From an uncultured delta proteobacterium (GTDB lineage: Bacteria; Myxococcota; UBA727; VGSZ01): a stretch of DNA of 64,000 nt. The notes beneath the pieces are model-generated. The model saw only the letters and a list, made by a program, of their open reading frames with translations. It made no database searches and was not told the origin of the DNA. Below are positions 1 through 64,000 of the stretch, one piece after another. Each line of letters opens with the position of its first letter. Within the stretch, counting starts at the first letter, position 1. A program made the position numbers and the translations under genes. Location: positions 480,001-544,000 of the forward strand of contig CAVZJB010000005.1 in NCBI GenBank assembly GCA_963775425.1, written 5' to 3'.

Positions 1-1037
1 AGCACGCCGCGCGCGGCGAGGATGGGGTCGTTTTCCGCGGTGTCCAGGACGAAGTCCACGATCTCGAGGAGGTTCTGCATGGACACGGGGTGGTCGGCGT
101 CGTGCGCCGTGTGCGTGTCGAACGACTCGCTGGTCTCGAGGTGTCCGGCGACGCACGCGCCCGCCGACATCGCGGCGAGGATGGCGGCGGCCTGCGGGAT
201 CACCGGGTTCGTCGACGTCACCGACGACGCCGCGTCGAGCGCCGTCGCCAGCTCGTCGAACTGCGCGAAGACCTCTTCGCTGCGCGCGGGGGCCACCCGC
301 AGGATGCCCGCGACCTCGCGCGGCACCGACGCCGCCTGCGCCCGCCGCTGATCCCGCAGCCGCACGCGCTCGCGGATGAGCGACATGACGCCGTCGTCGT
401 GGAAGCGCCGGGCGCTCGAGGCCACCTGGGCGTTCGGGATGTTGCTGCGCGCGAGGCCGAGCAGCACGTCGACGTTCCCCGCGCGCGTGATGGGAACGAG
501 GCCCTCGGTGTTCACGAAGCCGCCGGTGGTCATGAGCGACATCGGCAGCGTCGCCCCGCGCGAGGCCGCGAACATGCCGGCGAGCGTGGGGATGCCCTCG
601 CGGTTGCTCCCGGTGAACGCGACGCGGGGGCCGATGTCGTGGCTGACCGTGGCGTTGTCGACGCCGTTTACGACGACGAGCCGCTGGCCGTGCTTCGCGA
701 AGAAGTCCTGCGCGTCGTCGCCGACGACGTAGGGGTCCTTGGACACCACGTTGTCGGCGTTGTCGACGACGAGGCTCGGTGCGTAGCGGATCTGCGTGCC
801 CGCCACCGTGCGGATGTCGGCGTCGGCCCAGCGCGTGAACGCCGCGTCCACCTTGGGATCGGTGAGGAAGGTCGGGTCCCACGCGCGCGCGGCCTCGATG
901 GTGACGAGGAGCGGGCCGGTGCTCGAGCCCGAACCGGTGGCGCGGGCGAACCGCCGGCCGCGCCGCGGATCGGGCAGGAACATGGTGGCGGCACCGGCGG
1001 CGGTCACGGCGAGGAGGTCACGGCGGTTGATGCGCAT
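1..1037 (-). CDS. Tat-exported DUF1501-like protein (3' end runs off the window)
   Basis: Not in the ORF track because it has no stop in the window. Manual translation from ATG 1037 gives MRINRRDLLAVTAAGAATMFL (twin-Arg signal), later AWDPTFLTDPK, NGVDNATVSH and ESFDTH. GAGG lies upstream, and it follows a DUF1588-like cytochrome gene, the usual partner. Confidence 0.7.
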   Translation of the reverse strand, partial: MRINRRDLLAVTAAGAATMFLPDPRRGRRFARATGSGSSTGPLLVTIEAARAWDPTFLTDPKVDAAFTRWADADIRTVAGTQIRYAPSLVVDNADNVVSKDPYVVGDDAQDFFAKHGQRLVVVNGVDNATVSHDIGPRVAFTGSNREGIPTLAGMFAASRGATLPMSLMTTGGFVNTEGLVPITRAGNVDVLLGLARSNIPNAQVASSARRFHDDGVMSLIRERVRLRDQRRAQAASVPREVAGILRVAPARSEEVFAQFDELATALDAASSVTSTNPVIPQAAAILAAMSAGACVAGHLETSESFDTHTAHDADHPVSMQNLLEIVDFVLDTAENDPILAARGV

Positions 1038-1105
1038 GGGGTACCTCGAAAACGGCGAAGCGGGCGGGAGGGGCGAGAGCGACGACGACGGCGTGGCGGG
1101 AGGGG

Positions 1106-3868
1106 TTACTCGGTGAAGAAGCGCGGATCCTGGAGCAGGTAGCTGACCACGGCCATCCACGCGCGGATGATGTAGTCGGGGTCGTCGCGCACGACGGCGC
1201 GGCCGTCGGCGGGATACGGCGTCCGCGCCACGTCGAAGCTCGAGGTCGCGCGGCAGTCGGTGGGGAGCTGCGCGGTGGCGTCCCCGGAGGCGATGAGCCC
1301 GCGCCCGCGGGCGAGGACGTCGTCGAACAGCGCCACGCTCGCCTCGAGCTCCTGGTCGCCGTCGTTCACGTCTTCGTCGAGCAGCAGCGCGTGCAGCCGC
1401 TTGAGCTGCGCGCGCACGGCGGCGTCACCGTCGTCGCTGGCGTCGGCCAGCGTGAACAGCTTGCGCTGCGCGGGGTCGGTGACGGCGAAGTCCTGCGGCA
1501 CGCCGATGCACGACATCTCGTTCGACATGCGCTCCACGATGCGCGTCAGCACCGGCGACGGATCGCGGAAGCGCCTGGAGATGGCGTCGTAGTTGATGCC
1601 GCCGAACAGGATCCGGTACTGCTTCACGTCGAGGAGCAGCTTGCTCCCGGTGGGCGATCGGTTGAGCCGGTAGTTGAAGCCGAAGATGGACGCGAGCTTC
1701 CGGTCGAGCTGCTCGGGCGTGATCATCACGCCGCGTCCGACGCCGGCGAGCTCCAGGCCGCGCTTCTCGACGTCGGTGAGGGACGCACCGTCGGCGGAGC
1801 CGGCGCGGAACACCTCGCTGTTGACGATGTCCTTCACGAGGGCCTTCACGCGCAGGCCGTCGTCCCCGGCGAACTTGTGCCGGAGGTCGGACTCGATCTT
1901 GTGCTGGATGGCCACAGCGAGGCTCTTGGCGGCGAAGTCGGGGTCGGCGGCGTCGACGTTGTTGTCGAGCTCGTTGTAGCCGCACAGCCCCTGGAGCACG
2001 GGCATGAGCATCGCCAGCGGGAAGCGCTCGTGCGTCACCACCTGTTGCGCCGCGAACTGCAGCGGATCGCCGCTGCCGTCCCAGGGCGTGTCGAGGAAGC
2101 CCGGCGCGGGCATGTCCTGAAGCTGGGACGCCGGCGCGTTCTTGCGGTACTGCCCGTTGCCCACGAAGTGCTGCCAGAGTCCGGCGAGCGGGTCGACGGC
2201 GGAGTGACACGCCGTGCACGCGACGTACTCCTGCGTGGCCTGCTCGAGGTCGGCGTCGGGGGGCAGCGTGGCCGTGGAGAACTCCGCGAACTTCATCACG
2301 TCGATGTCCAACAAGCGGCGCATGATGAGCGACTGCGCGCGCCCGCGGTTCTTGTTCGACGTCGTCGTCGGCCAGCGGCCGAGCATGGCCTGCGTGGTGA
2401 GGAGGCCGGCGTGTGGGTACTGCACACCGGCGCCGGCGGCGCCGACGTTGTTGAACGCGGTCTTGTGGATCTTGGCGGTGTGCGTCTCGGTGGCGTCGTT
2501 GTTCGGGTTGGTGTCGAACATGGCGGCGCGCTCGGCGTCGGTGAAGCCGTAGAACGTCGCCGACAGCGGCGTGACGATGGTGTGGTCGAGCGTCACCGCG
2601 TCTGAGATGGGGCGGTCGTTCTTCACGATGTCGACGAGGAGGTCGAGCGGCTCGCGGGCGAGCGTCTCGATGAGCGCGTCCTCCTTGCCGGCGCAGTAGT
2701 CGGCCGAGAAGAATTCGCTGCAGCAGTCGTCCGTGGCCGGGTCGCACTGTTGGTTGCGCGTGCCCTCGGGGCCGTAGAAGAAGCGGCGCGTGTATTGCCC
2801 GTTGCGGTTGAGCACGCGGCGGCCGCCCATCTGCTTGGTGAAGCGATCGGTGAGGAACCAGTCGGCATACATCTCGGCGAGGCGCTCGTCGAACGCGGGC
2901 GTCGCCATCAAGGCGTCGAGCTGCTGAGCGAGCGCGTCCTCGGTGTCGGGCATGGACGCGAGATCCTCGGGCGTGGCGACGTCGCCGGTGAGCGCGAGCT
3001 TCGCGCGCGCGTAGGTCTCACGCGGCGACAAGAGCGCCACGCGCGACAGCGCGGCGGCGGCGGGGTCGTCGACGCCGGCGCAGGCGTCCGGGTTTCGCAG
3101 CCGGTTGGCGAACGCCTGGATGAGCCGGTCCTCCTCGCTGCCCGGCGTGATGACGAGGCCGCCCAGGTGGCCCTCGTCGAGCCGCTGCGACGGCTTGGCC
3201 ACGATGCGTGGCAGCGTGTCGCCGTCGGTGGTGGTCTCGTCGATGAGCGCGAAGGGCGTGATGATGTCGACGCTTCGCTGCGCCCAGTCGTCGACGCCGG
3301 GGAACGGCAGCTCGTAGGAGAGCCCGAAGGCGCGGGCGAGGCCGAGCTCGTTGTGGCAGCCCTGGCAGCGCGAGAACACCTTCGGGTACAGCTCCTGCTC
3401 GTAGGCCTGCGCCGCCGTGCGGCAGCCCTCGAACGCGACGGTGATGGTGCTCGTCAGCGCGACGTCGCCGTCGTCGGTGGCGACCACGGCGGAGACGGTG
3501 GCGTCGCCGGTGTCGACGGAGGAGAGCGTGACGGTGGCGTCGCCGGCGTCGTCGCTGACGGTGGGCGTCCCGAGGGTGCCGAGGTCGCTCGCGAAGGTGA
3601 CGGTGAGCCCGGGCAGGGGGTGCCCGGCGGTGTCCACGAGGTGCGCGGTGACGGTGAAGGCGGCGATGCCGTCGGCGGGCAGGGAGCTGCCGGGGTCGGC
3701 GCTCAGGACCGAGGCCTCATCGAACGGGGCCGGCGGGGTGTCTCCCTCGCCCTCGCCCTCGCCCGTGCCTTTCGGGTGGCGGCCGTCGCCGGGCAAGGCC
3801 GTCGAGCACCCCGCGCCAGCGAGGACGAAGAGGGCGCTCGTAACGGCGAGAAGGGGGCGCATGCGCAT
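1106..3868 (-). CDS. Lipoprotein with Big_1 (invasin Ig-like) domain and diheme DUF1592/DUF1588-like cytochrome c region
   Basis: GGAGG precedes ATG 3868; lipobox LAGAGC; short (GE)n linker; Ig-like ADG..FTVTAHLVDTAGHPLPGLTVTF; CQGCH and CTACH; HAGLLT...NRGRA motif. Confidence 0.7.
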   Translation of the reverse strand: MRMRPLLAVTSALFVLAGAGCSTALPGDGRHPKGTGEGEGEGDTPPAPFDEASVLSADPGSSLPADGIAAFTVTAHLVDTAGHPLPGLTVTFASDLGTLGTPTVSDDAGDATVTLSSVDTGDATVSAVVATDDGDVALTSTITVAFEGCRTAAQAYEQELYPKVFSRCQGCHNELGLARAFGLSYELPFPGVDDWAQRSVDIITPFALIDETTTDGDTLPRIVAKPSQRLDEGHLGGLVITPGSEEDRLIQAFANRLRNPDACAGVDDPAAAALSRVALLSPRETYARAKLALTGDVATPEDLASMPDTEDALAQQLDALMATPAFDERLAEMYADWFLTDRFTKQMGGRRVLNRNGQYTRRFFYGPEGTRNQQCDPATDDCCSEFFSADYCAGKEDALIETLAREPLDLLVDIVKNDRPISDAVTLDHTIVTPLSATFYGFTDAERAAMFDTNPNNDATETHTAKIHKTAFNNVGAAGAGVQYPHAGLLTTQAMLGRWPTTTSNKNRGRAQSLIMRRLLDIDVMKFAEFSTATLPPDADLEQATQEYVACTACHSAVDPLAGLWQHFVGNGQYRKNAPASQLQDMPAPGFLDTPWDGSGDPLQFAAQQVVTHERFPLAMLMPVLQGLCGYNELDNNVDAADPDFAAKSLAVAIQHKIESDLRHKFAGDDGLRVKALVKDIVNSEVFRAGSADGASLTDVEKRGLELAGVGRGVMITPEQLDRKLASIFGFNYRLNRSPTGSKLLLDVKQYRILFGGINYDAISRRFRDPSPVLTRIVERMSNEMSCIGVPQDFAVTDPAQRKLFTLADASDDGDAAVRAQLKRLHALLLDEDVNDGDQELEASVALFDDVLARGRGLIASGDATAQLPTDCRATSSFDVARTPYPADGRAVVRDDPDYIIRAWMAVVSYLLQDPRFFTE

Positions 3869-4018
3869 CAGGCAAACCTCCGCATGGCCTGACGATGTCA
3901 CGCGGATCCGCCGCCCCCGCCGCGGCGCCCGGGCGGCGTGACAGAAATGTCCCAGGGGGGCAGCCCCCCGCGCCCGCGCCCGGACGCCGCCGTTTGCACG
4001 CGCGGCCGGAGGAGCGCC

Positions 4019-5254
4019 TCAGGGCTCGGCGCAGACCACGCCCCGCTTGGAGGCGCAGGACACCGCCCGCCACTGGCCCGTGTTGGTGGTTCGCGCGGCG
4101 ATGCAATCCGCCTGGCCCGCGACGTCTACGGGGTCGTTGGCGCCGAAGAACGCCGGGTCCGGCGGGACGCCGTCGGAGGTGAGGAACACGCCGTCGGTGA
4201 CGCTGTCGCTGACGTCGACCCACACGAGCTTGCGCGAGAGGGCGCGCAGCGCCTTGTTCTGCGCGAGCGACGCCGGCAGGACGACGCGCGCGGTGGGCGA
4301 CACCCGCAAGGCGCAGGCGGCCTGGGCGTCGGCGGCCTTGAGGCCCACGGAGAACGTGTCGTTGAGGCGGACGAAGCAGCGGCCCTCGACGAGGATGACG
4401 GTGGTGTCGGCGGGGTGCGGGCAGGCGGTGGCGTGGCAGGTGGCGTCGCAGCCGGGGTCGCCGTCGCACTCCTCGAGGGCGCCGTCGCGGACGCCGTTGC
4501 CGCACCTGGGCACCTCACACAGGGCGCCGCTGCGCCGCTGCCCGCAGTCGATGTCCGCCCACAGCCCGTCGGTGCCGGCGTCGATGCAGCTCTCGGTGAC
4601 GCCCTCGGGCAGGTCCGCGGGCTCTCCGTCGGCGAAGAACTGGCGCACGTTGCCGGGCGGCACCTCGAACGAGTGCGGGAGGAAGCGCGTGACACCGACA
4701 CCGCCGAGGTCGATGAAGTCCTGCATCCCGATGAGCACGCGCACGCCGTCGGGGACGATGTCGGCGACGACGTCCGGCTCGTTCCCGCTCAGGGGCACGG
4801 CGAGCTGCCCGGCCTCGGACGCGCACGTCGCGAGCGCCTGGGCGAGCGTGAGGCTCTCGGTCGGCCGCAAATGATAAAAGCAGCTCCCGGTGTTGGCGCG
4901 GACGCCGTCGACGCCGTCGACGACGGGGCAGGGCCCGTCTCCCTCCCCCTCTCCCTCGCCTTCGCCTTCGCCCTCGCCTTCTCCTTCTCCTTCTCCTTCG
5001 CCCTCGCCTTCTCCTTCCCCTTCTCCCTCGCCCTCTCCTTCGCCTTCGCCCTCTCCTTCCCCTTCTCCTTCGCCCGCCTGGGCCGCGGCGCACACGCCGT
5101 CGACGCAGGCGGCGCCGGCGCCGCAGACGACGTCGTCGGCGCAGGGGATCTCGGCGGAGAAGAGGTGGCACCCGTCGACGCCGATAGCGACCGCCACGGC
5201 GGCGCCGGCGACGGCGACATCGAACAGGCGCGGGCGGCGAGGGGCCGGGCTCAC
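4019..5254 (-). CDS. Secreted/lipoprotein with (GE)22 linker, two C-type-lectin-like domains and a Cys-rich repeat
   Basis: Signal ending VDGC; CADDVVCGAGAACVDGVC; lectin-like A...C...G.LA and W...C....LCE patterns twice; CGNGVRDGALEECD. Confidence 0.7.
   Translation of the reverse strand: MSPAPRRPRLFDVAVAGAAVAVAIGVDGCHLFSAEIPCADDVVCGAGAACVDGVCAAAQAGEGEGEGEGEGEGEGEGEGEGEGEGEGEGEGEGEGEGEGEGEGEGDGPCPVVDGVDGVRANTGSCFYHLRPTESLTLAQALATCASEAGQLAVPLSGNEPDVVADIVPDGVRVLIGMQDFIDLGGVGVTRFLPHSFEVPPGNVRQFFADGEPADLPEGVTESCIDAGTDGLWADIDCGQRRSGALCEVPRCGNGVRDGALEECDGDPGCDATCHATACPHPADTTVILVEGRCFVRLNDTFSVGLKAADAQAACALRVSPTARVVLPASLAQNKALRALSRKLVWVDVSDSVTDGVFLTSDGVPPDPAFFGANDPVDVAGQADCIAARTTNTGQWRAVSCASKRGVVCAEP
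4943..5074 (-). repeat. Coding (Gly-Glu)22 dipeptide repeat
   Basis: 132 bp of 6-bp period with mixed synonymous codons (GGA/GGC/GGG, GAA/GAG). Confidence 0.95.
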
Positions 5255-5931
5255 GGCGACGCGCTCATGCCGTAGGCGAGCGTGCCCGCGCCCGCGATCC
5301 CGAAGACGAACGCACCGACGACGCCCGCGATGCCCACGGCGCGGACGGCCTCATACTCGTCCCGCGTGCGGCCGGCGACCGGCGCGCCGAGGACGTTGTC
5401 GGCGACGAGCGCGGCGGCCGCCGCGGCGGCGGCGACGGCGACGAGCGCGGCGCCGGTGACGGCGGCGCCGACGCCCACTCCGTCGTCGTCGGACCCGCCC
5501 GGCGCGCCGGCGGGGGCCTTGGCGGCGCGCGCGGGCTCCGGCGGCGGCGGCGGCGGCGGGGTCGGCGCCGCGCGCTCCTCCCGCGGCGCGTCGACGGGAG
5601 CGGGCAGACGTGAGCGGGTGTCTTCGAAGAGCCGGAGGATCTTCGGCGAGCTGCCGGCCGGCAGCGTCAGCGTGCTGTCGATCGCGAGCGCCGCCGCGAA
5701 GGCGACGCGCGCGCCGTTTTCGTCGAGGAGCGACGCGCGCGCGAGGCCGAGCGTCAGCCACGCGCGGGCGCGAACGTCGTCGCCCACGGCCGGGTCGGCG
5801 ACGAGGGCGGAGAGATCCGCTTCGGCGTCCTCGAGGCGGAGCGCGTCGAGCGCTGCCTGGGCGTCGGACAGGCGCGCCTCGGGTGAAGCGGTGGGCGCCT
5901 GGGCGAGCACGAGCGCAACGAGCGTCAGCAC
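5251..5931 (-). CDS. TPR-like exported protein with Pro-rich linker and C-terminal hydrophobic helices
   Basis: C-terminal part of ORF 5251..7539. GTG 5931 gives LTLVALVLAQAP; TPR-like AWLTLGLARA...AFAAALAID..L.LP...SPKI; stop overlaps the next start. Confidence 0.65.
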   Translation of the reverse strand: MLTLVALVLAQAPTASPEARLSDAQAALDALRLEDAEADLSALVADPAVGDDVRARAWLTLGLARASLLDENGARVAFAAALAIDSTLTLPAGSSPKILRLFEDTRSRLPAPVDAPREERAAPTPPPPPPPEPARAAKAPAGAPGGSDDDGVGVGAAVTGAALVAVAAAAAAAALVADNVLGAPVAGRTRDEYEAVRAVGIAGVVGAFVFGIAGAGTLAYGMSASP

Positions 5932-6084
5932 ATCGGTATGAGTACCACGCCGCCTCCAGCTCACATCCGGACGAGCGCCGAGGCCGCTTCGCCCCGCGCG
6001 GCCGGCGTCGCGCGCGCCCACGCAAAGCCCTTCGCGACAAGACCCCTCGTGACCGCAGCGTCGACGGGGTACCCTCGACGAGCT

Positions 6085-7335
6085 ATGGGCGCAGGTCCGC
6101 GCGACGGCCACACCCAGACCCTCACCGTGGGCCGCTCCAATCCTGGCGTCGAGCGCGCCTGGGTCCTGCGCGTCATCGACGGACCGGATCGTGGCGCCAC
6201 CGTTCGCTTGAGCGACGCCTCCGTGCTCGTCGGCGCCGCCACCGACGCCGACCTCGTGCTCAAGGACGCCGGCGTCTCGCGTCGCCACCTCGAGCTCGCC
6301 GTCGTCCAGGGCGGCGTGCGCGTGGTCGACCTCGGCTCCAAGAACGGGACGCGGCTCCTCGGCGCGCGCCTGTCCGTCGCCGTCGTCGGCGTCGGCGCCG
6401 AGCTCGTGCTCGGCCAGACCACCTTGCGCGTCGACGACGAGGAGGCGCAGGCCGACGCCGTCGAGGCCACCCGCTTCGGCGCGCTCTCCACGCGCAGCAC
6501 CGATATGGCGCGCGCCTTCGGCATGCTCGGCCGGGCGGCGTCCACGGACGTCCCCGTCCTGCTCGAGGGTGAGGCCGGCACCGGCAAGGGCGGGCTCGCG
6601 CGCATGCTCCACGCGTCGTCGCCGCGCGCCGGCCGCGCCTTCGTGGAGATCGACGTCGAGAGCGCCGGCGCGGGCATCGCCGGCGTGCTGTTCGGCCTGG
6701 GCGATCAAGCGGGGGCGCTCGAGCGCGCGCACGGCGGGACGCTCTTCATCGACGAGATCGGCGCGCTCCCGCCGGAGGTGCAGCCGCTCCTCGCGCGCGC
6801 CGTCCACAGCGGCGTCGTCGTGCGCCCCGGCGACAGGGCCCGCCGCGTCAACGTGCGCGTCGTCACCGCCACCGTGAAGGACGCCGACGGTCAGGTGAAG
6901 GCGGGCCGGCTGCGCGCGGAGCTGCGCGACGTCCTCGCCGTGGTGCGCGTGCGCGTCCCGCCGCTGCGCGAGCGCGTCGCCGACATCCCCGAGCTGGCCC
7001 GCGCGCTCCTCGCCGAGCACGGGCGCAGGGACGCCCTCGACGCCGAGACGCTCGCCCGCCTGGGGCGCCATCGTTGGCCGCTCAACCTGCGCGAGCTGCG
7101 TGCGGTCCTCGGGCGCGCCGTCGCCGCGTCCGGCGACGGGCCGCTCGCGGTGGCGCTCGACGCGCCGGCCCCGTCGGCGTCGCTGCGCGACCAACGGGCC
7201 AACGCCGAGCGCGACGCCCTCGTGGAGCTGCTCGAGAGAAACGGCGGAAACGTCTCCGCCGCCGCCCGCGACGCGGGCTACGATTGGCGGCACCTCCATC
7301 GCTTGCTGAAGAAGCACGGGCTGCGCGGTGGCTGA
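6085..7335 (+). CDS. FHA-domain sigma54-activator-like AAA+ regulator with Fis-type HTH (GAFTGA absent)
   Basis: FHA VSRRH and DLGSKNGT; Walker A GEAGTGK; Walker B LFIDEIG; WPLNLREL; GNVSAAAR HTH. Start could also be 5938. Confidence 0.85.
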   Translation: MGAGPRDGHTQTLTVGRSNPGVERAWVLRVIDGPDRGATVRLSDASVLVGAATDADLVLKDAGVSRRHLELAVVQGGVRVVDLGSKNGTRLLGARLSVAVVGVGAELVLGQTTLRVDDEEAQADAVEATRFGALSTRSTDMARAFGMLGRAASTDVPVLLEGEAGTGKGGLARMLHASSPRAGRAFVEIDVESAGAGIAGVLFGLGDQAGALERAHGGTLFIDEIGALPPEVQPLLARAVHSGVVVRPGDRARRVNVRVVTATVKDADGQVKAGRLRAELRDVLAVVRVRVPPLRERVADIPELARALLAEHGRRDALDAETLARLGRHRWPLNLRELRAVLGRAVAASGDGPLAVALDAPAPSASLRDQRANAERDALVELLERNGGNVSAAARDAGYDWRHLHRLLKKHGLRGG

Positions 7336-8959
7336 GGGGCGCTCCCACCTTCGCCTCGGCGCGCGCATCGGGCGCGGCGGCATGGCCGAGGTCTTCGCCG
7401 GCAAGCTCGTCGGCGTCGCGGGCTTCGAAAAGGAGGTCGCCGTCAAGCGCGTGCTGCCCAAGTACGCCGGCGATCCCGCGTTCCTGTCCCGCTTCCTCGA
7501 CGAGGCGCGGCTGGCGGCGCGGCTGTCGCACCCGAACATCGTCCAGATCTTCGAGCTCGGGCAGGATGCCGGCGACCACTACATCGTGATGGAAGCCGTG
7601 CGCGGGGTGACGCTGCGAATGTGCCTCATGGCGCTCGCCGAGCGCGGCGAGAAGATGCCGCCGGCCATCGCGTTGCACGTCGCGCAAGGGCTGTGCGCGG
7701 GGCTCGCCTACGCCCACGAGCTGTGCGGCGCCGACGGCGCGCCGCTCGGCATCGTGCACCGCGACGTCTCGCCGCAGAACGTGCTGCTCGGCTTCGAGGG
7801 CGCGGTGAAGCTCATCGACTTCGGCATCGCGCGCGCGCGCGACAACGCGGCGTTCACGCAGGTCGGCCGCGTGGTGGGCAAGCCGCGGTTCATGTCGCCG
7901 GAGCAGATCCTCGGTGACAACGTCGACGCGCGCGCCGACGTCTTCGCCCTCGGGCTCGTGCTGTTCGAGATGCTCGCCGGACGCGGGCCGTTCGACGACG
8001 ACAAGGACCCCGCCGAGGCGATCGTCGAGGGGCGCGGCCGCCGGCTCGGGGACCTCGAGCCGTCACTCGAGAAGGACATCGTCGACGTCGTGAAGCGCGC
8101 CACGGCCCGGAGAGCCGCCGATCGCTTCGCGGGCGCGCGTGCGTTCGGCGGCGCCCTCTTGTCGGTGTCGCAGGACCGCACGCGCACGGGGCCGCACGAT
8201 CTCGAGGGGTTGCTCCTGCGGCTGTTCCCGGAGCCGCGCGCGCCGTGGCCGGTGGAGTCGCCGCGCGCGGACAGCGCCGAGCACACCGCCACCGTCGACG
8301 TCCCGCTGCTCCGCGAGATCACGCTCGACTCGGACAGCGGCGACACGCTCCGCGACATGGTCCCCCTGGGCGCCGGCCCCGGGGCCGCCGCGCCGGCGGG
8401 GACGGCCTCGCCGCGCGCGCTCGAGCGCACCGACACGCTGCCGCGCGCGCGCCGCGCCGCCCGCGGGCGCGCCGCCGTCGCCGCCGTCGTCGTCGTCGCG
8501 GCCGCGCTCGTGGTGCTCGCAGCGCTCCGTCCCCGCGCCTCGTGGCTCGCCGTCGCCGACGCCGGCCCCACCGGCGCGATCGTCGCCGCCGGCGCGAACG
8601 TCGCCACCAACGCCGACGCGGGGGCACCCACCGACGCCGGCGCCACACAAGCGGCGCCCACCGCCACAGCCGCGCTCCCCGGGGACGCCGGCGCCATGGA
8701 CTTCGGCCTCGTCGTCGTCGACGCGGGCGCGCGTCACGCGAAGAAGCGCATGGGCCGGCTGGTCGTGGAGACGCGGCCGTGGTCCGAGGTGCGGCTCGGG
8801 GGCAAGCTCCTCGGGATCACGCCGCTCGCCGTGGCGGTGCCCGTGGGCAAGCACGCGCTGCGCCTCGTGAACCCGCCGACCAAGCTCACGCGCACGGTCA
8901 GCGTCACCGTCTCCGAGGACAAGCCCGCGGTGCTGCGCGTCGACCTGCGCTCGCCCTGA
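7328..8959 (+). CDS. Membrane Ser/Thr protein kinase with C-terminal PEGA-like domain
   Basis: GRGGMAEV, VAVK, HRDVSPQN, DFG, MSPE, DVFALG; TM segment; ETRPWSEV..G..LGITPL. Confidence 0.92.
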   Translation: MAEGRSHLRLGARIGRGGMAEVFAGKLVGVAGFEKEVAVKRVLPKYAGDPAFLSRFLDEARLAARLSHPNIVQIFELGQDAGDHYIVMEAVRGVTLRMCLMALAERGEKMPPAIALHVAQGLCAGLAYAHELCGADGAPLGIVHRDVSPQNVLLGFEGAVKLIDFGIARARDNAAFTQVGRVVGKPRFMSPEQILGDNVDARADVFALGLVLFEMLAGRGPFDDDKDPAEAIVEGRGRRLGDLEPSLEKDIVDVVKRATARRAADRFAGARAFGGALLSVSQDRTRTGPHDLEGLLLRLFPEPRAPWPVESPRADSAEHTATVDVPLLREITLDSDSGDTLRDMVPLGAGPGAAAPAGTASPRALERTDTLPRARRAARGRAAVAAVVVVAAALVVLAALRPRASWLAVADAGPTGAIVAAGANVATNADAGAPTDAGATQAAPTATAALPGDAGAMDFGLVVVDAGARHAKKRMGRLVVETRPWSEVRLGGKLLGITPLAVAVPVGKHALRLVNPPTKLTRTVSVTVSEDKPAVLRVDLRSP

Positions 8960-9002
8960 TCGGCGCGGCGGCGCCTCCGGTCGCCGGTCATCTCCGCGCG
9001 GC

Positions 9003-9323
9003 TCAATCCTCGTCGTCGGGCGCGCCGGCCGCGTCGCCGGGGCCGCCCGGGGCGAACCACGCCTCGATGGCCTGCGAGAGGCCGAGCGCCTGCTTGGACG
9101 TCGACAGCGTCAGGTGCTTGTCGACGACGAACCCCTTGCCGCGCTTGCGGTAGCGGCGCACCGACACCTTGGGCGCGCGCCAGCCGCCGGCACCGTCGCT
9201 CTCACGGAACAGGAACGCGATGGTCGCCCACGACGATGACGACGACAGCACCGCCTTGGCGAGCTCCTGCACCTTCACCGCGCCGTCCTCGACGAAGGTC
9301 ACCGTCAGGTCGTCGATGTTCAT
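9003..9323 (-). CDS. Hypothetical protein
   Basis: Protein-like composition, ATG start, fills the gap between genes. Confidence 0.65.
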   Translation of the reverse strand: MNIDDLTVTFVEDGAVKVQELAKAVLSSSSSWATIAFLFRESDGAGGWRAPKVSVRRYRKRGKGFVVDKHLTLSTSKQALGLSQAIEAWFAPGGPGDAAGAPDDED

Positions 9324-9378
9324 GGGCGAAGATCCCGCCCCCCGGCCACCGAGGCAAGCGCGCGGATCCGGGACTTGC

Positions 9379-9415
9379 AGTTCAAGAGGGTGTGAACTAT
9401 GTGAACATCATGAAC
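9379..9415. promoter_or_regulatory. Putative operator AGTTCA-N8-TGAACT plus three TGAAC direct repeats at 9-bp period
   Basis: Inverted repeat at 9379-9398; TGAAC at 9393, 9402 and 9411, overlapping the regulator start codon. Confidence 0.55.
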
Positions 9416-10015
9416 GCTGCGAACGCCCGCCGCGCCCCCCGGGGCCATCTGCTCGAGCTCAGGCGGGAGGACGACGGCGGCCCCGGCGACCTGGAGCCCT
9501 GGGAGGCCCTCGTCGTCGACGCGGTCGGCAACACCATCGACTTCTGGCGCTTCAAGCGGAACCACGGCCGCGTCTGGGCCGTGCTCTACCTGCGCGGGCG
9601 CGCCCTCTCGGCCGGCGAGATCCAGGCGGCCCTCGGCCTCAGCAAGGGCGCGGTCTCCATGGTCACGCGCGAGCTCGAGCAGTGGGGCGTCGTCCACCGC
9701 GCCCGCACCCCCGGCGACGCCACGTGGCGCTTCGTCGCCGAGACCGATCTCATGCGCATGATCCGCCGCGTCATCGAGGAGCGCGAGGCCGCGTTCGTCA
9801 CCGGCGTGCGACAGGACCTCGAAAACGCCGATCGCCTCGCGCGCGCGGCAGACGGCGTCCCGCCCGAGGTGCTCGCACGCGTGGCGCGCATGAAGACGCT
9901 GGCGGTCCTCGTCGACAAGGCGCTGCGCGCGTTCCTTCTCACGGCCCGGCTCGACGTCGGCGGCGCGTTGCACGTGCTGCAGGAGCCGTCTCGCGGTTCA
10001 ACCAGGAGGCGATAG
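9410..10015 (+). CDS. GbsR/MarR-like winged-helix transcriptional regulator
   Basis: FWRFKRNHGRVWAVLYL...LSAGEIQAALGLSKGAVSMVTRELEQWGVV; stop abuts the next ATG. Confidence 0.8.
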   Translation: MNAANARRAPRGHLLELRREDDGGPGDLEPWEALVVDAVGNTIDFWRFKRNHGRVWAVLYLRGRALSAGEIQAALGLSKGAVSMVTRELEQWGVVHRARTPGDATWRFVAETDLMRMIRRVIEEREAAFVTGVRQDLENADRLARAADGVPPEVLARVARMKTLAVLVDKALRAFLLTARLDVGGALHVLQEPSRGSTRRR

Positions 10016-11365
10016 ATGAAGTCGGTCATCACGTGCGACCTCGAAGGGCGCATCGAGACATACAACGACGACGCCGCGGCCATCTTCGGCTGGAGCCGCG
10101 ACGAGGTCGTCGGCAAGAAGCGGGTCTCCCTGTTTTCGCCCGGCGAGGTCGTGCTCGAGCACGTCCCCCGCTGGCTGAAGCTCGCCTCGGAGCGCGGCTC
10201 GTTCGAGACGGACACGGTGTTCGTCAAGAAGGACGGCTCGCCCTTTCCGGCGCACATCAAGATCTCGCCGACCCGGAAGGGCGAGCGGCAGATCGGCTTT
10301 TGCGGCGTCACCGAGCCGCTGCCGCAGGACGAGCTCGCGCGCGCGACGCCGAAGATCTCCACGGGCACACGCGTGTTTCGCTGGCTCGTCGTCACGCGCG
10401 CGCCGTTCCTCACCGCCACCGTGGTGCCGGTGCTGGCGGCGGCGGCGCTCGCGGCGCGCACCGTCGCCGTCGACGCGCGCTTCTGGCTCGCGTTCGCGCT
10501 CGCGCTCGTCGGCGCGTGTGCCCTGCACGTCGCCGCCAACACGTTCAACGACGTGTTCGACTGGCGAAGCGGCGCCGACCAGGACAACAACGACTACTTC
10601 CTGCCGTTCTCCGGCGGCAGCCGCGCCCTCGAGCTGCGCCTCATCACCGAGCGCGGGCTCGCGCGCCTCGCCTGGGCTGCGCTCGCCGTCGCCGCCGCGT
10701 GCGGCGCCGCGCTCATCGCGCTCGGCGCGGGACCGGCCATCCTCGTCTTCGGCGTCGCCGGCGCGTTCGCGGCGTACTTCTACACGGCGCCGCCGCTTCG
10801 CCTGGCGGCGCGGCGCGGCCTGGGAGAGCTGTTCGTCGGGCTGTGCTTCGGTCCCTTCATCACCGGCGGCGTCGTCGCCGCGCTCACCGGCGTCGTCGCC
10901 GCGGGTGCTTCGACGGCGGTTCCAGGCGCGACGCTCTCGGGCGCGTGGGCGCCGGACGCGCTCGCGCAGGTGCTGCACGGCCTCTGGCCCGCCCTCGCCG
11001 CCGGCGTGCCGCTCGGCCTGCTCACGTCGGCCATCCTGTGGATCAACGAGTTCCCCGACGCCGCCAGCGACGCGCGCGCGGGCAAGAACCACCTCGTCGT
11101 CACCCTCGGCAAACCCGTCGCGCGCGCCGGCTACATCGCCGTCGTTGCGTTCGCCTTCGCCGTCTTCGTCGTCCTCGGTGCGCGCGGCGTCGTCCCGTGG
11201 GCAGCCGCGCTCGCGCCGCTCGTGGCCCTGCCGCTCGCCGTACGCGCCGTGCGCGTGCTGTTCGCGCACCTTGACGACCGTGAGCTCATCGTGGCCAACA
11301 AGAGCACCATCCAGCTCCACGCGGTGGCGGGCCTGGCCTACGCGGTGGCCCTGGTGCTCGCGTGA
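10016..11365 (+). CDS. PAS domain fused to UbiA/MenA-type prenyltransferase
   Basis: N-terminal PAS (CDLEGRIETYN..A..IFGWSRDEVVGK...KKDGSPFP); MenA-like NTFNDVFD..SGAD, YTAPPLRL..RGLGE, NEFPD..SD..AGK..L; many TM helices. Confidence 0.85.
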   Translation: MKSVITCDLEGRIETYNDDAAAIFGWSRDEVVGKKRVSLFSPGEVVLEHVPRWLKLASERGSFETDTVFVKKDGSPFPAHIKISPTRKGERQIGFCGVTEPLPQDELARATPKISTGTRVFRWLVVTRAPFLTATVVPVLAAAALAARTVAVDARFWLAFALALVGACALHVAANTFNDVFDWRSGADQDNNDYFLPFSGGSRALELRLITERGLARLAWAALAVAAACGAALIALGAGPAILVFGVAGAFAAYFYTAPPLRLAARRGLGELFVGLCFGPFITGGVVAALTGVVAAGASTAVPGATLSGAWAPDALAQVLHGLWPALAAGVPLGLLTSAILWINEFPDAASDARAGKNHLVVTLGKPVARAGYIAVVAFAFAVFVVLGARGVVPWAAALAPLVALPLAVRAVRVLFAHLDDRELIVANKSTIQLHAVAGLAYAVALVLA

Positions 11366-12435
11366 GCGCCGCCGACCCCGCCTCCTCGCCGGGATCGCCC
11401 GCGCCGGCGAGCCCTCCGCACGCGGCGTGGGCCGACGCCGACGTGCTCGGCGCCGTCGAGCGCGAGCTGTGCACATGGGCGGGCCCCGACGACGAACCCG
11501 CGGGCCGCGGCGCTGCGGCGGCGGGGCCCGGCCCCGTCCCGGCCGGCCTCCGCGCGCCCGGGTTGTTGCACGACGCCGTCGCGCCGCTCCTCGCAGCGCC
11601 GGCCGCCAAGCGCGCGCGCCCGCGGCTCCTCGTGGCGTTCGCCTCGCTGGCGGGCGCGCCGCACGACCATCGGCTCGTGGACGCCGCGTGCGCCGTAGAG
11701 CTCATCCACAGCGCCAGCCTGCTTCACGACGACGTCATCGACGGCGCCGACGAGCGCCGCGGCGCCCCCGCCGCCAACGCACGCTTCGGCAACGCCGCCG
11801 CCGTGCTCGCGGGCGATCACGTGCTCGCGCGGGCGCTGCGGGCGCTGGCGTTCGACCCGCGGGCGATGTCCGCCGCCGTCGACGTCGTGCTGCGCATGTC
11901 GGCGGCCGCGGTGTGCGAGCAGGAGGTGCGCGGCAGGATCGTCGACGTGCGCCCGGCCGATCTCGAAGCGGTCGCGCGCGGAAAGACCGCGGGGATCTTC
12001 GGCCTCTGCGGCACGCTCGCCACGCTGCTCGCGGAGCCGTGGGCGGACCTGCGGCCGCAGGGGGCGGCCTCGGCGAGCCAGCGCGCAACGCCGCTCGCCG
12101 ACGCCGGCATCGCGCTCGGCCTCGCCTTCCAGGAGGCGGACGACATCGCCGACGTCGCCGGCGACATCCGCGAGCGCACACCCACGCTGCCGCTCGCGCG
12201 CACGGCCGTCGCGGACGCCGCGTTCGCCGCCGCGCTCGAGGAGGTCTGGGCCCGCGGGGCCTCGTCGCCGCCGCGCGACGACGAGGTCGAGGCGCTCGCT
12301 GCGCGTGTGCCGCGCGACCGCAGCGGTGTGCGTCGCCACCTCGAGGCTGCCCTGCGTGCGCTCTCGCCCTGGGCGGGCGCTGCCGCCCACGAGCAGATCG
12401 CGCGCTTCGCCGCCGCCTTGGCCGGCCCGCACTGA
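11362..12435 (+). CDS. Polyprenyl diphosphate synthase
   Basis: KRARP, ELIHSASLLHDDVID..DERRG, GD, KT, FQEADDIAD; GTGA overlap with the upstream gene. Confidence 0.85.
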   Translation: MSAADPASSPGSPAPASPPHAAWADADVLGAVERELCTWAGPDDEPAGRGAAAAGPGPVPAGLRAPGLLHDAVAPLLAAPAAKRARPRLLVAFASLAGAPHDHRLVDAACAVELIHSASLLHDDVIDGADERRGAPAANARFGNAAAVLAGDHVLARALRALAFDPRAMSAAVDVVLRMSAAAVCEQEVRGRIVDVRPADLEAVARGKTAGIFGLCGTLATLLAEPWADLRPQGAASASQRATPLADAGIALGLAFQEADDIADVAGDIRERTPTLPLARTAVADAAFAAALEEVWARGASSPPRDDEVEALAARVPRDRSGVRRHLEAALRALSPWAGAAAHEQIARFAAALAGPH

Positions 12436-12456
12436 GCCGCGGCGCCGACGCGCGCG

Positions 12457-12472
12457 TGGCACGATGGGTGCT
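12457..12472 (+). promoter_or_regulatory. Putative sigma54 (-24/-12) promoter
   Basis: TGGCACGATGGGTGCT has GG-N10-GC spacing and lies 25 bp upstream of ATG 12498. Confidence 0.65.
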
Positions 12473-12497
12473 TGCTCGGAGAGACACGAGGTCTCCC

Positions 12498-13601
12498 ATG
12501 CGAGCGTCGAAGAAGATCCGCTACGCCGTCGTCGGCGCGGGCAACATCGCCCAGGTCGCGGTGCTGCCTGCGTTCCGCCACGCGCACGAAAACAGCGAGC
12601 TCGCGGCGGTGGTGTCGTCGGACGCGCACAAGCGCGCGGCGCTCTCGAAGCGCTACGGCGTCGAGGGCTGCGGCTACGAGGACCTCGAGCGGATCATCCA
12701 GGACGCCGCCGTCGACGCCGCCTACCTCGCCGTGCCCAACACGCTGCATCGCGGCTACACCGAGCGCTGCGCGCGCGCCGGCGTGCACGTGCTCTGCGAA
12801 AAGCCGATGGCGATGTCGGCGGGCGACTGCGCGGCGATGATGGACGCCTGCGAGGCGGCGGGCGTGAAGCTCATGGTCGCGTATCGCTTGCACTTCGAGG
12901 AGGCGACGCTCACCGCCATCGAGGCGGTGCGCAACGGCGCCATCGGTGAGCCGCGTTACATCTCGTCGTCGTTTTCGCAGCAGGTGCGCGGCGGCGGCAT
13001 CCGCACCGCCGCGGACGTCGGCGGCGGCGCGCTCTACGACCTCGGCGTCTACCAGGTGAACGCCGCGCGCTGTCTGTTCGCGGCGGAGCCCGAGGAGGTG
13101 ATCGGCAGCCGCGTACGCGGGGCCGATGCGCGCTTTCAAGACGTCGACGAGATGGCCGTGGCCGTCCTGCGCTTCCCCGGGGACCGCATCGCGCAGCTCG
13201 TGTGCAGCCAGGGCGCCGCCGAGACCTCCGCGCTGCGCATCGTCGGCACCGCCGGCTCTCTCCGACTCGAGCCGGCGTTCGACTACAGCGTCGGCCTCAC
13301 GCTCTTCATGACGGCCGGCGGCAAGACGAGGAAGCGCACCTTCAAGAGGCGCGATCAGTTCGCGCCCGAGCTCGTGACGTTTTCGCGCTGCATCCTCGAG
13401 GACACGGAGCCGGAGCCGTCCGGCGAAGAGGGGCTCGCCGACGTCCGCGTGCTCGAGGCCGTCGTGCGCTCGTCGTCGACGGGCGAGAGCGTGGCGTTGC
13501 CGCCGTTTGCGCGCGCGCGCCGGCCGGGGCTCGCCCAGGAGATGCACATGCCCGCGGTGGACGCGCCCGAGCCGGTGAACGCCCCGAGCCCGTCCCGCTG
13601 A
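12498..13601 (+). CDS. Gfo/Idh/MocA family oxidoreductase (glucose-fructose oxidoreductase-like)
   Basis: C-terminal part of ORF 10518..13601: IRYAVVGAGNIA, HVLCEKPMA, AYRLHF, GGGALYDLGVY. Confidence 0.9.
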   Translation: MRASKKIRYAVVGAGNIAQVAVLPAFRHAHENSELAAVVSSDAHKRAALSKRYGVEGCGYEDLERIIQDAAVDAAYLAVPNTLHRGYTERCARAGVHVLCEKPMAMSAGDCAAMMDACEAAGVKLMVAYRLHFEEATLTAIEAVRNGAIGEPRYISSSFSQQVRGGGIRTAADVGGGALYDLGVYQVNAARCLFAAEPEEVIGSRVRGADARFQDVDEMAVAVLRFPGDRIAQLVCSQGAAETSALRIVGTAGSLRLEPAFDYSVGLTLFMTAGGKTRKRTFKRRDQFAPELVTFSRCILEDTEPEPSGEEGLADVRVLEAVVRSSSTGESVALPPFARARRPGLAQEMHMPAVDAPEPVNAPSPSR

Positions 13602-13664
13602 AGCGGCGCCGCACGGGCACCCACGCCTGTTTCGGGGAATCGCCGGCGCGCTCGCGAGCGCAGT

Positions 13665-13707
13665 ACGGAGGACGGAGGACGGAGGACGGAGGACGGAGAG
13701 GTCCTCC
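13665..13707. repeat. ACGGAGG heptamer tandem repeat (about 5 copies) followed by a complementary GTCCTCC
   Basis: Read directly from the sequence. Confidence 0.85.
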
Positions 13708-13977
13708 ACGATGCTCTGGTGCATGCTCTTCGCCCTCGCCGCGCAGCGAGGCCTCCCCGACGTCAACGAGACCGACACGGCGCCCGACGGCCGCGTCGTC
13801 CGGCTGGTGTTCTCGGCGAGCGCGGGCGTCCCCGTCGAGCGATTCCGCAAGCAATACGGCGAAGCGCTGGGCCTCGGTGACGAGGCGACCTCGTCGCGGA
13901 CGAGATCGCCACGTACGACGCCAACGGGCTCGTCGACAGCCGTCCCCCGCCGGAGCGGGGGACGCGCCCTCGGAGCG

Positions 13978-14706
13978 CTACTTCTTCTTGGCGCCGCCGC
14001 CGCCGGCCTTGGAGGCCTTCATCGGGTTCTTGGAGGCGACCTGCGACTCTTGCGTCATGCGGCGGCCCTTCTGGGCGCCGTGCTTCGACGGGTAGACCTC
14101 GACGATGCCGCCGTTGGCGCCGGGGACGGCGCCGCGCACGAAGATCAGGCCCTTCTCCTCGTCGAGCCGGACCACGCTGACGTTGAGCACGGAGACGCGC
14201 TCGTTGCCCATGCGGCCCGCCATGCGCTTGCCCTTGTGGACCTTGCCGGGGGTGGCGCGGCAGCCGATGGAGCCGCCGTGGCGGAAGTACTCGTGGGTGC
14301 CGTGGGTGGCGCGGAAGCCGGCCATGTTGTGGCGCTTGAGCACGCCCGCGGTGCCGCGGCCCTTGCTCACGCCGGCGACGTCGACGGACTTCACGTCCTT
14401 GAGGATGTCGAGGCCGAGCTTGTCGCCGGCGTTGAGGCCGGCGGCCTTGTCGTCGCGCAGCTCGCGCACGAAGCGCTGCGGCGGCACGTTGGCCTTCTTG
14501 AAGTGACCCTGCATGGCGGCCGGCGTGCGCTTCTCGCGCTTCTGATCGGTGCCGACCTGGACGGCGAGGTAGCCGTCGATCTCCGGGGTCTTCTTCTGGA
14601 CGACGACGTTGTCCTCGAGGAGGAGGACGGTGACCGGAACGCGCAGACCGTCATCCATGAACAGCTGCGTCATCCCGACTTTGCGGGTGAAAAGGCCGAG
14701 CGACAT
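13978..14706 (-). CDS. rplC: 50S ribosomal protein L3
   Basis: KVGMTQLF...PVTV, GYLAVQVG, VDVAGVSKGRG..GVLKRH, THGTHEYFRHGGSIG, KGKRMAGRMG, VRGAVPG. Confidence 0.95.
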   Translation of the reverse strand: MSLGLFTRKVGMTQLFMDDGLRVPVTVLLLEDNVVVQKKTPEIDGYLAVQVGTDQKREKRTPAAMQGHFKKANVPPQRFVRELRDDKAAGLNAGDKLGLDILKDVKSVDVAGVSKGRGTAGVLKRHNMAGFRATHGTHEYFRHGGSIGCRATPGKVHKGKRMAGRMGNERVSVLNVSVVRLDEEKGLIFVRGAVPGANGGIVEVYPSKHGAQKGRRMTQESQVASKNPMKASKAGGGGAKKK

Positions 14707-14762
14707 ACATTCTCCCGGGTCATGTGCCTGTGGCTAGAGGACCCGGCGCGGAACCTAGCCGA

Positions 14763-15467
14763 TCAGGACGCGGACGCAAGGAGCTTCCGGGCGCGCTTTT
14801 CGTCGAACTTCCGGTACTGCCCGGGGGACAGCGGGGCCTTCTCGGCGAGGACCCCCTGGATGAGGCTCCGGGCCTCGTCCTTCTTGCCCTCCTCGAGGAG
14901 GAGCTCGGCCAGGTCGAGGCGGGCCCGGGTGAAGCGCGGTTGCTCCTTCACCACCTCCCGCATGGCCTTCTCCGCGCGCTCGGTGCTGCCGCCGGCGAAG
15001 CCCGGGACCTTGGCGTCGATGAGGGCCAGCGACAGCCGGGCGTCGAAGCTCTTGGGGTTCGCCGCCAGCGCCTTTTGGAAGGCGGTCTTCACGTCGTCGA
15101 GGATGAACAGCGATTGGAGCACCCCGCGGGTCTGGCCCCACCGGCCGAGGGTGGCGCCCCGCCAGAACCAGCAGCGGGCACACCTGGGGTCCTTGGCGAC
15201 GGCGGCGTCGGCGGCGGCCTGGCCCTTCTTGTACAGGGCGAGCTTTTCGTCCTCGCCGGTTGTCACGTCGCCGATGCGCATCCAGGCCTCGGCCTCCCTG
15301 GCGAGGACCTCCGCCGGCTGGCCCGGCACCGCCTGGTACATCTTGAGCGCAGCCTCGTAGGTCGCGCGGTCGTTGCCGGCGTCGCGCAGCAGATGATCCG
15401 CGGCGCTGAGGTCGTCGGCGCAGGCGAGGACGAGGGCGATCTGGAGCCACGACATGGGTTTTGCCAT
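14763..15467 (-). CDS. Exported TPR protein
   Basis: Signal-like WLQIALVLAC; TPR helices (CWFWRGATLGRWG, FQKALAANP, PGFAGGS..RAE). Start is 15467 or 15455. Confidence 0.75.
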   Translation of the reverse strand: MAKPMSWLQIALVLACADDLSAADHLLRDAGNDRATYEAALKMYQAVPGQPAEVLAREAEAWMRIGDVTTGEDEKLALYKKGQAAADAAVAKDPRCARCWFWRGATLGRWGQTRGVLQSLFILDDVKTAFQKALAANPKSFDARLSLALIDAKVPGFAGGSTERAEKAMREVVKEQPRFTRARLDLAELLLEEGKKDEARSLIQGVLAEKAPLSPGQYRKFDEKRARKLLASAS

Positions 15468-15479
15468 GCTAGCGCAACC

Positions 15480-15941
15480 GTGATCGTCACGAACGCCGCG
15501 CACCTCCCGGTCGCCCTCGTCCTGTTCAGCGGGGACGTCACGCTCGACGACGTCGCCGCCATGGCCCGCTTCTACGACCGCGTCCACGCACGCGGCTCGC
15601 GCTTCGCCACCCTCGTCGACGCCCGCCGCGCCAGGGCGCCGTCGCCGGCCGTCCGGCGCGCGATGGCCGACGTCTCCAACAAGTTCGGCGAGCGCAGCCG
15701 GAAGAACCTGGTGACGGTCTCGGTGGTGCTCGACTCCAAGCTCCTCGTGGGGGCGCTCACCGCCGTGCGCTGGTTCCTCAAGGACCCGGTGGACATGCAC
15801 TACTTCGACAGCGCCGCCGGCGGCCTCGCCGCCATCGCGGAGGCCCTCGCCGGCGAGGAGCTCACCATGACGCCGGCGTCGAGGGCGCTCCTCGGAAACC
15901 TCGACGGCGCCGTCGACGTCTTGACCTTCGCCGAGCCCTGA
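15480..15941 (+). CDS. STAS/SEC14-like small protein
   Basis: C-terminal part of ORF 14724..15941: TLVDARRARAPSPAVRRAMA, VVLDSKLLVGALTAVRW. Confidence 0.6.
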   Translation: MIVTNAAHLPVALVLFSGDVTLDDVAAMARFYDRVHARGSRFATLVDARRARAPSPAVRRAMADVSNKFGERSRKNLVTVSVVLDSKLLVGALTAVRWFLKDPVDMHYFDSAAGGLAAIAEALAGEELTMTPASRALLGNLDGAVDVLTFAEP

Positions 15942-15953
15942 GCGGCGGTCGGC

Positions 15954-16886
15954 TCAGCGGCAGGCGTCCGGAGCGCCGCGCCGTCGCACGAGCTTTTTCG
16001 GGGCCGTCACGGCGTAGATGCGAACGATCTTGCCGGTCGCGTCGGTGTCGACCGAGATCATCATCAGCGGCGCGACGTGCGGGCGCGGCGCGTCCTGCTC
16101 GAGGGTGATCACGGCGGAGGCGGCGCCGTTCATGCGGCGCAGCTCCATCGCGCTCCGCCCGTACCGGGCGGTGAGGCGCGTGAGGTTCCGATAGACGAGC
16201 GCGACCTTCTCCCGCCCGTGGAGCACGACGCGGGCCGCGGCGTACACGCCGCCGCCGTCGCCGTGGGCCTCGACGTCGTCGGCGAGGAGCTCTTCGACGG
16301 CGCCCGCGTCGCCGCCGGCGAGGGCGAAGAAGAGCCTGGCCAGGGCCTGGTCGTTTCGCGCGGTCTTGAGCTCGAGCGGCTCGCGGGCGGCGTCGTAGCC
16401 CGCGAGGGCGCGGCGGGCGCGCGAGAGGTTCTGCTTCACGGCGTCGGTCGAGATGCCGAGGGCCCGCGCCGTCTCCTCGCCGGAGTAGTCGAAGACGTCG
16501 CGCAGGATGAGGACCGCGCGGCGCAGCGGGGTGAGCGCCTCGACGGCGATGAGGAACGCGAAGGTGGCGCTCTCGCGCAGCGAGTAGCGCTGCTCGGGGC
16601 CGGGCGCGGCGTCCGGCACGTCGAGCGCGTCGTCGTCGACGGGCGAGGGCAGCCACGGTCCCACGTACGCGCGGCGGCGCCGGCGGCGCAGCTTGTCGCG
16701 CGCGACGTTCATGGCCACCTTGACCAGCCACGGGCGCAGCGGGCGGTCGCCGCGCGGCGGGTGGGCGAGGGCGCGGGCGAAGGTCTCCTGCACGACGTCG
16801 TCGGCGTCGGCGGCGACGCCGGTCATGCGGTACGCGACCGCCCACAGGACGCGCTCGTGCGACGTGAGCGCGCTTGCCGTGCTCAC
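15954..16886 (-). CDS. ECF sigma factor, SigJ/ECF41 type with SnoaL-like C-terminal domain
   Basis: AYRMTG..ADADDVVQETF, YVGPWLPSP, LTPLRRAVLILRDVFDY, DGGG motif. Confidence 0.9.
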   Translation of the reverse strand: MSTASALTSHERVLWAVAYRMTGVAADADDVVQETFARALAHPPRGDRPLRPWLVKVAMNVARDKLRRRRRRAYVGPWLPSPVDDDALDVPDAAPGPEQRYSLRESATFAFLIAVEALTPLRRAVLILRDVFDYSGEETARALGISTDAVKQNLSRARRALAGYDAAREPLELKTARNDQALARLFFALAGGDAGAVEELLADDVEAHGDGGGVYAAARVVLHGREKVALVYRNLTRLTARYGRSAMELRRMNGAASAVITLEQDAPRPHVAPLMMISVDTDATGKIVRIYAVTAPKKLVRRRGAPDACR

Positions 16887-18064
16887 GCCGCGCTCCGGAC
16901 GGCTTGCGAGCACACGGCGTCGACGGCGCGGACGGCGGAGGCGGCGACGCCGTCGGCGAGCAGGGCGCCGCTGTCGACCCAGTCGCCGACGAGGAAGGTG
17001 GGCGCGCCCACGTGGCCGGCGACCTGCCCGGGAGCGCGGCCGCCGGCGGCGTGCGCGCGGGCGAGGTCCGACGCGACGACCATGCGCGACAGATAGCGCG
17101 CCTCGACGACGGCGTCGCGCCAACCGGGCTGCACGAGGTCCACGAGCGCCTCGAGGTCGGGGCGGGGCGCGTGGCCGTTGACCATGGCGTGGGCGATCAC
17201 GGGGCCGTCGACGACGCCGGCGCGCGTGTGGACGCTGAAGTACAGCGGGCGCTGCACGCCGAACGCGACCCGGCGCGCGGGGCAGGGGAGGCGCTCGAGG
17301 ACGAGGTCGAGGCAAGAGGCCGTCACCGGCGTCCCCGCCGGCAGCGCGGGGACGAGCGCGCGCGCGTCGTCGAGGGGGAGCGCGACGACGACGGCGTCCG
17401 CGTCGACGTCGCCGAGGGAGCGCACCTGCTGCGCGCGCGCCGGTCCCGCCAGCGCAGCCAGCGGGTCCACCAGCGACCGCCAGCCGCCGTCGACGTAGAG
17501 CACCCCGCGCGTGAGCGCGCGGCGGGTCTGCGCGAGGGCGAGCCGCGCGTCCTGGGCGGGGTCGCCCGCGTAGGTCGCCACGCGCGTGAGCATGGCCAGG
17601 AGGTCCCGGGCGGGGCCGGCGTCGACGTGCCGCGCGAGCCAGGCCCCCAGGGGCTCGCCGTCGTCGACGTCGAACGCGCCGACGGCGAGCCGCGCGAAGG
17701 CGAGGGCGAAGGCGCGCTTGTCGCTCGCGCGCAGCAGATCGCTGCCGACGAGGTCGGCCACGGTGGCCGGCAGGGGCCGCAGCGCGTGGTCGCCGTCGAC
17801 GTCGACGACGGCGAGGGCGCCCCGGGTGGGAGGCGAGAAGCCCGCGGGGCGAACGCCGAGCGAGCGGAGCGCGCGCGCGAGGGGCCCGCCGCGGTAGAGC
17901 GCGCGGGGCCCGAGGTTCACCGACACGCCGCCGAGCGTGGCGGAGCGCGCGCGTCCTCCAGGGCTCGCGGCCTTGTCGAAGCGAACGACCTCGACGCCGC
18001 GGCCGCGCAGGAGCGCGGCTGCGAGGAGACCTCCGAGACCGGAACCGATGACGGCCACACGCAC
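16883..18064 (-). CDS. FAD-dependent oxidoreductase (phytoene dehydrogenase/amine oxidase-like)
   Basis: AGGAGG then GTG 18064; VAVIGSGLGGL, GGRARS, NLGPRALY, GDWV...LAD; coupled to the ECF41 gene. Confidence 0.8.
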   Translation of the reverse strand: MRVAVIGSGLGGLLAAALLRGRGVEVVRFDKAASPGGRARSATLGGVSVNLGPRALYRGGPLARALRSLGVRPAGFSPPTRGALAVVDVDGDHALRPLPATVADLVGSDLLRASDKRAFALAFARLAVGAFDVDDGEPLGAWLARHVDAGPARDLLAMLTRVATYAGDPAQDARLALAQTRRALTRGVLYVDGGWRSLVDPLAALAGPARAQQVRSLGDVDADAVVVALPLDDARALVPALPAGTPVTASCLDLVLERLPCPARRVAFGVQRPLYFSVHTRAGVVDGPVIAHAMVNGHAPRPDLEALVDLVQPGWRDAVVEARYLSRMVVASDLARAHAAGGRAPGQVAGHVGAPTFLVGDWVDSGALLADGVAASAVRAVDAVCSQAVRSAA

Positions 18065-18156
18065 GACGCACCTCCTGGCGAGCGCCCCTGCGGCGCTCCA
18101 TGCATGTCGTGACCACGTCTTGGAGGCGCGAAAGGTGACAGCCCCGGCGGGGTCGC

Positions 18157-19434
18157 TCAGGGCAGCGGGACGAGGCGGAGCCTGGAGCCCTTCGGCCGGT
18201 GCGTCGGGATGGTCAGCGTGGTGCCCGGCTCCACCCGCTCGACGCGAAAGCGCGACAGCACGGTGGTGAGCAGCACGCGGAGCTGGAGCTGCGCGAAGGC
18301 CTTGCCGAGGCAGATGCGCGGACCGCCGCCGAAGCCGACGAGGTTCTGTGGCCGCGCGTCGGGTCTGCCCCAGCGCTCGGGGATGAAGCGCTCGGCTTCC
18401 TCGAACGCCGTCATGTGCGTGAGGTACGGCGACCAGAACACCAGCGTGCCCGGGGGGATCTTCTTGCCGCCCACGGAGACCTCGTCGACGGTGCGCCGCG
18501 GGAAGAACAGCACCACGGGGCAGAGCCGCTCGACCTCCTTGAGGAACCAGCCGTGCTCGACGAGCGCCTCCTGGTCCTCCACGCGCAGCCGCCGCCCGTC
18601 CAGCACACGCCGGGCTTCGTCGCGGAGCCGCTCCTGCCACGCGGGGTGATCGGCGAGGTGATGAAGCACCCAGCCGCCGGTGGACGCGGTGGTGTCGTAG
18701 CCGGCCCAGAACAACAACAGGATGTGGGCCGCGATGGCCTCGGTGCTCAGCGCCGCGCCGTCGGCATCCTTGTGGTGCGCGAGCAGCCCGACCATCCCGC
18801 GCGGCTCCCGGGAGCGTGCCTCCTCGATGCGCGGCGCCAGCTTCTTCATCAGCGTCGCGCGCGCGCGCAGTCCGCGGTTGAACACGCCGAACGGCACGCG
18901 CCAGGTGGTGTTGGCCGTGGCGCCCGCGATGAGGTCCTCGAACAGCGAGCGCCACTCGTCGAGCTCGGTGAGCTCGAGGTCCACGAGCGCGTTGGCCGAC
19001 ACCTCGAACGTGGCGTCGCGCGCCAGCTCGTAGGCGTCGACGACGGCGCCGGCAGCGCGCTCGGCGGTGCGCTCCCACACCGCGAGCACGCGCTCGAGGG
19101 ACTGCGACAGCCCCAGCCGGCCCACCGCGGGCTGCAGGATGTCGCGCTCGTGGCGGTGCTCGGCGCCGTCCTTCAACAGCAGGGAGCCCGCGAAGATCTT
19201 GCCGATGGCGAGGTCGCCGTAGCCATGGTGGTAGCTGAAGCTGTCGCGGCCCGTGATCATGACCGTCTGGTTGGCCTCGGGCCCAACCGCGACGACGATC
19301 GGCACGATCCAGCGCGTCTTCCACACGTCGCCGTGCGCGCGTTGGCGCTCGCGCAGGAAGCGGGCGGGGTCCACGAGCATGCGCGGCAGCTCGAGGTAGG
19401 AGTCGCTGCCGGGGATGTCGACGAGCCCGCTCAT
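18157..19434 (-). CDS. Cytochrome P450
   Basis: AGYDTT I-helix, EVER (ExxR), FIPERW, FGGGPRICLG heme-Cys loop. Confidence 0.95.
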   Translation of the reverse strand: MSGLVDIPGSDSYLELPRMLVDPARFLRERQRAHGDVWKTRWIVPIVVAVGPEANQTVMITGRDSFSYHHGYGDLAIGKIFAGSLLLKDGAEHRHERDILQPAVGRLGLSQSLERVLAVWERTAERAAGAVVDAYELARDATFEVSANALVDLELTELDEWRSLFEDLIAGATANTTWRVPFGVFNRGLRARATLMKKLAPRIEEARSREPRGMVGLLAHHKDADGAALSTEAIAAHILLLFWAGYDTTASTGGWVLHHLADHPAWQERLRDEARRVLDGRRLRVEDQEALVEHGWFLKEVERLCPVVLFFPRRTVDEVSVGGKKIPPGTLVFWSPYLTHMTAFEEAERFIPERWGRPDARPQNLVGFGGGPRICLGKAFAQLQLRVLLTTVLSRFRVERVEPGTTLTIPTHRPKGSRLRLVPLP

Positions 19435-19916
19435 GGCGCCGGGGCCGTCTGCAGGACGTCGATCGCCGCGGCCAACGCCTCGCCGTCCACCGTCTTGTCC
19501 TCGGCGGCGAGGATGCCGGCGACGTAGGCGACCGCCTCGTCGCGGGTGCTCAGCACCTTCCAGGCGGTGCGCGTCCTGGTCAAAAGCTGCACGCTGGCGA
19601 TGACGCTTCGGGCGAGGGCGGCGAAGAAGCCGCTGCCGAGGACGAGGAAGCAGTTGGCGATGGTGAGCGCCTCCATCTCCTCGCCGAGCTGTTTGGCCCG
19701 GTGCCGAGCGTCTCGGCCCATCTCCCGTCCCACGCGGGGGTCGATGATGCTGAGGACGACGTGGCGCGCGCCGTCGAAGGCGGTGCGCTCCACCTCGCCC
19801 ACACGGTCGAGCACCGGCACCGTGGGCGCGGTGTAGAAGATGTTGACGATCACCGGGCCGCAGCGGGCGACACCGAGCTCACCGTCGAGCAGCAGGATCT
19901 CATAGCCCACGTTCAT
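19431..19916 (-). CDS. Hypothetical protein (STAS/SEC14-like)
   Basis: LVLGSGFFAALARSVI motif; ATGA overlap with the P450 gene. Confidence 0.6.
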   Translation of the reverse strand: MNVGYEILLLDGELGVARCGPVIVNIFYTAPTVPVLDRVGEVERTAFDGARHVVLSIIDPRVGREMGRDARHRAKQLGEEMEALTIANCFLVLGSGFFAALARSVIASVQLLTRTRTAWKVLSTRDEAVAYVAGILAAEDKTVDGEALAAAIDVLQTAPAP

Positions 19917-19979
19917 CCTTGGCGGCGCCAGGTCGGAGACGATGCCGCGGAGGCGTGAAAAGGTCGACGGAGTCGGTAT

Positions 19980-19995
19980 CCATCATTTGTGATGG
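19980..19995. promoter_or_regulatory. Palindromic operator candidate CCATCA-N4-TGATGG, copy 1
   Basis: CCATCA-TTTG-TGATGG upstream of the XRE regulator; identical arms recur at 21007-21022. Confidence 0.6.
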
Positions 19996-20030
19996 TCGCG
20001 AGCCGGCCGAGTCCCCGCCACGCTGCACGG

Positions 20031-20723
20031 ATGCGCAGCGAGGACGGCCAACTGCAGCACCGCGTGGCAGGGAGGCTCAGGGCCGCTCGCTTGCGCGCGG
20101 GCTTGACCCAGGAGGAGCTCGCCGATCGCCTGGGCATCGCCGTGAAGAACCTGCAGCGCATCGAGTCCGGGCGACAGAACCTCACGCTGCGCACGGTGGC
20201 GCGCATCTGCCGCGCCGCCGGCGTCGACGCCGAGCACGTGCTGGCGCCGCTGGTGGATCCCCGGGTGTTCCACCTGGGCAGCGCGATGTTGTCGAGCTCC
20301 GCGTCGTCGCCGCCGCGCGCGGTCCCCTTGTTCCGCCTCGCCGGGGCAGCCGCGTACGCGAAGAGCGGAGCGCGAACGGACGTCGTCGGCTGGGCCCTCG
20401 TCGGCCAGCCCGTCGACGAGCGGCACTTCATCGCGCACGTCGACGGCGACGCCATGGCGCCGGAGATCCCGCCGGGGAGCTGGAACCTCTTTCGCGCCGT
20501 GAAGCGCGCGGTGCGGGGGCGCGTGGTCCTGGTCGAGATCAGCGGCGGCACGGGGGGCGCGGAGCTGCTGGTGAGGCGCCTTCGCACGTCGGAGACGCGG
20601 CGCGGGCGCGTCCACGCCGTCTTCGACGCGGACAACGCGGCGTACCCGCCGCTCGCGGTCGACGGCGTCGCGGACGGCCACTGCCGCATCCTCGCCGAGC
20701 ACGTCGCCGTCATCACCGTGTGA
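20031..20723 (+). CDS. XRE HTH plus S24 peptidase-like (CI/LexA-like) regulator, catalytic residues apparently lost
   Basis: LRAARLRAGLTQEELADRLG...IESGRQN; C-terminal VDGDAMAP and LLVRRL, ..DN..YPP. Confidence 0.8.
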   Translation: MRSEDGQLQHRVAGRLRAARLRAGLTQEELADRLGIAVKNLQRIESGRQNLTLRTVARICRAAGVDAEHVLAPLVDPRVFHLGSAMLSSSASSPPRAVPLFRLAGAAAYAKSGARTDVVGWALVGQPVDERHFIAHVDGDAMAPEIPPGSWNLFRAVKRAVRGRVVLVEISGGTGGAELLVRRLRTSETRRGRVHAVFDADNAAYPPLAVDGVADGHCRILAEHVAVITV

Positions 20724-21003
20724 GGAGTCGATCGAACGGAGGGCCCGCGGGCGCCTCGAAGCCGTACTCGATGTCGCTGGCGAGCACCCCGCTCGGATCC
20801 GAGAAGTGCTCGCACACGGCCTCGAGGAGCGCGCGCCCCGCCGAGCGCTCGAGCGCGCGGACGTCGGCGCGCCACACGCCCTCACCTCGAAGCGCCACGG
20901 CGCCGTCCGGGCTGACCACGCAAAGACCGACGGGGCGGTACCCCCCTTCGCCGGCGTCAAAGGCGCTCAACGTCACCCATCGGTACAGGCGCGTGCCGGA
21001 CAC
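20713..21003 (-). CDS. Small hypothetical protein convergent with the XRE gene
   Basis: 96-aa ORF with globular composition, preceded by the second operator copy. Confidence 0.5.
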   Translation of the reverse strand: MSGTRLYRWVTLSAFDAGEGGYRPVGLCVVSPDGAVALRGEGVWRADVRALERSAGRALLEAVCEHFSDPSGVLASDIEYGFEAPAGPPFDRLLTR

Positions 21004-21004
21004 A

Positions 21005-21024
21005 CCCCATCACATATGATGGGG
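21005..21024. promoter_or_regulatory. Palindrome CCCCATCA-CATA-TGATGGGG (operator copy 2, or clpX 3' hairpin)
   Basis: Perfect 8-bp inverted repeat with the same core as 19980-19995. Confidence 0.6.
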
Positions 21025-21044
21025 CAGCCGCGGTCAACCGACGC

Positions 21045-22313
21045 TCACGCGCTTTGCTTCTTCTCGAAGGTCAAGACCGGCGGCGCGCCCTTGGTGATGA
21101 CCTCTTCGGTGACCAGGCACTCCGTCACGCCCTCGAGGTACGGCACCTCGTACATGACGTCGAGCATGGCGTTTTCGAGGATGGCGCGCAGGCCGCGGGC
21201 CCCGGACTTGCGCTTGATGGCTTCGCGCGCCGCCGCCCGCAGGGCGCCCTCGGAGAACGTGAGCTTCACGCCCTCCATGGCGAACAGCTTCTGGTACTGC
21301 TTGATGAGCGCGTTCTTGGGCTGCTCGAGGATGGTGACGAGGTCGTCCTCGCTCATGTCGTTGAGCGTGGCGGTGACCGGCAGGCGCCCGACGAACTCGG
21401 GGATGAGCCCGAAGTGGATGAGGTCCTCGGTGTTGACCTCGCGCAAGGTCTCCCCGAGGCGCTGCGCCTTCTTGCTCTTCACGTCGGCGCCGAAGCCGAT
21501 GGACTTCTTGCCGATGCGGCGCTCGATGATGGTGTCGAGGCCGACGAAGGCGCCGCCGCAGATGAACAGCACGTTGCTCGTGTCCACCTGGACCGTGGCC
21601 TCCTGCTGGCCGTACTTCTTGGCGCCCCGCGGGGTGACGTTGGCCTTGGTGCCCTCGATGAGCTTCAACAGGCCTTGCTGCACGCCCTCGCCGCTGACGT
21701 CGCGGGTGACGGAGGGGCCCTCGCCCTTGCGCGCGATCTTGTCGACCTCGTCGAGGTAGACGATGCCCTTCTCGGCGCGCTCGATGTCGTTGTCGGCGGC
21801 GGCGAGGAGGTTCTGCACGATGCTCTCGACGTCCTCGCCCACGTAGCCGGCCTCGGTGAGCGTGGTGGCGTCGGCGACGGTGAACGGCACCTTGAGGAAG
21901 CGCGCCAGCGACTGGGCGAGCAAGGTCTTGCCCGTGCCCGTCGGCCCGATGAGCATCACGTTGGACTTCGACAGCTCCACGGGCGCGTCACGGCCCTCGC
22001 GGTGCCCTTCGGCGGCGCGGGTGTTGATGCGCTTGTAGTGGTTGTAGACGGCCACCGAGAGGATCTTCTTGGCGTACTCCTGGCCGACGACGTAGGCGTC
22101 GAGGAAGTCCTTGATCTCGTGCGGCGTGGGCAATTGCAGTTGCTCCGCCTGCTGCCGCTCGCTCTGTTCCTCGGCGATGATGTCGTTGCAGAGGTGGATG
22201 CACTCGTCGCAGATGTAGACCGTCGGTCCTGCGATGAGCTTCTTCACCTCCCTCTGGGACTTGCCGCAGAAAGAGCACTGGAGGTTTCCGCCCTGATCTC
22301 GTCGCGCTGCCAT
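21045..22313 (-). CDS. clpX: ATP-dependent Clp protease ATP-binding subunit ClpX
   Basis: CSFCGK...CDEC zinc domain, [36 protein letters not shown] loop, GARGLR. Confidence 0.97.
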
Positions 22314-22425
22314 ACCGCCTCGTTATCGCAACCTCCCGCATGGTAGCAGCCCCCCGGCTTCGGCGCCTGAAACCCGACGCACATGACTTGACGCTGCGCA
22401 CCACCCGTTCCTAGCGTCCCCGCGA

Positions 22426-23505
22426 ATGGGCGCCCCCGGGCACGACCTCCAAAGCCGCGTCGACGCGCTCCTCGACGTCGCGGGAGATCATCGCCGCGTC
22501 CTGGTCTGCACCCACGACAACCCGGATCCGGACAGCATCGCCGCCGGGTTCGCGCTGGGAGAGCTCCTGAAGGCACGGACGGGCGCGTCCTACACCCTCG
22601 CCCACGGCGGCGTCCTCGGGCGCGCCGAGAACCGCGCGATGGTGCGCCTGTTGAAGCTCCCGCTGGTGCCCTTCGGCCGGGTGGATCCGGCGGACTTCGA
22701 CACGGTCGCGCTCGTCGACACCCAGCCCGCGCACGGCAACCACCGGGTGACCCAGGAGATCGTCGCCGGCAAGCGCGTGATCTGCATCGATCACCACCCC
22801 GCCCGCACCGCCGCCGAGGGCATCGCCTCCGACTTCGCCGACGTCGGCGGCGACTACGGGGCCACCTCCACCATGCTCACCTGCTACCTGGACGCCGCCA
22901 AGGTGCCGTTCCAGCCCGACGTCGCCACGGCGCTCTTCTACGGGATCAAGAGCGACACGCGGGATCTCGGCCGCGAGGTGGGCGACGTCGACGTCTGGGC
23001 CTACCAGCACCTGATCGGACAGACCGACATGGCGCTGGTCTCGCAGATCGAGCACCCGCGCCTGCCGCGCGGCTACTTCGCCACCCTGTCCCAGGCGGTG
23101 CGCAAGGCGCGCTGCGTCGGGGAGGTGGTGATCTGCGATCTCGGCGAGGTCTACGTGCCCGATCTGGTCGCCGAGACCGCGGACTGGCTGCTGCTCGCGG
23201 AGGGGATCCGCTGGAGCATCGTGGTGGGCGAGCACCAGCACGACACCTACTGCTCCCTGCGGGTCTCGGATCGCCGCTTCTCCGCGGGCAAGCTCGTCCG
23301 CGAGGTGATCCGCGCGTGGCCCACCGGCAGCGCGGGCGGCCACGGCAGCATGGCGGGGGCCCGCGTCACCGTCGATCCCGCCATGGGCAAGGAGGAGCGC
23401 GCCAAGCTCCGCGGCAAGCTGCTGCGCCAGCTCATGAAGGCCACGGGCGCGAGCGGCGCCGCGCGCCCGTTCACGGCGGCGCAGGCCGACGCCGCCGGCT
23501 CCTGA
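22426..23505 (+). CDS. DHH family phosphoesterase
   Basis: HDNPDPDS, LVDTQ, IDHH, GIKSDT, AGGHGSMAG. Confidence 0.9.
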   Translation: MGAPGHDLQSRVDALLDVAGDHRRVLVCTHDNPDPDSIAAGFALGELLKARTGASYTLAHGGVLGRAENRAMVRLLKLPLVPFGRVDPADFDTVALVDTQPAHGNHRVTQEIVAGKRVICIDHHPARTAAEGIASDFADVGGDYGATSTMLTCYLDAAKVPFQPDVATALFYGIKSDTRDLGREVGDVDVWAYQHLIGQTDMALVSQIEHPRLPRGYFATLSQAVRKARCVGEVVICDLGEVYVPDLVAETADWLLLAEGIRWSIVVGEHQHDTYCSLRVSDRRFSAGKLVREVIRAWPTGSAGGHGSMAGARVTVDPAMGKEERAKLRGKLLRQLMKATGASGAARPFTAAQADAAGS

Positions 23506-23506
23506 G

Positions 23507-24637
23507 GTGGTGGCGCCCCTCTACCTCGACGCCAACGCCGGCGTGCCCCCGCTCGAGGAGGCGCGCCGCGCGCTGGCCGAGGCCGCGCGCGTCACCGGCA
23601 ACCCGTCGTCGACGCACGCCCACGGCCGCGCCGCCCGCGCCGTCCTCGACGAGGCCCGCGCCCACATCGCGCGCGCGCTGGGCGGAGATCCGCGCGAGAT
23701 CGTCCTCACCTCGGGCGCCTCGGAGGGGAACCGCTGGCTCGCCGACGCCGCGTCCCGCCGGGCCGCCGGGGGCGCGCGCGCGGTGGTGGTGGCGAGCCCG
23801 CTCGAGCACCCCTCGCTCGAAAAGCCGCTCGCCGCGGCGGCGGGGCAGGCGGCGCGCCTCACCGCGGGGCTCGACGGCGCAGGCGACGCGGAGCTCGTCG
23901 CGCGCGCCGACGTGCTGTTCTGCACGGCGGCGCACAACGAGACCGGCATCGTCCCCGATCTCGACCTGCTGCTCGCGCGCGCGAAGGACGACTGCATCGT
24001 CTGCGTCGACGCCGCGCAGGCCGTCGCCCGGATGGCGCCCCTGCCGGCGCGCGTCGACGCCGTCGTGGCCAGCGCGCACAAGCTCGGCGGGCTCGCCGGC
24101 GCGGGCGCGCTCCTGTTGCGCGGCAACGCGCGCCGGCTCGCGCCGCCGTGGACCGGGGGCGGGCAGGAGGGCGGCCTGCGCCCGGGCACCGAGGCCCTGG
24201 TGCTCCACGCCGCGTTCGGCGCCGCCTGCGCCGTCGTCGACGAGACCCGCGCGCGTCACCGGGCGCTCGCGCCCTTGCGCGATCGCATCGAGGCCGCCCT
24301 CGTCGACGCGTGGGGCGCGCGCGTGCTCGGCGCCGGCGGTCGCCGGCTGGACAACACGAGCGCGCTCGTCGTCAGCGGCGCCGACGGGGACGCGCTGCGC
24401 ATCGCCGTCGACGCCGCCGGCGTCTCCGTCGGCTTCGGCGCGGCCTGCAGCGCCCTGGTGCCCGAGCCCTCGCCGTCGCTCCTCGCGCTCGGGCTCAGCG
24501 CCGCGGACGCCAAGGCCACCGTGCGCATCTCATTGCCGCCGTCGACCACGGCGGCCGACGTCGACGAGGCCGTCGCGCGCCTCACGCCCGTCGCGGCGGT
24601 GATCGAGCGATCACGGGCGCGCAACGCCGGGCGCTAG
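23507..24637 (+). CDS. Cysteine desulfurase-like PLP enzyme (class V aminotransferase)
   Basis: YLDANA, GNPSS.H, TSGASE, EH, HNETG, DAAQ, SAHKLGG, RPGTE, GAACS. Confidence 0.88.
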   Translation: MVAPLYLDANAGVPPLEEARRALAEAARVTGNPSSTHAHGRAARAVLDEARAHIARALGGDPREIVLTSGASEGNRWLADAASRRAAGGARAVVVASPLEHPSLEKPLAAAAGQAARLTAGLDGAGDAELVARADVLFCTAAHNETGIVPDLDLLLARAKDDCIVCVDAAQAVARMAPLPARVDAVVASAHKLGGLAGAGALLLRGNARRLAPPWTGGGQEGGLRPGTEALVLHAAFGAACAVVDETRARHRALAPLRDRIEAALVDAWGARVLGAGGRRLDNTSALVVSGADGDALRIAVDAAGVSVGFGAACSALVPEPSPSLLALGLSAADAKATVRISLPPSTTAADVDEAVARLTPVAAVIERSRARNAGR

Positions 24638-24737
24638 GGCAGCCTGCGAGCGCGGCGCGGCGCCGGGGGGCCGCCGACGCGCGGGCGGGCCGACGCAGGG
24701 CTTTCGCCGACGTGGCCCGGTGGGCTAAACGAGGCCC

Positions 24738-26861
24738 GTGGACGTCCGCTGCGCCAAGTGCGGCATCGAGTACGAGTTCGACGACGCGAAGGTCACGGCG
24801 GCCGGCGTGACCGTCAAGTGCACCAATTGTGGCCACGTCTTCAAGGTGAAGCGGGAGGAGCCGGCCAGCGTGCCGCCCTCGCCCTCGACGTCGTTCGGCC
24901 AGGTCGGCAACTTCCAGCCACAGTCCACCTTCGCCAAGGGCATGGACGGCGGCGAGTGGATGGTGAAGCGCGTCGACGGTCAGGTGTTCCGCTTCAAGGA
25001 GCTCACCACGCTCCAGAAGTGGATCGTCGAGCGCAAGGTCGGCCGCGACGACGAGATCAGCAAGACCGGCCGAACCTGGAAGCGCCTCGGCGAGATCGCC
25101 GAGCTGGCGTCGTTCTTCCAGGTCGTCGACGCCGCCAACGCCGCGCTCCACGCGAGCGTCATCCCGGTGCAGCCGGCGATGCCGGCGCCGGGCATGGTGC
25201 AGGGCCTCGTGGTGGTGCCGTCGACGAACCCGGGGATGCCCGCCACCAACCCCGCCGCCGCGGCGCCGCCGGCCACGCCCACGCAGCCCGCGGACATCCA
25301 CGGGGCGCCCACGCAGCAATTGCCCGCGCAGCCCCAGCCGCCTCCGGCCGCGGCGCAGGTGGCGGCGTTCGGCCAGGCCCCGCAGACCCCGCCGCGGCCC
25401 CCGCCCGCGCAGCCCCCGCGGCCGCCGCCGCAGGCGCGCGATCCCGCTCCCCCCCAGCCGACGCCGCGCCCGCCGCCGCAGAGCAGCGGGCCCCGCGGCG
25501 TCGCCGTCGACGAGCTCGACGACGACGATCCGGTGTTGCAGATGATCCGCCGCCGGCGTCGCAACGCCGCGCTCTTCGTGGTGCTCGTGATCCTCGTGGC
25601 CGCCGGCGTCGGCGCCGCGCTGTATTGGCCGCAGGTGCAGAAGATCGTCGGCCTGACGCCGGCGGCGGCGGCCTCGTCGCCGCAGATCGAGGCGGCGAAG
25701 AAGGCGCTGCGCGCCGACGACCTCGCGGCCATCAAGGCCGCGCGCCAGAGCATCGCCGCCGACGCGTCGCCCGCGGGCAACGCGTGGGCCGTGCTCCTCG
25801 ACATCGCCACGGCGGCGCATGAAGACGAGCAGGCGCGCCTCGAAGACGAGCTCGCGGCGCTCCTGCCCGCGGGCTCTCCCGACGCGGGTCCGCACGCGGC
25901 GCGCGCCAAGACCCTGCGCGACAACGCCGCGGCGACGCTGTCGGGGGCGTACGCGTCCCTGAACACCGTGCGCGACACGCCGGGCCTCCCGGAGGGACAC
26001 CTCGCGTCGGCGGCGTACAACCTCGAAAAGGGCGGGCTCGCCGAGCAGCACGCGGACCTCGAGCAGGCGCGCTCGGCGGCCCAGGCCGGCGAGCTGTCGG
26101 CCGAGCAGGTCGCGGCGGAGCTCGAGGAGATCCGCATCGACCAGGCGCTCGGCGAGGTCCACGCCGCGCTCGGCGGGGGCGCCCAGGGCGACGCCAAGGG
26201 CGCCCTCGACAAGCTCCCCGCCGACGCCGACGGCCGCCTCACCTACGCCAGGGCCGCGCTGTCGGTGGCGATCGCGCAGCTCGACAAGGGCGACGCCGCG
26301 ATCGACGCCGCCAAGGCCGCCGTCGCCGCCGTCGCCGAGGGCGACGCCCGCGCCGCGCTCCTCGGGCAGATCCTCGGCACGCTCGCCCAGCCCGGCGCCG
26401 CCGTCGACGCCGGCGCCGCCGCGGCCGCCGTCGCCGACGCCGGCGTCGCCGTCGCCGCGGACGCCGGCGAAGCGGACGCGACGCCGGAGCACGAGCGCGC
26501 GCCCGCGAGCTACGAGGTGGTGATGGCGCAGGCCGAGCGCGCCCGCGTCAACGACCACAGCCGCGCCGCCCACGATCTCTTCCAGCGCGCCGCCAAGATG
26601 CGCCCCGGCAGCCCGCGCCCCTGGCTCGGCCTCGGCTGGGCGGCGCTCGACCTCGGCCGCAACACCGAAGCCGTCCGCGCGTTCAAAAAGGTGCTCTCGC
26701 TCGACGAAAACCTCGCCGAAGGCGAGTTCGGCCTCGCGGAGGCGCTCCGCTACTCCGGCGACAAGCAGCAGGCCATCCAGGCGTACAAGACGTACCTGAA
26801 GATGGCGCCGAACGCGAAAGACGCCGGCACCGCCCGCCGCGCCATCGAAGCCCTGCAGTAA
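24738..26861 (+). CDS. Zinc-ribbon/GYF_2-like, single-TM, C-terminal TPR protein
   Basis: CAKC...CTNCGHVF; W.V...LQKWI...EIS..G..WK domain; Pro-rich linker; TM; three TPRs at the C-terminus. Confidence 0.85.
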   Translation: MDVRCAKCGIEYEFDDAKVTAAGVTVKCTNCGHVFKVKREEPASVPPSPSTSFGQVGNFQPQSTFAKGMDGGEWMVKRVDGQVFRFKELTTLQKWIVERKVGRDDEISKTGRTWKRLGEIAELASFFQVVDAANAALHASVIPVQPAMPAPGMVQGLVVVPSTNPGMPATNPAAAAPPATPTQPADIHGAPTQQLPAQPQPPPAAAQVAAFGQAPQTPPRPPPAQPPRPPPQARDPAPPQPTPRPPPQSSGPRGVAVDELDDDDPVLQMIRRRRRNAALFVVLVILVAAGVGAALYWPQVQKIVGLTPAAAASSPQIEAAKKALRADDLAAIKAARQSIAADASPAGNAWAVLLDIATAAHEDEQARLEDELAALLPAGSPDAGPHAARAKTLRDNAAATLSGAYASLNTVRDTPGLPEGHLASAAYNLEKGGLAEQHADLEQARSAAQAGELSAEQVAAELEEIRIDQALGEVHAALGGGAQGDAKGALDKLPADADGRLTYARAALSVAIAQLDKGDAAIDAAKAAVAAVAEGDARAALLGQILGTLAQPGAAVDAGAAAAAVADAGVAVAADAGEADATPEHERAPASYEVVMAQAERARVNDHSRAAHDLFQRAAKMRPGSPRPWLGLGWAALDLGRNTEAVRAFKKVLSLDENLAEGEFGLAEALRYSGDKQQAIQAYKTYLKMAPNAKDAGTARRAIEALQ

Positions 26862-26964
26862 GTGTGAGCGCGCCTGTCGGCGCGCGGGCTTTGTCGTCGG
26901 GGTCGTGCCGGGACTTCCTGCGAACCGGGATTGATTCGGTGCGTCAACGTGTTCTGGTCCTCAC

Positions 26965-27867
26965 ATGACCAAGCCGCTGTTCACCGGTGTCTACACCGCC
27001 CTCGTCACGCCCTTTCACGACGACGGCTCTCTCGATCTCGACGCGTACAAGAAGCTCATCGACGAGCAGCTCGCCGCCGGCGTGTCGGGCCTCGTGCCCA
27101 TGGGCACCACCGGCGAGTCCGTCACGCTCGACGACGAAGAGCAGGCGCGGTGCGTGAAGACCTGCGTCGACCTGTGCAAGGGCAAGGTCCCCGTGATCGC
27201 CGGCGCCGGCGCCAACGACACGCGCAAGGCCGTCGCCAAGCACAAGCAGATCGCGAGCCTCGGTGTCGACGGCTCGCTTCAGGTGGTGCCCTACTACAAC
27301 AAGCCCACGCAGGAGGGGCTCTACCGGCACTTCCGCACCGTCGCCGAGTCCAACCCGCTGCCCGTCGTGCTCTACAACGTCCCCGGCCGCACCGGCGTCG
27401 ACATGCTGCCGGAGACGGTGGCGCGCCTCGCCAGGGACTGCCCCACCATCGTCGCCATCAAGGAGGCGACGACCTCGGTGGCGCGGGCGCAGGAGCTCGT
27501 GAACAAGGTCGCCGAGACCGGGCGCCAGGACTTCGCCGTCCTCTCCGGCGACGACAGCCTCGTCCTCGGCCTCCTCGCCGTCGGCGGCCACGGCGTCATC
27601 TCGGTGATGTCGCATCTGTGCGCCCGGGAGCTCGCCGAGCTGCACACCGCGTTCGCCGCCGGCGACCTCGGGCGCGCGCAGGAGCTGGCCAGGAAGACGA
27701 GCCCGCTGTCGAGCATCCTGTTCTTCCGCACCTCCCCGCTGCCGGTGAAGACGGTGCTCGCCTGGCGCGGCCTCGTGAAGAAGAACTTCCGCCTGCCGCT
27801 GTGCCCGCTCGACGACGTCGAGGAGGCGCAGCTCAAAAAGATGCTCACGGCCGCGGGCTGGCTGTGA
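26965..27867 (+). CDS. dapA: 4-hydroxy-tetrahydrodipicolinate synthase
   Basis: TALVTPF, GTTGES, PYYNKP, YNVPGRT, AIKEA, SGDD. Confidence 0.96.
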   Translation: MTKPLFTGVYTALVTPFHDDGSLDLDAYKKLIDEQLAAGVSGLVPMGTTGESVTLDDEEQARCVKTCVDLCKGKVPVIAGAGANDTRKAVAKHKQIASLGVDGSLQVVPYYNKPTQEGLYRHFRTVAESNPLPVVLYNVPGRTGVDMLPETVARLARDCPTIVAIKEATTSVARAQELVNKVAETGRQDFAVLSGDDSLVLGLLAVGGHGVISVMSHLCARELAELHTAFAAGDLGRAQELARKTSPLSSILFFRTSPLPVKTVLAWRGLVKKNFRLPLCPLDDVEEAQLKKMLTAAGWL

Positions 27868-27919
27868 CCCGGCCTCCGCGCGCCACCTCGTCGCCAAGCG
27901 CGCTCCCGGGGCCGCGGCC

Positions 27920-28666
27920 GTGAGCCCGCCGGCCGAGCCCGCGCTCGTCGTCGTCGGCGCCGGCGGGCGCCTGGGGGCGCTCGTGTGCGGCGAGGCCGAG
28001 CGCGCCGGAATCGCGGTCGCCGCGCGCGTCGGCCGCGGGGGCTCGCTGGCGTCCGCGCTGGCGTCGCTCGCGATGCCGGCGCGCGCCTGCGTCGTCGACC
28101 TCGCCACCGCCGGCGCCACCGCCGCCCACGCCGCGGCCTGCGCCGTCGCCGGCGTGCCCTACGTCGTCGCCACCACGGGCCTCTCCGACGACGACGCGCG
28201 CGCCCTCGACGAGGCGGCGCACAAGGTGCCGGTGCTCGCGGCCGCCAACCTCTCCGTCAGCGCGCACGTGGTCGCGCGGCTCGTGGGCGAGGCGGCGGTG
28301 CGGCTGCGCGCGTACGACGTCGAGGTCGTCGAGGTGCACCACCGCAACAAGAAGGACGCGCCGAGCGGCACCGCCTTGATGCTGGCGGCGGCCGCGCGGG
28401 AGGCGCGCGGCGCCGGGGACGTCCGCCGGGCGCGCGACGGCGTGAGCCCGCGCGCCGCCGGCGAGATCGGGGTCGCGGCGGTGCGCGGCGGCGACGTCGT
28501 CGGTGAGCACACCGTGCACTTCTTCGGCGACGGCGAGCGCATCGACATCGTCCACCGGGTCACCGACCGCGCCGTCTTTGCGCGCGGCGCCCTCGCCGCC
28601 GCCCGCTTCGTCTCCGGCAAGCCCGCCGGTCGCTACCGCATGGCCGACGTCGTGGGCGGCGCGTGA
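27920..28666 (+). CDS. dapB: 4-hydroxy-tetrahydrodipicolinate reductase
   Basis: GAGGRLG, ATTG, EVHHRNKKDAPSGTA, RGGDVVGEH, FARGA. Confidence 0.93.
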   Translation: MSPPAEPALVVVGAGGRLGALVCGEAERAGIAVAARVGRGGSLASALASLAMPARACVVDLATAGATAAHAAACAVAGVPYVVATTGLSDDDARALDEAAHKVPVLAAANLSVSAHVVARLVGEAAVRLRAYDVEVVEVHHRNKKDAPSGTALMLAAAAREARGAGDVRRARDGVSPRAAGEIGVAAVRGGDVVGEHTVHFFGDGERIDIVHRVTDRAVFARGALAAARFVSGKPAGRYRMADVVGGA

Positions 28667-29286
28667 CGCCCGTCGAGCGGCCGGGGAAGGTGGTCTGCGT
28701 CGGGCGCAACTACGCGGCCCACGCCAGGGAGCTGCAAAACGACGTCCCCGCGGAGCCCATCCTCTTCATCAAGCCCGCGTCGTCGGTGATCTTCCACGGT
28801 GACGCCATCGTCAGGCCCGTGCACATGAGCGCGCTCGTGCACCACGAGGGAGAGCTCGCCGTCGTCGTCGATCGCGCGATGCGTCGGATCCCCGAGGAGG
28901 CCGCGCTGTCGTACGTCCGCGGCTACACCTGCGCCAACGACGTCACCGCCCGCGACCTCCAGCGGCGCGACGTGCAGTTCACCCGCGCCAAGGGCTTCGA
29001 CACCTTCTGTCCGCTCGGCCCCCACGTCGTCGAGGTCGCCGACCCACAGGCGCTCGATATCGAGGTCACGGTCAACGGAGAGGTGCGCCAGCGGGGCAAC
29101 ACCCGGGACATGGTCTTTCCGGTCGCGCGCCTGCTCTCGTTCATCTCCGACGTCATGACCCTCGACGCCGGAGACGTGGTGCTCACGGGCACCCCGGCCG
29201 GGGTCGGGCCGCTCGCAAACGGCGACATCGTCCGCGTCACCATCGCCGGCATCGGCGCCCTGGAGAACCCGGTCGTGGACGGCTGA
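28663..29286 (+). CDS. Fumarylacetoacetate hydrolase family protein
   Basis: CVGRNYAAH, HHEGEL, NDVTARDLQ, AKGFDTF, LTGTPAG. Confidence 0.92.
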   Translation: MTPVERPGKVVCVGRNYAAHARELQNDVPAEPILFIKPASSVIFHGDAIVRPVHMSALVHHEGELAVVVDRAMRRIPEEAALSYVRGYTCANDVTARDLQRRDVQFTRAKGFDTFCPLGPHVVEVADPQALDIEVTVNGEVRQRGNTRDMVFPVARLLSFISDVMTLDAGDVVLTGTPAGVGPLANGDIVRVTIAGIGALENPVVDG

Positions 29287-29362
29287 CAACGAACACCGAT
29301 CCGTTTCCTGCGCGCGGGCCGAGTCCATCGTATAGTCCCCCACCTAGCGGGGGTCGCGAGGC

Positions 29363-29926
29363 GTGCCGATGGTGGATTGGAAGAGACTTCTCGAGGACGA
29401 CGAGCGTGCGCGCGCGGGTTCCGAGGAGGACAACGACGACTGGCGGCAAGAGGCGGCGGACAGCCTCTGCGAGCTCTACTACGAGACCTACCGGGCCCAG
29501 AAAGGCCGCGGCAAGCGCCTCGACCTCCGCCCCGGCAGCGACTTCCGGCGCTTCATGGACAGCCACCTCCGCCCGCTCTCCCGGCACGGCGTGTGGGAGG
29601 CCCTGTTCCCGAACCGCTCCTCGTCCACGAGCGCCCAGGCCATCGACGAGGCGCTGCACCTGCTCGCGGACACCAAGCTCGTCGATCGCGTGTTCTCCGG
29701 CGACATCGTCACCGTCACCAAGATCGTCACCAACATCCAGAAGAAGCGCGCCAAGTACCTCGAGCTCGAGGGCCGCAGCGCCATGGCCCTCGCCATGGCC
29801 GCCAGCGAGATGGACGGCGACCTCGACGAACCGCTCGACTCGGAGCTCGACGCCATCGAGGCCGACGTCGGCAACGACGACGAGGGCGGCGAGGTCGAGG
29901 AAGAAGCCTCCGGCGACGAGAACTAG
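29363..29926 (+). CDS. Hypothetical protein with acidic C-terminal tail
   Basis: Protein-like ORF; TATAGT at 29331 and GAGG lie upstream. Confidence 0.7.
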   Translation: MPMVDWKRLLEDDERARAGSEEDNDDWRQEAADSLCELYYETYRAQKGRGKRLDLRPGSDFRRFMDSHLRPLSRHGVWEALFPNRSSSTSAQAIDEALHLLADTKLVDRVFSGDIVTVTKIVTNIQKKRAKYLELEGRSAMALAMAASEMDGDLDEPLDSELDAIEADVGNDDEGGEVEEEASGDEN

Positions 29927-29978
29927 ACCTCCACGGCGGAAGTCTCGAGCCGGATAAGACGGGAGAATCGCTGTCCCG

Positions 29979-30356
29979 GGGGCGAGGACACGCACCGTTC
30001 GCCCCTGCGCCTTGATCCGCTGCCTCGTCGACTCCGGCGGCGCGACGCCCGCGCGTGTGACGGCGACGTCGAAAACGGCACGCGCGAGCGCGTCGGGTTG
30101 GTGCGCGCGAAGGCCTCACCGAGAGACGGAAGAATGCGTACGGCCTCGACGTCGCATCGCTGTCCCGGGTGGAGCGAGGGAACGAGCGCCGGGCGCACCA
30201 ACGCCGCCGCGCTCGCGGGTTGCGCCGGCGCGGGTCGGCAGAGCGCGCGTTGGCGCCGCCGGCTCCCGCTCGGGGCGAGGACACGCACCGTTCGCCCCCT
30301 GCGCCTTCACCCGCTGCCTCGGGGACTCACCGCGCACCGGCGGCGCGACGCCCGCG
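29979..30356. repeat. Imperfect intergenic direct repeat (about 75-85 bp, copies at 29979-30053 and 30272-30356)
   Basis: GGGGCGAGGACACGCACCGTTCGCCCC..TGCGCCTT..CCGCTGCCTCG...CCGGCGGCGCGACGCCCGCG occurs twice; ATCGCTGTCCCGGG also occurs twice. Confidence 0.8.
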
Positions 30357-30359
30357 GAG

Positions 30360-34235
<3,876 letters not shown>

Positions 34236-34305
34236 GAAGGCGGGATGCCGCACTTGACCCGAGGCTTCAACGGGTGCCCTCCTGGGCAGGCGCCGCGCCG
34301 GGCCG

Positions 34306-35256
34306 CTATCCGCCCTGCGCCTCCGCCCACGGCATCGTCGCCGTGGAGCCGCCGCCGCCGCCGCGCGCGTCGACGGCGACGACGCCGACGTCGACGCCGG
34401 CGTGCCGCGCGCGGAACGAAGCGAGCGCCTGGTCGACGGCGGCCTGCGCGGAGAGCCCGCCGGCCATGGCGTCATGCACGCGCAGGGAGACCATGTCCTG
34501 CCAGATGGCCTCGCCGACGCCGGTGGCGGCGACGGCGCCGGCGGGGCCGACGTACAGGCCCGCGCCGGGGATGGGCGTGTCGCCCACGCGGCCACGGATG
34601 GCGCACCAGATGCCGCCCGTCGACGACGCCAACGCGAACGCCCCGCCCGCGTCGCGCACGGCGACGCCGACGGTGTCGCACGCGCCGCGCGGCGGACGAG
34701 CCGCCGCGCCACGCATCGGGTCCCCAGGCTCGACGTCGCCGGGGCCGCCGTCGCCGGCGGCGACGTCGCGCCAGATGCGCGGGTCGACGCCGCCGTAGAG
34801 CGTCCGCCAGCGCGGCTCGTTGTCCAGGTTCTTCATGCGCGCCGCGTGTCGCGCGCGCTGCGCGTCCGAGATCGGCAGCGCGGGCTCGAGGCCGAGGCGC
34901 GCGGCGAGCTCGTCGCCGCCGGGGCCGGCGATGAGCATGTGCGGCGAGTCGTACACGGCGCGCGCGAGCTTGACGGGGTTCTTCCAGCCCTCGACGACGG
35001 CCACGGCGCCGAAGCCAGCGGCGTCCATCACGCTCGCGTCGAGCTGCGCCTTGCCGTCGAGCCGGAGCACCGCCCCGGTGCCGGCGTTCATGCGCGGATC
35101 GTCCTCGAGGACGACGCAGCCGGCTACGGCCGCGTCGAGCGCCGAAGCCCCGCGCGCGAGCGCCTCGAGCGCGGCGGCGCACGCGCGCTCGCAGCCGTCT
35201 TTCACCTCGGGGACGTTGCCGGCGCCGCCGTGGGCGACGACCAATGGGGGGGACAT
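34306..35256 (-). CDS. Isoaspartyl peptidase/L-asparaginase (Ntn hydrolase)
   Basis: HGGAG, LEDDP..NAG, DTVG nucleophile, STGG, GRVGD, TGVGE. Confidence 0.92.
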   Translation of the reverse strand: MSPPLVVAHGGAGNVPEVKDGCERACAAALEALARGASALDAAVAGCVVLEDDPRMNAGTGAVLRLDGKAQLDASVMDAAGFGAVAVVEGWKNPVKLARAVYDSPHMLIAGPGGDELAARLGLEPALPISDAQRARHAARMKNLDNEPRWRTLYGGVDPRIWRDVAAGDGGPGDVEPGDPMRGAAARPPRGACDTVGVAVRDAGGAFALASSTGGIWCAIRGRVGDTPIPGAGLYVGPAGAVAATGVGEAIWQDMVSLRVHDAMAGGLSAQAAVDQALASFRARHAGVDVGVVAVDARGGGGGSTATMPWAEAQGG

Positions 35257-35311
35257 CAGCGACGCATACGTCCGCGCGGCGGCGGAGAAAAGCGTCCGCC
35301 GGCGGGACCGT

Positions 35312-37546
35312 TCAGCTCTCGATGAGCGCGCGCACCCGCCGCAACAATTCGTCCAGATCGAACGGCTTCTGCAGCGAGCGCCCGCGGATGCGCTCGTCGT
35401 GCTCGCTCCGTTCGAAGGCGTAACCGCTGGCGAAGAGGTAGCGCACCCCGGGCCGCAGCTCCTGCATACGCGTGAGGGTGGCGGGCCCGCCGCCGTTGGG
35501 CATCACCACGTCGAGCAAGACCAGCGCGATGTCGTCATGCCGCGCGAACAGCTCGAGCGCCTCGGCGCCGCTCTTTGCGGTGAGCACCCGATAGCCGGCG
35601 CCCTCGAGGACGCGGACCGAGATGCGGCGCGCGATCTCGTCGTCGTCGGCGACCAGCAGCAGCTCGTCGCCGCTCACCCTGCGCTCCGGCGGCCCCTTGT
35701 CCGGCGCGGGAGCGCCGCGGCTCACCGGCAGAAAAGCCCGAAACGCGCTCCCCTGGCCCGGCGCGGTCTGGAAGTCGATGCGTCCACCGTGTTGGTGCAC
35801 CACGCCATGGACCGTTGCCAGGCCGAGGCCCGTCCCGCGACCGAGCTCCTTCGTGGTGAAGAACGGCTCGAAGACGTGCGCCGCCACGTCCGGCGTCATC
35901 CCGCAGCCCGTGTCGCTCACGCGAATGCACACGTGCGGTCCGGCCGCGGCGTCGTCGACGGGATCCGCCGGCAGCTCCACGAAGGAGCTCTCGATGACGA
36001 CCTTGCCGCCGTTCGGCATGGCGTCGCTCGCGTTCACCGCCAGGTTCATCACCACCTGCTCGAGCTGACCGCGATCGACGTACACGGTGGTGTCGGCGCC
36101 GGCGCCCGCCAGGAGCTCGATCTCCACGTCGGCGCGCGTGACGCGGCGCAGGAGCTTCACGATCTCACGGAGGAGGTCGTCGACGACGAGGTACTCGCGC
36201 TCGAGCATCTGCCGGCGTGAGAACGCGAGGATCTGCCGGGTGAGGTCGGCGGCGTGCTCGCCGGCGAGGCGGATTTGATCGAGGTCCTCGCGCTGCTCCG
36301 GATCGGTGATGCGTGACGCGAGCAGCGACGTGTTGCCCAGGATGCCGAGGAGCAGGTTGTTGAAGTCGTGGGCGACGCCGGCGGCGAGGCGGCCGATGGC
36401 CTCGAGCCTGTGCGCCTTGCGCAGGTGGTCCTCGGCGAGCACGCGCTCGGTGATGTCGCGGTTGTTGATGACCACGCCGCCGACCGCGGGATCGGAGATG
36501 AAGTTCGTCATGGTGACGTCGTGCCAGCGCCAGGTGCCGTCGTTGTGGCGCAGGCGCAGGTCGAGGCGCCGAACGCACGCGTCCTCGGCCGCGACCTCTC
36601 GCAGCAGCGCGCGCGCGCCCTCGACGTCGTCCGGGTGCATGCGGAGGAACATCGAGGTTTCGAGGCGCTCTTCGTGCGGGATGCCGAGGAGCGACACCCG
36701 TGAATTCGCAAAACGGATGACGCCATTCGCGTCGACGATGAGGACGCTGGAACCGCTGCGCTCGGTGAGCGCGCGAAAGCGGCGCTCGTTGCGGGCGAGC
36801 TCTTCGCGCAGCGCGTGCTGCTCGGTGATGTCGCGATGGTTGACCACCGCGATCTCGTCGCCGCCGGGCGGCAGCCGCGCCGAGCGCCCGTCCACCACCC
36901 GCCACGCGCCGCTCTTGTGGCGCACGCGGATGGCGTCGGTCTGGCCCGAGCCCTCCTCCAGGCACCGCCCGAACGCCGCTGTCGTCCTCGTCACGTCATC
37001 GGGGTGCACGAGGCGAAGGAGGGACTCTCCGATGAGCTCGGCCGGGGTGAGTCCCGTGATGCGGGTGAGGCCCGGGTTCGCGTAGAGCGTGTTTCCCTCG
37101 GCGTCGACGGTGAATATGCCGTCGTTCATGCTCTCTGCGAGCGTGCGGAACCGGGTCTCGCTGAGGGCGAGCGCCTCTTCGGCATCGACGCCCTCCGTGA
37201 CGTCGCGCGCGAACAAGAGCGTGCCGTGGATGCCGGCGATGCGCCGCGCGTCCACGGAGCGGACCTCGATGACGCGAGACTCCCCGTCGCGGCGGCGGGT
37301 CCGCACGCGCAGCGATGTCCCGGCGGGGGGCGGCACGCGGGCGTCCCCCTCGGCGGCCATCACGTCGGCGACGTTCGCGCCCACGATCTCCGACGCGGGA
37401 AGGCCGAGCACCTGCTCGGCGCAGCCGTTGACATAGCCGATCTTGCCGTTCGGGCCGACGAGCGTCACCAGCATCGGGCAGCAATCGAGAGCGGCGCGCG
37501 CCTCGGACGGGAGCTCGCACGATGTCGTGTCGTGGCCGCGCGCCAT
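35312..37546 (-). CDS. Hybrid sensor histidine kinase (3 PAS, HisKA, HATPase, REC)
   Basis: Three PAS repeats (two with HPDD), AHDFNN, NLAVNA, DTGCG, GTGLGL, LLDVVMP...KPF. Start approximate. Confidence 0.93.
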   Translation of the reverse strand: MARGHDTTSCELPSEARAALDCCPMLVTLVGPNGKIGYVNGCAEQVLGLPASEIVGANVADVMAAEGDARVPPPAGTSLRVRTRRRDGESRVIEVRSVDARRIAGIHGTLLFARDVTEGVDAEEALALSETRFRTLAESMNDGIFTVDAEGNTLYANPGLTRITGLTPAELIGESLLRLVHPDDVTRTTAAFGRCLEEGSGQTDAIRVRHKSGAWRVVDGRSARLPPGGDEIAVVNHRDITEQHALREELARNERRFRALTERSGSSVLIVDANGVIRFANSRVSLLGIPHEERLETSMFLRMHPDDVEGARALLREVAAEDACVRRLDLRLRHNDGTWRWHDVTMTNFISDPAVGGVVINNRDITERVLAEDHLRKAHRLEAIGRLAAGVAHDFNNLLLGILGNTSLLASRITDPEQREDLDQIRLAGEHAADLTRQILAFSRRQMLEREYLVVDDLLREIVKLLRRVTRADVEIELLAGAGADTTVYVDRGQLEQVVMNLAVNASDAMPNGGKVVIESSFVELPADPVDDAAAGPHVCIRVSDTGCGMTPDVAAHVFEPFFTTKELGRGTGLGLATVHGVVHQHGGRIDFQTAPGQGSAFRAFLPVSRGAPAPDKGPPERRVSGDELLLVADDDEIARRISVRVLEGAGYRVLTAKSGAEALELFARHDDIALVLLDVVMPNGGGPATLTRMQELRPGVRYLFASGYAFERSEHDERIRGRSLQKPFDLDELLRRVRALIES

Positions 37547-37647
37547 GCGCGGACCGTACATCGGATCGCTCCGCTCTTCGGCTTCCCCCTGTTGCCGTAC
37601 GACCGATGTGCGAGCGCCGCGCCTCATGTGCGCTCGATAACAGCGGC

Positions 37648-38679
37648 ATGCAGACGCACTCCCCCGTCAAGCGCCTCCACAACGACATCCACGCGCTGAA
37701 GAACGCGCAGCACGCCAAGGGCCACGACAAGGCCGAGCTCAAGCGCGACACGCGAACGCTCAAGACCGACAAGCGGCAGGCCCAGCACCTCCACGACCGC
37801 TTCGAGAAGAACAAGGACGCGCTCAACAAGGACCGAAAGCGGCTCCACACGCTGCACGATCACGAAAAGACGAAGCTCCAGGCCCTCGAGGCGCGCCGCG
37901 CCGACGTGCAGCGCCGCTACGACGCGAGCGTGGATCCGCTCACGGGCCAGGGCGACGTCGGGCTCCAGACGCAGCTCGCGGCGCTCGATCAGGACATCGC
38001 CGGCGTGCACGCGCGCCTCGATCCGCGCATCCAGACCGCCACGGGTGACAGGGACGCCCTCAAGCAGGTCCTCGACCGCCAGCGGCTCGCGCTCAAGCAG
38101 GATCACCACGCCGTGCAGCGCGACAGCCGTGCGGTGAAGCAGGACAACAAGGCGCTCGCCCATGACGCCCAGCGCGTGAAGAGCCATCGCGCGCGGGCCA
38201 TGCATGACCTCCGGCCTGCCGAGTACAAGATGGGCCTCAAGGGCACCAACGCCGCGCGCAAGGACCTGGGCCTCAAGCCGGTCAAGCACGTGATCCGGCC
38301 GGGCGTCGCGAACGTCGTCGGCGGACAGGTGGGCAAGTGGATCGCCGAGGCGCAGACCGTCTTGAAGCAGCACGGCGTGCCGCTGTCGAAGATGAACGCC
38401 CACGACATCGCGACGATCATCAAGTTCGAGTCGGGCGGGAACCCGCGCGCGGTCAACAACTGGGACTCGAACGCCGCCGCGGGACATCCTTCGGAGGGCT
38501 TGATGCAGACCATCGGCCCCACCTTCGACGCGTACAAGCTGCACGGCCACGGGCACATCCTGAACCCGGTGGACAACATCATCGCCGGCGTCCGCTACGC
38601 AATCTCGCGCTACGGGAGCATCTCCAACGTGCCCGGCATCCAGGCGGTGCACGCCGGGGGCAGCTACGTCGGCTACTGA
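37648..38679 (+). CDS. Coiled-coil protein with C-terminal lytic transglycosylase (SLT) domain
   Basis: ESGGNP.A.NNWDSN, GLMQ, NPVDNIIAGVRY..RYG; charged N-terminal coiled coil. Confidence 0.85.
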   Translation: MQTHSPVKRLHNDIHALKNAQHAKGHDKAELKRDTRTLKTDKRQAQHLHDRFEKNKDALNKDRKRLHTLHDHEKTKLQALEARRADVQRRYDASVDPLTGQGDVGLQTQLAALDQDIAGVHARLDPRIQTATGDRDALKQVLDRQRLALKQDHHAVQRDSRAVKQDNKALAHDAQRVKSHRARAMHDLRPAEYKMGLKGTNAARKDLGLKPVKHVIRPGVANVVGGQVGKWIAEAQTVLKQHGVPLSKMNAHDIATIIKFESGGNPRAVNNWDSNAAAGHPSEGLMQTIGPTFDAYKLHGHGHILNPVDNIIAGVRYAISRYGSISNVPGIQAVHAGGSYVGY

Positions 38680-38840
38680 GCCTCGTGGGGCGTGCCCTCG
38701 TCACGAGGGGGGCTGTCCCTCCCCGCATCCGGGCGCGCCGAAGCGGGGTCGCACTTTCTCCTATCGCGCCCGCCACGGTTGACCTCGAAGCGACGACGAG
38801 CGAGAACATTGGGCCGCCTCTTTTCGTGCGAGGTCACCCC

Positions 38841-41800
38841 ATGCCTTTTCGCCGTCTCCATGTCTTCACCCTTTTGAGCGCCGCCGCCCTGGCCGTGGCC
38901 TCCGCGGGGTGCAGCGAAAAGATCGAGGAGAAGCAAGCCCAGCTCGGCGGCTCCTGCCTCGGCTGCCACACCGGCATCACGGACATCCATCCCCAGTTCG
39001 CGCTCGCCTGCGTCGACTGCCACGGCGGTCACGACGACGTGCCGCTGCCCGCCGTGGTGGACGTGCGCGACCAGGAGCTGTTGAAGGCGAGCCACGTGCT
39101 GCCGCTGGATCCCGAGATGTGGTGGCCCAACGGCATCGACGACAACGGCGACGGCCGGGTGGACGAGCAGGGCGAGTTCTTCGACGGCCGCGTCGTCGAC
39201 CAGGACGGCAACGCCGGCCTCGCCGAAGGGCGCCAGGCGCCGCGCTTCGAGTTCGACAGCGAGATCAACCGCGACCTGAACTACCTGCGCTTCATCAACC
39301 CGGGTGATCTGCGCGTCGCCGAGGTGAGCTGCGGCGGCCACAACAAGAACGCCAATGCGGCCATGGTCTGCCACGCCGAGACCGTCTACGACGTCCGCCG
39401 CTCCATCATGGCGACCAACGCCGGCGTCTCCGCCGGCGCCCTCTACGGCAACGCCCAGCTCCCCACGGCCGCCGACTACGGCAGCGCCTTCGCGCAGTCG
39501 CAGGTGGGCCAGGACTTCGACGCGCGCAACCCGCGCATCGGCCGCGCCGCCTACACGTTCAACTACGAGGCCATGGACGCGAACTACGACCCCGTGTCCA
39601 ACACCTTCGATCACGATGGGCTGCTCGCGGCGGCCAAGGCCAACCTCGATCCCGACGACGACCTCTACGAGGCCACCGCGGGCGCCGTCAGCGACGACGG
39701 CAGCGCCAAGGACCCGTTCGGCAACCCGCTGGATCCGGGCCCCGGCCTCACCCGCACCGGCAACCAGCTCAAGTTCTTCAATCCGACGGACAAGACCAAC
39801 AACCGCGCCATCGACGTCCTCGAGTACATCGGCAACGGCGCCAACCGCACCTTCCCCCCGCCGGGCACGGGCATCGAGCTGCGCCTCCAGAAGATCCTCG
39901 AGGGCCTCGGCGTCGCGCGCCAGAGCCCCATCCGCAACGCCATCCCCAACGACGGCAAGCCCATCATCAACCCTGTGGACGCGGCGCTGCGCAGCTTCCG
40001 CGCGTACCACGTGCTGAACTTCATGTCGCCGAGCGACAACTTCGGCTTCAAGGACTTCACCACGTCGCCCAACGAGGACGATCCGCCGCCCAACGATCCC
40101 AACGACGTCGAGCTCCAGAACAACAACAACCCGTTCGGGCGCTTCCTGTCGTCAGGCTGCACGTCCTGCCACGTCGAGTACGCCAAGGACGGGCACAACG
40201 AGGAGCCCATCGATCGCACTGTGGCGGACAACGGGCGCCAGCCCGAGACCGCGCTGCCCTTCGGCATCCGCCAGGACCTCGGCCAGCGCGCCTATGCCAA
40301 GCGCCACGAGATCAAGACGGCCGTGCAGCTCAACACCTGCGCGCAGTGCCACGGCTTCGTCACCCGCGTCGACTACGCCGCCGAGGGCAAGTTCGAGCTC
40401 GAGGTCGACTTCACCAACCTCTCGCAGGTGCAGACCATCGGGCCCTTCACGTTCTCCACGCCCAAGACCGCGTGCGTGAACGTGTTCGACAACCTCGCCC
40501 ACTACAAGGACGGCAAGATCCTGAACGAGGGCGAGGGCGTCAGCGAGGATCTCAACAACAACGGTGAGCTCGACGAGGGCGAGGACAAGAACAACAACGG
40601 CTGCCTCGACATCCCCAATCGCGTCGCCCGCAGCGACGCCTTCGACGGGCGCCAGTCCAAGCTCATCTACGGAGGCGCCAACGGCTCGGTCCACCTGCAG
40701 GACATCCACATCGAGGAGGGCATGGCCTGCAGCGACTGCCACGTCACCTCGGTGCACGGCGACTCCAACCTGTACACGCGCAATTGGGACGCGGAGCCCA
40801 TGGAGTGCGAGGACTGCCACGGCACCTCGTACGCCAAGGCCAAGCTCATCTCGTCGGGCCCCAACGGCGGCGACAAGTTCACCGACCCCGTGTGGAACAC
40901 GCCGTTCGGCAAGCCCTGGTTCGAGGAGAAGGACGGCAAGATCATCGAGCACAGCCGCACGCAGGCGGGCCTCGAGTGGGAGGTCGCCCAGCTCGTCGAC
41001 GAGAAGGTCGGCGACGCCAAGACGGCGTACGCCAAGTACGCCCACGAGCAGCCGGCGGAGACCATCCCCAATCCAGGTCGTGAGCAGGAGGCGCGCGCCT
41101 TCGCCCACATGCAGGAGGCGGGTAAGCCCGGCGGCCTCGAGTGCTACTCCTGCCACTCCTCGTGGCAGCCCAACTGCCTCACGTGCCACCTCAAGATGGA
41201 CGTGGGCAAGGCCAAGCAGGAGATCTGGTGGGGTGACGACGACGAGTCTGAGATCTTCTTCCAGCTCTTCAGCTACACGCGCTCGCCCTTCTACCTGGGC
41301 CGCGGCGGCGACGTCGAAGGCAACCGCATCTCGACGTACCGCTCCACCATGCAGACGCACCTGACGGTCACCGCCACCGTCGGCAACCAGGGCTTCACCC
41401 TGCTCGACAACGCCATGGTCGCGTCCAACCAGCACCTGAGCTCGATGGTGTCGAACCCGTACTTCCCGCATACGGTGCGCGTCACCGAGACCAAGTCGTG
41501 CGCGCGCTGCCACACGCTCGAGGACGAGCAGGGACGCATCGAGAACGATCACCTCATCACGGAGGCCACGGGCCAGGGCTCGGGCCGCTACATGAACCTC
41601 GGCGATTGGGGCCTGGTGGCCACCACCAACGGCTTCCAGCAGATCGATCTCAAGGCCGAGGGCGGCACGTTCAACGCGCAGGCCAAGGCCCCCGGGATCA
41701 CCTTCCCCGGCTTCGACTTCTCCGACGTCAACCCGCGCCACGCGGACTTCCTCGTGGGCAACGCCACTGACGTGGCCATGCTCCGCGGCGTCGCCTTCGA

Positions 41801-43172
41801 GGACGGCAGCTCCGACCTCGCCGACGTCGCCATCGTGGCGCACAGCGGCGGCGTCTCCATGGTCGACGTCACCGGTCGCGACAACGTGGGCCTGCCGCCC
41901 ACGGAGATCGCGCGCGTGGACTCGCTCGGCCCGGTGGTCTCCGTCGACGTCATCGACACGGCCGCTTCGCAGTCCAAGCGCTTCGTCGCGGTGACGGACG
42001 AGGAGCTGTGCACCATCGACTTCACGAACGCCCTGCAGACCGACACGGTGGCGCCCGTCATCGACGCCGACGCCGGTCAAGAGGGCGACGACGGCGGCGT
42101 GGTGGACGCGGGCGTGGACGGCTTCCTCCAGGGCACGCGCATCGTCGGCTGCCTGCCGCACGGCCTCGACGCCGTCACCCGCGTCAAGCTCCACGGCCGC
42201 TTCGCGGTGGTGGCGCACAGCCGCGGCGTGACGCTGTTCCAGCTCGCGGACAGCGACGACGCGGCGGTGGTGGACCCCGGCGCGCCGCTGGCCGCCATCG
42301 CGACCTTCGAGACCACGCACCCGGCGCTCGACGTCGAGACCTCCGGCCGCTTCATGTACGTGGCCACGGGCCTCGGCGGCGTGGAGACCTTCGACATGGG
42401 CCCCTTCGTCTACCCGCTGTTCGATCAGGACAGCCACGATCCCCTCCAGGGCAGCACGGCGCGCGTCTCCCAGGCGCTCACCAACCAGCAGCAGGAGGCG
42501 GACACGCGCGGCATCGCCGTCTTCGGCAGCCGGCTGCTCGTGGCCGACGGCAAGAACGGCCTGCGCATCCTCGACATGGCGGTGCCCGCCAATCCGCGGC
42601 TCGAGCGCACCATCCGCGACGTCGCGGGCCAGGCGCCCATCGATCAGGCCACGGCGGTGGTGGTGGGGACGGAGACGGTGCGCAACTACGCGCTCGTCGC
42701 CGACGGCTCCCACGGCATCCGCGCGGTGAACATCACGCCGTCCACGGACCTGCGCCTGCAGCTCAAGGACGCGCTCGATCCGGCCAAGCGGGACGCCACC
42801 CGCGGCTTCCGGCTCTCCGAGGAGCGCTGGGACCCGCTCACGCCGTTCGACCCGAAGAACACGACGCCCAAGGTCTTCACCTACGCGACCAACGGGAACG
42901 CGGTCGCGTTGGCCAAGGGCCTGGCCTTCGACAACATCGCGGACAAGAGCGGCAGGCAGCTCCGGGACGGCTGGAGCATCGGCTCCACGACCCTGGATGA
43001 AGCCACCATCGCCAGAATGCGATCGGTGATCGTCAAAGAGGTCCAAGGTACGGTAGACATCTCCGGTGACGGCCTCGGATGCGTCGTGCGCGCAGGCGAC
43101 GAAAACGATGTGGCCAGGGACCCGGAGGATCAGAACCGATGCCTTCCTGTTCAGTCTCGAGGCGGCGAGTGA
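38841..43172 (+). CDS. Large multiheme c-type cytochrome lipoprotein with C-terminal LVIVD/beta-propeller-like region
   Basis: GAGG then ATG 38841; lipobox ASAGC; 9 CxxCH plus one CX12CH; DxNxDG loops; YVATG.GG, LLVADG.NGL.ILD and ALVADG..GI repeats. Confidence 0.9.
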   Translation: MPFRRLHVFTLLSAAALAVASAGCSEKIEEKQAQLGGSCLGCHTGITDIHPQFALACVDCHGGHDDVPLPAVVDVRDQELLKASHVLPLDPEMWWPNGIDDNGDGRVDEQGEFFDGRVVDQDGNAGLAEGRQAPRFEFDSEINRDLNYLRFINPGDLRVAEVSCGGHNKNANAAMVCHAETVYDVRRSIMATNAGVSAGALYGNAQLPTAADYGSAFAQSQVGQDFDARNPRIGRAAYTFNYEAMDANYDPVSNTFDHDGLLAAAKANLDPDDDLYEATAGAVSDDGSAKDPFGNPLDPGPGLTRTGNQLKFFNPTDKTNNRAIDVLEYIGNGANRTFPPPGTGIELRLQKILEGLGVARQSPIRNAIPNDGKPIINPVDAALRSFRAYHVLNFMSPSDNFGFKDFTTSPNEDDPPPNDPNDVELQNNNNPFGRFLSSGCTSCHVEYAKDGHNEEPIDRTVADNGRQPETALPFGIRQDLGQRAYAKRHEIKTAVQLNTCAQCHGFVTRVDYAAEGKFELEVDFTNLSQVQTIGPFTFSTPKTACVNVFDNLAHYKDGKILNEGEGVSEDLNNNGELDEGEDKNNNGCLDIPNRVARSDAFDGRQSKLIYGGANGSVHLQDIHIEEGMACSDCHVTSVHGDSNLYTRNWDAEPMECEDCHGTSYAKAKLISSGPNGGDKFTDPVWNTPFGKPWFEEKDGKIIEHSRTQAGLEWEVAQLVDEKVGDAKTAYAKYAHEQPAETIPNPGREQEARAFAHMQEAGKPGGLECYSCHSSWQPNCLTCHLKMDVGKAKQEIWWGDDDESEIFFQLFSYTRSPFYLGRGGDVEGNRISTYRSTMQTHLTVTATVGNQGFTLLDNAMVASNQHLSSMVSNPYFPHTVRVTETKSCARCHTLEDEQGRIENDHLITEATGQGSGRYMNLGDWGLVATTNGFQQIDLKAEGGTFNAQAKAPGITFPGFDFSDVNPRHADFLVGNATDVAMLRGVAFEDGSSDLADVAIVAHSGGVSMVDVTGRDNVGLPPTEIARVDSLGPVVSVDVIDTAASQSKRFVAVTDEELCTIDFTNALQTDTVAPVIDADAGQEGDDGGVVDAGVDGFLQGTRIVGCLPHGLDAVTRVKLHGRFAVVAHSRGVTLFQLADSDDAAVVDPGAPLAAIATFETTHPALDVETSGRFMYVATGLGGVETFDMGPFVYPLFDQDSHDPLQGSTARVSQALTNQQQEADTRGIAVFGSRLLVADGKNGLRILDMAVPANPRLERTIRDVAGQAPIDQATAVVVGTETVRNYALVADGSHGIRAVNITPSTDLRLQLKDALDPAKRDATRGFRLSEERWDPLTPFDPKNTTPKVFTYATNGNAVALAKGLAFDNIADKSGRQLRDGWSIGSTTLDEATIARMRSVIVKEVQGTVDISGDGLGCVVRAGDENDVARDPEDQNRCLPVQSRGGE

Positions 43173-44890
43173 AGCTCGCGACCCCGGCCGCCGCCCTGTT
43201 TCTCCTCGTGGGAACGGTGGCGGCGGCGAGGGCGGACGCGCAGACAGTCGATGCGTCCGTAGTTCCCACCTATGTGGACAGCGTGCAGCGCGGCCTTCGC
43301 CTGCGCATGGACCTGTGGGGTCGTGAGGCCCTGATCGGCAACCCCGATCCGCCGGTCCAGCTCATCGTCCCGGATGTCGTCAACGAGAAGAACGACACGG
43401 ACGTGGGCGGCATGGTGATCCTGGGCTGGGACAGGCCCTTCGGCGTCCCGCTGACCACCGATCTCATGGGCGACGTCACGAGCGACATCGGCGGTGACTC
43501 GCCGGTGAGCCCGTTCCTCGACGACACGAGCGTCGCGCCCAAGGCCCACATCTATTCGGCGTTCATCGGGCTGTCGGGGGCGCCGGGCGAGGCGCTCGAG
43601 CCGTTCAAGCTCAACATCGGCCGCATGACACAGGTGAGCGAGTCCCCGATCACCTACGACGGCATCTCCACCGGCGTGAACCTCAAGTTCCCCAAGCTCG
43701 GCTTCCTGAACGCCAAGGTCTGGGGCGGCCTCGACGCGCCCCAGCACCTCGCCGCCGATCCCTTCTCCCGCACCGACGCCAAGTACTACCAGGAGCAGTA
43801 CCAGGACCTCTCCGGCTTCGTGTCGCCCACCGGCGGCAAGGAGATCGTTCGCAGCCCGCTCGACTTCAACGCCGACGGCACCCAGGACCCGAACCTCAAC
43901 GCGGTGTTCGGTCTCGACGTCGAGGGCCGCTTCGCGGGCGTCGGCTTCACGCTCACGCACACCTCCATGCCTGCCGCGGGCAGCATCGTCACAGACGAGG
44001 AGAACAACGTGTTCCTGCCGCTCCAGCGCACCACGCTCGAGGGCAGCTACGGTGACGACAGCGATCTGTTGTCATGGATGGTGGCGGCGGACCTGAAGGC
44101 GTCGGACTTCCTGCCGCGCTCCACCGCGCTCAAGGGCGACGTCCTCACCGGCGACGGCACCACCCGCATCGGCGGCAACGTGACGTACCAGTTCCTCGAC
44201 GACATCTGCGCCTACGACTGCACCTTCCGCGCGTTCGACCCCGCCAACAACATCGATCAGGTCCCCGATCAAGGCGCGGTGCTCACCAACGATCAGGTGG
44301 AGGCGGCGCGGGTGCACGATCAGATCCGCCACCTCAACATCGGACCGGCCAAGCCCAACATCGCCCTCGTCGTCGATGCCGAGCGCCAGCTCCCCGCGGG
44401 CTTCACCGCCCTGTTGCGGGGCCGGGTGCGCCAGCACTTCAACGCGGCCGACCTCGATTACTTCCGCACCAACGTCTACGAGGCGGGCGCGGGGGCGAGC
44501 TGGTCCACGGGCCTCGCGCTCGAGGTCGGCACCGAGGTCTACGGTGGCGCCCTCGACTCCGGCGCCGCCGCGGACAAGGGGCTCGACTACACCCTCGTTC
44601 AGGAAGGGATCACCTCCTACGTCGAGAATCGCACCTGGGTCCGCACCGTCCTTCTGGAGGGGAAGCTGTCGAACCTGGCCGAGGCCTTCGTGCGCAGAGA
44701 GGACATCCAGACCAAGGCGCTCGTCGCCTCCGGCCAGTGGAGCGGCGCCTTCGCCGACACGCTGCGCTACGACGTCATCGACTTCTGGTCCGTCTCCGCC
44801 CGGCTCGACGCGGATGCGCTGTCGCCGGTCGACACGCTGAACGGCTCGGGGTACCTCGGGGCCCTGGTGGCGACCTCACTCAAGTTCTGA
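43169..44890 (+). CDS. Probable outer-membrane beta-barrel (porin partner of the multiheme cytochromes)
   Basis: GTGA overlap; signal peptide ending ARADA; amphipathic beta-strand patterns; C-terminal Phe (ALVATSLKF); no heme motifs; sits between cytochrome genes. Confidence 0.7.
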   Translation: MKLATPAAALFLLVGTVAAARADAQTVDASVVPTYVDSVQRGLRLRMDLWGREALIGNPDPPVQLIVPDVVNEKNDTDVGGMVILGWDRPFGVPLTTDLMGDVTSDIGGDSPVSPFLDDTSVAPKAHIYSAFIGLSGAPGEALEPFKLNIGRMTQVSESPITYDGISTGVNLKFPKLGFLNAKVWGGLDAPQHLAADPFSRTDAKYYQEQYQDLSGFVSPTGGKEIVRSPLDFNADGTQDPNLNAVFGLDVEGRFAGVGFTLTHTSMPAAGSIVTDEENNVFLPLQRTTLEGSYGDDSDLLSWMVAADLKASDFLPRSTALKGDVLTGDGTTRIGGNVTYQFLDDICAYDCTFRAFDPANNIDQVPDQGAVLTNDQVEAARVHDQIRHLNIGPAKPNIALVVDAERQLPAGFTALLRGRVRQHFNAADLDYFRTNVYEAGAGASWSTGLALEVGTEVYGGALDSGAAADKGLDYTLVQEGITSYVENRTWVRTVLLEGKLSNLAEAFVRREDIQTKALVASGQWSGAFADTLRYDVIDFWSVSARLDADALSPVDTLNGSGYLGALVATSLKF

Positions 44891-44912
44891 ACTCTCTCTT
44901 TCGGATGACGCC

Positions 44913-45908
44913 GTGAACCTGCGATCGCTCGCCCCCCTCGGACTCTCCCTGGCAGTCGCCGCCACGTGCGCCGGCGTGGGCGTCGCGTTCGCCGCCCACG
45001 CGGCGCCCCCCGCGCCGCCGCCGGCCGCGCCGCCGCCGCCGGCGGCCACGGGCAACGGCCCGCCCACGGGGATGAACCTCATCGACACCTCGAGCCCCTT
45101 CGACCACGACGTCCACCTGAACCCCGCCAAGATGGGCGGCAAGAAGATGGGCTGCGAGTCCTGCCACAAGATGGTGAACAAGGACGGCACCTGCCCCAAG
45201 CAGGAGGTGCGGTTCCCCGAGCACGACGCCTGCCAGGCGTGCCACACGGCGAACTTCTATACGCAGCCGCTCACCATCTGCACCAACTGCCACAAGGCCA
45301 ACATCTTCCAGAAGCGGCCGCCGCTGCGCGAGCTGACCCGGCAGGTCACGCCGCGCAAGGCGGAGTTCTCGCACCGAAGCCACCTCGATGCGAAGAAGGG
45401 CACGGACTGCACCTCGTGCCACTCGGTGCTCAGGGGCGGCCTCGTCATCGGGCACCCGAGCCACCCGAACTGCTGCCAGTGCCACTCGGGCCCCGGGCTC
45501 AACGGCAAGATCGCCGAGCCGCACATGAACAAGTGCGGCTCCTGCCATGACACGGCGAAGAACGCCGGGCGTCCGCCGTCCACCATCCACGACTTCAGCC
45601 ACAAGATGCACCGCGAAGACCCGCGTACGCATACGTCGGTGGCGTGCCAGCAGTGCCACATCAACATGGTCCAGGCCACGACGCTGCGGCAGATCCGCAT
45701 CCCGCCGATGCCCGTGTGCCTGCAGTGCCATGACGGCTCCGATCCGAACAAGCCGAACCCCAAGAACCCGGCGTGGAGCGGCACGGGCGCGTTCAACTTC
45801 ACCGCGTGCCTGAAGTGCCACCTCCCGGGCAGCATCCAGAACCGCCCGCTGCCTCCGGGCCACCCGGGGGCTCCCACCGCTCCCACCGAGGCGGGGGCCA
45901 ACCCATGA
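44913..45908 (+). CDS. Periplasmic nonaheme cytochrome c (three c7/c3-like triheme modules)
   Basis: Signal peptide; 9 CxxCH; FDHDVH, FSHRSH and FSHKMH each open a group of three hemes. Confidence 0.9.
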   Translation: MNLRSLAPLGLSLAVAATCAGVGVAFAAHAAPPAPPPAAPPPPAATGNGPPTGMNLIDTSSPFDHDVHLNPAKMGGKKMGCESCHKMVNKDGTCPKQEVRFPEHDACQACHTANFYTQPLTICTNCHKANIFQKRPPLRELTRQVTPRKAEFSHRSHLDAKKGTDCTSCHSVLRGGLVIGHPSHPNCCQCHSGPGLNGKIAEPHMNKCGSCHDTAKNAGRPPSTIHDFSHKMHREDPRTHTSVACQQCHINMVQATTLRQIRIPPMPVCLQCHDGSDPNKPNPKNPAWSGTGAFNFTACLKCHLPGSIQNRPLPPGHPGAPTAPTEAGANP

Positions 45909-47950
45909 GTGCCGCTGTCTTCCGCCGCCGCGTCCGCGCGGCGCTGCCCTTCGCCGGTCTCGCGGTCCTCGTCGTCGCCGGCGCGCTCGTGGTGAACGGG
46001 GCCATGGCCACCGAGCGCCACAAGGTCGAGGACGGCGAGACCGTCGAGGCCATCGCGCAGGCGATGTACGGCGATCCCGGCAAGGCCGCCATCGTCCGCG
46101 CGGCGAACAAGATCCCCGACGGCGAGCAGCCGGCGGTGGGCGCGTTCCTCAAGATCCCCGGGCCGCTGATCCACACGGTGCAGGCCGGTGAGAACCTGCA
46201 GAAGGTCGCCGACCGCTTCCTCTCCGGCGAGGGCGGCGCGGCCATCATCGCCGAGGCCAACGGTCTCGCGGCCAACGCGCACTTGAAGCCCGGCCAGGTG
46301 CTGACGGTGCCGGCCGAGGTGGAGCTGCGCACCAAGGGCAAGTCCGCGGAGGACATCGCCACCGCGCTCCTCGGCGACGCGCACCTCGGCGCGCGCATCC
46401 GCCGCTACAACGGCGTCGCCGACGGCGGGAAGCTGCCCGCCAAGATCTACGTGCCCCTCGTCGGCATCGAGCCGCTCGGCGCGCCCGGCGCCGTCGCGGT
46501 CGCGCCCGCCGCGCCTGCGCCTGCGCCCACGCCGGCGCCGCCGACGGCGCCCGCGCCCGTCCCCGCCGCGCCGGTCCCCGCCGCGCCGGTCCCCGCGCCG
46601 GCCGCGCCTGCACCGGCGGCGCCTGCGCCCGCGGCGCCTGCTCCCGCGGCGCCTGCTCCGGCGGCGCCGGCCCCGCTGCGCCGGCGGCTCCGGCCCCCGC
46701 GGCCCGCGCCCGCGCCCGCGCCCGTGCCCGCGCCCGTGCCCGCGATGTCGCCTGCGATGGGCGGCCCGATCGATCTCACGATGCCGGTCACGGGCAAGCG
46801 CGCCACGCTCGCGGGCTTCTCGCACGCGCTGCACACGCCGCTGCAGATCGGCGGCAAGCCCGTCGGCTGCCTCGTGTGCCACGAGCGCGTGTCGCCGGAG
46901 TCCGTCGAGCACAAGGCGCCGTCCAAGGACAACTGCATGCTCTGCCACAAGGTGAGCGACGACATGCCGGCGCAGCTTCGCAAGGGACAGATCAAGCGGC
47001 TGCCGCTGCCGATGAACCACGAGCTGCACGTCGGGCAGAACGGCCTCGACTGCATCATCTGCCATCGCAACGAGCCCGAGCGGGCGCTCGGCATCATCAC
47101 CAACGGCCACGCGGCCTGCACCGTCTGCCACAACGCCAACGGCGGAAAGACGCCGTACGTCGGCGGCGACCCCGAGGGCGCGATGTGCACGCAGTGCCAC
47201 GGCACCGTCGAGCAGGTCGACGAGGGCAACGAGCACACCAAGTACCTGCGCGCGCACCTGATGCGTCCCGTGGGCCGCGTGGGCGACGTGAGCTTCACGC
47301 ACATGACGCACGCGGCGTTCTCCGAGAGCGGCGCGCCGGGCAGCGGTCCCGCCATCGACTGCAAGACCTGCCACGTCGACGCGTACACGGCAGAGCGCAA
47401 GGAAGACATCTCCAAGGTGCAGATGCAGGGCTGCCTCGAGTGCCACCGCGAGGCGAACGCGGTGGGGCTTCAGCCGCCGCAGTCGTGCAACGGCTGCCAC
47501 CTCTATCTGCGTCGCGGCGAGATGCCGATCAACCAGCTCACGCTCAAGAAGCCCATCGACCACACGCCGTTCTTCCGACGTCACCACGCCGACGCGGCGC
47601 GCGACAACGCGCCCCTATGCGCGTCGTGCCACGTGGGCTCCGACGGCGCGGACGGTAGCCGCTGCGACACCTGCCACATGACGATGAAGCCGCGCGATCA
47701 CACCGCCGGCTTCCGCGACAAGGTGCATGGGCGGGAGTCGCAGATCGATCCTGCGCGTTGCCAGGTCTGTCACCGCGCCGAGCGCTGCGAGAGCTGCCAC
47801 CGAGAAGTGCCCAAGAGCCACTTCCCGCTGAACGTCTGGGTCGACAAGGGTCTCCACGGCTCGCGCGGCCGCCTCGAGATGGGCGCATGCCTCACCTGCC
47901 ACCGCTTCGAGACCACCTGCCAGCGTTGCCACACCGCCGTCGCCAAGTAG
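45905..47950 (+). CDS. LysM x3, Pro/Ala linker, 14-heme cytochrome c
   Basis: ATGA overlap; signal peptide; HKVEDGETVEAIA..AN..G..LKIP, HTVQAGENL..AN..LKPGQVLTVP and a degenerate third LysM; 14 CxxCH. Confidence 0.9.
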   Translation: MSAAVFRRRVRAALPFAGLAVLVVAGALVVNGAMATERHKVEDGETVEAIAQAMYGDPGKAAIVRAANKIPDGEQPAVGAFLKIPGPLIHTVQAGENLQKVADRFLSGEGGAAIIAEANGLAANAHLKPGQVLTVPAEVELRTKGKSAEDIATALLGDAHLGARIRRYNGVADGGKLPAKIYVPLVGIEPLGAPGAVAVAPAAPAPAPTPAPPTAPAPVPAAPVPAAPVPAPAAPAPAAPAPAAPAPAAPAPAAPAPLRRRLRPPRPAPAPAPVPAPVPAMSPAMGGPIDLTMPVTGKRATLAGFSHALHTPLQIGGKPVGCLVCHERVSPESVEHKAPSKDNCMLCHKVSDDMPAQLRKGQIKRLPLPMNHELHVGQNGLDCIICHRNEPERALGIITNGHAACTVCHNANGGKTPYVGGDPEGAMCTQCHGTVEQVDEGNEHTKYLRAHLMRPVGRVGDVSFTHMTHAAFSESGAPGSGPAIDCKTCHVDAYTAERKEDISKVQMQGCLECHREANAVGLQPPQSCNGCHLYLRRGEMPINQLTLKKPIDHTPFFRRHHADAARDNAPLCASCHVGSDGADGSRCDTCHMTMKPRDHTAGFRDKVHGRESQIDPARCQVCHRAERCESCHREVPKSHFPLNVWVDKGLHGSRGRLEMGACLTCHRFETTCQRCHTAVAK

Positions 47951-47971
47951 GGCGGGGGCTCGTCCCCCGCC
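47951..47971 (+). terminator. GC-rich hairpin immediately after the cytochrome operon (no U-tract)
   Basis: GGCGGGGG-CTCGT-CCCCCGCC, a perfect 8-bp stem. Confidence 0.45.
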
Positions 47972-47980
47972 TCGCGACCC

Positions 47981-48303
47981 CGGCGCCATGGCCAACGCCG
48001 GCGCCATGGCCAACGCCGGCGCCATGGCCAACGCCGTCGCCGTGGCCAACGCCGGCGCCATGGCCAACGCGGGCGCCGCTGGCGCTGCCGGCGCCGTGGC
48101 AAACGCCGGCGTCGCCGCCGACGCCGGCGCCGTGGCCAACGCGGCGCATCGCCAACGCCGGCGCCATGGCCCACGCCGGCGTCATGGCCCACGCCGGCGC
48201 CGTGGCCCACGCCGGCGCCGCCCGCGCTGCCGGCGCCGTGGCCCACGCCGGCGCCGCGGCCCACGCCGGCGCTGCCGGCGCCGTGGCCCACGCCGGCGCC
48301 GCC
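47981..48303. repeat. Degenerate 18-bp tandem repeat GCCGGCGCC(A/G)TGGCC(A/C)AC
   Basis: Reads ANAGAM, then AHAGAV, with a frame break near 48145. Confidence 0.9.
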
Positions 48304-50526
48304 GTGAGCCGCCGGCGCTTCGTCATCCTCGTCGTCGCGGCGCCTCTGGCCGCGGCGGCGTTGGCCACGGCGGCGCTCGGCGTCACGGGGACCGGGCTCG
48401 CGGCCACGCCCGAGCTTCATCGCGATCTCGTCTTCGCCGCCGGCCACCCCGACACGCTCGACTACCGGCATGACGATCCCTCCGCCTACAGCATCTGGCT
48501 GCCCTCGGACGTCTTCGTCCACCGCGCCCTCCGCGACGGCGAGCTCCCGCTGTGGGACCCCGCCGACGGCGGCGGCTTCTCTCCCGTGCGCCGCCTCTAC
48601 CCCGGCGCGCTCCATCCGCTGCGCGCGCTCGCCGCCCTCGTCCCGGAGCCGCAGGCGTCGAGCTTCGTCGTGCTCCTCGCGCTCGCGCTCGCCTTCGCCG
48701 GCGCCGCCCTCTGGCTCGAGCGCCTCACCGCTTCCCGCGCCGCGGCCCTCGTCGGCGCCGGCGCGTTCGCGTGCTCGGCGCACATGCTCTCGGGCCTGCA
48801 GCTCAATCTCCCGCTCGTCTACGCCCACGTCCCGTGGCTGGCCCTCGCCCTCGATCGCCTGCTCGACGACGACGCGGGCGCCGGCGCCACCTTCGCCGCC
48901 GCCGCGCTGACGGCGAGCCTCGCCGCGTCGGGGCACCCCGGCTGCGCGCTGTGTGCGGGCGTGGCGGCGGCGAGCGCCGTCGCCGGCCGCCCGCCGCCGC
49001 AGGGGGGCCCCGCGCGCGGCGGCCGCCGGGGCTGGGCGCGCGTGACGGCCGCGCTCGTCGCGGGCGCGCTGCTCGCCGCGCCGGCATGGCTGCCGTTCCT
49101 CGGAGAGCTGCGCGACGCCTACACGTACAAGGCCGGCTCCGCTTTCGCCCACAGCTACGCCCCGTTCCTGTGGCGCGCGTGGCCCTCGCTGTTGCTCGCC
49201 GTCGTCGCCGGCGACGCGGGCCCGTGGGGCGATCACTTCCACGCGTACGGCTGGCTCGGCCCGGCCGTGGTGGCGCTCGCGATGATCGGCGCGGGGGTCG
49301 CCTGGAGGCGGGGAGGCCGCCGGCTGCTCGTCTGGCTCGTCGTGGCGTTCCTCTTTTGTGTCCCGGGTCCGTGGATGCGCGTGGTGCAGGACCTGCCCGG
49401 CCTGGCGCAGGTGAAGGTCTGGTACCTCTACACGTGGCTCGTGTTCGCCGCCGCCACCGCCGCCGCCGTGGGCTTCGCCGCGCTCGCGGCCCGCGTGCCG
49501 CTCCTGCGCCGGCCCGTCGTCGTCGGCGCCGTCGCGCTCTTGTTGTCGTCGACGTCGGCGGCGCGCATGGCCGTGTGGATCAAGCCCCACGACGCCGCGC
49601 TCGTGCCGGCGAGCGCCGCGCTGGCCGCGCTGGCGTCGGCGCAATCGTCGTCGTCGCCGGCGTCCGGGCCCGTTCGGCTCGTCGGGCCGCCGGGCCAGGC
49701 GCACCTGCCGAACCTGGCGTCCATCACCGGGATCGACGACGTGCGTGTGCACGGACCGACGCTGTCACGCCGCTACACCGAGTGGATGCGCTGCATCGAC
49801 CCCGACATCCTCCGCCGCGCGTTCCCCACCACGCGCATGACGCCGCTCGTGGACCACCCGCTGTTGAAGAGCTTCGCCGTCGGTTACGCGATCGAGCCCC
49901 TGGTGCCGCCGGCGTCCGAGTGGAAGGTGGCGGAGGACGCGGCGCCTGACGGCGCGTCGCGGATCACGCCACGCGGCCCGCTCGACCTCGTCGTCGACGA
50001 CGGCTTCGTGCGCTTGTGGCGGATCCCCGGCGCGCGTGCGCGGGTGTCGGGCGCGCGGCCGCTCTCGCTGGTCGGCGTCGAGGCCGACGCGCTCGCGACG
50101 CTCTCTCGCGCGCCGCCGGACGCGGCCGACACGCGCGACGTCGTGGAGACCTCCGGCCTCGACGCCGCGGGGCGCGCGTCGCTCGAAGCCATGGCGGCCG
50201 CGCCGGGCGCGCTGACGGTCACGCGCTCTTCGCGGCCGAGCCGGCGCCGCCTCGAGGTCGACGTCGATGCCGCGGCGCCGACGTTGGTGGTGATCGCCGA
50301 GCTGTACGAGGCCGGGTGGAGCGCCACCGTCGACGGGCGCCCGGCGCCGGTGGTGCCGGTGAACCTGGTGGCGCGCGGGATCCCGGTGCCCGCCGGGCCT
50401 CACCGGGTGCAGATGCGGTACCTGCCGCCGTTGTTCCTCGCGGGCTGCGCCTCGTCGCTGTCGACCCTGGCCGTGCTCGTGGGGCTCGTCCTGGCGGCGC
50501 GCCGTCTTCGTCGCCGTCACCGGTGA
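48304..50526 (+). CDS. YfhO-like polytopic membrane protein (GT-C superfamily)
   Basis: LRDGELPLWDP...G, LHPL, many TMs, C-terminal LVVIAELYEAGWSATVDG...RGIPVPAGPHRV.M.Y.P. Confidence 0.82.
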   Translation: MSRRRFVILVVAAPLAAAALATAALGVTGTGLAATPELHRDLVFAAGHPDTLDYRHDDPSAYSIWLPSDVFVHRALRDGELPLWDPADGGGFSPVRRLYPGALHPLRALAALVPEPQASSFVVLLALALAFAGAALWLERLTASRAAALVGAGAFACSAHMLSGLQLNLPLVYAHVPWLALALDRLLDDDAGAGATFAAAALTASLAASGHPGCALCAGVAAASAVAGRPPPQGGPARGGRRGWARVTAALVAGALLAAPAWLPFLGELRDAYTYKAGSAFAHSYAPFLWRAWPSLLLAVVAGDAGPWGDHFHAYGWLGPAVVALAMIGAGVAWRRGGRRLLVWLVVAFLFCVPGPWMRVVQDLPGLAQVKVWYLYTWLVFAAATAAAVGFAALAARVPLLRRPVVVGAVALLLSSTSAARMAVWIKPHDAALVPASAALAALASAQSSSSPASGPVRLVGPPGQAHLPNLASITGIDDVRVHGPTLSRRYTEWMRCIDPDILRRAFPTTRMTPLVDHPLLKSFAVGYAIEPLVPPASEWKVAEDAAPDGASRITPRGPLDLVVDDGFVRLWRIPGARARVSGARPLSLVGVEADALATLSRAPPDAADTRDVVETSGLDAAGRASLEAMAAAPGALTVTRSSRPSRRRLEVDVDAAAPTLVVIAELYEAGWSATVDGRPAPVVPVNLVARGIPVPAGPHRVQMRYLPPLFLAGCASSLSTLAVLVGLVLAARRLRRRHR

Positions 50527-50554
50527 GCGCGGCGCGCCCACGCCGCCGCTCGCG

Positions 50555-52105
50555 TCAGGGCTTCGCGGCGTCGGGGTGCATCATGGTCGCGTCGAACACG
50601 CCGCGGTCTGGGGGCGGCGCTTCGGGCGGCGGGTGGAAGTCGAGGGCGCAGCCGAGCCGGCGCGCCTTGTCGACGTCCATCATGACGACGTGCGGCTGCT
50701 TCCACGTCGGGTACAGGGACAGGTTCACCTCGCGGCTGCCGAACACGCGCTGAAACAAGAACGGGTCGCCGCCGTGCCACTTCCACGGGTGCTGAAGCTC
50801 GGTGGTGAGGGCGATGACGGAGCGCGTCTCGGCCGTCGGCGCCGCCACCACGTTCGGGCGCGCCTTGCCGTCGAGGCCGCGCAGCGCCTCCCGCACGGCC
50901 GGCGACACGAGGAAGGTCTCGTCGGGGCGGCGGTCGAGATACGAGGCAATCTCCTCGACCGGCGCGCTGGACTTGTTGGCCGCGACCGTCTGCGCGGCGA
51001 AGGCCAGGTAGCCCGCGTCGACGACGACGACGATGACGAGAGGAGCGGCGAGCACGCGAAACCGCCCCGCCGCCGCCGCCGCCGCGCACGCCAGGAGCGG
51101 CACGAGCGGCAGGAAGTTGCGCACGATGAAGGTCGGCTGAACGAGGAACAGCCCGAGCAGCGCCGCGGCGAGCACGAGCGGCGCCGCGCGCGCCGGCGCC
51201 GCCCGCACCGCGGGGACCGCCAGCGCGAGGCCGGCCAGCGCACACGCGAGCACCACCAGGGATCCGACGACGAACGGCGAAGCCGCGCAGCAGGCGAACC
51301 AACGCACGAGGTGGAACACCATGTCGAAGAACCCGTCGACGCCGTAGCCGGCGGCGCCACCGCCATAGATGCGCGATTGGTAGCGGAGCGCGGCGACGAC
51401 GAGCTGCGGCTCGACGACGGCGCCGGGCGTGACGACGACGAACGCCGCCAGGCACGCGCCGCCGGCGATCAGCAGCCGCTTGAAGCGCGGCGCCATGAGG
51501 AGCGCCGCCAGCGCGACGGAGAGCGCGACGAGCCCCAGGGTGTACTTGGTGGACGCCGCCATGCCGCCGAAGATCGCGGCGACGACGAGATCGCGCGTGC
51601 GCCCCTCGGGCCGGGCGGCGAACGCCAGCGACGTCGTCAACAGGAGCGTGCCGAGGGCGTCCGGCGCGATGTAGCGGGCGTGCGTCGCGAATTCGAACGA
51701 CGTGCCGGCGAGCGCCGCGGCGAGCGCCGCCACCAGCGGCCGGCTGCCGAGCGCGCGCGCGAGCGCCGCGGTGGCCACGGGCGTGAAGGCGGTGACGACG
51801 ATGAGCACCGCGCGGATCTCGAGGAAGAAGCGGTGGTACTCGGGGCGCGACGTGAGCCCCAACAGGAACGGCGACGCCGTGGCCGCGATGACGTCGAAGA
51901 TCGCCATCGGGTAGCCGTAGGTGCGCGGGAGCGGCACGTGGTTTTCCACGGCCCACATGAAGGTCCACACGTTGGTGGGCTCGTCCCAGTTCCCGCCGCC
52001 GATATCGAGGCCGACGAGCCCCGTCACGGCGAGCCAGGCGACCACCGCCGCGACCGCGACGCGCGCGAGCGACGCCTCGCGCCGTTGCCAATCGCCGGAG
52101 AGCAC
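50555..52105 (-). CDS. GT-C (ArnT/PMT, family 39-like) membrane glycosyltransferase
   Basis: WDE motif after the first TM, ARYIAPD, GMAASTKY, RNFLPLVP. Start estimated at GTG 52105. Confidence 0.78.
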   Translation of the reverse strand: MLSGDWQRREASLARVAVAAVVAWLAVTGLVGLDIGGGNWDEPTNVWTFMWAVENHVPLPRTYGYPMAIFDVIAATASPFLLGLTSRPEYHRFFLEIRAVLIVVTAFTPVATAALARALGSRPLVAALAAALAGTSFEFATHARYIAPDALGTLLLTTSLAFAARPEGRTRDLVVAAIFGGMAASTKYTLGLVALSVALAALLMAPRFKRLLIAGGACLAAFVVVTPGAVVEPQLVVAALRYQSRIYGGGAAGYGVDGFFDMVFHLVRWFACCAASPFVVGSLVVLACALAGLALAVPAVRAAPARAAPLVLAAALLGLFLVQPTFIVRNFLPLVPLLACAAAAAAGRFRVLAAPLVIVVVVDAGYLAFAAQTVAANKSSAPVEEIASYLDRRPDETFLVSPAVREALRGLDGKARPNVVAAPTAETRSVIALTTELQHPWKWHGGDPFLFQRVFGSREVNLSLYPTWKQPHVVMMDVDKARRLGCALDFHPPPEAPPPDRGVFDATMMHPDAAKP

Positions 52106-52147
52106 GTCCCCGAGGATGCCCGCCCGGGCGTCGGAAAACAAACCACG

Positions 52148-52177
52148 TTGTCGCGCCCGAGGCCGCCGCAGTAGGCT
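52148..52177 (+). promoter_or_regulatory. Putative sigma70 promoter TTGTCG-N18-TAGGCT, possibly giving a leaderless transcript
   Basis: The -10 hexamer ends 7 nt before ATG 52185; no Shine-Dalgarno sequence. Confidence 0.4.
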
Positions 52178-52184
52178 GGCCGCA

Positions 52185-53627
52185 ATGACCGACGTCTCCG
52201 ACGAGTGGACGGCGCTTCTCAAGGCCATCCCCTTCCTCTCCGCGCTCCCGGAAAAGACCCTGAAGGACAGGGTCATCCTCGGAAAGATCCCGCAGGCCGA
52301 GGTGCCCGCCTCCCTCGTCGAGGTAGGCGACGGCGAGCTGGTGATCCGCGAGGGGGACTTCGGCGACACCTTCTACGTCATCGTCAACGGCACCTTCGTC
52401 GTCGAGGTGTGGAACGACGACGGCGTCGCCGTCGAGGTCACGCGCATCGGCCGCGGCTCCTACTTCGGTGAGCTCGCCATGATCGGCCGCGGCATGCGCG
52501 CGGCGTCGGTGAAGGCGGTCGGCGCGGGCGCGCAGGTGCTCGAGATCTACAAGGGCCCGTTCGACCGCATCATCAAGGACGACAAGACCAACTCGGTGAA
52601 GAACGCGCTCGAGGCCATCTACGCGCGGCGCACCATCGAGAAGTTCGTGCGTGACAACGAGTACCTGCGCGAGCTGTCCGAGGTCGACAAGAAGCTGATC
52701 GTCGACACCGGCAAGCTTCACCGCGTGGAGGCCTTCCACGACGTGTACAAGGCCGGTGATCCGCCCAAGAGCTTCTACCTCGTGCGCCAGGGCTTCCTGA
52801 AGGTGTGGCGCATGGAGGGCGAGGTGGAGAGCATCCTCGCCTACCTGCGCGACAAGGACTTCTTCGGCGACCTCGAGCTCGTCGAGGGGCGCCAGCGCAC
52901 GGCCACGGTGACGTCGATGGAGCCGGTTGAGCTCGTGGAGCTGCCGCGCTCGGTGTTCGCCGGCATCTACCAGCGCTACCCCGACCTCATCAAATCGTTC
53001 CGCCGCTACGAGCTCGACCGCCGCGCCGAGCTGCCGCAGTTGTCGAGCAAGACCGGCATGATGTTCGTCAAGGACCTCATCGAGTCCGGCATGGGCCAGG
53101 CGCGCTCGGCGCTCATCATCAACATGGACCTGTGCACCCGCTGCGGCAATTGCGTGCAGGCGTGCAGCGACCTCCACGACGGGTACTCGCGGCTCATCCG
53201 CCGCGGCAAGAAGCTCACCCACCGTGACGACGGCGGCGGCCTCGAGAACCTCTTCTTCCCGAACTCCTGCGTGCATTGCCGCACGCCCGACTGCATGGCC
53301 GGCTGCCCCGTCGGCTCCATCGCGCGCGACAAGGACGGCGAGGTCTACATCAAGGACTTCTGCGTCGGCTGCGGCGCGTGCGCCAAGGGCTGCGAGTTCG
53401 GCAACATCTCGATGGTGGTCGCCAAGAACGCCGACGGCACCGAGAAGAAGATGGCCGGCAGCAACAAGGTCGTGCGCAAGGCCTCCAAGTGCGACATCTG
53501 CAAGGGCTACGAGCAAGCCAACTGCGTCTACAACTGCCCGCAGGGCGCCATCATCCGCATCGACCCCAACGAGTACTTCGAGGAGCTCCACCGCACGGTG
53601 GACATCGTCTCGATGGCGCAGGGCTGA
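52185..53627 (+). CDS. Tandem cyclic-nucleotide-binding domains fused to a 4x[4Fe-4S] DmsB/NrfC-like ferredoxin
   Basis: FGELAM...RAASV and FGDLEL...RTATV; CTRCGNCVQAC, CVHC...CMAGCP, CVGCGACAKGC, KCDIC...CVYNCP; no signal peptide. Confidence 0.9.
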   Translation: MTDVSDEWTALLKAIPFLSALPEKTLKDRVILGKIPQAEVPASLVEVGDGELVIREGDFGDTFYVIVNGTFVVEVWNDDGVAVEVTRIGRGSYFGELAMIGRGMRAASVKAVGAGAQVLEIYKGPFDRIIKDDKTNSVKNALEAIYARRTIEKFVRDNEYLRELSEVDKKLIVDTGKLHRVEAFHDVYKAGDPPKSFYLVRQGFLKVWRMEGEVESILAYLRDKDFFGDLELVEGRQRTATVTSMEPVELVELPRSVFAGIYQRYPDLIKSFRRYELDRRAELPQLSSKTGMMFVKDLIESGMGQARSALIINMDLCTRCGNCVQACSDLHDGYSRLIRRGKKLTHRDDGGGLENLFFPNSCVHCRTPDCMAGCPVGSIARDKDGEVYIKDFCVGCGACAKGCEFGNISMVVAKNADGTEKKMAGSNKVVRKASKCDICKGYEQANCVYNCPQGAIIRIDPNEYFEELHRTVDIVSMAQG

Positions 53628-53677
53628 GGCCCGGCTGCCGGCGACCTCACGCCGGCGCTCCGCGGTAGCATCGGCGC

Positions 53678-55990
53678 ATGCGCGCCCCCGCCCTCTTCGT
53701 CATCGCCGCCGCGTTGGGCTCCCTCGCGGGCGGCTGCTCCTCGTGCGGCGCGCCCGCGGCGTCGGACGCCGGCCCGGGCGGCGGCGAGGGCGAAGGGGAA
53801 GGCGAAGGCGAAGGAGAGGGCGACGTCGACGCCGGGACCCCCGACGCCGGGCCGCAAGACGCGGGCCCGCCCAATCCGAACGCCGTGGGCCTCGACGCGC
53901 GCCCGTCGAACCCCACGTGCCTCGCGCAGGACCGGCCGCCCACGGGGAGCACCGTCGACTTCGAGGAGCCCTGGCCCGAGCTGAACGTCGTCTCGCCGGT
54001 CTTCATGCTCCAGGAGCCCGGCACCACGACGATGTACGTCGTGCAGCGCGGCGGGAAGGTGGTGCGCTTCGACAAGGCCGACGCCGCCGTCACAAACCCC
54101 GAGGTCTTCGCGGACATCACGGCGAACGTGCAGGCCAACGACGTCGGCAACGACGAGCGCGGTCTCCTGGGCATGGCCTTCCATCCGGACTGGCCGCAGG
54201 TGCAGGAGGTCTTTTTGAGCTACACCGGCTTCGGCGCCGGCGGCGCCCTCGTGGACCGCGTGTCGCGCTTCACGCTCGCGGCCGACGGCACCGTCGACGT
54301 CGGCAGCGAGCAGATCCTCCTCGACACCGCCGACTTCGCCGGCAACCACAACGGCGGGATGATCGCGTTTTCGCCCACGGACGCCTGCCGCGGCTGCCTG
54401 TACTACGGCGACGGCGACGGCGGGCAGGCCGACGACCCGCACCAAAACGGCCAGTCCGGGCAGACGCACCTCGCCAAGATCCTGCGCATCGACATCGACA
54501 GGACCGACCCGGGCCTCCCCTACGCCATCCCGCCGGACAACCCGTTCGTCGACGACGCCGACTTCCTCCCCGAGATCTACGCGTACGGGGTGCGCAACCC
54601 GTGGCGCTGGAGCTTCGACCGCGACAGCGGCGACCTCTGGGTCGGCGACGTCGGGCAGGGCGCCGTGGAGGAGGTCGACAAGATCCTCGCCGGCGGCAAC
54701 TACGGCTGGGACATCCTCGAGGGCGACCAGTGCCACGAGCAGACGTCGGGGAGCTGCAATCAGGGCGGCTTCGAGGCGCCCATCACCACGTACACCCACG
54801 CCGGCGGCCGCAACGCGATCGTCGGCGGCTACGTCTACCGGGGCAGCGCCATGCCCGCGCTCGTGGGCACGTATTTGTTCGCGGACTTCGGCACCGGTGA
54901 GATCTTCGCGCTGTTCTTCGACACCCAGGGCAACGCGGCGCCGCAGCGCGTGGGCGACTCGCCGAACAACATCGCGAGCTTCGCCGAGGACGCCGACGGC
55001 GAGCTCTACGTCCTCGACCACGCCACCGGCATCGTTCGCAAGCTCGTAGCTGCGGGCCCGCAGCCGCCGGACAACTTCCCGCGTCTGCTGTCGCAGACCG
55101 GGTGCGTCGACCCGGCCGACCCGGCGGCGCCGGCGGGCGGGCTCATCCCGTACGGGGTCAACCATGTCCTGTGGTCCGACGGCGCCGTGAAGGAGCGCTT
55201 CATGGGCCTGCCCGACGGGCTGAAGGCCACCATCCTCGACGACGGCGACATCGACTTCCCCGTGGGCACGGTCCTGATGAAGACCTTCAAGGTCGGCGGC
55301 GTGCGCGTGGAGACGCGGCTGTTGATGCACCACGACGACGGCGACTGGGGCGGCTACACCTACGAGTGGAACGACGCCGGCACCGACGCCACCCTGCTGC
55401 CGCCGGCAGGCAAGATCAAGGCGCTGCCAAACGGCCAGCTCTGGACGTACCCGTCGCGCAACGGCTGCCTCGCCTGCCACACCGCCGCCGCGCACCGCGC
55501 GCTCGGTCCCGAGGTGGCGCAGCTCAACGGCGGCTTCGTCTATCCCGACGGCCGCTTCGCGAACCAGCTCCATACCCTCGACGCCATCGGCGTGCTCGAC
55601 GCGCCGCTGCCGGGCGCCCTGGCGGACCTGCCGGCGTTCCCGCCCGTCGACGACGCCGCGGCGTCGCCCGAGGCCGTGGCGCGGGCGTACCTGCACGTGA
55701 ACTGCTCCATCTGCCATCGCCCGGGCGGCATCGGCGTCGCCGACACGGACTGGCGCTTCACCACGGCGTTTCAGGACATGGCCTTGTGCAACGCCGAGCC
55801 CACCGAGGGTGACCTCGGCGTCGCCGGCGCCAAGCGCCTCGTCCCCGGAGACCCCGCGCGCTCCCTCATCTCGCTGCGCATGAAGCGTTTGGGCGCCGGC
55901 CGCATGCCGCTCCTCGGCAGCGTCGTCGTGGACCCCCAGGGCACCGCGGCCATCGACCGTTGGATCACGTCGCTGTCGTCATGTCCCTGA
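53678..55990 (+). CDS. Lipoprotein: PQQ-dependent sugar dehydrogenase (GSDH-like propeller) fused to a diheme cytochrome c domain
   Basis: LAGGC lipobox; (GE)n/DAG linker; ERGLLGMAFHP, NHNGG, YAYGVRNPWR, GNYGW; LWSDGA.KER, CLACH, YLHVNCSICH, RMP. Confidence 0.88.
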   Translation: MRAPALFVIAAALGSLAGGCSSCGAPAASDAGPGGGEGEGEGEGEGEGDVDAGTPDAGPQDAGPPNPNAVGLDARPSNPTCLAQDRPPTGSTVDFEEPWPELNVVSPVFMLQEPGTTTMYVVQRGGKVVRFDKADAAVTNPEVFADITANVQANDVGNDERGLLGMAFHPDWPQVQEVFLSYTGFGAGGALVDRVSRFTLAADGTVDVGSEQILLDTADFAGNHNGGMIAFSPTDACRGCLYYGDGDGGQADDPHQNGQSGQTHLAKILRIDIDRTDPGLPYAIPPDNPFVDDADFLPEIYAYGVRNPWRWSFDRDSGDLWVGDVGQGAVEEVDKILAGGNYGWDILEGDQCHEQTSGSCNQGGFEAPITTYTHAGGRNAIVGGYVYRGSAMPALVGTYLFADFGTGEIFALFFDTQGNAAPQRVGDSPNNIASFAEDADGELYVLDHATGIVRKLVAAGPQPPDNFPRLLSQTGCVDPADPAAPAGGLIPYGVNHVLWSDGAVKERFMGLPDGLKATILDDGDIDFPVGTVLMKTFKVGGVRVETRLLMHHDDGDWGGYTYEWNDAGTDATLLPPAGKIKALPNGQLWTYPSRNGCLACHTAAAHRALGPEVAQLNGGFVYPDGRFANQLHTLDAIGVLDAPLPGALADLPAFPPVDDAAASPEAVARAYLHVNCSICHRPGGIGVADTDWRFTTAFQDMALCNAEPTEGDLGVAGAKRLVPGDPARSLISLRMKRLGAGRMPLLGSVVVDPQGTAAIDRWITSLSSCP

Positions 55991-56158
55991 GCGCCGTGAA
56001 GCGGGCAGGCGCGGTCGCGTTCGCCCCGGCGCTCGCGGCGGCCCTTGGGGCGCGAGGCGGCCCGGGGCGCGCCGGCGCCGGTGCCGTCGTCCCACATCGA
56101 CGTTCCTTCGGGCGGCAGGGTCGACTTCGAGGGGGAGATCAGGGATAACGGGCCCCCG

Positions 56159-57085
56159 ATGGCAAGCACGACAGCACCCGCCCCTGCCGCGCCGCTGAAG
56201 CCGAAGAGCAGCAAGAAGCTCTCCGACAAGACACTCAAGGAGCGCGCGTTCCGCTGGGACAAGCTCGCCGCGTGGCTCGCGGCGTTCTTCGCCCTGGCCG
56301 CCGTCTGCGGCCTGTGGGCGCTCTCCAAGTACGTCCTCGACGCGCCGTCGCGGGGCGGGCGCGGCACCGGCGGCGACACCATCGTCGGCTACACCCTCGC
56401 GGGCATCACCCTCATCCTCTACGGCGTCGTCGCCGCGTACTCGTGGCGCCACAAGCGGCGCCGGCAGAAGCGCGCGATGACCCGGGTCTGGATGGAGGTG
56501 CACCTGGCGTTCGGCATGGTCGCCGGCGTCACGGCCATCCTCCACTCGGGCCCCAAGCTCGGGGCGCCCATCCACGGCGCGTTCCTCATCGCCTGGGAGC
56601 TCCTCATCCTCACGGGCATCGTCGGCAAGCTCATCAGCGTCTACGTGCCGCGCCGGCTCACGCGCATCGAGGACGAGGCCCTGCTGGTGGAGGACGTGGC
56701 CGAGCGCCAGAAGGCCATGCGCCTCGAGATCGAGCAGCTCCTCACGGACTGCGACGACAAGCTGGTGCACATCGTCAACGACGTCATCCCCAAGAAGATC
56801 AAGGCGCCCGACTGGTACGGCAAGCGCCGCATGAAGCGCCACGACGTCGTGGAGAGCGTCTACAAGGCCATCGACGGCGAGGGCATGCTCGCCCGCGGCG
56901 AGGTCCCCGCCGACAAGAAGGACTGGCTCAAGCGCATGATCACGTGCCTGGTCGAGGAGGAGTTCCTCGATCGCATGCTCACCTACCACTACGTGCTGCG
57001 CGCGTGGGTGCCCGTCCACGTGGCGCTCACCACGCTGTGCTTCCCCTGGCTCATCTTCCACGTCGTCAGCGTGTTCTTGATCTAG
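56159..57085 (+). CDS. Inner-membrane protein with two H-x13-H helices (putative di-heme b, ferric-reductase-like TM domain)
   Basis: About 5 TMs; WMEVHLAFGMVAGVTAILH and WVPVHVALTTLCFPWLIFH. Confidence 0.78.
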   Translation: MASTTAPAPAAPLKPKSSKKLSDKTLKERAFRWDKLAAWLAAFFALAAVCGLWALSKYVLDAPSRGGRGTGGDTIVGYTLAGITLILYGVVAAYSWRHKRRRQKRAMTRVWMEVHLAFGMVAGVTAILHSGPKLGAPIHGAFLIAWELLILTGIVGKLISVYVPRRLTRIEDEALLVEDVAERQKAMRLEIEQLLTDCDDKLVHIVNDVIPKKIKAPDWYGKRRMKRHDVVESVYKAIDGEGMLARGEVPADKKDWLKRMITCLVEEEFLDRMLTYHYVLRAWVPVHVALTTLCFPWLIFHVVSVFLI

Positions 57086-57095
57086 AGGTCCACCG

Positions 57096-60000
57096 ATGTT
57101 CTGCCTGAAGGTCGTCGACGGACTGTCTGCCGGTATCGAGATCCTGCTCAAGCAGGGAGGCACCACCACCGTCGGCCGCGCCGAGGACGCCGACGGTCAG
57201 ATCGAAGACGGCCTGTGCTCCGGCAAGCACTTCGAGATCGAGTGGACGGCGGCGGGGATGATCATCAAGGACCTCGGGTCCTTGAACGGCGTCTTCGTCA
57301 ACGGCGAGCGCGTCCGCGAAAACCGCCAGGTCAAGCGCGGCGACTTCATCCAGGCCGGGACCACGCTGATGGAGATCGCCGTCAGCTCGGGCAACGTCGA
57401 GGTCAAGGTCAGCGAGCGCGAGCCGGCCATCAGCGGCAAGGCCACGATGATGATGGACGCGGCGGCGGTGCAGGACGCCATCGCGCGCACCCGCGCCCAG
57501 GCGCGCGTGAAGGCCAAGGAGCTCAACCGCACCGTCATCAAGACGCAGATGATGACCAAGGCCGAGATCGCCAAGCTGATGACCGATCAGCCGGTGAGCA
57601 AGGCCAAGACCATGGTCCTGCAGGCGCTCCCGCCGGAGATCCTCGCGGGCACCAACAACGCCGGCCTGGCCATCCTGCAGAAGCTCCTCGCCGACGTCAC
57701 GCCCGACAACCCCACCGTGTGCGTGGTCAAGAAGGGCGCGTCCATCACGCCCTACGCCAAGAGCGTCATCACGCTCGGCCGTGACGCGCGCAACGACATC
57801 CCGCTCATCAGCGACGACGTCTCCGGCAGCCACGCCCGCATCGTGAAGGAGCCGTCGGGGCGCTTCGAGGTCATCGACGAGGGCTCCACCAACGGCACCT
57901 TCGTCAACGGCAAGCGCGTCGTGCGCCAGTACCTGCAAAACGGCGACACCATCCAGCTCGGCCAGTGGACCGGGCCCGTGGCGCTCTCTGCCGGGCGCAT
58001 GGCCATGGAGCTCAACCGCGAGGGCGTCTCCGTCAAGGACGACAAGGGCGTCATCAAGGTCCTCAAGGTCGGCGACGAGGGCGCCAAGGAGTGGGACCCG
58101 CTTCTGCGTGAAGCCGTGCGCGCGCCGATGCTCGTCAAGAGCGACCGTGGCGAGAAGTTCAAGAAGAAGAAGAAGGGCAAGAGCGCCGACGACATCGCGT
58201 TCCGCGCCACCGGTGACGTCCAGCGCGGGGCGATGAAGAGCCGGCTCGCGTGGGCCGGCGTCCTGACGTCGCCGATCGTCATCGCGCTGTTCTTCGGCGG
58301 CTACTTCGTCGTCTCGCTGCTGCACAAGGGCTCCACCTTCGATGCGCTCTCCCCGGGCGCCATCACCAACGCGCACGCGAGCGAGACGTTCATCGCCAAG
58401 GCCAAGGAGGCGGCGTCGGCGGAGAACAAGTTCGGCGGTCACACCACCTGCTTCGCGTGCCACCCCGGGCTCAACCGCGAGGTGACGGACACCGCCTGCT
58501 CGAGCTGCCACTCCCAGGTACCGACGTCGACGCACACCGAGGTGGGGCTCACCTGCTTCGACTGTCACGGCGAGCACAACGGCCGCAACTTCTCGCCGAC
58601 GGCGCAGGCGCGGCTCGGCTGCGTCGGCTGCCACCAGGGCGACCCGCACGCGCGCCTCTTCGACAAGGGCGAGGGGAAGAAGGCGCGGGCCAAGGCGCCG
58701 GTGATCACGCAGGCGCAGCTCAACATCGACAAGGCCGAGGTGCACGAGAAGCACTTCAACATCGAGGGGCGCTGCGTCGCGTGCCACGCCGTCGCCGAGG
58801 GTGCGACGGCGCTGACCAGCCCGGAGGAGATCGCCAAGCAAGCGCGCAAGTCGTGCGGCATCTGCCACGCCGCCACCGACCCGCAGCCCGACGAGTGCGT
58901 GCGTTGCCACGTGCAGCACCCGAAGGACGCCGCGCTCGTCGAGTTCCTGAAGGCGCAGCCCACCAACGAAGACGACATCAAGCAGGCGCGCATCGATCCC
59001 GGCACCGTGCCCATCTTCCTCGCGCTCGCCTTCGGCATGACGCTGCCGCTCGTGCTCGCGGCGGTGGTCAAGCCGAAGCCGAAGCAGAAGAAGGAGCAGG
59101 TCGTCGAGGAGAAGGCGGGCGCCAAGCCTGCGGGCGCTCCCGCCGGCGCCGCGCCGCCTCCGCCCGGCCCGCCGGGCGCGCCGCCGCCCCCTCCCGGGGC
59201 GCGGGCTCCGGGGCCACCTCCCCCGCCACCGGGCGGGGCGCCGCCGCCTCCGCCGCCGGGCGGGGCGCCGCCGCCGCCGCCGCCACCGGGCGGGCGCGCG
59301 GCGCCGCCGCCGCCTCCGCCGCCGGGCGGCATGGCGCCGCCTCCGCCGCCTCCGCCGGGGGGCGCGCCGCCGCCGCCGCCTCCGCCGCCGGGGGGCCGCG
59401 TCGCGCCGCCGCCTCCGCCGCCGCCCGGCGGGGTCCCCGCGCCGCCGCCGCCGCCCGGTGGCGTGCCGCCTCCGCCTCCGCCCCCGGGAGGGATGGCGCC
59501 GCCTCCGCCTCCGCCGCCGGGCGGTGTGCCGCCTCCGCCCCCTCGTGCCGCGCCGCCGCCTCCCCCGGGAGTCCCGCCGCCGCCGCCGCCCCCCGGAGGC
59601 CCGCCGCCGCCGCCGCCCGCCGCGGCCCGGCCAGCGCCCGCGGCGCCGCCGCCTCCGCCCCCGCCCGCCGCGGTGGCGCCTCCGCCGCCTCCTGCGGCGC
59701 GGCCGGCGCCGCCGCCGCCACCCCCTCCCGCCGCGCGGCCAGCGCCGCCTCCGCCGCCTCCCGCGGCGCGGCCGGCGCCTCCACCGCCGCCGCCGGCAGC
59801 CGCACCTCCGCCGCCGGCGCCCCGGCCGGTGGCGCCGGCGCCGGTGCCCGCGCCTCCTCCGCCGGCTCCGGTGGTGCGCGCGGGGACCAAGGCCGCGATG
59901 CAGATCCCGGCACAGCCCGCCCCGGTGCCGGCGCAGCCCGCGGTGCGCGCGGGGACCAAGGCCGCGATGCAGATCCCCGACCCGCGCCAGGCGCCACAGC

Positions 60001-60227
60001 CGCCACAGCCGCCGCAGCAGGGGCAGCCGCCGCCACAGCAGCCGCCACCGCAGGGGCAGTTCCGCAACCCGACGACGGCCAAGGGGACGATGCTCGGGAC
60101 CATGCCCGTCGTCGACGAGGACATGATCCGGCGCGCCCAGCAGCAGATCAACCAGGGCAAGCCCGGCACGCAGGTCTCCGGCAAGGGCGGCGCCGCGCCG
60201 CTGCCGCCGGACAAGGACAAGAAGTAG
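57096..60227 (+). CDS. 2xFHA, TM, heptaheme cytochrome c, TM, poly-proline tail
   Basis: VGR..SGKH..GSLNGVFVNG and LGR..SGSH..STNGTFVNG; two hydrophobic helices flank 7 CxxCH; long GGxPPPPPPP region. Confidence 0.9.
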   Translation: MFCLKVVDGLSAGIEILLKQGGTTTVGRAEDADGQIEDGLCSGKHFEIEWTAAGMIIKDLGSLNGVFVNGERVRENRQVKRGDFIQAGTTLMEIAVSSGNVEVKVSEREPAISGKATMMMDAAAVQDAIARTRAQARVKAKELNRTVIKTQMMTKAEIAKLMTDQPVSKAKTMVLQALPPEILAGTNNAGLAILQKLLADVTPDNPTVCVVKKGASITPYAKSVITLGRDARNDIPLISDDVSGSHARIVKEPSGRFEVIDEGSTNGTFVNGKRVVRQYLQNGDTIQLGQWTGPVALSAGRMAMELNREGVSVKDDKGVIKVLKVGDEGAKEWDPLLREAVRAPMLVKSDRGEKFKKKKKGKSADDIAFRATGDVQRGAMKSRLAWAGVLTSPIVIALFFGGYFVVSLLHKGSTFDALSPGAITNAHASETFIAKAKEAASAENKFGGHTTCFACHPGLNREVTDTACSSCHSQVPTSTHTEVGLTCFDCHGEHNGRNFSPTAQARLGCVGCHQGDPHARLFDKGEGKKARAKAPVITQAQLNIDKAEVHEKHFNIEGRCVACHAVAEGATALTSPEEIAKQARKSCGICHAATDPQPDECVRCHVQHPKDAALVEFLKAQPTNEDDIKQARIDPGTVPIFLALAFGMTLPLVLAAVVKPKPKQKKEQVVEEKAGAKPAGAPAGAAPPPPGPPGAPPPPPGARAPGPPPPPPGGAPPPPPPGGAPPPPPPPGGRAAPPPPPPPGGMAPPPPPPPGGAPPPPPPPPGGRVAPPPPPPPGGVPAPPPPPGGVPPPPPPPGGMAPPPPPPPGGVPPPPPRAAPPPPPGVPPPPPPPGGPPPPPPAAARPAPAAPPPPPPPAAVAPPPPPAARPAPPPPPPPAARPAPPPPPPAARPAPPPPPPAAAPPPPAPRPVAPAPVPAPPPPAPVVRAGTKAAMQIPAQPAPVPAQPAVRAGTKAAMQIPDPRQAPQPPQPPQQGQPPPQQPPPQGQFRNPTTAKGTMLGTMPVVDEDMIRRAQQQINQGKPGTQVSGKGGAAPLPPDKDKK

Positions 60228-60340
60228 CGCTCGGCGGAGCACGCTCGCCGGCCCGCCGGAGCTGGGCCCGCCGGCGGGGATCCGGCCGCGCTCAGAAGAC
60301 GTGCGCCGCGCCTGCAGGCAGAGCGAACGAGCCACCATTC

Positions 60341-60400
60341 GCAACCTGATGGTTGCACACGTCCACAGAGGCGGCTACGCAGGCGTAACCAGGAGGTTGC
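60341..60400. promoter_or_regulatory. Two ArsR-type operator candidates, G(C/T)AACC-N4-GGTTGC
   Basis: GCAACC-TGAT-GGTTGC at 60341-60356; GTAACC-AGGA-GGTTGC at 60385-60400, covering the Shine-Dalgarno sequence. Confidence 0.65.
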
Positions 60401-60402
60401 AC

Positions 60403-60921
60403 ATGTCTGCCCCGACCCCCAGCGATCGCATCGAGAAGGTCGTCACCCTCAACGCGCCCGTGTCGCGCGTGTGGCGCGCCGTCGCCGACAGCGCCGAATT
60501 CGGGCGCTGGTTCGGGGTGACGCTCGGCGGCCCGTTCGTCGAGGGGCGCGCCCTGCGCGGCACGTTCACGGGCGAGCTCCCGGTCGACGCCATCGCGTCA
60601 CAGCAGCGCGCGCTCGGCCTGCCGCCGTCGCCGGTGAGGACGCCGCCCGCCGTGTTCTGCACCGTGGAGCGCGTCGAGCCGGAGCGCGCTCTCGCGTTTC
60701 GCTGGATCCCGTACGGCATCGACGCCGCCGTCGACCCCGCCCACGAGCCCACGACGCTCGTGGAATTCCGTCTCGAGGCCGTCCCCGAGGGCACGCGGCT
60801 CACCATCACGGAGTCGGGCTTCGACAAGGTCCCGGAGCACCGGCGCCGGCGTGCCTTCCTCATGAACGACGCCGGCTGGGCCGAGCAGGCGAAGAACATC
60901 GCGCGCCATGTCGAGGGCTGA
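60403..60921 (+). CDS. SRPBCC (AHSA1-like) domain protein
   Basis: IEK...APVSRVWRA..D..EFG.WF, FRW.P, TLVEF.L..GTRLTITESGF, GW. Confidence 0.9.
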   Translation: MSAPTPSDRIEKVVTLNAPVSRVWRAVADSAEFGRWFGVTLGGPFVEGRALRGTFTGELPVDAIASQQRALGLPPSPVRTPPAVFCTVERVEPERALAFRWIPYGIDAAVDPAHEPTTLVEFRLEAVPEGTRLTITESGFDKVPEHRRRRAFLMNDAGWAEQAKNIARHVEG

Positions 60922-61261
60922 GCGTCGAGCCGAACGCGTCGCCGACGCCGCGGCGGTGTTCTGCGCGCTCGGCGACGACACGCGCTTGTCGCTCGTGACC
61001 ACCCTGGCAGACGGGATCGCGCGGACGGCGACGCAGCTCGCCGGCGGTGCGCCCATCTCCCGCCAGGCGGTGATGAAGCACCTGAAGGTCCTCGAGGCCG
61101 CGCGGCTCGTGCGCCGGGTCCCCGAGGGGCGCGCGGTGCTCTACGGGCTCGACGTCGAACGCATCGACGACGCGGGCGCCTTCCTCCACGGCATCTCCGC
61201 GGGCTGGGACCGCGCCATCGCTCGGCTGCGGCGCCTCGTCGAGGACGAGCGGGACCCGTAG
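60908..61261 (+). CDS. ArsR/SmtB family transcriptional regulator
   Basis: VFCALGDDTRL, ISRQAVMKHLKVLE, GR. Confidence 0.9.
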   Translation: MSRAERRAERVADAAAVFCALGDDTRLSLVTTLADGIARTATQLAGGAPISRQAVMKHLKVLEAARLVRRVPEGRAVLYGLDVERIDDAGAFLHGISAGWDRAIARLRRLVEDERDP

Positions 61262-61301
61262 GCCCCGCGCAGTCGCCACACGCGGCGACGCGGCCGCGGC
61301 G

Positions 61302-62633
61302 TCAGGCGGACTTCACGAGCTCCACGATCGCCTGCACCGCGCCCGTCACCGCCCCGAGCGCGCCCGCCCCCTCGCCGCCGATCTGCGTGATCCTCATCTC
61401 GCCGATGTGGCCGCCGACGGCGCCGGCGAGCTCCGGCAGCTTCTCTGCGAGCTTCAGGCGCGCCGCGGCCTCCACCGTCGTCACCCGCGCTTGCGCCATC
61501 GCCTGCGCCACCGCCGCGCTGCCCTCGCCCTCGAGGCGCACGAGATCCGCTTCCGCGCGCCGCTCGTCGACGTGGATCGCGAGCTCGGCGCGCGCGAGGT
61601 CCGCGCGGCGCGCCGCCGCCTCCGCGAGCGCCGCGAACGACGCGAGCTGCGCCTCCGCCTCGATCTTCTTGAGCTCTTCGAGGCGCGTCTTGCGTTTGGT
61701 CTCCGCCTCGCGCTCGGCGAGCACGATCTCCTGCTTCTTTCGCTCGAGCGCCGCCTTCTCGACCAGCTTGGCCTCCTCGAGCTCGCGCTGCACCTGCGCC
61801 CGCCGCAGCTCGTCGGCGCGACGGATCTCGAGCTCCTGCTGCGCGAGCTCCTGCTTGCGCGCGGCGACGACGAGGGCGGCCTGGATGCGCGCCTCCTCGA
61901 TGGCCCGATTGCACGCCGCTTCGCGCGCCGTGATCTCCTTTTCGGCCTCGGCGCGGGCTTCGCGGGCGCTGCGGTCGAGGGCGGCGCGGTAGGGCGCCTG
62001 CATCTGCGCGAAGACGGCGTCGGACAGGACGCGCACCTCCTGGATCTCGATGGTGTCGACGACGATGCCCCAGCCCTGGTCGGTGGCGTCGTCGATGCGC
62101 CCGTCGCCGCCCACCACCGGCGCCACCTCCTTCAGGAGCTCCTGGGCGAGGGCGACCTTCCGCTTCTGCAAACAGTCGTCGAGGCCGAGGTTGGCGATGA
62201 GCCGGCGCGCGCCGCCCACGAACATCGACGTGAGCGTCTCCTCGAGCTTCTCCTGCGCGCGCTCCGGGTAGCTGAAGTTGAGCACGCGGTAGGCGATCAG
62301 CGGGTCGGCGATGCGGTAGACGGCGAGGCCGGTGACCTCGATGCCCACGCGCTCGACGGTGACCTGGTCGGCGCGGAAGCGGAGCCGCTGCAGCGACGTC
62401 GGGATCACGGCGACCGAGTCCCACGGGAGCTTGAAGCACGTCGCGCCCTGGCCGCTCGAGCGCGTGCGCACGCGGCCCTGTCGCACGTGGACGAGGAACT
62501 CCGAGGGCTTTGCCGACACGAAGCCCCACCGCTTGGTCTTCGCGGGGTCCTCGACGGGGCGCCCCTCGCGCCAGCCCGTGCGCTCCTTGGGCCGCTCGGT
62601 CACGTGGATGTGCGTCGTCGCTGCCTTGTTCAT
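61302..62633 (-). CDS. SPFH/flotillin-like protein with coiled-coil tail
   Basis: AGGAGG then ATG 62633; FRADQVT.E.VG..V...AVYRI.DP, WGIVVDTIEIQEV; EA-rich coiled coil. Confidence 0.82.
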   Translation of the reverse strand: MNKAATTHIHVTERPKERTGWREGRPVEDPAKTKRWGFVSAKPSEFLVHVRQGRVRTRSSGQGATCFKLPWDSVAVIPTSLQRLRFRADQVTVERVGIEVTGLAVYRIADPLIAYRVLNFSYPERAQEKLEETLTSMFVGGARRLIANLGLDDCLQKRKVALAQELLKEVAPVVGGDGRIDDATDQGWGIVVDTIEIQEVRVLSDAVFAQMQAPYRAALDRSAREARAEAEKEITAREAACNRAIEEARIQAALVVAARKQELAQQELEIRRADELRRAQVQRELEEAKLVEKAALERKKQEIVLAEREAETKRKTRLEELKKIEAEAQLASFAALAEAAARRADLARAELAIHVDERRAEADLVRLEGEGSAAVAQAMAQARVTTVEAAARLKLAEKLPELAGAVGGHIGEMRITQIGGEGAGALGAVTGAVQAIVELVKSA

Positions 62634-62655
62634 CGCCACCTCCTGGCACCCGCTC

Positions 62656-62671
62656 TCCATGGCGCGTGCCA
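62656..62671 (-). promoter_or_regulatory. Possible sigma54 promoter (variant -12) for the SPFH gene
   Basis: Minus strand TGGCACGCGCCATGGA: consensus -24 element, GG in place of GC at -12. Confidence 0.35.
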
Positions 62672-63021
62672 CGGGGCGCGCCGCGCGGCACCGCGTCCGC
62701 ATCCCGCCCACGCCGCGCCGCCTGCTCCGAAGCGGAGCAGGCGCTTGCGCCGTCCTCGCGCAGCTCGGGCGCGGCGCGCAGTCGATCAGCGCTCTCGCGG
62801 CGGCGTTCGACATGACGCTCACGGGCGTGAAGAAGCACGTCCGCGTCCTCGAAGACGCAGGCCTGGTGACGACGGAGAAGGCCGGCCGCGTCCGCACCTG
62901 CCGGCTCGGTCCGCGCCGGCTCGAGGACGAGACGGCGTTCATCGAGGCGTACAGAGAGACGCTCGAGGACAACCTCGATCGCCTCGGCGGGCTGCTCGAG
63001 CGCACACGGAAGAGGCGATGA
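62659..63021 (+). pseudogene. ArsR family regulator with missing or aberrant N-terminus
   Basis: VLAQLGRG..SISALA..FDMTLTGVKKHVRVLEDAGLV..EK.GRVR is clear ArsR, but the ALxDxTR helix is absent. Confidence 0.6.
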
Positions 63022-63120
63022 CGACGACGGAGACCCTGCACGTCGGCACACCCGCCGAGCGCGAGATCCGCGTCGAGCGCACGTTCCACGCGGCCCGCGA
63101 CCGCGTCTGGCGCGCGCAGC
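63018..63120 (+). pseudogene. SRPBCC gene 5' fragment
   Basis: ATGA-coupled MTTTETLHVGTPAEREIRVERTFHAARDRVWRA, then the frame enters a tandem repeat. Confidence 0.65.
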
Positions 63121-63450
63121 GCGAGCGGTGCGCGGCGGCGCGAGCGGTGCGCGGCGGCGCGGCGGCGCGAGCGGTGCGCGGCGGCGCGAGCGGTGCGCGG
63201 CGGCGCTCGGCGCGAGCGGTGCGCGGCGGCGCGAGCGGTGGGCGGCGGCGCGAGCGGTGCGCGGCGGCGCTCGGCGCGAGCGGTGCGCGGCGGCGCGAGC
63301 GGTGCGCGGCGGCGCTCAACGCGAGCGGTGCGCGGCGGCGCGAGCGGTGCGAGCGGTGCGCGGCGGCGCTCGGCGCGAGCGGTGCGCGGCGGCGCTCGGC
63401 GCGAGCGGTGCGCGGCGGCGCTCGGCGCGAGCCGTGCGCGGCGGCGCGCG
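63121..63450. repeat. GC-rich minisatellite, unit GCGAGCGGTGCGCGGCGGC with or without GCTCGGC, about 15 copies
   Basis: Read directly from the sequence; 19- and 26-bp unit variants, no unique spacers. Confidence 0.9.
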
Positions 63451-63611
63451 GCGCACGTCGACGACGGCTGGTGACGCTCCGCCGTCGAGGAGACGGGCGA
63501 ACGACCGACGGCTACCGCGACGATGCTGCGTTGTCCGGAAACCGGGGTGCTCCGGCGATGCGTTGATGCATCGCGGGCCCGCGCACGGCGAAACCTCGAT
63601 TGGAGGTGGCT

Positions 63612-64000
63612 ATGAAGCGCGGGTGGCTCGTCGGTTTGTTCTTCGTCGTTTCGTGTGGGCACGAGGTGCTCGATCCCCAGCCACAGCGCGCCCCCACCGA
63701 CACCGGTGATCCCGGCTCGCAGGGCCCCGTCACGGGCCAGCAAAACGCCCCTGCCCCGAACGACTCCGGCGATCTCCCCGCGTGCGCGGCCGACGAGTGC
63801 GTCGCCGGCGACGGCTACTGCGACGTCGGCTTCTGCGCCGGGTGCGACGCCGACGCCGACTGCGACGGCACCGACCCCGGCGCGGATCCGGGCGACCTCC
63901 CGGCATGCACCGCGGACGACTGCGTCGCCGGCGACGGCTTGTGTGACGTGGGCTTCTGCGCCGAATGCAGCACCGACCCCGACTGCGACGACGCGGGGAC
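63612..64000 (+). CDS. Lipoprotein with tandem acidic Cys-rich repeats (runs off the window)
   Basis: GGAGG then MKRGWLVGLFFVVSC; GDLPAC.AD.CVAGDG.CDVGFCA.C..D.DC occurs twice. Confidence 0.75.
   Translation, partial: MKRGWLVGLFFVVSCGHEVLDPQPQRAPTDTGDPGSQGPVTGQQNAPAPNDSGDLPACAADECVAGDGYCDVGFCAGCDADADCDGTDPGADPGDLPACTADDCVAGDGLCDVGFCAECSTDPDCDDAG

Follow-up and report, generated by a model that had tools for sequence, protein, structure and literature searches.

Candidate two-module electron conduit with cyclic nucleotide-binding and FHA domains in a Myxococcota genome

A 64-kb stretch of Myxococcota DNA (hereafter the window; 72% GC) encodes multihaem cytochromes together with Fe-S, cyclic nucleotide-binding (cNMP) and FHA domain proteins. 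The locus raises the question of whether these genes specify one electron path from the cytoplasm to the cell surface, as a first-pass annotation had proposed, and whether any such system has been characterized. Gene models were picked by GC3 and domains were called with Pfam and NCBIfam, yielding the following features.

G1, 38841-43172, plus strand: 1443 aa, lipobox, nine CXXCH motifs, LVIVD repeat
G2, 43139-44890, plus strand: 583 aa, without Pfam match, predicted barrel
G3, 44913-45908, plus strand: 331 aa, nine CXXCH motifs
G4, 45902-47950, plus strand: 682 aa, LysM and 14 CXXCH motifs
G5, about 48163-50526, plus strand: YfhO-like
G6, 50558-52228, minus strand: PMT-like
G7, 52185-53627, plus strand: 480 aa, two cNMP_binding domains and four Cys clusters
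G8, 53678-55990, plus strand: 770 aa, GSDH and SO2930-type dihaem domain, lipobox
G9, 56159-57085, plus strand: 308 aa, five transmembrane (TM) helices, without Pfam match
G10, 57096-60227, plus strand: 1043 aa, two FHA domains, TM helix, seven CXXCH motifs, TM helix, Pro-rich tail

The CXXCH motifs of G1 (9), G3 (9), G4 (14), G8 (2) and G10 (7) add up to 41, the same number as first claimed and far above background, given that 2000 residue shuffles of each protein produced a mean of at most 0.08 and a maximum of two. All of the domains named by the first-pass annotation were borne out by Pfam. The eight genes that it had listed are indeed co-oriented; they are not, however, all adjacent, with G5 and G6 lying between the two blocks and G6 on the opposite strand. 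Just upstream of the cluster, the window also encodes a PAS hybrid histidine kinase. Among the genes of the 64-kb window, there was no sign of lithotrophic carbon fixation.

The cluster was compared with 14 related loci (L001-L014). G7 directly follows G4 on the same strand in all six close relatives with sequence at that position (L001-L006). G9 adjoins G7, or is fused to it, in nine of the 14 loci (L002, L006, L007-L011, L013 and L014), and G10 comes after G9 in eight (L002, L006, L007-L011 and, as a variant, L013). Colinear sets, either G2-G3-G4-G7-G9-G10 or G1-G2-G3-G4-G7-x-G9-G10, were present in L002 and L006. No G9 or G10 homologue was found near G7 in five loci (L001, L003, L004, L005 and L012), the first four of which have 1.7 to 10 kb of sequence downstream of G7. 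A G3 homologue was found in 8/14 loci, and it accompanies the G7-G9/G10 module in all five distant ones. The two blocks had been taken to be linked, with a lack of linkage in relatives named beforehand as grounds for rejection; G4-G7 adjacency, the G7-G9 fusions and G9-G10 order uphold the link. The widely conserved G7, G9, G10 and G3 would make up an inner module, and G4, G2 and G1, specific to this Myxococcota clade, an outer one. No porin, G1 or G4 homologue was found within 10 kb in L007-L011, and the inner module therefore evidently works without an adjacent outer module too. In L014, a Nitrospinaceae MAG, the inner module is independently paired with a 10-haem LVIVD relative of G1 and with an ORF whose product has a signal peptide and ends in Phe. 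In L012, the closest relative, the cluster also includes a gene for a cNMP-domain PP2C phosphatase.

None of the 14 loci contained a counterpart of G5, G6 or G8. G5 and G6 fill the 4.2 kb between the left and right blocks and have a GC content of 0.75-0.78, as compared with 0.66-0.69. These glycosyltransferase-like genes and the PQQ/dihaem lipoprotein gene G8 look like insertions into the cluster. G8 had originally been counted as part of the conduit and, as it falls outside the conserved set, this role was dropped. Without these three genes, the conserved system comprises seven genes with 39 c-haem motifs. Because the cluster is split by G5/G6 and by G8, at least two promoters would be needed; a scan of the cluster for sigma-70-type promoters and terminators returned nothing useful.

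At the cytoplasmic end of the system is G7, in which neither a TM segment nor a signal peptide was found. Its tandem cNMP-binding domains (about residues 49-270; Pfam cNMP_binding, E = 7e-35 over two stretches) resemble the tandem CNB domains of PKA-R/PKG (PDB, E = 5e-19), while its C-terminal part matches Pfam Fer4 families and resembles HycB3/HycB4, PsrB (2vpw_B) and ArrB in the PDB. All 16 Cys of the ferredoxin module (C317..C327, C362..C374, C393..C403 and C436..C451; nt 53133-53537) were invariant in 19 sequences. CNB-A retains its phosphate-binding cassette in 19/19 sequences and CNB-B its Arg in 12/19, Tyr replacing this Arg in all seven fused forms.

These fused forms tie G7 to G9. Thirty-four clusters of G7 relatives (P0049-P0082; 734-803 aa, 41-47% identity to G7) possess a C-terminal extension which, in the two long forms tested, is a G9 homologue (E = 5e-12 and 5e-15) retaining both H-x13-H pairs. 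Scanning 32 longer G9-family proteins identified 17 with cNMP, Fer4 and G9 domains and three with Fer4 and G9 but no cNMP domain, the remaining 12 giving no Pfam match. The G7 homologue of L014 is a fusion with FAD_binding_6, NAD_binding_1 and Fer2 domains, and the G10 homologue of L013 has Fer4 and Pyr_redox_2 domains past TM2, on the cytoplasmic side. Neither G7 nor G10 of the window has a detectable NAD(P)H or flavin domain; the flavoprotein fusions of the relatives point to a quinone-independent, NOX-like route.

G9 itself has five hydrophobic helices. TM3 contains W111-x3-H115-x13-H129 (nt 56489-56545), TM4 contains T152-G-x-x-G156, and TM5 contains W283-x3-H287-x13-H301 (nt 57005-57061), so that both of the H-x13-H helices first reported are real. 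The G9 family numbers 4263 representatives at E ≤ 1e-3, many of them stand-alone proteins of approximately 270-300 aa. In the best 150 of the deep search, the four His were present in 148/148, 148/148, 147/147 and 146/146 aligned rows, and the [ST]GxxG residues in 143, 147 and 148 of 148; all four His occurred in each of the 112 domain rows spanning all four columns. There was no PDB sequence match, nor any quinone-site family in Pfam or NCBIfam, and the AlphaFold2 model, of moderate confidence (pLDDT 72.5), had no fold match in the PDB (best E = 0.45). Because G7 is cytoplasmic and lies N-terminal to TM1 in the fusions, and the Arg/Lys-rich TM2-TM3 loop is inside, TM3 and TM5 should run parallel, which would place H115 and H287 near the cytoplasmic face and H129 and H301 near the periplasmic one. 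Most likely, G9 is a transmembrane electron carrier of the inner membrane that would bind two b-haems.

A similar arrangement of four His on two TM helices, holding two b-haems, is described for NADPH oxidase/FRD (PF01794) and DUF4405/MsrQ-like proteins, and a purified DUF4405 protein is reported in the same sources to bind haem b (PMC5566968, PMC11334425). As here, the cytoplasmic input module of NADPH oxidase/FRD proteins is fused or docked, and that of the L014 G7 homologue is even of the FAD/NAD(P)H type. In contrast, FRD/DUF4405 proteins have six TM helices, whereas G9 has five and a cytoplasmic helical insert of about 110 aa. Their input is FAD alone rather than a four-cluster Fe-S wire, and their output O2, Fe(III) or MsrP rather than a multihaem cytochrome. 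Pfam gave nothing relevant for G9 up to E = 1, including PF01794 and PF14358; relatives reached DUF4405 only below threshold (2/10 alignment members and 4/10 stand-alone relatives).

The combination of G7 and G9 also recalls the Tmc and Hmc complexes of sulfate reducers, which move electrons across the inner membrane by way of a multihaem cytochrome c in the periplasm, a cytochrome b in the membrane and an Fe-S protein in the cytoplasm, and which have no catalytic site of their own. To our knowledge, these complexes have neither signalling domains nor an outer-membrane part. The window's system shares their c/b/Fe-S logic; however, G9 matched none of the NCBIfam Hmc, Tmc or Dsr membrane subunits and G7 is not a CCG-domain protein. 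The weak NCBIfam matches of G7 to HmcB (24.6 bits) and DsrO (45.4 bits), far under the cut-offs, are best read as those of a generic four-cluster ferredoxin.

G10 begins with two cytoplasmic FHA domains (about residues 5-95 and 225-289; Pfam FHA, E = 2.5e-36 over two stretches), followed by two helices in a TM scan (TM1, 388-406; TM2, 640-658) and a Pro-rich cytoplasmic tail (about 690-960). Between the helices lie seven periplasmic CXXCH motifs (residues 452, 468, 487, 509, 560, 587 and 601; nt 58449-58922) in a domain matching Cytochrome_C7 and Cytochrom_c3_2. These motifs and seven further His were invariant in eight aligned homologues, as were the G-R/S-x-x-H/N-G residues of both FHA domains (8/8). 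Complex prediction for G9 and G10 gave an ipSAE of 0.46 (median of three runs) as compared with 0.00 for the best of three controls, with the runs agreeing in at least 73% of contacts and a partner pLDDT of at least 56. Over all scores, 58/80 solved complexes and 2/110 mismatched pairs reached the mark; scores of 0.60 or less accounted for only 7/80 solved complexes plus both mismatches, and these counts apply only approximately here because custom alignments and two haems were used. The predicted complex lends weak support to a G9-G10 contact.

In the periplasm, G3 matches Cytochrome_C7 and Cytochrom_CIII. Its homologues share 51-55% identity in L002, L005 and L006; those of L007-L011 (30-36%, E = 1e-45 to 1e-50) adjoin the G7-G9 fusion in divergent orientation, and the three called as genes have nine CXXCH motifs. 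We regard G3 as a predicted periplasmic 9-haem cytochrome c belonging to the widely conserved core. G4 comprises an N-terminal anchor or signal, a LysM peptidoglycan-binding region (Pfam, E = 1.9e-10), a Pro/Ala linker and a 14-haem domain with matches to Cytochrome_C7, Cytochrom_c3_2 and Mtrc-MtrF_II-IV_dom (35.8 bits; cut-off 30). We propose G4 as a candidate periplasm-spanning wire, pinned by LysM to the cell wall.

For the outer membrane, the start codon of G2 is ambiguous (43079 or 43139). The protein has a signal peptide, ends in Phe and matched no Pfam or NCBIfam family, MtrB/PioB porins included; none of its 57 homologues is functionally named by its source ('hypothetical protein' where named). 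The AlphaFold2 model (26-row alignment; pLDDT 71, pTM 0.66) contained 26 strand elements and, by Foldseek, had 358 PDB matches at E ≤ 0.001, of which the best 50 were nearly all outer-membrane barrels (among them MOMP, AlgE, the FimD usher and chitoporin), with TM-scores of 0.2-0.44 for the matches listed. A barrel had been guessed, and its failure named beforehand as grounds for abandoning the proposal; model and matches both agree with the guess and support a predicted outer-membrane beta-barrel fold for G2, a candidate porin sheath. G1 has a signal peptide terminating in a lipobox Cys, nine CXXCH motifs (shuffle mean 0.012), and Pfam matches to Cytochrome_C7 and LVIVD, the latter a C-terminal repeat region of beta-propeller type. 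Its homologues lie 5' of G2 in L005 and L006 (52-53% identity), and it had no match among PDB sequences. We propose it as a candidate outer-surface multihaem cytochrome.

The MtrCAB and Pcc conduits are fed from the quinone pool via CymA, ImcH or CbcL, and we know of no cytoplasmic Fe-S partner for either. As described for MtrCAB of Shewanella and the OmaB-OmbB-OmcB Pcc of Geobacter, barrel, periplasmic cytochrome and lipoprotein are encoded side by side, as are G2, G3 (about 330 aa) and G1 (PMC4282303, PMC4245776). In contrast to these systems, G2 matches neither MtrB/PioB nor another Pfam or NCBIfam porin family, no Mtr complex was among its best 50 of 358 Foldseek matches, and G1 has an LVIVD propeller region with no PDB relative.

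The first-pass annotation knew of no characterized system with this architecture. This stands, as the relatives have only been predicted or noted; the architecture is nonetheless not unprecedented, given the PCC3/PCC4 prediction (PMC5566968). He et al. (2017; PMC5566968) predicted the PCC3 and PCC4 clusters, in which genes for a porin and for multihaem cytochromes occur with that for a 5-TM protein bearing an SGXXG and two WX3HX13H motifs; some of the clusters include an Fe-S gene as well. They proposed a conduit spanning the entire envelope in which this inner-membrane protein (IMP) acts as a quinone-reactive cytochrome b. The clusters are still termed predicted in PMC9900912. By these accounts, the IMP has about 300 aa, five TM helices, SGXXG in TM4 and WX3HX13H in TM3 and TM5, and G9 shares all three motifs. 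Both systems include a porin-like barrel and periplasmic multihaem cytochromes, and PCC3 an extracellular one too. In PCC4 subgroup II, an Fe-S (pfam13247) gene lies just 5' of the IMP gene, like G7 and G9, and an Fe-S-IMP fusion is annotated in one genome, like the G7-G9 fusions. The systems are unlike in their haem counts, which are 9/9/14/7 in the window, 4/5/10 in PCC4 and, as medians, 34 and 21 in PCC3, and the main text of He et al. (PMC5566968) is free of the terms cyclic nucleotide, cNMP, FHA, LysM and Myxococc. Its authors favoured quinone entry, whereas the present fusions suggest entry on the cytoplasmic side, by way of Fe-S or NAD(P)H. The likeness drawn here is one of published description.

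The same holds for the 'NHC' cluster of Ferrigenium straubiae (bioRxiv 10.64898/2026.01.22.701106), which is described as encoding a membrane-anchored multihaem cytochrome with an FHA domain in the cytosol and, beside it, a 5-TM protein that matches nothing in InterPro and a [4Fe-4S] protein of the cytosol, the trio being of unknown function and expressed in all four tested conditions. By description, this trio is the same as G10, G9 and G7. Its cytochrome has nine haems, one TM helix and one FHA domain mentioned, as compared with seven, two and two in G10, and it comes from a betaproteobacterium that oxidises Fe(II) rather than from a member of the Myxococcota. In the portion of that account drawn on here, cNMP domains, His motifs and fusions go unmentioned and no porin block is described alongside. 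As these sources present them, neither PCC3/PCC4 nor the trio has been characterized experimentally.

We read the seven conserved genes, with a probability of about 0.55, as a two-module conduit across the whole Gram-negative envelope, with outward, quinone-independent flow. G7 would provide four [4Fe-4S] clusters in series on the cytoplasmic side and dock on G9, in which two parallel helices would hold two b-haems by means of the four invariant His, one haem near each membrane face. Electrons would pass from G9 to the membrane-anchored periplasmic 7-haem domain of G10 and on to the soluble 9-haem G3; G4, pinned by LysM to peptidoglycan, would move charge across the periplasm to the outer membrane, with G2 as barrel and G1 as 9-haem lipoprotein. 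In this way, a cytoplasmic reductant (NAD(P)H via a flavoprotein, or ferredoxin) would supply an external acceptor, bypassing the quinone pool in a NOX-type manner.

Outward flow is the most likely direction. Hmc and Tmc of sulfate reducers, which are thought to pass electrons from periplasm to cytoplasm via c, b and Fe-S centres, offer a parallel for a clearly less probable reading, namely uptake into the cytoplasmic Fe-S chain with a partner cell, reduced humics, Fe(II) or Mn(II) as the donor. He et al. (PMC5566968) modelled inward flow for the PCC3/PCC4 clusters of Fe(II) oxidisers, whose 5-TM protein is of the same type, the related trio is expressed in Ferrigenium straubiae (bioRxiv 10.64898/2026.01.22.701106), and these published relatives, as described, come mostly from Fe(II) oxidisers. 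However, inward flow would oppose the membrane potential and run strongly uphill from Fe(II)-level potentials to [4Fe-4S] or NAD(P)+; the FNR-like (L014) and Pyr_redox_2 (L013) fusions suit an NAD(P)H donor at least equally well, and the window gave no hint of lithotrophic carbon fixation.

It is somewhat less probable again that G9 is a quinone-reactive cytochrome b on the menaquinone pool, comparable to CymA, ImcH or CbcL, with G7 as an accessory or regulator. Two H-x13-H helices also mark quinone-reactive cytochromes b, and PCC4 subgroup I, as described, has no Fe-S gene (PMC5566968); the window's G7 lacks a dehydrogenase domain, and many G9-family members stand alone. Yet a four-cluster ferredoxin precedes the G9 domain at its cytoplasmic N-terminus in 20/32 longer members, with 34 extended G7 clusters besides; such a wire would be superfluous for a regulator, in the L014 homologue, that wire is preceded by FAD/NAD(P)H and 2Fe-2S modules, and G9 showed no quinone-site family.

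A redox-sensing transducer rather than a respiratory path, in which the haem and Fe-S chain informs the cytoplasm of the periplasmic or extracellular redox state, the redox state of G7 alters cNMP binding or buffering and the FHA domains and Pro-rich tail of G10 recruit partners, is unlikely. The two types of signalling domain at the cytoplasmic ends, with intact binding residues, would suit it, as would the PP2C-cNMP gene in L012, the histidine kinase gene upstream in the window and a cluster encoding no catalytic dehydrogenase. Against this, 39 c-haems plus a porin and a lipoprotein at the surface would be a costly outlay for a sensor, Fer4-G9 forms without cNMP domains exist (3/32), and the NAD(P)H-flavoprotein fusions suggest bulk electron flow. 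Finally, that the left (G1-G4) and right (G7-G10) blocks are unrelated, mere neighbours 4.2 kb apart with two unrelated genes between them, one on the other strand, is highly improbable: L003-L005 lack G9 and G10 after G7, but the reading is contradicted by synteny, namely the immediate same-strand G4-G7 pairs (6/6), the full colinear sets of L002 and L006, G3 beside the module in all five distant loci, and the deviating GC and missing counterparts of G5/G6.

What is new relative to the published predictions is the occurrence in Myxococcota, the presence of cNMP domains and of a LysM anchor, and the NAD(P)H-flavoprotein fusions seen in relatives. Regulation by cyclic nucleotide and Ser/Thr phosphorylation signalling was overstated in the first-pass annotation; the intact binding motifs make cNMP or pThr gating of the conduit a candidate. 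An outward path of the kind that we favour would cost the cell both reducing power and membrane potential, which would explain the presence, on its cytoplasmic faces, of a PKA-R-like cNMP sensor in G7 and of the pThr-reading FHA pair in G10.

Because the window has a G+C content of 72%, reading frames were picked by third-position GC, and domains were called with Pfam and NCBIfam. The genes fall into a left block (G1 to G4) and a right block (G7 to G10), with G5 and G6 between them:

Genes at window positions 38841 to 60227.
G1, 38841-43172, plus strand: lipoprotein with 9 CXXCH motifs and an LVIVD repeat, 1443 aa
G2, 43139-44890, plus strand: no family
G3, 44913-45908, plus strand: 9 CXXCH motifs, 331 aa
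G4, 45902-47950, plus strand: LysM and 14 CXXCH motifs, 682 aa
G5, about 48163-50526, plus strand: YfhO-like membrane protein
G6, 50558-52228, minus strand: PMT-like membrane protein
G7, 52185-53627, plus strand: two cNMP-binding domains and four Cys clusters
G8, 53678-55990, plus strand: lipoprotein with a GSDH propeller and an SO2930-type dihaem domain
G9, 56159-57085, plus strand: no family, five hydrophobic helices, 308 aa
G10, 57096-60227, plus strand: two FHA domains, TM helix, 7 CXXCH motifs, TM helix, Pro-rich tail

A first-pass annotation had described eight of these genes, all co-oriented, as a candidate signal-gated electron conduit across the cell envelope. Its gene description was accurate, given that the domains were confirmed and that the 41 CXXCH motifs are real (shuffled residues of the same proteins average no more than 0.08 per protein), but G5 and G6 lie within the run of eight. 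With the starts chosen, the divergent genes G6 and G7 share 44 nt head to head (52185-52228), and one of the two true starts probably lies further in. A scan of 42-61.5 kb for promoters and terminators found nothing promoter-like; it gave 10 terminator-like sites against a shuffle mean of 5.4, without a convincingly placed one among them. Shortly after the G4 stop lies an 18-nt tandem repeat (47980-48272; 16.4 copies, 81% matches), which in the G5 frame encodes a Pro/Ala/Trp-rich repeat preceding the first hydrophobic segment; the G5 start is given as approximate.

Genomes were scanned once with a profile of G7 and 18 homologues, and all window proteins were compared by tblastn with the loci retrieved, including 10-kb flanks (absence threshold E<=1e-5). 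This yielded 14 loci (L001 to L014), all from MAGs, most of which are labelled Myxococcota or 'Deltaproteobacteria' and one Nitrospinaceae. That the left and right blocks are linked, as had been proposed, was borne out by the close relatives L001-L006 (G7 69-71% identical): G4 is followed directly by G7 on the same strand in six of six, and colinear sets occur in L002 (G2-G3-G4-G7-G9-G10, uninterrupted) and L006 (G1-G2-G3-G4-G7, a 320-aa ORF, G9-G10). The order in L005 is G1-G2-G3-G4-G7 and a 319-aa ORF, with unrelated genes beyond it. In the closest relative, L012 (G7 83% identical), G4 and G7 are convergent. In the distant relatives L007-L011 (G7 42-46% identical), a gene in which G7 and G9 are fused has a divergent 9-haem G3 homologue next to it and is followed by an FHA/7-haem G10 homologue. 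Neither G9 nor G10 was found in L001, L003, L004 and L005 within 1.7 to 10 kb of sequence downstream of G7, nor in L012 in the tblastn comparison, which speaks against a strict linkage.

No homologue of G5, G6 or G8 was detected in any of the 14 loci (tblastn, E<=1e-5), and the GC content of G5 and G6 (0.75-0.78) deviates from that of G1-G4 (0.66-0.69). G8, the PQQ dehydrogenase/dihaem lipoprotein that the annotation had counted as part of the system, was dropped on the former ground, and G5 and G6 on both; by gene content, all three look like insertions in the window genome. From these comparisons we conclude that the conserved system is G1-G4 with G7, G9 and G10. The feature in the window is real, and its parts belong together. 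G5 (plus) and G6 (minus), which split the cluster at 48163-52228, are GT-C-type membrane glycosyltransferase-like genes and look like an insertion at the G4/G7 junction. The dihaem domain of G8 matches TIGR03806 (SO2930-family dihaem cytochrome c domain) at 251.6 bits against a cut-off of 313.3, and its GSDH domain is that of PQQ-type sugar dehydrogenases. In L003-L006, the slot of G8 after G7 is taken by an ORF of about 320 aa with a weak transglutaminase-like (DUF553) match, which is absent from the window.

A hydropathy scan of G9 (308 aa) gave five separate hydrophobic segments, and helices span residues 20-60, 75-101, 107-129, 136-162 and 251-307 in its AF2 model. WX3HX13H motifs are present on TM3 (W111/H115/H129) and TM5 (W283/H287/H301). 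Among the 150 best matches of a deep search, H115, H129, H287 and H301 were present in 148/148, 148/148, 147/147 and 146/146 aligned rows, respectively, with all four His in each of the 112 rows covering all four columns and the preceding Trp in 143/148 and 146/147. TM4 carries T152-G-I-V-G156, and this [ST]GxxG motif recurs across the best rows of the deep search (S or T in 143/148, G153 in 147/148, G156 in 148/148). TM3 and TM5 are likely to be parallel, since the cytoplasmic G7 precedes TM1 in fusion proteins and the basic TM2-TM3 loop would be inside; each membrane face would then have one His pair close to it, as in dihaem cytochromes b. G9 is thus a predicted dihaem b carrier by its motif, the conservation of that motif and its topology.

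A profile of ten G9-type sequences, searched against 1.84 billion representatives, recovered 4263 proteins at E<=1e-3, of which 2306 reached E<=1e-10 (representatives at 50% identity). Pfam was scanned for 42 of the 150 best matches, i.e., 32 longer and 10 stand-alone proteins. Of the longer ones, 17 combine cNMP, Fer4 and G9 domains, three have Fer4 and G9 without cNMP, and 12 lack a Pfam match; these architectures suggest that the recurrent partner of the G9 domain is a four-cluster ferredoxin module, with cNMP domains as an optional addition. Four of the 10 stand-alone relatives match DUF4405 below threshold (E 5e-5 to 6e-4; cut-off 26.7 bits), as do two of the ten members of the G9 alignment (PF14358, best E 4.8e-4), and G9 itself has no match to this model up to E=1. 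DUF4405 proteins have four central His and were shown to bind haem b (PMC11334425); G9 differs from them in lacking a gathering-score match. Nor did the ferric reductase/NOX domain (PF01794) match any of 10 G9-family members at E<=1, and a Foldseek search of the PDB gave no NOX/STEAP/MsrQ-type fold for G9 (best E 0.45, TM-scores below 0.3), a weak test of fold because the AF2 model is only moderately confident. The G9 profile found nothing below E=2 among PDB sequences, and all clusters recovered from the ESM Atlas were labelled 'hypothetical protein' and had no Pfam. No solved fold can therefore be assigned to G9.

Homologues of G7 form two groups, one of 47 clusters (461-514 aa, 54-88% identity) and one of 34 clusters (734-803 aa, 41-47% identity). 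In two long forms, the C-terminal extension proved to be a G9 homologue (BLASTP E 5e-12 and 5e-15), so that G7 and G9 appear to be a single polypeptide in many organisms. A G7 homologue is immediately upstream of, or fused to, a G9 homologue in L002, L007-L011, L013 and L014; the two are separated by the 320-aa ORF in L006 and by G8 in the window. In L011 the fusion gene (11374-12330) is broken by a frameshift near 11.8 kb, after which the G9 part goes on in a different frame; to judge by its name, the contig may come from a long-read assembly, and the frameshift may hence be a sequencing error.

In a PDB search, the C-terminal half of G7 resembled the four-cluster electron-wire subunits HycB3/4, PsrB and ArrB. 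PF13247 scored 24.5 bits against a cut-off of 26.2, yet it is among the precomputed domains of most homologues. The N-terminal half resembled the tandem cNMP domains of PKA regulatory subunits and PKG (E 5e-19). Judged against the consensus of the cNMP phosphate-binding cassette (F-G-E-[LM]-A ... R-x-A-[ST]), G7 carries the cassette of PKA-R/CRP-type cNMP-binding domains. In the first domain, all 19 aligned sequences retain the Arg as well as the G-[EQ]-[LM]-A core, the leading Phe being replaced once; in the second, the Arg is kept in 12 unfused forms, including that of the window, and is Tyr in seven fused forms.

G10 retains all seven CXXCH motifs and seven further His in 8/8 homologues. 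Two hydrophobic helices bracket its haem domain, which would place the FHA domains and tail in the cytoplasm and the haems in the periplasm. The residues that presumably contact pThr in FHA domains (G-R, S-x-x-H and N-G) are found in both FHA domains and are invariant in 8/8 homologues, i.e., G27/R28, S42, H45 and N64/G65 in the first and G228/R229, S243, H246 and N266/G267 in the second. The Pro-rich tail of about 270 residues (window 59139-59843) is encoded by degenerate 27-69-nt repeats; it is missing from distant homologues (583-601 aa), and in L013 Fer4 and Pyr_redox_2 stand in its place. Complex prediction for G9 and G10 residues 370-670 with two haems gave an ipSAE of 0.46 (median of three runs), compared with 0.00 in the best of three controls; the runs share at least 73% of contacts, with a partner pLDDT of at least 56. 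Of the solved complexes, 58 of 80 reached the calibration mark over all scores, as did 2 of 110 mismatched pairs, figures that hold approximately here since the use of own alignments and riding haems departs from the calibration. At scores up to 0.60, no more than 7 of these 80 complexes reached it, along with both mismatches. The predicted contact thus lends weak support, a small addition to the synteny evidence and no proof.

In L012, a minus-strand gene between G4 and G7 (541-1809) encodes a PP2C Ser/Thr phosphatase fused to a cNMP-binding domain, uniting both signal types found on G7 and G10. In the window, 30 kb from the cluster (5938-8956), the gene for an FHA-domain sigma-54 activator is immediately followed by one for a Ser/Thr protein kinase. 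Such a pairing is ordinary for Myxococcota, and the kinase is a possible source of pThr marks for the FHA domains.

Turning to the outer membrane, G2 has a signal peptide and a terminal Phe, and no Pfam or NCBIfam family at E<=0.01; none of its 57 homologues is functionally named by its source, the named ones being 'hypothetical protein'. Its AF2 model (26-row alignment; pLDDT 71) has 26 strand elements, and Foldseek returned 358 PDB matches at E<=0.001, the top ones among the matches listed being nearly all outer-membrane barrels. Model and matches support the beta-barrel that had been predicted, and since TM-scores are low (0.2-0.44), G2 is probably a barrel that is no close copy of any solved one. 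G1 had no match among PDB sequences at E<=0.01, and its lipobox suggests a position at the cell surface. The LysM region of G4 is kept in L002 and L005. Directly upstream of G1 are genes for a PAS/PAS hybrid histidine kinase (35315-37627, minus strand) and an SLT-domain lytic transglycosylase (37522-38676, plus strand); the related loci start inside G1, and this region is thus outside them. It may be no coincidence that a wall-cutting enzyme adjoins a LysM-anchored, envelope-spanning assembly.

L014, the Nitrospinaceae locus and thus of another phylum, combines the inner module (in the window G7, G9, G10 and G3), here represented by G7 and G9 homologues, with a G1-like 10-haem LVIVD protein and an upstream ORF with a signal peptide and terminal Phe, a possible barrel. 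By hhalign, the G2 profile showed no relationship to this ORF (probability 0.2) or to a 981-aa ORF of L013 (probability 0.1). The five distant loci L007-L011 have no outer-membrane component within 10 kb, which suggests that the inner module is older and more general than the outer module (G4, G2 and G1).

Literature searches found no characterised system with these domain combinations, in agreement with the first-pass annotation, but two uncharacterised precedents exist. The first is the PCC3/PCC4 clusters predicted in Fe(II) oxidisers (He et al., 2017; PMC5566968), with a porin, multihaem cytochromes (MHCs) and an inner-membrane protein (IMP) of about 300 aa, five TM helices, SGXXG on TM4 and WX3HX13H on TM3 and TM5. 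That protein was proposed to bind two b-haems in a quinone-reactive role; PCC3 and PCC4 IMPs have no significant overall homology to each other, and these motif names occur in no other paper in the literature searched. G9 shares the size, the five helices, both WX3HX13H motifs and their positions, and SGXXG with T152 for S, a likeness drawn from motifs and the published description. PCC4 subgroup II also has an Fe-S (pfam13247) gene upstream of the IMP gene, annotated as fused in one genome; G7 and G9 reproduce this immediate adjacency in relatives, whereas G8 intervenes in the window. That subgroup has three periplasmic cytochromes, with 4, 5 and 10 haems, and lacks an extracellular one; the window differs in encoding 9-, 14- and 7-haem proteins and a 9-haem lipoprotein. 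PCC3 unites a porin, extracellular and periplasmic MHCs and an IMP in one cluster, to which the G2 barrel, the presumably extracellular lipoprotein MHC G1, the periplasmic MHCs G3 and G4, and G9 correspond. However, its MHCs are of low complexity and very haem-rich (medians 34 and 21 haems), compared with 9 haems in 1443 aa for G1, 9 in 331 for G3 and 14 in 682 for G4. A 2023 pangenome study still terms PCC3 'predicted' (PMC9900912).

Ferrigenium straubiae provides the second precedent, a nonahaem cytochrome whose FHA domain is cytosolic and which adjoins a 5-TM protein without InterPro match and a cytosolic 4Fe-4S protein (2026 preprint; 10.64898/2026.01.22.701106). In its account of the trio, the preprint assigns no function, and its authors believe the FHA-multihaem combination to be unreported. 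The system differs from MtrCAB and Geobacter Pcc, in which an MtrB/PioB or OmbB porin is paired with a decahaem MtrA/DmsE-type or OmaB-type partner: G3 and G4 matched generic c3/c7 models only, plus Mtrc-MtrF_II-IV_dom in G4 (35.8 bits), and among the Foldseek matches of G2 listed, to rank 50 of 358, none is described as an Mtr complex. The system is, then, a Myxococcota variant of a predicted class of envelope-spanning conduits. Relative to the main-text descriptions of its precedents (that of PMC5566968 does not contain the words cyclic nucleotide, cNMP, FHA, LysM or Myxococc), the fusion of cNMP sensors to the Fe-S subunit, the LysM-anchored 14-haem protein and the combination with an FHA-cytochrome are new, as is the fusion evidence, which would re-read the 5-TM protein as a cytoplasm-facing, quinone-independent carrier.

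Domain searches found no dehydrogenase domain in G7 or G10 of the window. In L014, a 906-aa G7 homologue (8405-11122) carries FAD_binding_6, NAD_binding_1 and Fer2 (2Fe-2S) with three cNMP domains and the four-cluster ferredoxin, and is followed by a G9 homologue and a 10-haem cytochrome. In L013, a G10 homologue (11428-15135; ORF of 1236 aa, true start probably near residue 205) has two FHA domains, a TM helix, 7 CXXCH motifs and a second TM helix, then cytoplasmic Fer4 and Pyr_redox_2. A search of longer G7 forms (841-2400 aa) gave two weak matches only, which is weak evidence, so that the FNR-type fusion is known from L014 alone. Pyridine-nucleotide flavoprotein modules have thus been fused twice independently, each time to another subunit and with one example each, which argues against a purely quinone-linked role and makes NAD(P)H a plausible cytoplasmic partner.

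On the best-supported reading, electrons would pass from the four Fe-S clusters to the two b-haems and the seven c-haems of G10, then to the 9 c-haems of G3, the 14 of G4 and the barrel with its 9-haem lipoprotein, the order beyond G9 following location. Inward flow, i.e., electron uptake, is kept alive by the occurrence of related clusters in Fe(II) oxidisers. By reasoning, we favour outward flow: inward transfer to low-potential Fe-S clusters would be uphill and would also oppose the membrane potential, and the fused modules resemble sites at which NAD(P)H could feed in. Electron export would cost the cell both membrane potential and reducing power, and tight control would make sense for that reason; intact binding motifs and the PP2C-cNMP gene in the L012 cluster are consistent with gating by cNMP and pThr. 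Taken together, we give a probability of roughly one in four to the reading that the 5-TM WX3HX13H family comprises unrecognised dihaem transmembrane carriers that are natively partnered by a cytoplasmic four-cluster ferredoxin wire instead of the quinone pool, and that here they serve NOX-like, quinone-independent export from NAD(P)H/ferredoxin to the surface, gated by cAMP/cGMP on the Fe-S subunit and by Ser/Thr phosphorylation sensed through the FHA-cytochrome. If true, this would be the first second-messenger-gated extracellular electron conduit.

To our knowledge, inner-membrane electron crossing is unexplained for most predicted porin-cytochrome systems outside Shewanella and Geobacter, and we know of no experimental test so far of the 5-TM protein proposed for this step in 2017. 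The repeated 5-TM/four-cluster Fe-S fusion, with further NAD(P)H-flavoprotein fusions in some lineages, argues for a direct, quinone-bypassing path from cytoplasm to periplasm, and the 5-TM family is very large and without a Pfam model. For Myxococcota, intact cNMP-binding and FHA domains on the cytoplasmic ends make regulated electron export a concrete, testable hypothesis. If confirmed, it would reveal a new way into extracellular electron transfer, together with a means of switching it, and would suggest that uncultured Myxococcota join in metal or humic redox cycling.

Follow-up and report, generated by a model that had tools for sequence, protein, structure and literature searches.

In the 64-kb window (the whole stretch of DNA that was analysed), we identified seven genes, A, B, C, D, G, I and J, for which the case is evenly poised that they encode one trans-envelope electron conduit, related to the predicted PCC4/Ptd clusters and regulated at its cytoplasmic end. 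This reading draws on motifs, linkage, fusions and conservation and on models of a barrel and of the contact between B and D, from which we infer the cofactors, path, direction and gating. The locus comprises the following genes:

A, 38841..43172, plus strand: lipoprotein of 1443 aa with lipobox Cys24, nine CxxCH motifs and a probable Cx12CH, Asp-rich Ca-binding-like repeats and a C-terminal LVIVD-repeat region
B, 43139..44890, plus strand: predicted outer-membrane beta-barrel of ~22 strands with a C-terminal Phe, belonging to no Pfam or NCBIfam family
C, 44913..45908, plus strand: 9-heme periplasmic cytochrome
D, 45905..47950, plus strand: LysM domains, Pro/Ala linker and 14 hemes, the last six forming the predicted barrel plug
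E, 48304..50526, plus strand: YfhO-like membrane protein (PF09586), start uncertain; apparent insertion
F, 50555..52369, minus strand: PMT-like glycosyltransferase (PF02366), coordinates of the longest ORF, true start probably lower; apparent insertion
G, 52185..53627, plus strand: cytoplasmic protein with two cNMP-binding domains and four [4Fe-4S] groups (NrfC/DmsB-like), a PtdE homologue without a flavin domain
H, 53678..55990, plus strand: glucose/sorbosone dehydrogenase-like domain (PF07995) and SO2930-type diheme domain (TIGR03806); apparent insertion
I, 56159..57085, plus strand: five-helix inner-membrane protein of the PCC3/PCC4 type with two W-x3-H-x13-H motifs and TGxxG, predicted di-heme b
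J, 57096..60227, plus strand: FHA-linker-FHA (cytoplasm), helix, seven hemes (periplasm), helix and Pro-rich tail

The 41 c-type heme motifs of the original prediction are real: CxxCH was counted nine times each in A and C, 14 times in D, twice in H and seven times in J, and 1000 shuffles of each of these proteins reached at most one to two motifs per protein. The same prediction had treated eight co-oriented genes as one system. The seven-gene unit A-B-C-D-G-I-J was retained, whereas the membership of H and the contiguity of the unit were not, with E (plus strand) and F (minus strand) lying between D and G. On gene comparison, the glycosyltransferases E and F as well as H are local insertions outside the conserved system. 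E had no match in the family loci examined around the cluster, and F is taken as an insertion because D and G are neighbors in five family genomes. H, a PQQ dehydrogenase/diheme lipoprotein previously counted as part of the conduit, was rejected as a member; it falls outside the conserved unit, and its orthologues occur in 10/10 family genomes, three of which lack the cluster. Since E and the opposite-strand F separate D from G, the blocks A-B-C-D and G-I-J are probably separate transcripts in this genome. A promoter and terminator scan gave no indication either way, with no promoter-like sites and eight terminator-like sites against 7.1 expected.

Comparison with relatives confirmed that the left and right blocks are linked. 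D and G are adjacent in 5/6 family genomes, and all seven genes occur together in two of the seven family genomes holding them. Genome G007 carries A-B-C-D-G, one further gene and I-J on a single contig, while G003 has B-C-D-G-I-J on one contig, with I directly after G, and A-B on a second. B, I and J were each found in the same seven of ten other family genomes; for A and G, the shared set is six of nine. None of these five genes was found in the three g3 genomes, which are 92–98% complete. G and I are fused as one polypeptide in 30/31 long I relatives and in 35 of 80 named loci. In 74 of these 80 loci, which were collected with the G alignment, G has an I homologue as its neighbor, and a multiheme gene comes next in 56/62; a named-genome search with I alone found no relative.

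The locus could instead consist of two separable, often clustered modules, an outer porin-cytochrome unit of A-B-C-D and an inner one of G-I-J, linked to quinol/FeS and supplying a range of periplasmic acceptors, with no continuous wire, a reading that we consider distinctly improbable. It would agree with the split by E and F in this genome and with the variable arrangement of the inner genes, as I does not follow G in three of six family genomes, G is inverted in G001, and I and J have become separated from G in G005, G008 and G009. The outer parts also vary by lineage. The B profile matched the porin of locus L073 weakly at best (E 0.0018) and the PCC4-like porins of L141 and L144 only at E 1.7, although barrels diverge fast; homologues of A occur in only 8/80 loci (Myxococcota, Acidobacteriota and others) and in Sphingobium herbicidovorans. 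C homologues adjoin the G-I-J core in L066, L068 and L073, and in L066 no porin gene was seen near the inner core and C homologue. Against two modules, the D-G adjacency spans the supposed boundary, A, B, G, I and J are present or absent in the same genomes, and A-type genes recur next to the core in several phyla.

The predicted beta-barrel of B holds in a structure model (pLDDT 79.5), in which ~22 strands were counted, and in a fold search whose matches were barrels. Together with the adjacent multiheme genes, this modelled barrel agrees with the general definition of a porin-cytochrome complex. The heme counts and domains previously assigned to C and D were reproduced. A complex model of B with D scored 0.81 against 0.00 for the best control, runs shared at least 61% of contacts, and the partner pLDDT was at least 69; the score mark was reached by 116/157 solved and 2/215 mismatched pairs, counts that are only roughly valid for the alignments used here. 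All confident contacts involve D residues 549-680 and touch 17 of the 22 strands of B, so that the last six hemes of D are predicted to sit within the barrel. The model could also have passed through likeness to solved porin-cytochrome complexes. Searches of PDB sequences gave no match for B; D matched ACIII subunit A, a reaction-centre cytochrome and nothing else.

A had been described as a 9-heme lipoprotein. Its nine CxxCH motifs and lipobox stand, but nine is probably not the full count. In two of eight homologues (L117 and L136), C164-x12-C177-H178 aligns with canonical CxxCH, while the remaining six show Cx4CH, Cx12CH or Cx15CH at this place, and we propose that A probably carries ten hemes, this site being the tenth in A and the 42nd overall. 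A search against solved structures by PDB sequence gave no match for A, no curated family scored above cut-off, and in an atlas search with residues 25-900 every match was below 0.9. Sulfite reductase MccA is marked by an atypical Cx15CH, and A could be a multiheme enzyme that acts on a single soluble substrate, with the chain serving this dedicated reductase instead of minerals or electrodes. This is quite unlikely in our estimation, though compatible with a conduit. Its low heme density (~95 residues per CxxCH, against 22-25 in C, D and J), its large inserted domains and the variable spacing of the Cx12CH site among homologues would suit an enzyme, as would distant homologues in which no lipobox was seen and which adjoin an HbpS-like heme protein; the missing matches to enzymes and families and the canonical site in L117 and L136 argue against it.

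At the inner end of the proposed conduit, the domain assignments made earlier for G, I and J were borne out. G contains two cNMP domains (PF00027, E 7e-35) and 16 Cys in four ferredoxin-type groups. The first cNMP domain has the CRP-like phosphate-binding cassette (G-E...R, here FGE..R), with G95 kept in 31/31, E96 in 28/31 and R105 in 26/31 aligned rows, and is predicted to bind nucleotide; the second has D in place of E and is less conserved. I (308 aa) has five hydrophobic segments, a helical model with pLDDT 91, and W-x3-H-x13-H motifs at W111/H115/H129 and W283/H287/H301 in helices 3 and 5. The motif His are kept in 98/98 rows of alignment A1, whose distant rows were picked because both motifs were present, and at least two H-x13-H occur in 125/146 unselected representatives. 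In helix 4 the SGxxG position reads TGIVG, with S in 47/98 and T in 45/98 rows at the first residue and G153 in 98/98. With five helices, ~300 aa, two W-x3-H-x13-H and an SGxxG-type motif, I corresponds to the PCC3/PCC4 membrane proteins. J contains two FHA domains (PF00498, E 2.5e-36), followed by a helix, seven hemes and a second helix. FHA domains bind phospho-Thr through G-R, S-x-x-H and N-G residues, and both FHA domains of J retain them, as do eight aligned relatives, giving intact motifs for predicted phospho-Thr binding.

The inner core is already in print. PCC4 (He et al. 2017, PMC5566968) and ptdABCDEFG (Elbon et al., bioRxiv 10.1101/2023.11.21.568154) are predicted clusters whose core consists of a cNMP-4x[4Fe-4S] protein, a five-helix W-x3-H-x13-H protein, a multiheme and a porin. 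The original statement that porin-cytochrome conduits carry no signalling domains thus applies to characterized conduits but not to these predicted clusters, which already hold cNMP-FeS and H-x13-H proteins; likewise, the architecture is not new in its inner core, yet that core is described only as a prediction. We equated loci L141 and L144 with PCC4/ptd by gene order, heme counts and taxa rather than by the papers' own sequences. G matched its counterparts in L141 and L144 with E 2e-42 and 5e-50, and the I profile matched L141 at 99.8%. Shared with PCC4/Ptd are the cNMP-[4Fe-4S] gene upstream of the five-helix gene (with H inserted between them here, and direct in G003), a membrane-anchored multiheme, a porin and further cytochromes. 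The cytochromes of PCC4/Ptd have 4, 5 and 10 hemes, in contrast to 9(10), 9, 14 and 7 here, and A and J had no match to the 5- and 10-heme proteins of L141. The FHA domains, the LysM 14-heme plug and the LVIVD lipoprotein distinguish this locus, and the FAD/NAD(P) oxidoreductase gene of PCC4/Ptd is missing. In a quick tree without bootstrap or formal clade test, seven PCC4-like rows grouped together (support 99) to the exclusion of I. This locus thus appears to be a variant outside the PCC4-like clade with FHA, LysM and LVIVD additions. A literature search pairing FHA domains with cytochromes, conducted outside most subscription journals, found no paper, and the PCC4 domain-architecture figure or the ptd supplements may note cNMP or FHA domains.

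PCC3 (He et al. 2017, PMC5566968) shares the membrane-protein signature and a porin accompanied by multiheme cytochromes, periplasmic and probably outer, which are long repetitive wires with medians of 21 and 34 hemes. Unlike the A-J locus, the PCC3-like clusters of this genome have an FeS-flavin fused directly to the membrane domain, and no cNMP or FHA domains. MtrCAB and the Geobacter porin-cytochrome complexes hold a cytochrome inside the barrel and an outer lipoprotein cytochrome, and are not known to have a linked cytoplasmic FeS/cNMP protein. Here too, a cytochrome is modelled within the barrel and a lipoprotein cytochrome is its likely partner on the outside, while B, D and A had no sequence match to these complexes; in the fold search, the MtrB chain 6r2q_B was one of many barrels (TM 0.35). 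I shares two H-x13-H helices with ferric reductase/NOX and cytochrome b561 membrane domains and differs in its long cytoplasmic helical insert and FeS-protein partner. Its best PDB sequence match was 5o0t (E 0.048), and its fold matches, mostly generic helical bundles, were middling to weak, including superoxide oxidase (Z 8.0, rmsd 3.1, 129 aligned) and STEAP4 (Z 7.1).

Based on the intact binding motifs and on neighboring genes in relatives, we infer that the conduit may be regulated by cyclic nucleotide or Thr phosphorylation. Cyclases occur near 5/80 loci (three FHA-cyclases and one cyclase-phosphoesterase fusion), little above this genome's own background of 3.2%. A kinase gene lies directly upstream in 17/18 Polyangia-type loci against a background of 4.4%, all in one clade; over all loci, the frequency of kinases near the core (33/80) matches the 37% background of this genome and shows no general enrichment. 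A kinase-like N-terminus seen by eye on the Polyangia 5-heme protein had no Pfam kinase match. Near this locus, there is neither a cyclase nor a kinase. Candidate phospho-Thr sites are T117, T150 and T172 in J and T290 in G. The Thr motif, chosen after inspection of J, gave 10 matches in other FHA proteins, a modest 2.6-fold enrichment (p 0.006), and a second pattern gave p 0.058. T290 of G may merely cap a helix.

The original prediction overlooked the loss, in this lineage, of a flavin module by which most relatives close the wire. In 43/57 relative loci there is a NAD(P)H flavin module, a TrxR-like FAD/NAD(P)H unit carried by J, by G or by an adjacent gene. In most relatives, the tail position of J holds a 2x[4Fe-4S]/FAD-NAD(P)H module, in contrast to the Pro-rich tail here and in all seven family relatives examined (G008 is cut at a contig end); in L066-type loci J ends after the helix. 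Five flavoprotein queries and Pfam found no FAD/NAD(P) oxidoreductase gene in the window or its contig, C5, which ruled out a flavin domain hidden behind the Pro-rich tail, and no flavin partner was found in G008 or G009 (88-89% complete). Because the module closes the path in most relatives, the ancestral function was most likely the outward transfer of NAD(P)H electrons.

These tails would also fit a redox sensor, in which, the flavin being lost, redox conditions outside the cell would be transmitted through the hemes to the FeS groups of G, and G with the FHA domains of J would relay them to cAMP/kinase signalling. Respiration could then run through the two separate PCC3-like conduits of this genome, which carry flavin but no cNMP domain, and the kinase and FHA-cyclase neighbors among relatives agree with such a role. 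We nevertheless regard a sensor as unlikely: the cluster lacks an output domain (kinase, cyclase or DNA-binding), ~40 hemes would be costly, and the flavin is kept in most relatives.

For a conduit, the four [4Fe-4S] clusters of G would exchange electrons with the two b hemes of I, which possibly also touches the quinone pool, and these with the seven c hemes of J. The J hemes would connect to C in the periplasm and to hemes one to eight of D, which LysM would tether to peptidoglycan, then to the last six D hemes within B, and finally to the decaheme lipoprotein A as terminal partner. With the flavin module lost, electrons would have to come from quinol via I or from a soluble partner via G. 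Engagement of G may be decided by cyclic nucleotide on its first cNMP domain and by phospho-Thr docking of the J FHA domains. A fuller version of this reading, which we offer as possible though doubtful, is a heme wire to the surface whose non-catalytic inner end is switched by cyclic nucleotide on the FeS protein and by its phospho-Thr docking on the J FHA domains, as one branch of a cross-phylum signal-gated family. On this reading, the flavin-fused paralogues in the same genome would be ungated; flavin-free PCC3-like controls are absent.

The core is present in the cultured Sphingobium herbicidovorans MH, Enhygromyxa salina, Labilithrix luteola and Oceanospirillum sediminis, which opens the PCC4/Ptd family to experiment, and G, a soluble protein of 480 residues, suits a simple binding and redox assay. 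To our knowledge, characterized extracellular electron conduits are controlled mainly at the level of gene expression. If true, direct switching of such a wire through a second messenger or through phosphorylation would represent a new level of control.

The window spans C5:480001-544000 of the host genome (8.26 Mb in 18 contigs, 72% GC, 94.6% completeness), which has named homologues labelled as Myxococcota or Deltaproteobacteria. The genes considered for a trans-envelope conduit are as follows:

38841-43172, plus strand: A, lipoprotein cytochrome
43139-44890, plus strand: B, predicted barrel protein
44913-45908, plus strand: C, periplasmic cytochrome
45905-47950, plus strand: D, LysM cytochrome
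52185-53627, plus strand: G, cyclic nucleotide (cNMP)/[4Fe-4S] protein
53678-55990, plus strand: H, PQQ/diheme protein
56159-57085, plus strand: I, five-helix membrane protein
57096-60227, plus strand: J, FHA-multiheme protein

A, B, C and D overlap or lie within 22 bases of one another, and I and J are 10 bases apart. D and G are parted by two unrelated membrane genes, E (YfhO-like) and F (PMT-like, minus strand). An 18-base tandem array of 16.4 copies lies between D and E (47980-48272), and a GC-rich array with periods of 19, 26 and 45 bases occupies 63110-63454.

Comparative analysis of the family revealed that the system is real and conserved. Seven of ten other family genomes, the same ones for each gene, hold B, I and J, and six of nine, again identical, hold A and G; as these genomes are kin, the counts do not constitute independent tests. 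None of the five genes was found in the three genomes of one genus (g3). In G007, a single contig carries A-B-C-D-G, one unrelated gene and I-J, while in G003 the order is B-C-D-G-I-J and another contig carries A-B. In 5/6 genomes, G comes next after D; in G001, it sits between D and I in inverted orientation. The original prediction of eight co-oriented genes holds for the linkage of the left and right blocks in relatives; the eight are not contiguous, E and F lying between D and G, and H was rejected as a member: its orthologues lie on other contigs in all ten family genomes, including three that lack the cluster. The family loci showed no E, F or H apart from one match to F (47 residues) on the opposite strand, which overlaps the start of G; the conserved unit therefore consists of seven genes (A, B, C, D, G, I and J). 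A strict operon is disfavoured by G005, G008 and G009, where I does not follow G, and by G010, where I and J diverge. A rival reading as two separable modules is improbable. G003 and G007 also hold second copies of A (L175:8383-12573 and L174), the G003 copy being the sole cluster gene across the 20 kb read there.

All 41 predicted c-type heme motifs were present on recount (CxxCH: A 9, C 9, D 14, H 2, J 7), and shuffled proteins contained at most two each. A, which has a lipobox and LVIVD repeats, probably carries a tenth heme site at C164-x12-C177-H178 (39330-39374), judging from alignment of this site to CxxCH in L117 and L136, Cx4CH in L125 and L143, and Cx15CH in L070 and L074; two family members share the Cx12CH form. 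For B, no family match was found; the predicted fold is a barrel of ~22 strands (pLDDT 79.5, 53 aligned sequences) and the fold matches listed are barrels, as the original prediction had it. D was taken as the test partner of B since L070, L074, L073 and host contig C11 each have a D-like gene adjoining a candidate porin gene. The B-D complex model scored 0.81 vs 0.00 for the best control, passing a mark that was reached by 116/157 solved and 2/215 mismatched pairs, counts that are approximate for our own alignments; agreement between runs was at least 61% of contacts, and partner pLDDT at least 69. This pass may stem from likeness to solved complexes. On the D side, confident contacts are confined to residues 549-680, which hold the last six hemes. 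In the model, these contacts reach 17 of the 22 strands of B, frequently at every second residue, as well as its long loop 352-406, which would face outward if strand parity is counted from the C-terminus. His398 of B (44330-44332), invariant in 53 sequences, contacts D heme motifs 12-13 in the model.

The inner part agrees with what had been predicted of G and J: G combines two cNMP domains with 16 Cys, and J is ordered FHA, FHA, helix, seven hemes, helix, followed by a tail (residues 669-940) that is 57% Pro. I carries the signature of PCC3/PCC4 membrane proteins, i.e., five helices, [S/T]GxxG and two W-x3-H-x13-H. Its four His are invariant in a 98-row alignment whose distant rows were picked for carrying both motifs, and at least two H-x13-H occur in 125/146 unpicked representatives. 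Among the 31 representatives longer than 600 residues, 30 join G to I, and in the remaining one an I domain is linked to a cytochrome.

G relatives occur at 423 named loci; in the best 80 of these, an I relative was present in 74 (fused in 35), a multiheme gene came next in 56/62 loci with room, and a TrxR-like flavin module was found in 43/57 with room. An A homologue occurs in 8 of these 80 loci; in Sphingobium herbicidovorans MH, G carries the flavin as a fusion, and 2 kb beyond the multiheme gene lie an A homologue and a candidate porin. A rival reading of A as a dedicated reductase is improbable. An HbpS-like heme protein recurs beside A-type cytochrome and candidate porin genes (L136:1489-2985, L117:1202-2893, L187:25786-27762), in five of the best 80 loci plus Sphingobium. 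In Haliangiales, Kofleriaceae, Bryobacterales and Blastocatellia loci, the third gene encodes FHA(s), helix, 6-8 hemes, helix, 2x[4Fe-4S] and FAD/NAD(P)H; the family J has the Pro-rich tail in place of this 2x[4Fe-4S], FAD/NAD(P)H end. The nearest flavin modules in the host genome are in two PCC3-like clusters (C11:169593 and C4:375159), and a search of G008 and G009 returned no match. An I-type domain, often in such a fused form, occurs in 97 of 301 sampled phylum genomes, a tally including one unpublished genome (G189), whereas G was found in 13 of the 301.

With respect to signalling, the first cNMP cassette of G is canonical and conserved, the second less so. Binding residues are kept in both FHA domains of J, whose linker retains three Thr motifs across the family; T290 of G lies in a similar motif. 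The pattern T-x-M-[MLIV], chosen post hoc, had 10 matches in the host's other FHA proteins (2.6-fold enriched, p 0.006), and a second pattern gave p 0.058. Cyclases lie near five of the best 80 loci (three FHA-cyclases, a GAF-cyclase and a receiver-cyclase-phosphoesterase), only ~2x the host-genome background, and kinases near 33 of these 80, equal to background. A kinase gene is directly upstream in 17/18 Polyangia-type loci with room (28 such loci in all), and in L136 the flavin gene is immediately followed by a PP2C phosphatase and a kinase. Neither a cyclase nor a kinase was found beside the locus in the window. A 5-heme protein of Polyangia/Nannocystaceae (L080:6877-9987) has ~300 cytoplasmic residues that appear kinase-like by eye, with no kinase match in Pfam.

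The reading we favour, at about even odds, is a conduit in which electrons would pass from G (FeS) through I (b hemes), J, C/D and B to A, the cytoplasmic end being engaged through cyclic nucleotide and phospho-Thr docking. Since the flavin module is gone, the conduit in this lineage would be fed by a soluble partner or by quinol; we infer outward electron flow from the NAD(P)H module that relatives carry. That the physical conduit exists is likely, genuine cyclic-nucleotide control is slightly favoured, and phospho-Thr control falls a little short of an even chance. A redox sensor is a rival reading that we consider unlikely.

Published reports describe the predicted system PCC4 as a porin, 4-, 5- and 10-heme cytochromes, an FeS gene and an I-type membrane protein (He et al. 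2017, PMC5566968), and ptdABCDEFG with a cyclic nucleotide-binding domain in PtdE, its function being "completely unknown" according to the authors (Elbon et al., bioRxiv 10.1101/2023.11.21.568154). L141 and L144 match PCC4/ptd in gene order and heme counts; directly behind the PCC4-like decaheme gene, L144, from a Zetaproteobacterium, encodes a receiver-cyclase-metallophosphoesterase fusion (L144:14715-16943). The core of the window system would work alike, whereas its heme set and tree position differ and it has no flavoprotein gene. The cluster is not described in the available parts of 10.1101/2022.05.06.490989, 10.1101/2022.03.26.485925 (which notes many unassigned Myxococcota multiheme clusters) and PMC10732223, nor in an FHA-plus-cytochrome literature search covering few subscription journals. 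Its additions over the described kind are the putative FHA input, the flavin-free inner end, a LysM cytochrome predicted to act as plug, and a probable LVIVD decaheme.

The host genome encodes further multiheme proteins. C11:445609-452487 is a predicted lipoprotein of 2292 residues with 53 CxxCH motifs, and C11:611620-623364 contains an NrfC/NrfD-like pair, a candidate porin and 10-, 4-, 11-, 16- and 7-motif ORFs, the 11-heme ORF following the candidate porin and resembling the C-terminal part of D. Each of the two PCC3-like clusters (C11:166921-179987 and C4:372511-382267) has an FeS-flavin-membrane fusion, a 30-heme cytochrome and a candidate porin, plus one more ORF with 29 or 8 motifs. Neither contains cNMP or FHA domains, and they provide natural ungated comparators within the same organism.

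Follow-up and report, generated by a model that had tools for sequence, protein, structure and literature searches.

A tandem-FHA heptahaem cytochrome with conserved Fe-S and four-histidine membrane neighbours: sequence features of a putative regulated electron conduit

Results

Extent and membrane topology of the FHA-cytochrome

The window, by which we mean the whole 64,000-nucleotide stretch of DNA analysed, carries one open reading frame (ORF) at 57096..60227 on the forward strand, which encodes a protein of 1043 residues (P0001). From the N- to the C-terminus, the translated protein contains two FHA domains, one transmembrane segment (TM1), one heptahaem cytochrome c domain, a second transmembrane segment (TM2) and one Pro-rich tail; two FHA stretches and Cytochrome_C7/c3 were matched above the Pfam cut-offs. 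The original prediction had described the two FHA domains, the TM segment, the seven CxxCH motifs and the second TM segment, and all of them were found in this ORF by Pfam, motif count and hydropathy. Its end point at 59100 is wrong, however; this position lies just past TM2 (which ends at nucleotide 59069), and the ORF continues to 60227. The tail and the neighbouring genes were absent from that prediction. The GC3 of the ORF is 0.92. We considered whether high G+C content could have produced a spurious ORF or a spurious Pro-rich tail, and rejected this owing to the GC3 value and to the presence of tails with a conserved end motif in the relatives.

Hydropathy analysis identified only two hydrophobic segments, ~384–410 and ~636–658. 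TM1 (residues 384–410; 58245..58325, forward strand) is predicted to run from the cytoplasm to the periplasm, based on its hydropathy peak and flanking charges, and overlaps with one helix (residues 374–409) in the predicted model. TM2 (residues 636–658; 59001..59069, forward strand) has a hydropathy of 2.5 and is predicted to run back from the periplasm to the cytoplasm. Basic flanks are located at the outer ends of the pair, with KKKKK at residue 356 before TM1 and seven Lys/Arg in residues 658–680 after TM2, whereas the haem-side flanks are non-basic. The N-terminus is FHA from the outset, with no signal peptide. Attachment of c-type haem is periplasmic and phosphothreonine (pThr) chemistry is cytoplasmic. 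The charge flanks, the missing signal peptide and the two hydrophobic segments confirmed the predicted topology, with the FHA domains in the cytoplasm and the haem domain in the periplasm; the placement of the two on opposite sides of the membrane, as claimed originally, was supported.

Database searching found 16 relatives of the protein (P0002–P0017). A search with the family profile, in which the 7998 candidates with the most shared words were scored, gave no new FHA-haem members and did not re-find P0016 and P0017. In a scan of genome contigs, three of the 80 kept loci reach past the FHA region; the other 77 encode unrelated FHA proteins and were left out. We also searched for short forms of the haem domain that lack FHA, and the two matches were P0242, an FHA-haem relative with one FHA domain and without TM2, and P0243, which is 337 residues in length and probably a fragment. 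The AlphaFold model of residues 1–680 is poor (pLDDT 56.5, pTM 0.28) except for the two FHA domains, so the packing of the domains is not readable from it.

The haem domain is of class III type

The periplasmic heptahaem domain (residues 427–608; 58374..58919, forward strand) contains exactly seven CxxCH motifs, at residues 452, 468, 487, 509, 560, 587 and 601, and the same number was found in all 17 family members examined. Across the 15 aligned sequences, none of the 14 Cys and seven His of these motifs varies. Seven further His, at residues 427, 480, 494, 518, 550, 553 and 608, are also invariant (15/15), and no Met is present in residues 400–640; this pattern is consistent with seven bis-His haems. 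Pfam matched Cytochrome_C7 with 33.6 bits (cut-off 24.8) and Cytochrom_c3_2 with 30.1 bits (cut-off 25), and the last three motifs (residues ~547–606) resemble the cytochrome c7 structure 3h4n (E = 1.9e-4). Judged by the profiles and the predicted bis-His ligation, the domain belongs to the class III multihaem cytochromes c (c3/c7). The first haem motif starts ~40 residues past TM1 and every haem site is outside the membrane. The seven predicted bis-His haems look like a wire rather than a sensor.

Tandem FHA domains and the Thr motifs of the linker

FHA domain 1 (residues 5–95; 57108..57380, forward strand) is covered by Pfam Yop-YscD_cpl, a profile of the FHA fold that matches both FHA domains (E = 1.3e-21). 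FHA domain 2 (residues ~200–310, Pfam core 225–289; 57693..58025, forward strand) is the better of the two stretches matched by Pfam FHA (PF00498; E = 2.5e-36, 124.4 bits, cut-off 20.7). The relatives in the PDB are OdhI/GarA and the FHA-1 and FHA-2 domains of Rv1747 (6ccd, 6cah). FHA domains contact pThr through G-R, S-x-x-H and N-G motifs. These residues are present in both domains of P0001 and invariant in all 15 aligned sequences; the complete sets of invariant residues are G27, R28, S42, H45, N64, G65, N69 and G70 for FHA1 and G228, R229, S243, H246, S264, N266, G267, N271 and G272 for FHA2. Both domains may act as pThr readers, as judged from the contact residues kept in each.

The two FHA domains are connected through one linker (residues 96–199; 57381..57692, forward strand) containing T117 (ATMMM), T150 (KTQMM) and T172 (KTMVL). 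Linker pLDDT is 28–54, compared to 78–90 for the FHA domains, and the linker is probably flexible. All four linker motifs quoted originally are present, at residues 115–120 (KATMMM), 144–149 (NRTVIK), 149–153 (KTQMM) and 171–175 (KTMVL). The original prediction would fall if the Thr motifs were neither conserved nor phosphorylated. Conservation was found for three of them: T117 and T150 were kept in 13/13 close relatives and T172 in 12/13, with either Met or Leu always at the +3 position. The distant FHA-cytochromes carry [AKR]-T-[MV]-M in the linker, and within the family the T[MQ]M[ML] and TM[VIM][LM] motifs are confined to the inter-FHA linker; the first Thr motif is missing in P0017. Conservation is high throughout the linker of these 13 close relatives (for instance QDAIARTRAQARVK, 13/13 at most positions), so that the Thr are no more conspicuous than the residues around them. 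Use of T117, T150 and T172 as self-phosphosites for the FHA domains is plausible, on grounds of sequence and analogy.

No Ser/Thr kinase or PP2C phosphatase gene was found near P0001 in the window or among the scanned flank genes of the related locus L003. The nearest kinase gene in the window, at 7310–8959, is 48 kb from the FHA-cytochrome. Outside the family, the closest relatives of the FHA-linker-FHA region are FHA-FHA-ABC transporters (25–29% identity over ~40% of the query), and FHA-FHA-FAD oxidoreductases were also matched.

The Pro-rich cytoplasmic tail

The predicted C-terminal cytoplasmic tail is 378 residues in size and reaches nucleotide 60227. Most of it is one Pro-rich spacer (residues 666–960; 59091..59975, forward strand), which is 54% Pro and built of PPPPPPPGG-type repeats; at the DNA level, tandem arrays with periods of 30, 33, 66 and 69 are located at 59139–59843. 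In the aligned relatives, the spacer is very variable in length or absent, and the Pro-rich tail is missing in three of 15 (P0012, P0016 and P0017). Thr motifs lie towards the C-terminal end (59883..60107, forward strand): two copies of GTKAAMQIP (residues 930–938 and 953–961) and one KGTMLGTMP (residues 996–1004). The latter is of a KGT[LM]LGT type that aligns in most of the tailed relatives. Pfam identified no catalytic domain in the tail.

Conserved neighbours of the FHA-cytochrome

Upstream of the FHA-cytochrome and on the same strand, the window encodes a predicted cytoplasmic protein (52197..53627) with two cNMP-binding domains (cNMP_binding, E = 7e-35) and one 16-Cys polyferredoxin, which matches Fer4 families and has four Cys motifs for up to four [4Fe-4S] clusters. 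Its Fe-S module also gave NCBIfam matches to DsrO, DmsB, NrfC, HybA and HmcB, all below threshold. The next gene (53678..55990, forward strand) encodes one GSDH-like beta-propeller (Pfam GSDH, E = 1.7e-40) combined with a SO2930-family dihaem cytochrome c (two CxxCH; TIGR03806, 251.6 bits, below the cut-off of 313.3); it lies within the same-strand gene string of the window and is not conserved in loci L002 and L003. It is followed by a gene for a five-TM (5-TM) protein (56045..57085, forward strand), which is separated from the FHA-cytochrome gene by a gap of 11 bp.

Locus context covers three loci, namely the window, L002 and L003, as L001 has no flank. A 5-TM homologue adjoins the FHA-cytochrome in all three. 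In L002, the homologue is 59% identical and divergently oriented. In L003, the 5-TM-type domain is the C-terminal domain of P0091, which is encoded directly upstream of the FHA-cytochrome and contains two cNMP domains and Fer4 in front of it; the N-terminal 500 residues of P0091 are 44% identical to the 52197–53627 product. Thus, all three components are co-encoded in the window and in L003 (where the Fe-S and membrane parts are fused), and L002 has the membrane protein and the FHA-cytochrome. Gene order is variable, with the divergent arrangement in L002 and the inserted GSDH-cytochrome gene in the window. One nonahaem c7-type cytochrome (44841..45908, forward strand; nine CxxCH) also has its homologue flanking the module in L003 (6697–7632, reverse strand; 33% identity, E = 2e-50; nine CxxCH). 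At 9–19 kb upstream of the FHA-cytochrome there is a large multihaem cluster that includes LysM and LVIVD proteins.

Fusions link the same components elsewhere. Among the 41 homologues of the 5-TM protein that are at least 350 residues long, 36 are fused to 4Fe-4S modules (30 with cNMP_binding and Fer4, six with Fer4 only); one, P0211, carries a C-terminal multihaem cytochrome, and four carry none of these. P0254 combines Pyr_redox_2, two FHA, Fer4 and two cNMP domains in a single chain. Among the genes of the window we found no cytoplasmic dehydrogenase or flavin module to supply electrons to the Fe-S protein, and no curated NCBIfam family matched any of the three core proteins at the cut-off. 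Promoter and terminator scanning of 51800–60700 gave results no better than shuffled sequences. Taken together, the conservation of these neighbours suggests a so far uncharacterised path for electrons across the inner membrane.

Four invariant His in the 5-TM protein

The true start of the 5-TM protein is likely M39 at 56159, as P0092 and P0093 align from residue 39. The protein is predicted to have its N-terminus inside and its C-terminus outside; the latter is independently required by P0211, in which the multihaem cytochrome is fused at this end. Neither Pfam nor NCBIfam gave any match. A search of a library clustered at 50% identity gave 443 relatives (E ≤ 0.001). In an alignment of 103 sequences, in which the mean column identity is 22%, H153, H167, H325 and H339 are 100% invariant, and the only other invariant column is G191. 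The two His-bearing helices both read W-x3-H-x13-H (H153-x13-H167 and H325-x13-H339). According to hydropathy and charge, the first His of each helix (H153, H325) is close to the cytoplasmic face and the second (H167, H339) to the periplasmic face. From this pattern, we infer that the four His bind haem b, which would make the protein a putative dihaem b.

The predicted model of the 5-TM protein has a pLDDT of 83, and Foldseek search of the PDB with it gave no match at E ≤ 0.001 (best E = 0.18, TM < 0.3); on this basis, the protein is not recognisably of ferric-reductase, NarI or cytochrome b fold. Among PDB profile matches the best was the ferric-reductase domain of NOX5 (5o0t_A), with one H-x13-H pair aligned to a His pair of identical spacing at a non-significant E of 0.17, and the L002 homologue matched Pfam PepSY_TM with 20.4 bits, below the cut-off of 28.8. 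Atlas search with the model returned only clusters labelled 'hypothetical protein'. Like the FRD superfamily (NOX/STEAP/MsrQ), the 5-TM protein has two helices, each with two His 13 apart at matching depths. Different from that superfamily, it has five helices instead of six and no match to Pfam Ferric_reduct, and Foldseek recovers no FRD structure.

Discussion

A possible regulated electron conduit

With a probability of about one half, we consider the FHA-cytochrome to be one of three parts of an inner-membrane electron conduit, the subunit that faces the periplasm, and to carry its own phospho-regulatory cassette. Electrons would pass from the cytoplasmic polyferredoxin (52197–53627; up to four [4Fe-4S] clusters and two cNMP-binding domains) to two b haems in the 5-TM protein (56045–57085), each held between one TM3 His and one TM5 His and one near each membrane face. 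They would continue through the seven bis-His c-haems of the FHA-cytochrome, anchored by its TM hairpin, and leave to further periplasmic multihaem cytochromes. Both the direction of this flow and the identity of its physiological donor and acceptor are presumptive. The conserved adjacency and the fusions lead us to infer that the cytochrome, the 5-TM protein and the Fe-S protein form one complex. A complex prediction for the 5-TM protein (residues 60–346), the TM-haem-TM part of the cytochrome (residues 372–665) and two haems, performed without controls, gave scores of 0.60, 0.08 and 0.08 (median 0.08, mark 0.32), which speak neither for nor against binding.

On the cytoplasmic side, the FHA-linker-FHA region would act as the regulatory module of the mycobacterial ABC transporter Rv1747 does. 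Ser/Thr kinases would phosphorylate T117, T150 and T172 of the linker and perhaps also the Thr motifs in which the Pro-rich tail ends. Binding of these pThr by the two FHA domains, in cis or in trans, would act as a switch on how the conduit oligomerises, clusters or contacts its partners, and with it on the electron flux. The linker Thr are presumed phosphosites, and the conduit may be subject to both kinase and cyclic-nucleotide control. A more specific version is tentative and rather doubtful as a whole: a conduit of respiratory type would be gated post-translationally by two simultaneous signals, multivalent Thr phosphorylation read by the FHA domains (clustering or dispersal of the cytochrome) and cNMP acting on the Fe-S partner, around a core that represents a new four-His, five-helix dihaem-b family with 443 relatives and no solved structural relative. 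As to multivalency, three of the Thr motifs lie in the linker and more at the end of the long polyproline tether.

Alternative readings

The FHA-cytochrome could be a redox receptor, in which the heptahaem domain reports the periplasmic redox potential by altering the conformation or availability of the FHA domains and tail in the cytoplasm, and feeds phospho-signalling instead of metabolic flux. The TM/periplasmic domain/TM arrangement with cytoplasmic ends is a classic sensor architecture, FHA domains are signalling modules, the partner protein has cNMP-binding domains and the tail has no catalytic domain, all in agreement with such a role. However, seven tightly spaced bis-His haems, with seven invariant distal His and no Met, are typical of electron wires rather than of ligand or redox sensors; the conserved partners, a 16-Cys polyferredoxin and a membrane protein with four His, are repeatedly fused to each other, the membrane protein once to a multihaem cytochrome; Pfam identified no kinase, GGDEF or HTH output domain; and P0242 lacks TM2 entirely. 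We regard the receptor as unlikely, and it is the weaker half of the original interpretation, of which the topology held and the self-phosphosite idea is plausible with precedent. Also improbable is a stand-alone quinol dehydrogenase or quinone reductase of CymA/NapC/ImcH type, in direct electron exchange with the quinone pool and with accessory or unrelated 5-TM and Fe-S neighbours. The membrane-anchored periplasmic multihaem domain would suit this function, which has been hypothesised for an FHA-nonahaem protein of Ferrigenium (bioRxiv 10.64898/2026.01.22.701106). But no NapC/NirT profile was matched (Pfam E ≤ 0.01, NCBIfam E ≤ 0.001), the first haem motif lies ~40 residues past TM1 with all haem sites outside the membrane, and neither the Fe-S/membrane-domain and membrane-domain/cytochrome fusions nor the adjacency in three of three loci would be explained. 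Membership of the NapC/NirT/CymA family itself, whose members have a tetrahaem domain right behind a single N-terminal TM, was rejected, given the missing profile match and the 383-residue cytoplasmic region before the TM.

The remaining alternative is a structural scaffold without a phospho-switch: as in YscD or GltG, phospho-independent FHA folds would organise an envelope-spanning cytochrome machine, with a protein-recruiting tail and structural Thr motifs. The Yop-YscD_cpl match to both FHA domains (E = 1.3e-21), a sub-threshold NCBIfam GltG match, the LysM/LVIVD multihaem cluster 9–19 kb upstream and the long polyproline stretches of the tail point in this direction. Against it, the score of the canonical FHA profile is much higher (124 bits), the pThr-contacting R, S, H and N are invariant in both FHA domains of 15 sequences, and three of 15 aligned relatives have no Pro-rich tail. 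To our knowledge, invariant pThr-contact residues are not expected in a phospho-independent FHA fold such as that of YscD. A structural scaffold is very unlikely in our estimation.

Comparison with known systems

The three-part logic of the proposed conduit is that of the Tmc, Hmc and DsrMKJOP complexes of sulfate reducers, in which electrons are moved across the membrane by a multihaem cytochrome c in the periplasm, a haem-b subunit in the membrane and an Fe-S protein in the cytoplasm. Different from these, the 5-TM protein has no detectable homology to cytochromes b of NarI/DsrM type and the Fe-S protein of the window has no CCG domain. We know of no FHA or cNMP regulatory domains in the Tmc, Hmc and DsrMKJOP complexes.

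For the regulatory part, the closest parallel is Rv1747 of Mycobacterium tuberculosis, which reportedly undergoes phospho-dependent clustering and phase separation (Heinkel et al. 2019). Both are membrane proteins whose cytoplasmic side has two FHA domains joined by a ~100-residue linker with conserved Thr, and the low-confidence linker of P0001 (residues 96–199; pLDDT 28–54) agrees with a flexible-linker tandem-FHA arrangement. The effector is different; it is an ABC transporter in Rv1747 and a multihaem cytochrome in P0001, which has no ABC_tran or ABC2_membrane domain. In Rv1747, T152 and T210 of the linker are described as phosphorylated by PknF (PMC8339232).

Similar triads of an FHA or multihaem protein, a TM protein and an Fe-S protein have been noticed before, in two independent preprints that we count in favour of the conduit. 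The 'NHC' cluster of Ferrigenium straubiae encodes one FHA-nonahaem cytochrome, one 5-TM protein and one [4Fe-4S] protein, and its function is left unassigned in the section describing it (bioRxiv 10.64898/2026.01.22.701106, section 6.3.2). As described there, a TM helix connects a cytosolic FHA domain with the multihaem c domain in the periplasm, and the neighbours are a five-helix membrane protein without InterPro match and a [4Fe-4S] protein, as in the window. The NHC protein has one FHA domain, nine haems and one TM, whereas P0001 has two FHA domains with the Thr linker, seven haems, TM2 and the Pro-rich tail. The hosts are Gallionellaceae there and Myxococcota-like relatives here, and the two are likened by description, not by sequence; that section reports neither the four-His motif nor the fusions. 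The ptdABCDEFG operon of Alphaproteobacteria UBA11136 co-encodes, in ptdEFG, a cNMP/4Fe-4S protein, a 'ferric reductase-like' TM protein and a multihaem cytochrome, again likened by description and unassigned in function in the account given there (bioRxiv 10.1101/2023.11.21.568154). PtdG differs in being a periplasmic decahaem protein, with no FHA domain mentioned in the passages on it, and the operon as described includes two components not found in the window, a porin and an oxidoreductase of FAD/NAD(P) type.

The locus points to a widespread, unstudied module, in which a haem wire is fused to candidate pThr readers, just as its Fe-S partner is fused to cyclic-nucleotide sensors. As far as we know, the fast (seconds) control of electron flow to and from the periplasm in bacteria is poorly understood, and regulation of multihaem pathways has been described mainly for transcription. 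Should the four-His protein prove to be a dihaem cytochrome b, it would represent a new family of transmembrane electron carriers and provide a mechanistic frame for the clusters in Fe(II)-oxidising Gallionellaceae and marine Alphaproteobacteria. Atlas searching gave leads to clusters with FHA and c7/c3 cytochromes in Acidobacteriota, Planctomycetota and Pseudomonadota.

Domain architecture and topology of the FHA-cytochrome

The FHA-cytochrome is encoded by ORF 57096–60227(+), which lies in a G+C-rich window (0.66–0.78). The third-position G+C of this ORF is 0.92, as expected for a real gene, and its product is 1043 residues in length. In Pfam analysis, the protein matched FHA in two domains (E=2.5e-36), most strongly over residues 225–289; residues 5–95 are matched by the FHA-fold model Yop-YscD_cpl. 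Two class-III cytochrome models, Cytochrome_C7 (33.6 bits, cut-off 24.8) and Cytochrom_c3_2 (30.1 bits, cut-off 25), were also matched. The CxxCH motifs, as counted by a script, number exactly seven (residues 452, 468, 487, 509, 560, 587 and 601), and the protein has only two hydrophobic segments, residues 384–410 (TM1) and 636–658 (TM2). The predicted order of two FHA domains, one TM segment, seven CxxCH motifs and a second TM segment was thus borne out. The end originally assigned to the feature, position 59100, is merely the end of TM2, and the protein runs 378 residues further.

The FHA side of TM1 is basic and seven Lys or Arg residues follow TM2 (residues 658–680), whereas the haem-side flanks are non-basic. 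These charges agree with the original prediction that the FHA domains and the haems are located on opposite sides of the membrane. Beyond TM2, residues 666–960 are 54% Pro, and imperfect tandem arrays in the DNA underlie this Pro-rich region; two GTKAAMQIP copies and one KGTMLGTMP motif are present at the end of the tail. The structure model of residues 1–680 was too poor for use outside the FHA domains. Repeats also occur elsewhere in the window: one G+C-rich, apparently non-coding tandem array (63110–63450; periods 19, 26 and 45, ∼7–18 copies), and one 123-bp unit present 1.8 times (63768–63990) within a Cys/Asp-rich ORF that extends past the window end.

Conserved putative haem ligands in the FHA-cytochrome family

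One word-seeded search of 5.8 billion proteins, in which 8000 candidates were scored, gave 90 matches at E≤0.001. Sixteen of them (P0002–P0017) are full FHA-TM-haem-length relatives or fragments of such proteins. All sixteen come from metagenomes or MAGs; the organism names attached to them are only Myxococcota or 'Deltaproteobacteria', and the sole product name is 'FHA domain-containing protein'. The remaining matches align to the FHA part only. Many are FHA-FHA-ABC transporters, which share 25–29% identity over ∼40% of the query, corresponding to the whole FHA-linker-FHA unit, and some are FHA-FHA-FAD oxidoreductases.

In the family alignment, which comprises 15 sequences with identities down to 29%, all CxxCH residues (14 Cys and 7 His) are invariant, and each of the two FHA domains likewise keeps its G-R, S-x-x-H and N-G residues without exception. 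Seven additional His residues (427, 480, 494, 518, 550, 553 and 608) are also invariant, and exactly seven CxxCH motifs were found in 17/17 family members examined. Owing to the seven motifs, the seven extra invariant His and the complete lack of Met between residues 400 and 640, the composition of the domain is consistent with seven bis-His haems. The region of the last three CxxCH motifs is similar to trihaem cytochrome c7 (3h4n, E=1.9e-4).

A four-His membrane protein next to the FHA-cytochrome

The gene of one 5-TM protein (56045–57085, +) ends 11 bp before the FHA-cytochrome gene. The two closest relatives of this protein align from M39 (56159), which is therefore probably the true start. 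Neither Pfam nor NCBIfam assigned it to a family. When 1.84 billion representatives were searched exhaustively with HMMER, 443 relatives were obtained at E≤0.001, of which 43 reached E≤1e-10 and 4 reached E≤1e-30. For His conservation, we took the best 150 of the 443 matches and P0091, a fusion protein described below; 102 of these 151 sequences cover residues 150–338, and together with the window protein (103 sequences) they show 100% conservation at each of H153, H167, H325 and H339. In alignment A2 (66 sequences), the mean column identity is 22% and the invariant columns are the four His and G191 only. Both His-bearing helices contain W-x3-H-x13-H.

Hydropathy and charge predict five TM helices and an N-in/C-out orientation; loop 132–147 contains eight Lys or Arg and no Asp or Glu, and the 122-residue loop is placed in the cytoplasm. 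This would put H153 and H325 close to the cytoplasmic side of the membrane and H167 and H339 close to the periplasmic side. Two stacked bis-His haems would require His residues placed as in this predicted topology. Forty-one relatives have a length of 350 aa or more, and these were analyzed for domain fusions. Thirty of them carry cNMP_binding and Fer4 ahead of the membrane domain, six carry Fer4 alone and four have no Pfam match; in the last one, P0211 (878 aa), the four-His membrane domain is followed by a large multihaem cytochrome domain with five CxxCH motifs. The P0211 fusion thus places the C-terminus in the periplasm, independently of hydropathy and charge.

The AlphaFold model of the 5-TM protein is confident, with a pLDDT of 83.2 and a pTM of 0.73. 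Foldseek found no solved relative of the model at E≤0.001 (best E 0.18, TM <0.3), and the best PDB profile match, the NOX5 ferric-reductase domain (5o0t_A), is non-significant (E=0.17). In the 5o0t_A alignment, one H-x13-H pair overlays an identically spaced His pair. Haem b in the 5-TM protein is accordingly putative, and its membership in the ferric-reductase family is not established.

Gene neighbourhood and the Fe–S partner

The cNMP-binding/4Fe-4S protein of the window (52197–53627, +) contains four ferredoxin-type motifs with 16 Cys in all and gave sub-threshold NCBIfam matches to DsrO, DmsB, NrfC and HybA. At L003, a database locus whose FHA-cytochrome is only 27% identical to that of the window, the gene directly upstream of the FHA-cytochrome encodes the fusion protein P0091 (784 aa). 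Residues 1–500 of P0091 share 44% identity with the window Fe–S protein, and its C-terminus aligns with the 5-TM protein (E=6e-9). At locus L002, a 59%-identical 5-TM homologue adjoins the FHA-cytochrome in divergent orientation. Taking the window, L002 and L003 together, the membrane domain adjoins the FHA-cytochrome in 3/3 loci having any flank; L001 is without flank.

Several further redox genes are located in these neighbourhoods. Between the Fe–S and 5-TM genes, in the same-strand string, lies a gene for one GSDH-like β-propeller fused to an SO2930-family dihaem cytochrome c (53678–55990, +); judged from the translation, its N-terminus resembles a lipoprotein signal (…LAGGCSSC). The gene is absent from L002 and L003. 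L003 encodes a nonahaem cytochrome 33% identical to that of window 44841–45908. At L002, a molybdopterin oxidoreductase (810–1550, +; Oxidored_molyb, E=8e-39) is convergent with the four-His homologue; with a putative haem-b membrane protein as its neighbour, it is reminiscent of the MsrP/MsrQ pairing. One cytochrome gene string (38208–47950, +) is situated 9–19 kb upstream of the FHA-cytochrome. It encodes, all on the forward strand, a 1654-aa protein with nine CxxCH motifs and an LVIVD repeat, a 606-aa protein of no family, a 355-aa nonahaem c7-type protein and a 738-aa LysM protein with 14 CxxCH motifs; this string could form the periplasmic or outer section of the electron route to which the FHA-cytochrome would belong.

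Tandem-FHA cassettes are also joined to other redox modules. P0254 (1387 aa; source name, Ktedonobacteraceae FAD-dependent oxidoreductase) contains Pyr_redox_2, two FHA domains, Fer4, two cNMP-binding domains and another Fer4 in a single chain, tying FHA, cNMP and Fe–S modules to an NAD(P)H-type flavoenzyme; in P0064, Pyr_redox_2 is joined to two FHA domains. These combinations suggest that the tandem-FHA cassette is a regulator portable among redox proteins.

A proposed electron conduit and its relation to reported systems

We favour the FHA-cytochrome being part of an electron conduit, with a probability of about 0.65. Electrons would be exchanged between a cytoplasmic cNMP-responsive polyferredoxin, the two putative b haems of the 5-TM protein and the seven c haems, which would be held at the periplasmic face by the TM hairpin, and would pass from there to other periplasmic cytochromes. 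The closest functional analogues of such a conduit are the Tmc, Hmc and DsrMKJOP complexes; no homology of the 5-TM protein to their membrane subunits was detected. The four-His membrane family at the core of the proposed conduit is undescribed.

Related gene sets have been reported. Ferrigenium straubiae possesses an FHA-nonahaem cytochrome with a 5-TM neighbour lacking an InterPro match and a [4Fe-4S] neighbour, and the combination of FHA and multihaem is stated there as previously unreported (bioRxiv 10.64898/2026.01.22.701106). In the Gallionellaceae pangenome study, 27/87 iron-oxidiser genomes are recorded (Table 1 there) as having a 'Forkhead-associated protein' cluster that carries 10 haem motifs. 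The ptd operon encodes PtdE (cNMP/4Fe-4S), PtdF ('ferric reductase-like' TM protein) and PtdG (decahaem) (bioRxiv 10.1101/2023.11.21.568154). The portions of these three accounts considered here assign no function and describe neither a four-His motif nor fusions; their supplements may add to this. In an Atlas search, taken as leads only, sizeable clusters of proteins combining FHA with c7/c3 occur among Acidobacteriota, Planctomycetota and Pseudomonadota, which suggests that the combination is not unique to the genome of the window.

Linker Thr motifs and possible phospho-dependent control

The original prediction read the protein as a receptor-like cytochrome with phosphosites of its own, for Ser/Thr kinases, in the inter-FHA linker. 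All four linker motifs quoted in it are present in the translation. T117 (A-T-[MQ]-M-M) and T150 (K-T-Q-M-[ML]) are kept in 13/13 close relatives and T172 (K-T-M-[VI]-[LM]) in 12/13, the +3 residue always being Met or Leu. The motifs are indeed conserved, but so is the linker throughout, and the Thr residues are therefore locally inconspicuous in the close relatives. Distant members (∼30% identity) retain [AKR]-T-[MV]-M, as AKTMM and KRTMM in P0016, MRTVM in P0017 and QATMM in the L003 protein. Family-wide, the Thr motifs are confined to the inter-FHA linker, and Met accounts for only ∼2% of residues. The pLDDT of the linker is 28–54, compared to 78–90 for the FHA domains.

The best precedent for a tandem-FHA/Thr linker is Rv1747, whose FHA-1 and FHA-2 are among the PDB matches to the FHA-cytochrome. 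Clustering of Rv1747 reportedly depends on phosphorylation. T152 and T210 of the Rv1747 linker are PknF phosphorylation sites (PMC8339232). In a similar manner, the tandem-FHA cassette, the Thr motifs and the tethered C-terminal motifs could place self-association or partner contact under the control of kinases. Judged from sequence, such a phospho-switch is plausible, and the receptor part of the original prediction is less so; for phospho-dependent FHA-Thr self-interaction itself, we consider the odds to be somewhat unfavourable. The FHA-cytochrome is best seen as combining an Rv1747-like FHA cassette with an Fe–S/cytochrome b/multihaem c transmembrane conduit.

The nearest Ser/Thr protein kinase gene (PEGA domain; 7310–8959, +) is 48 kb away from the FHA-cytochrome gene, and its start is overlapped by the gene of an FHA-sigma54 activator (5887–7335, +). 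Further along, a UbiA-family prenyltransferase bears a fused PAS domain (10016–11365, +), an unusual case of a sensor domain on a membrane prenyltransferase, and a polyprenyl synthetase gene (11284–12435) comes next.
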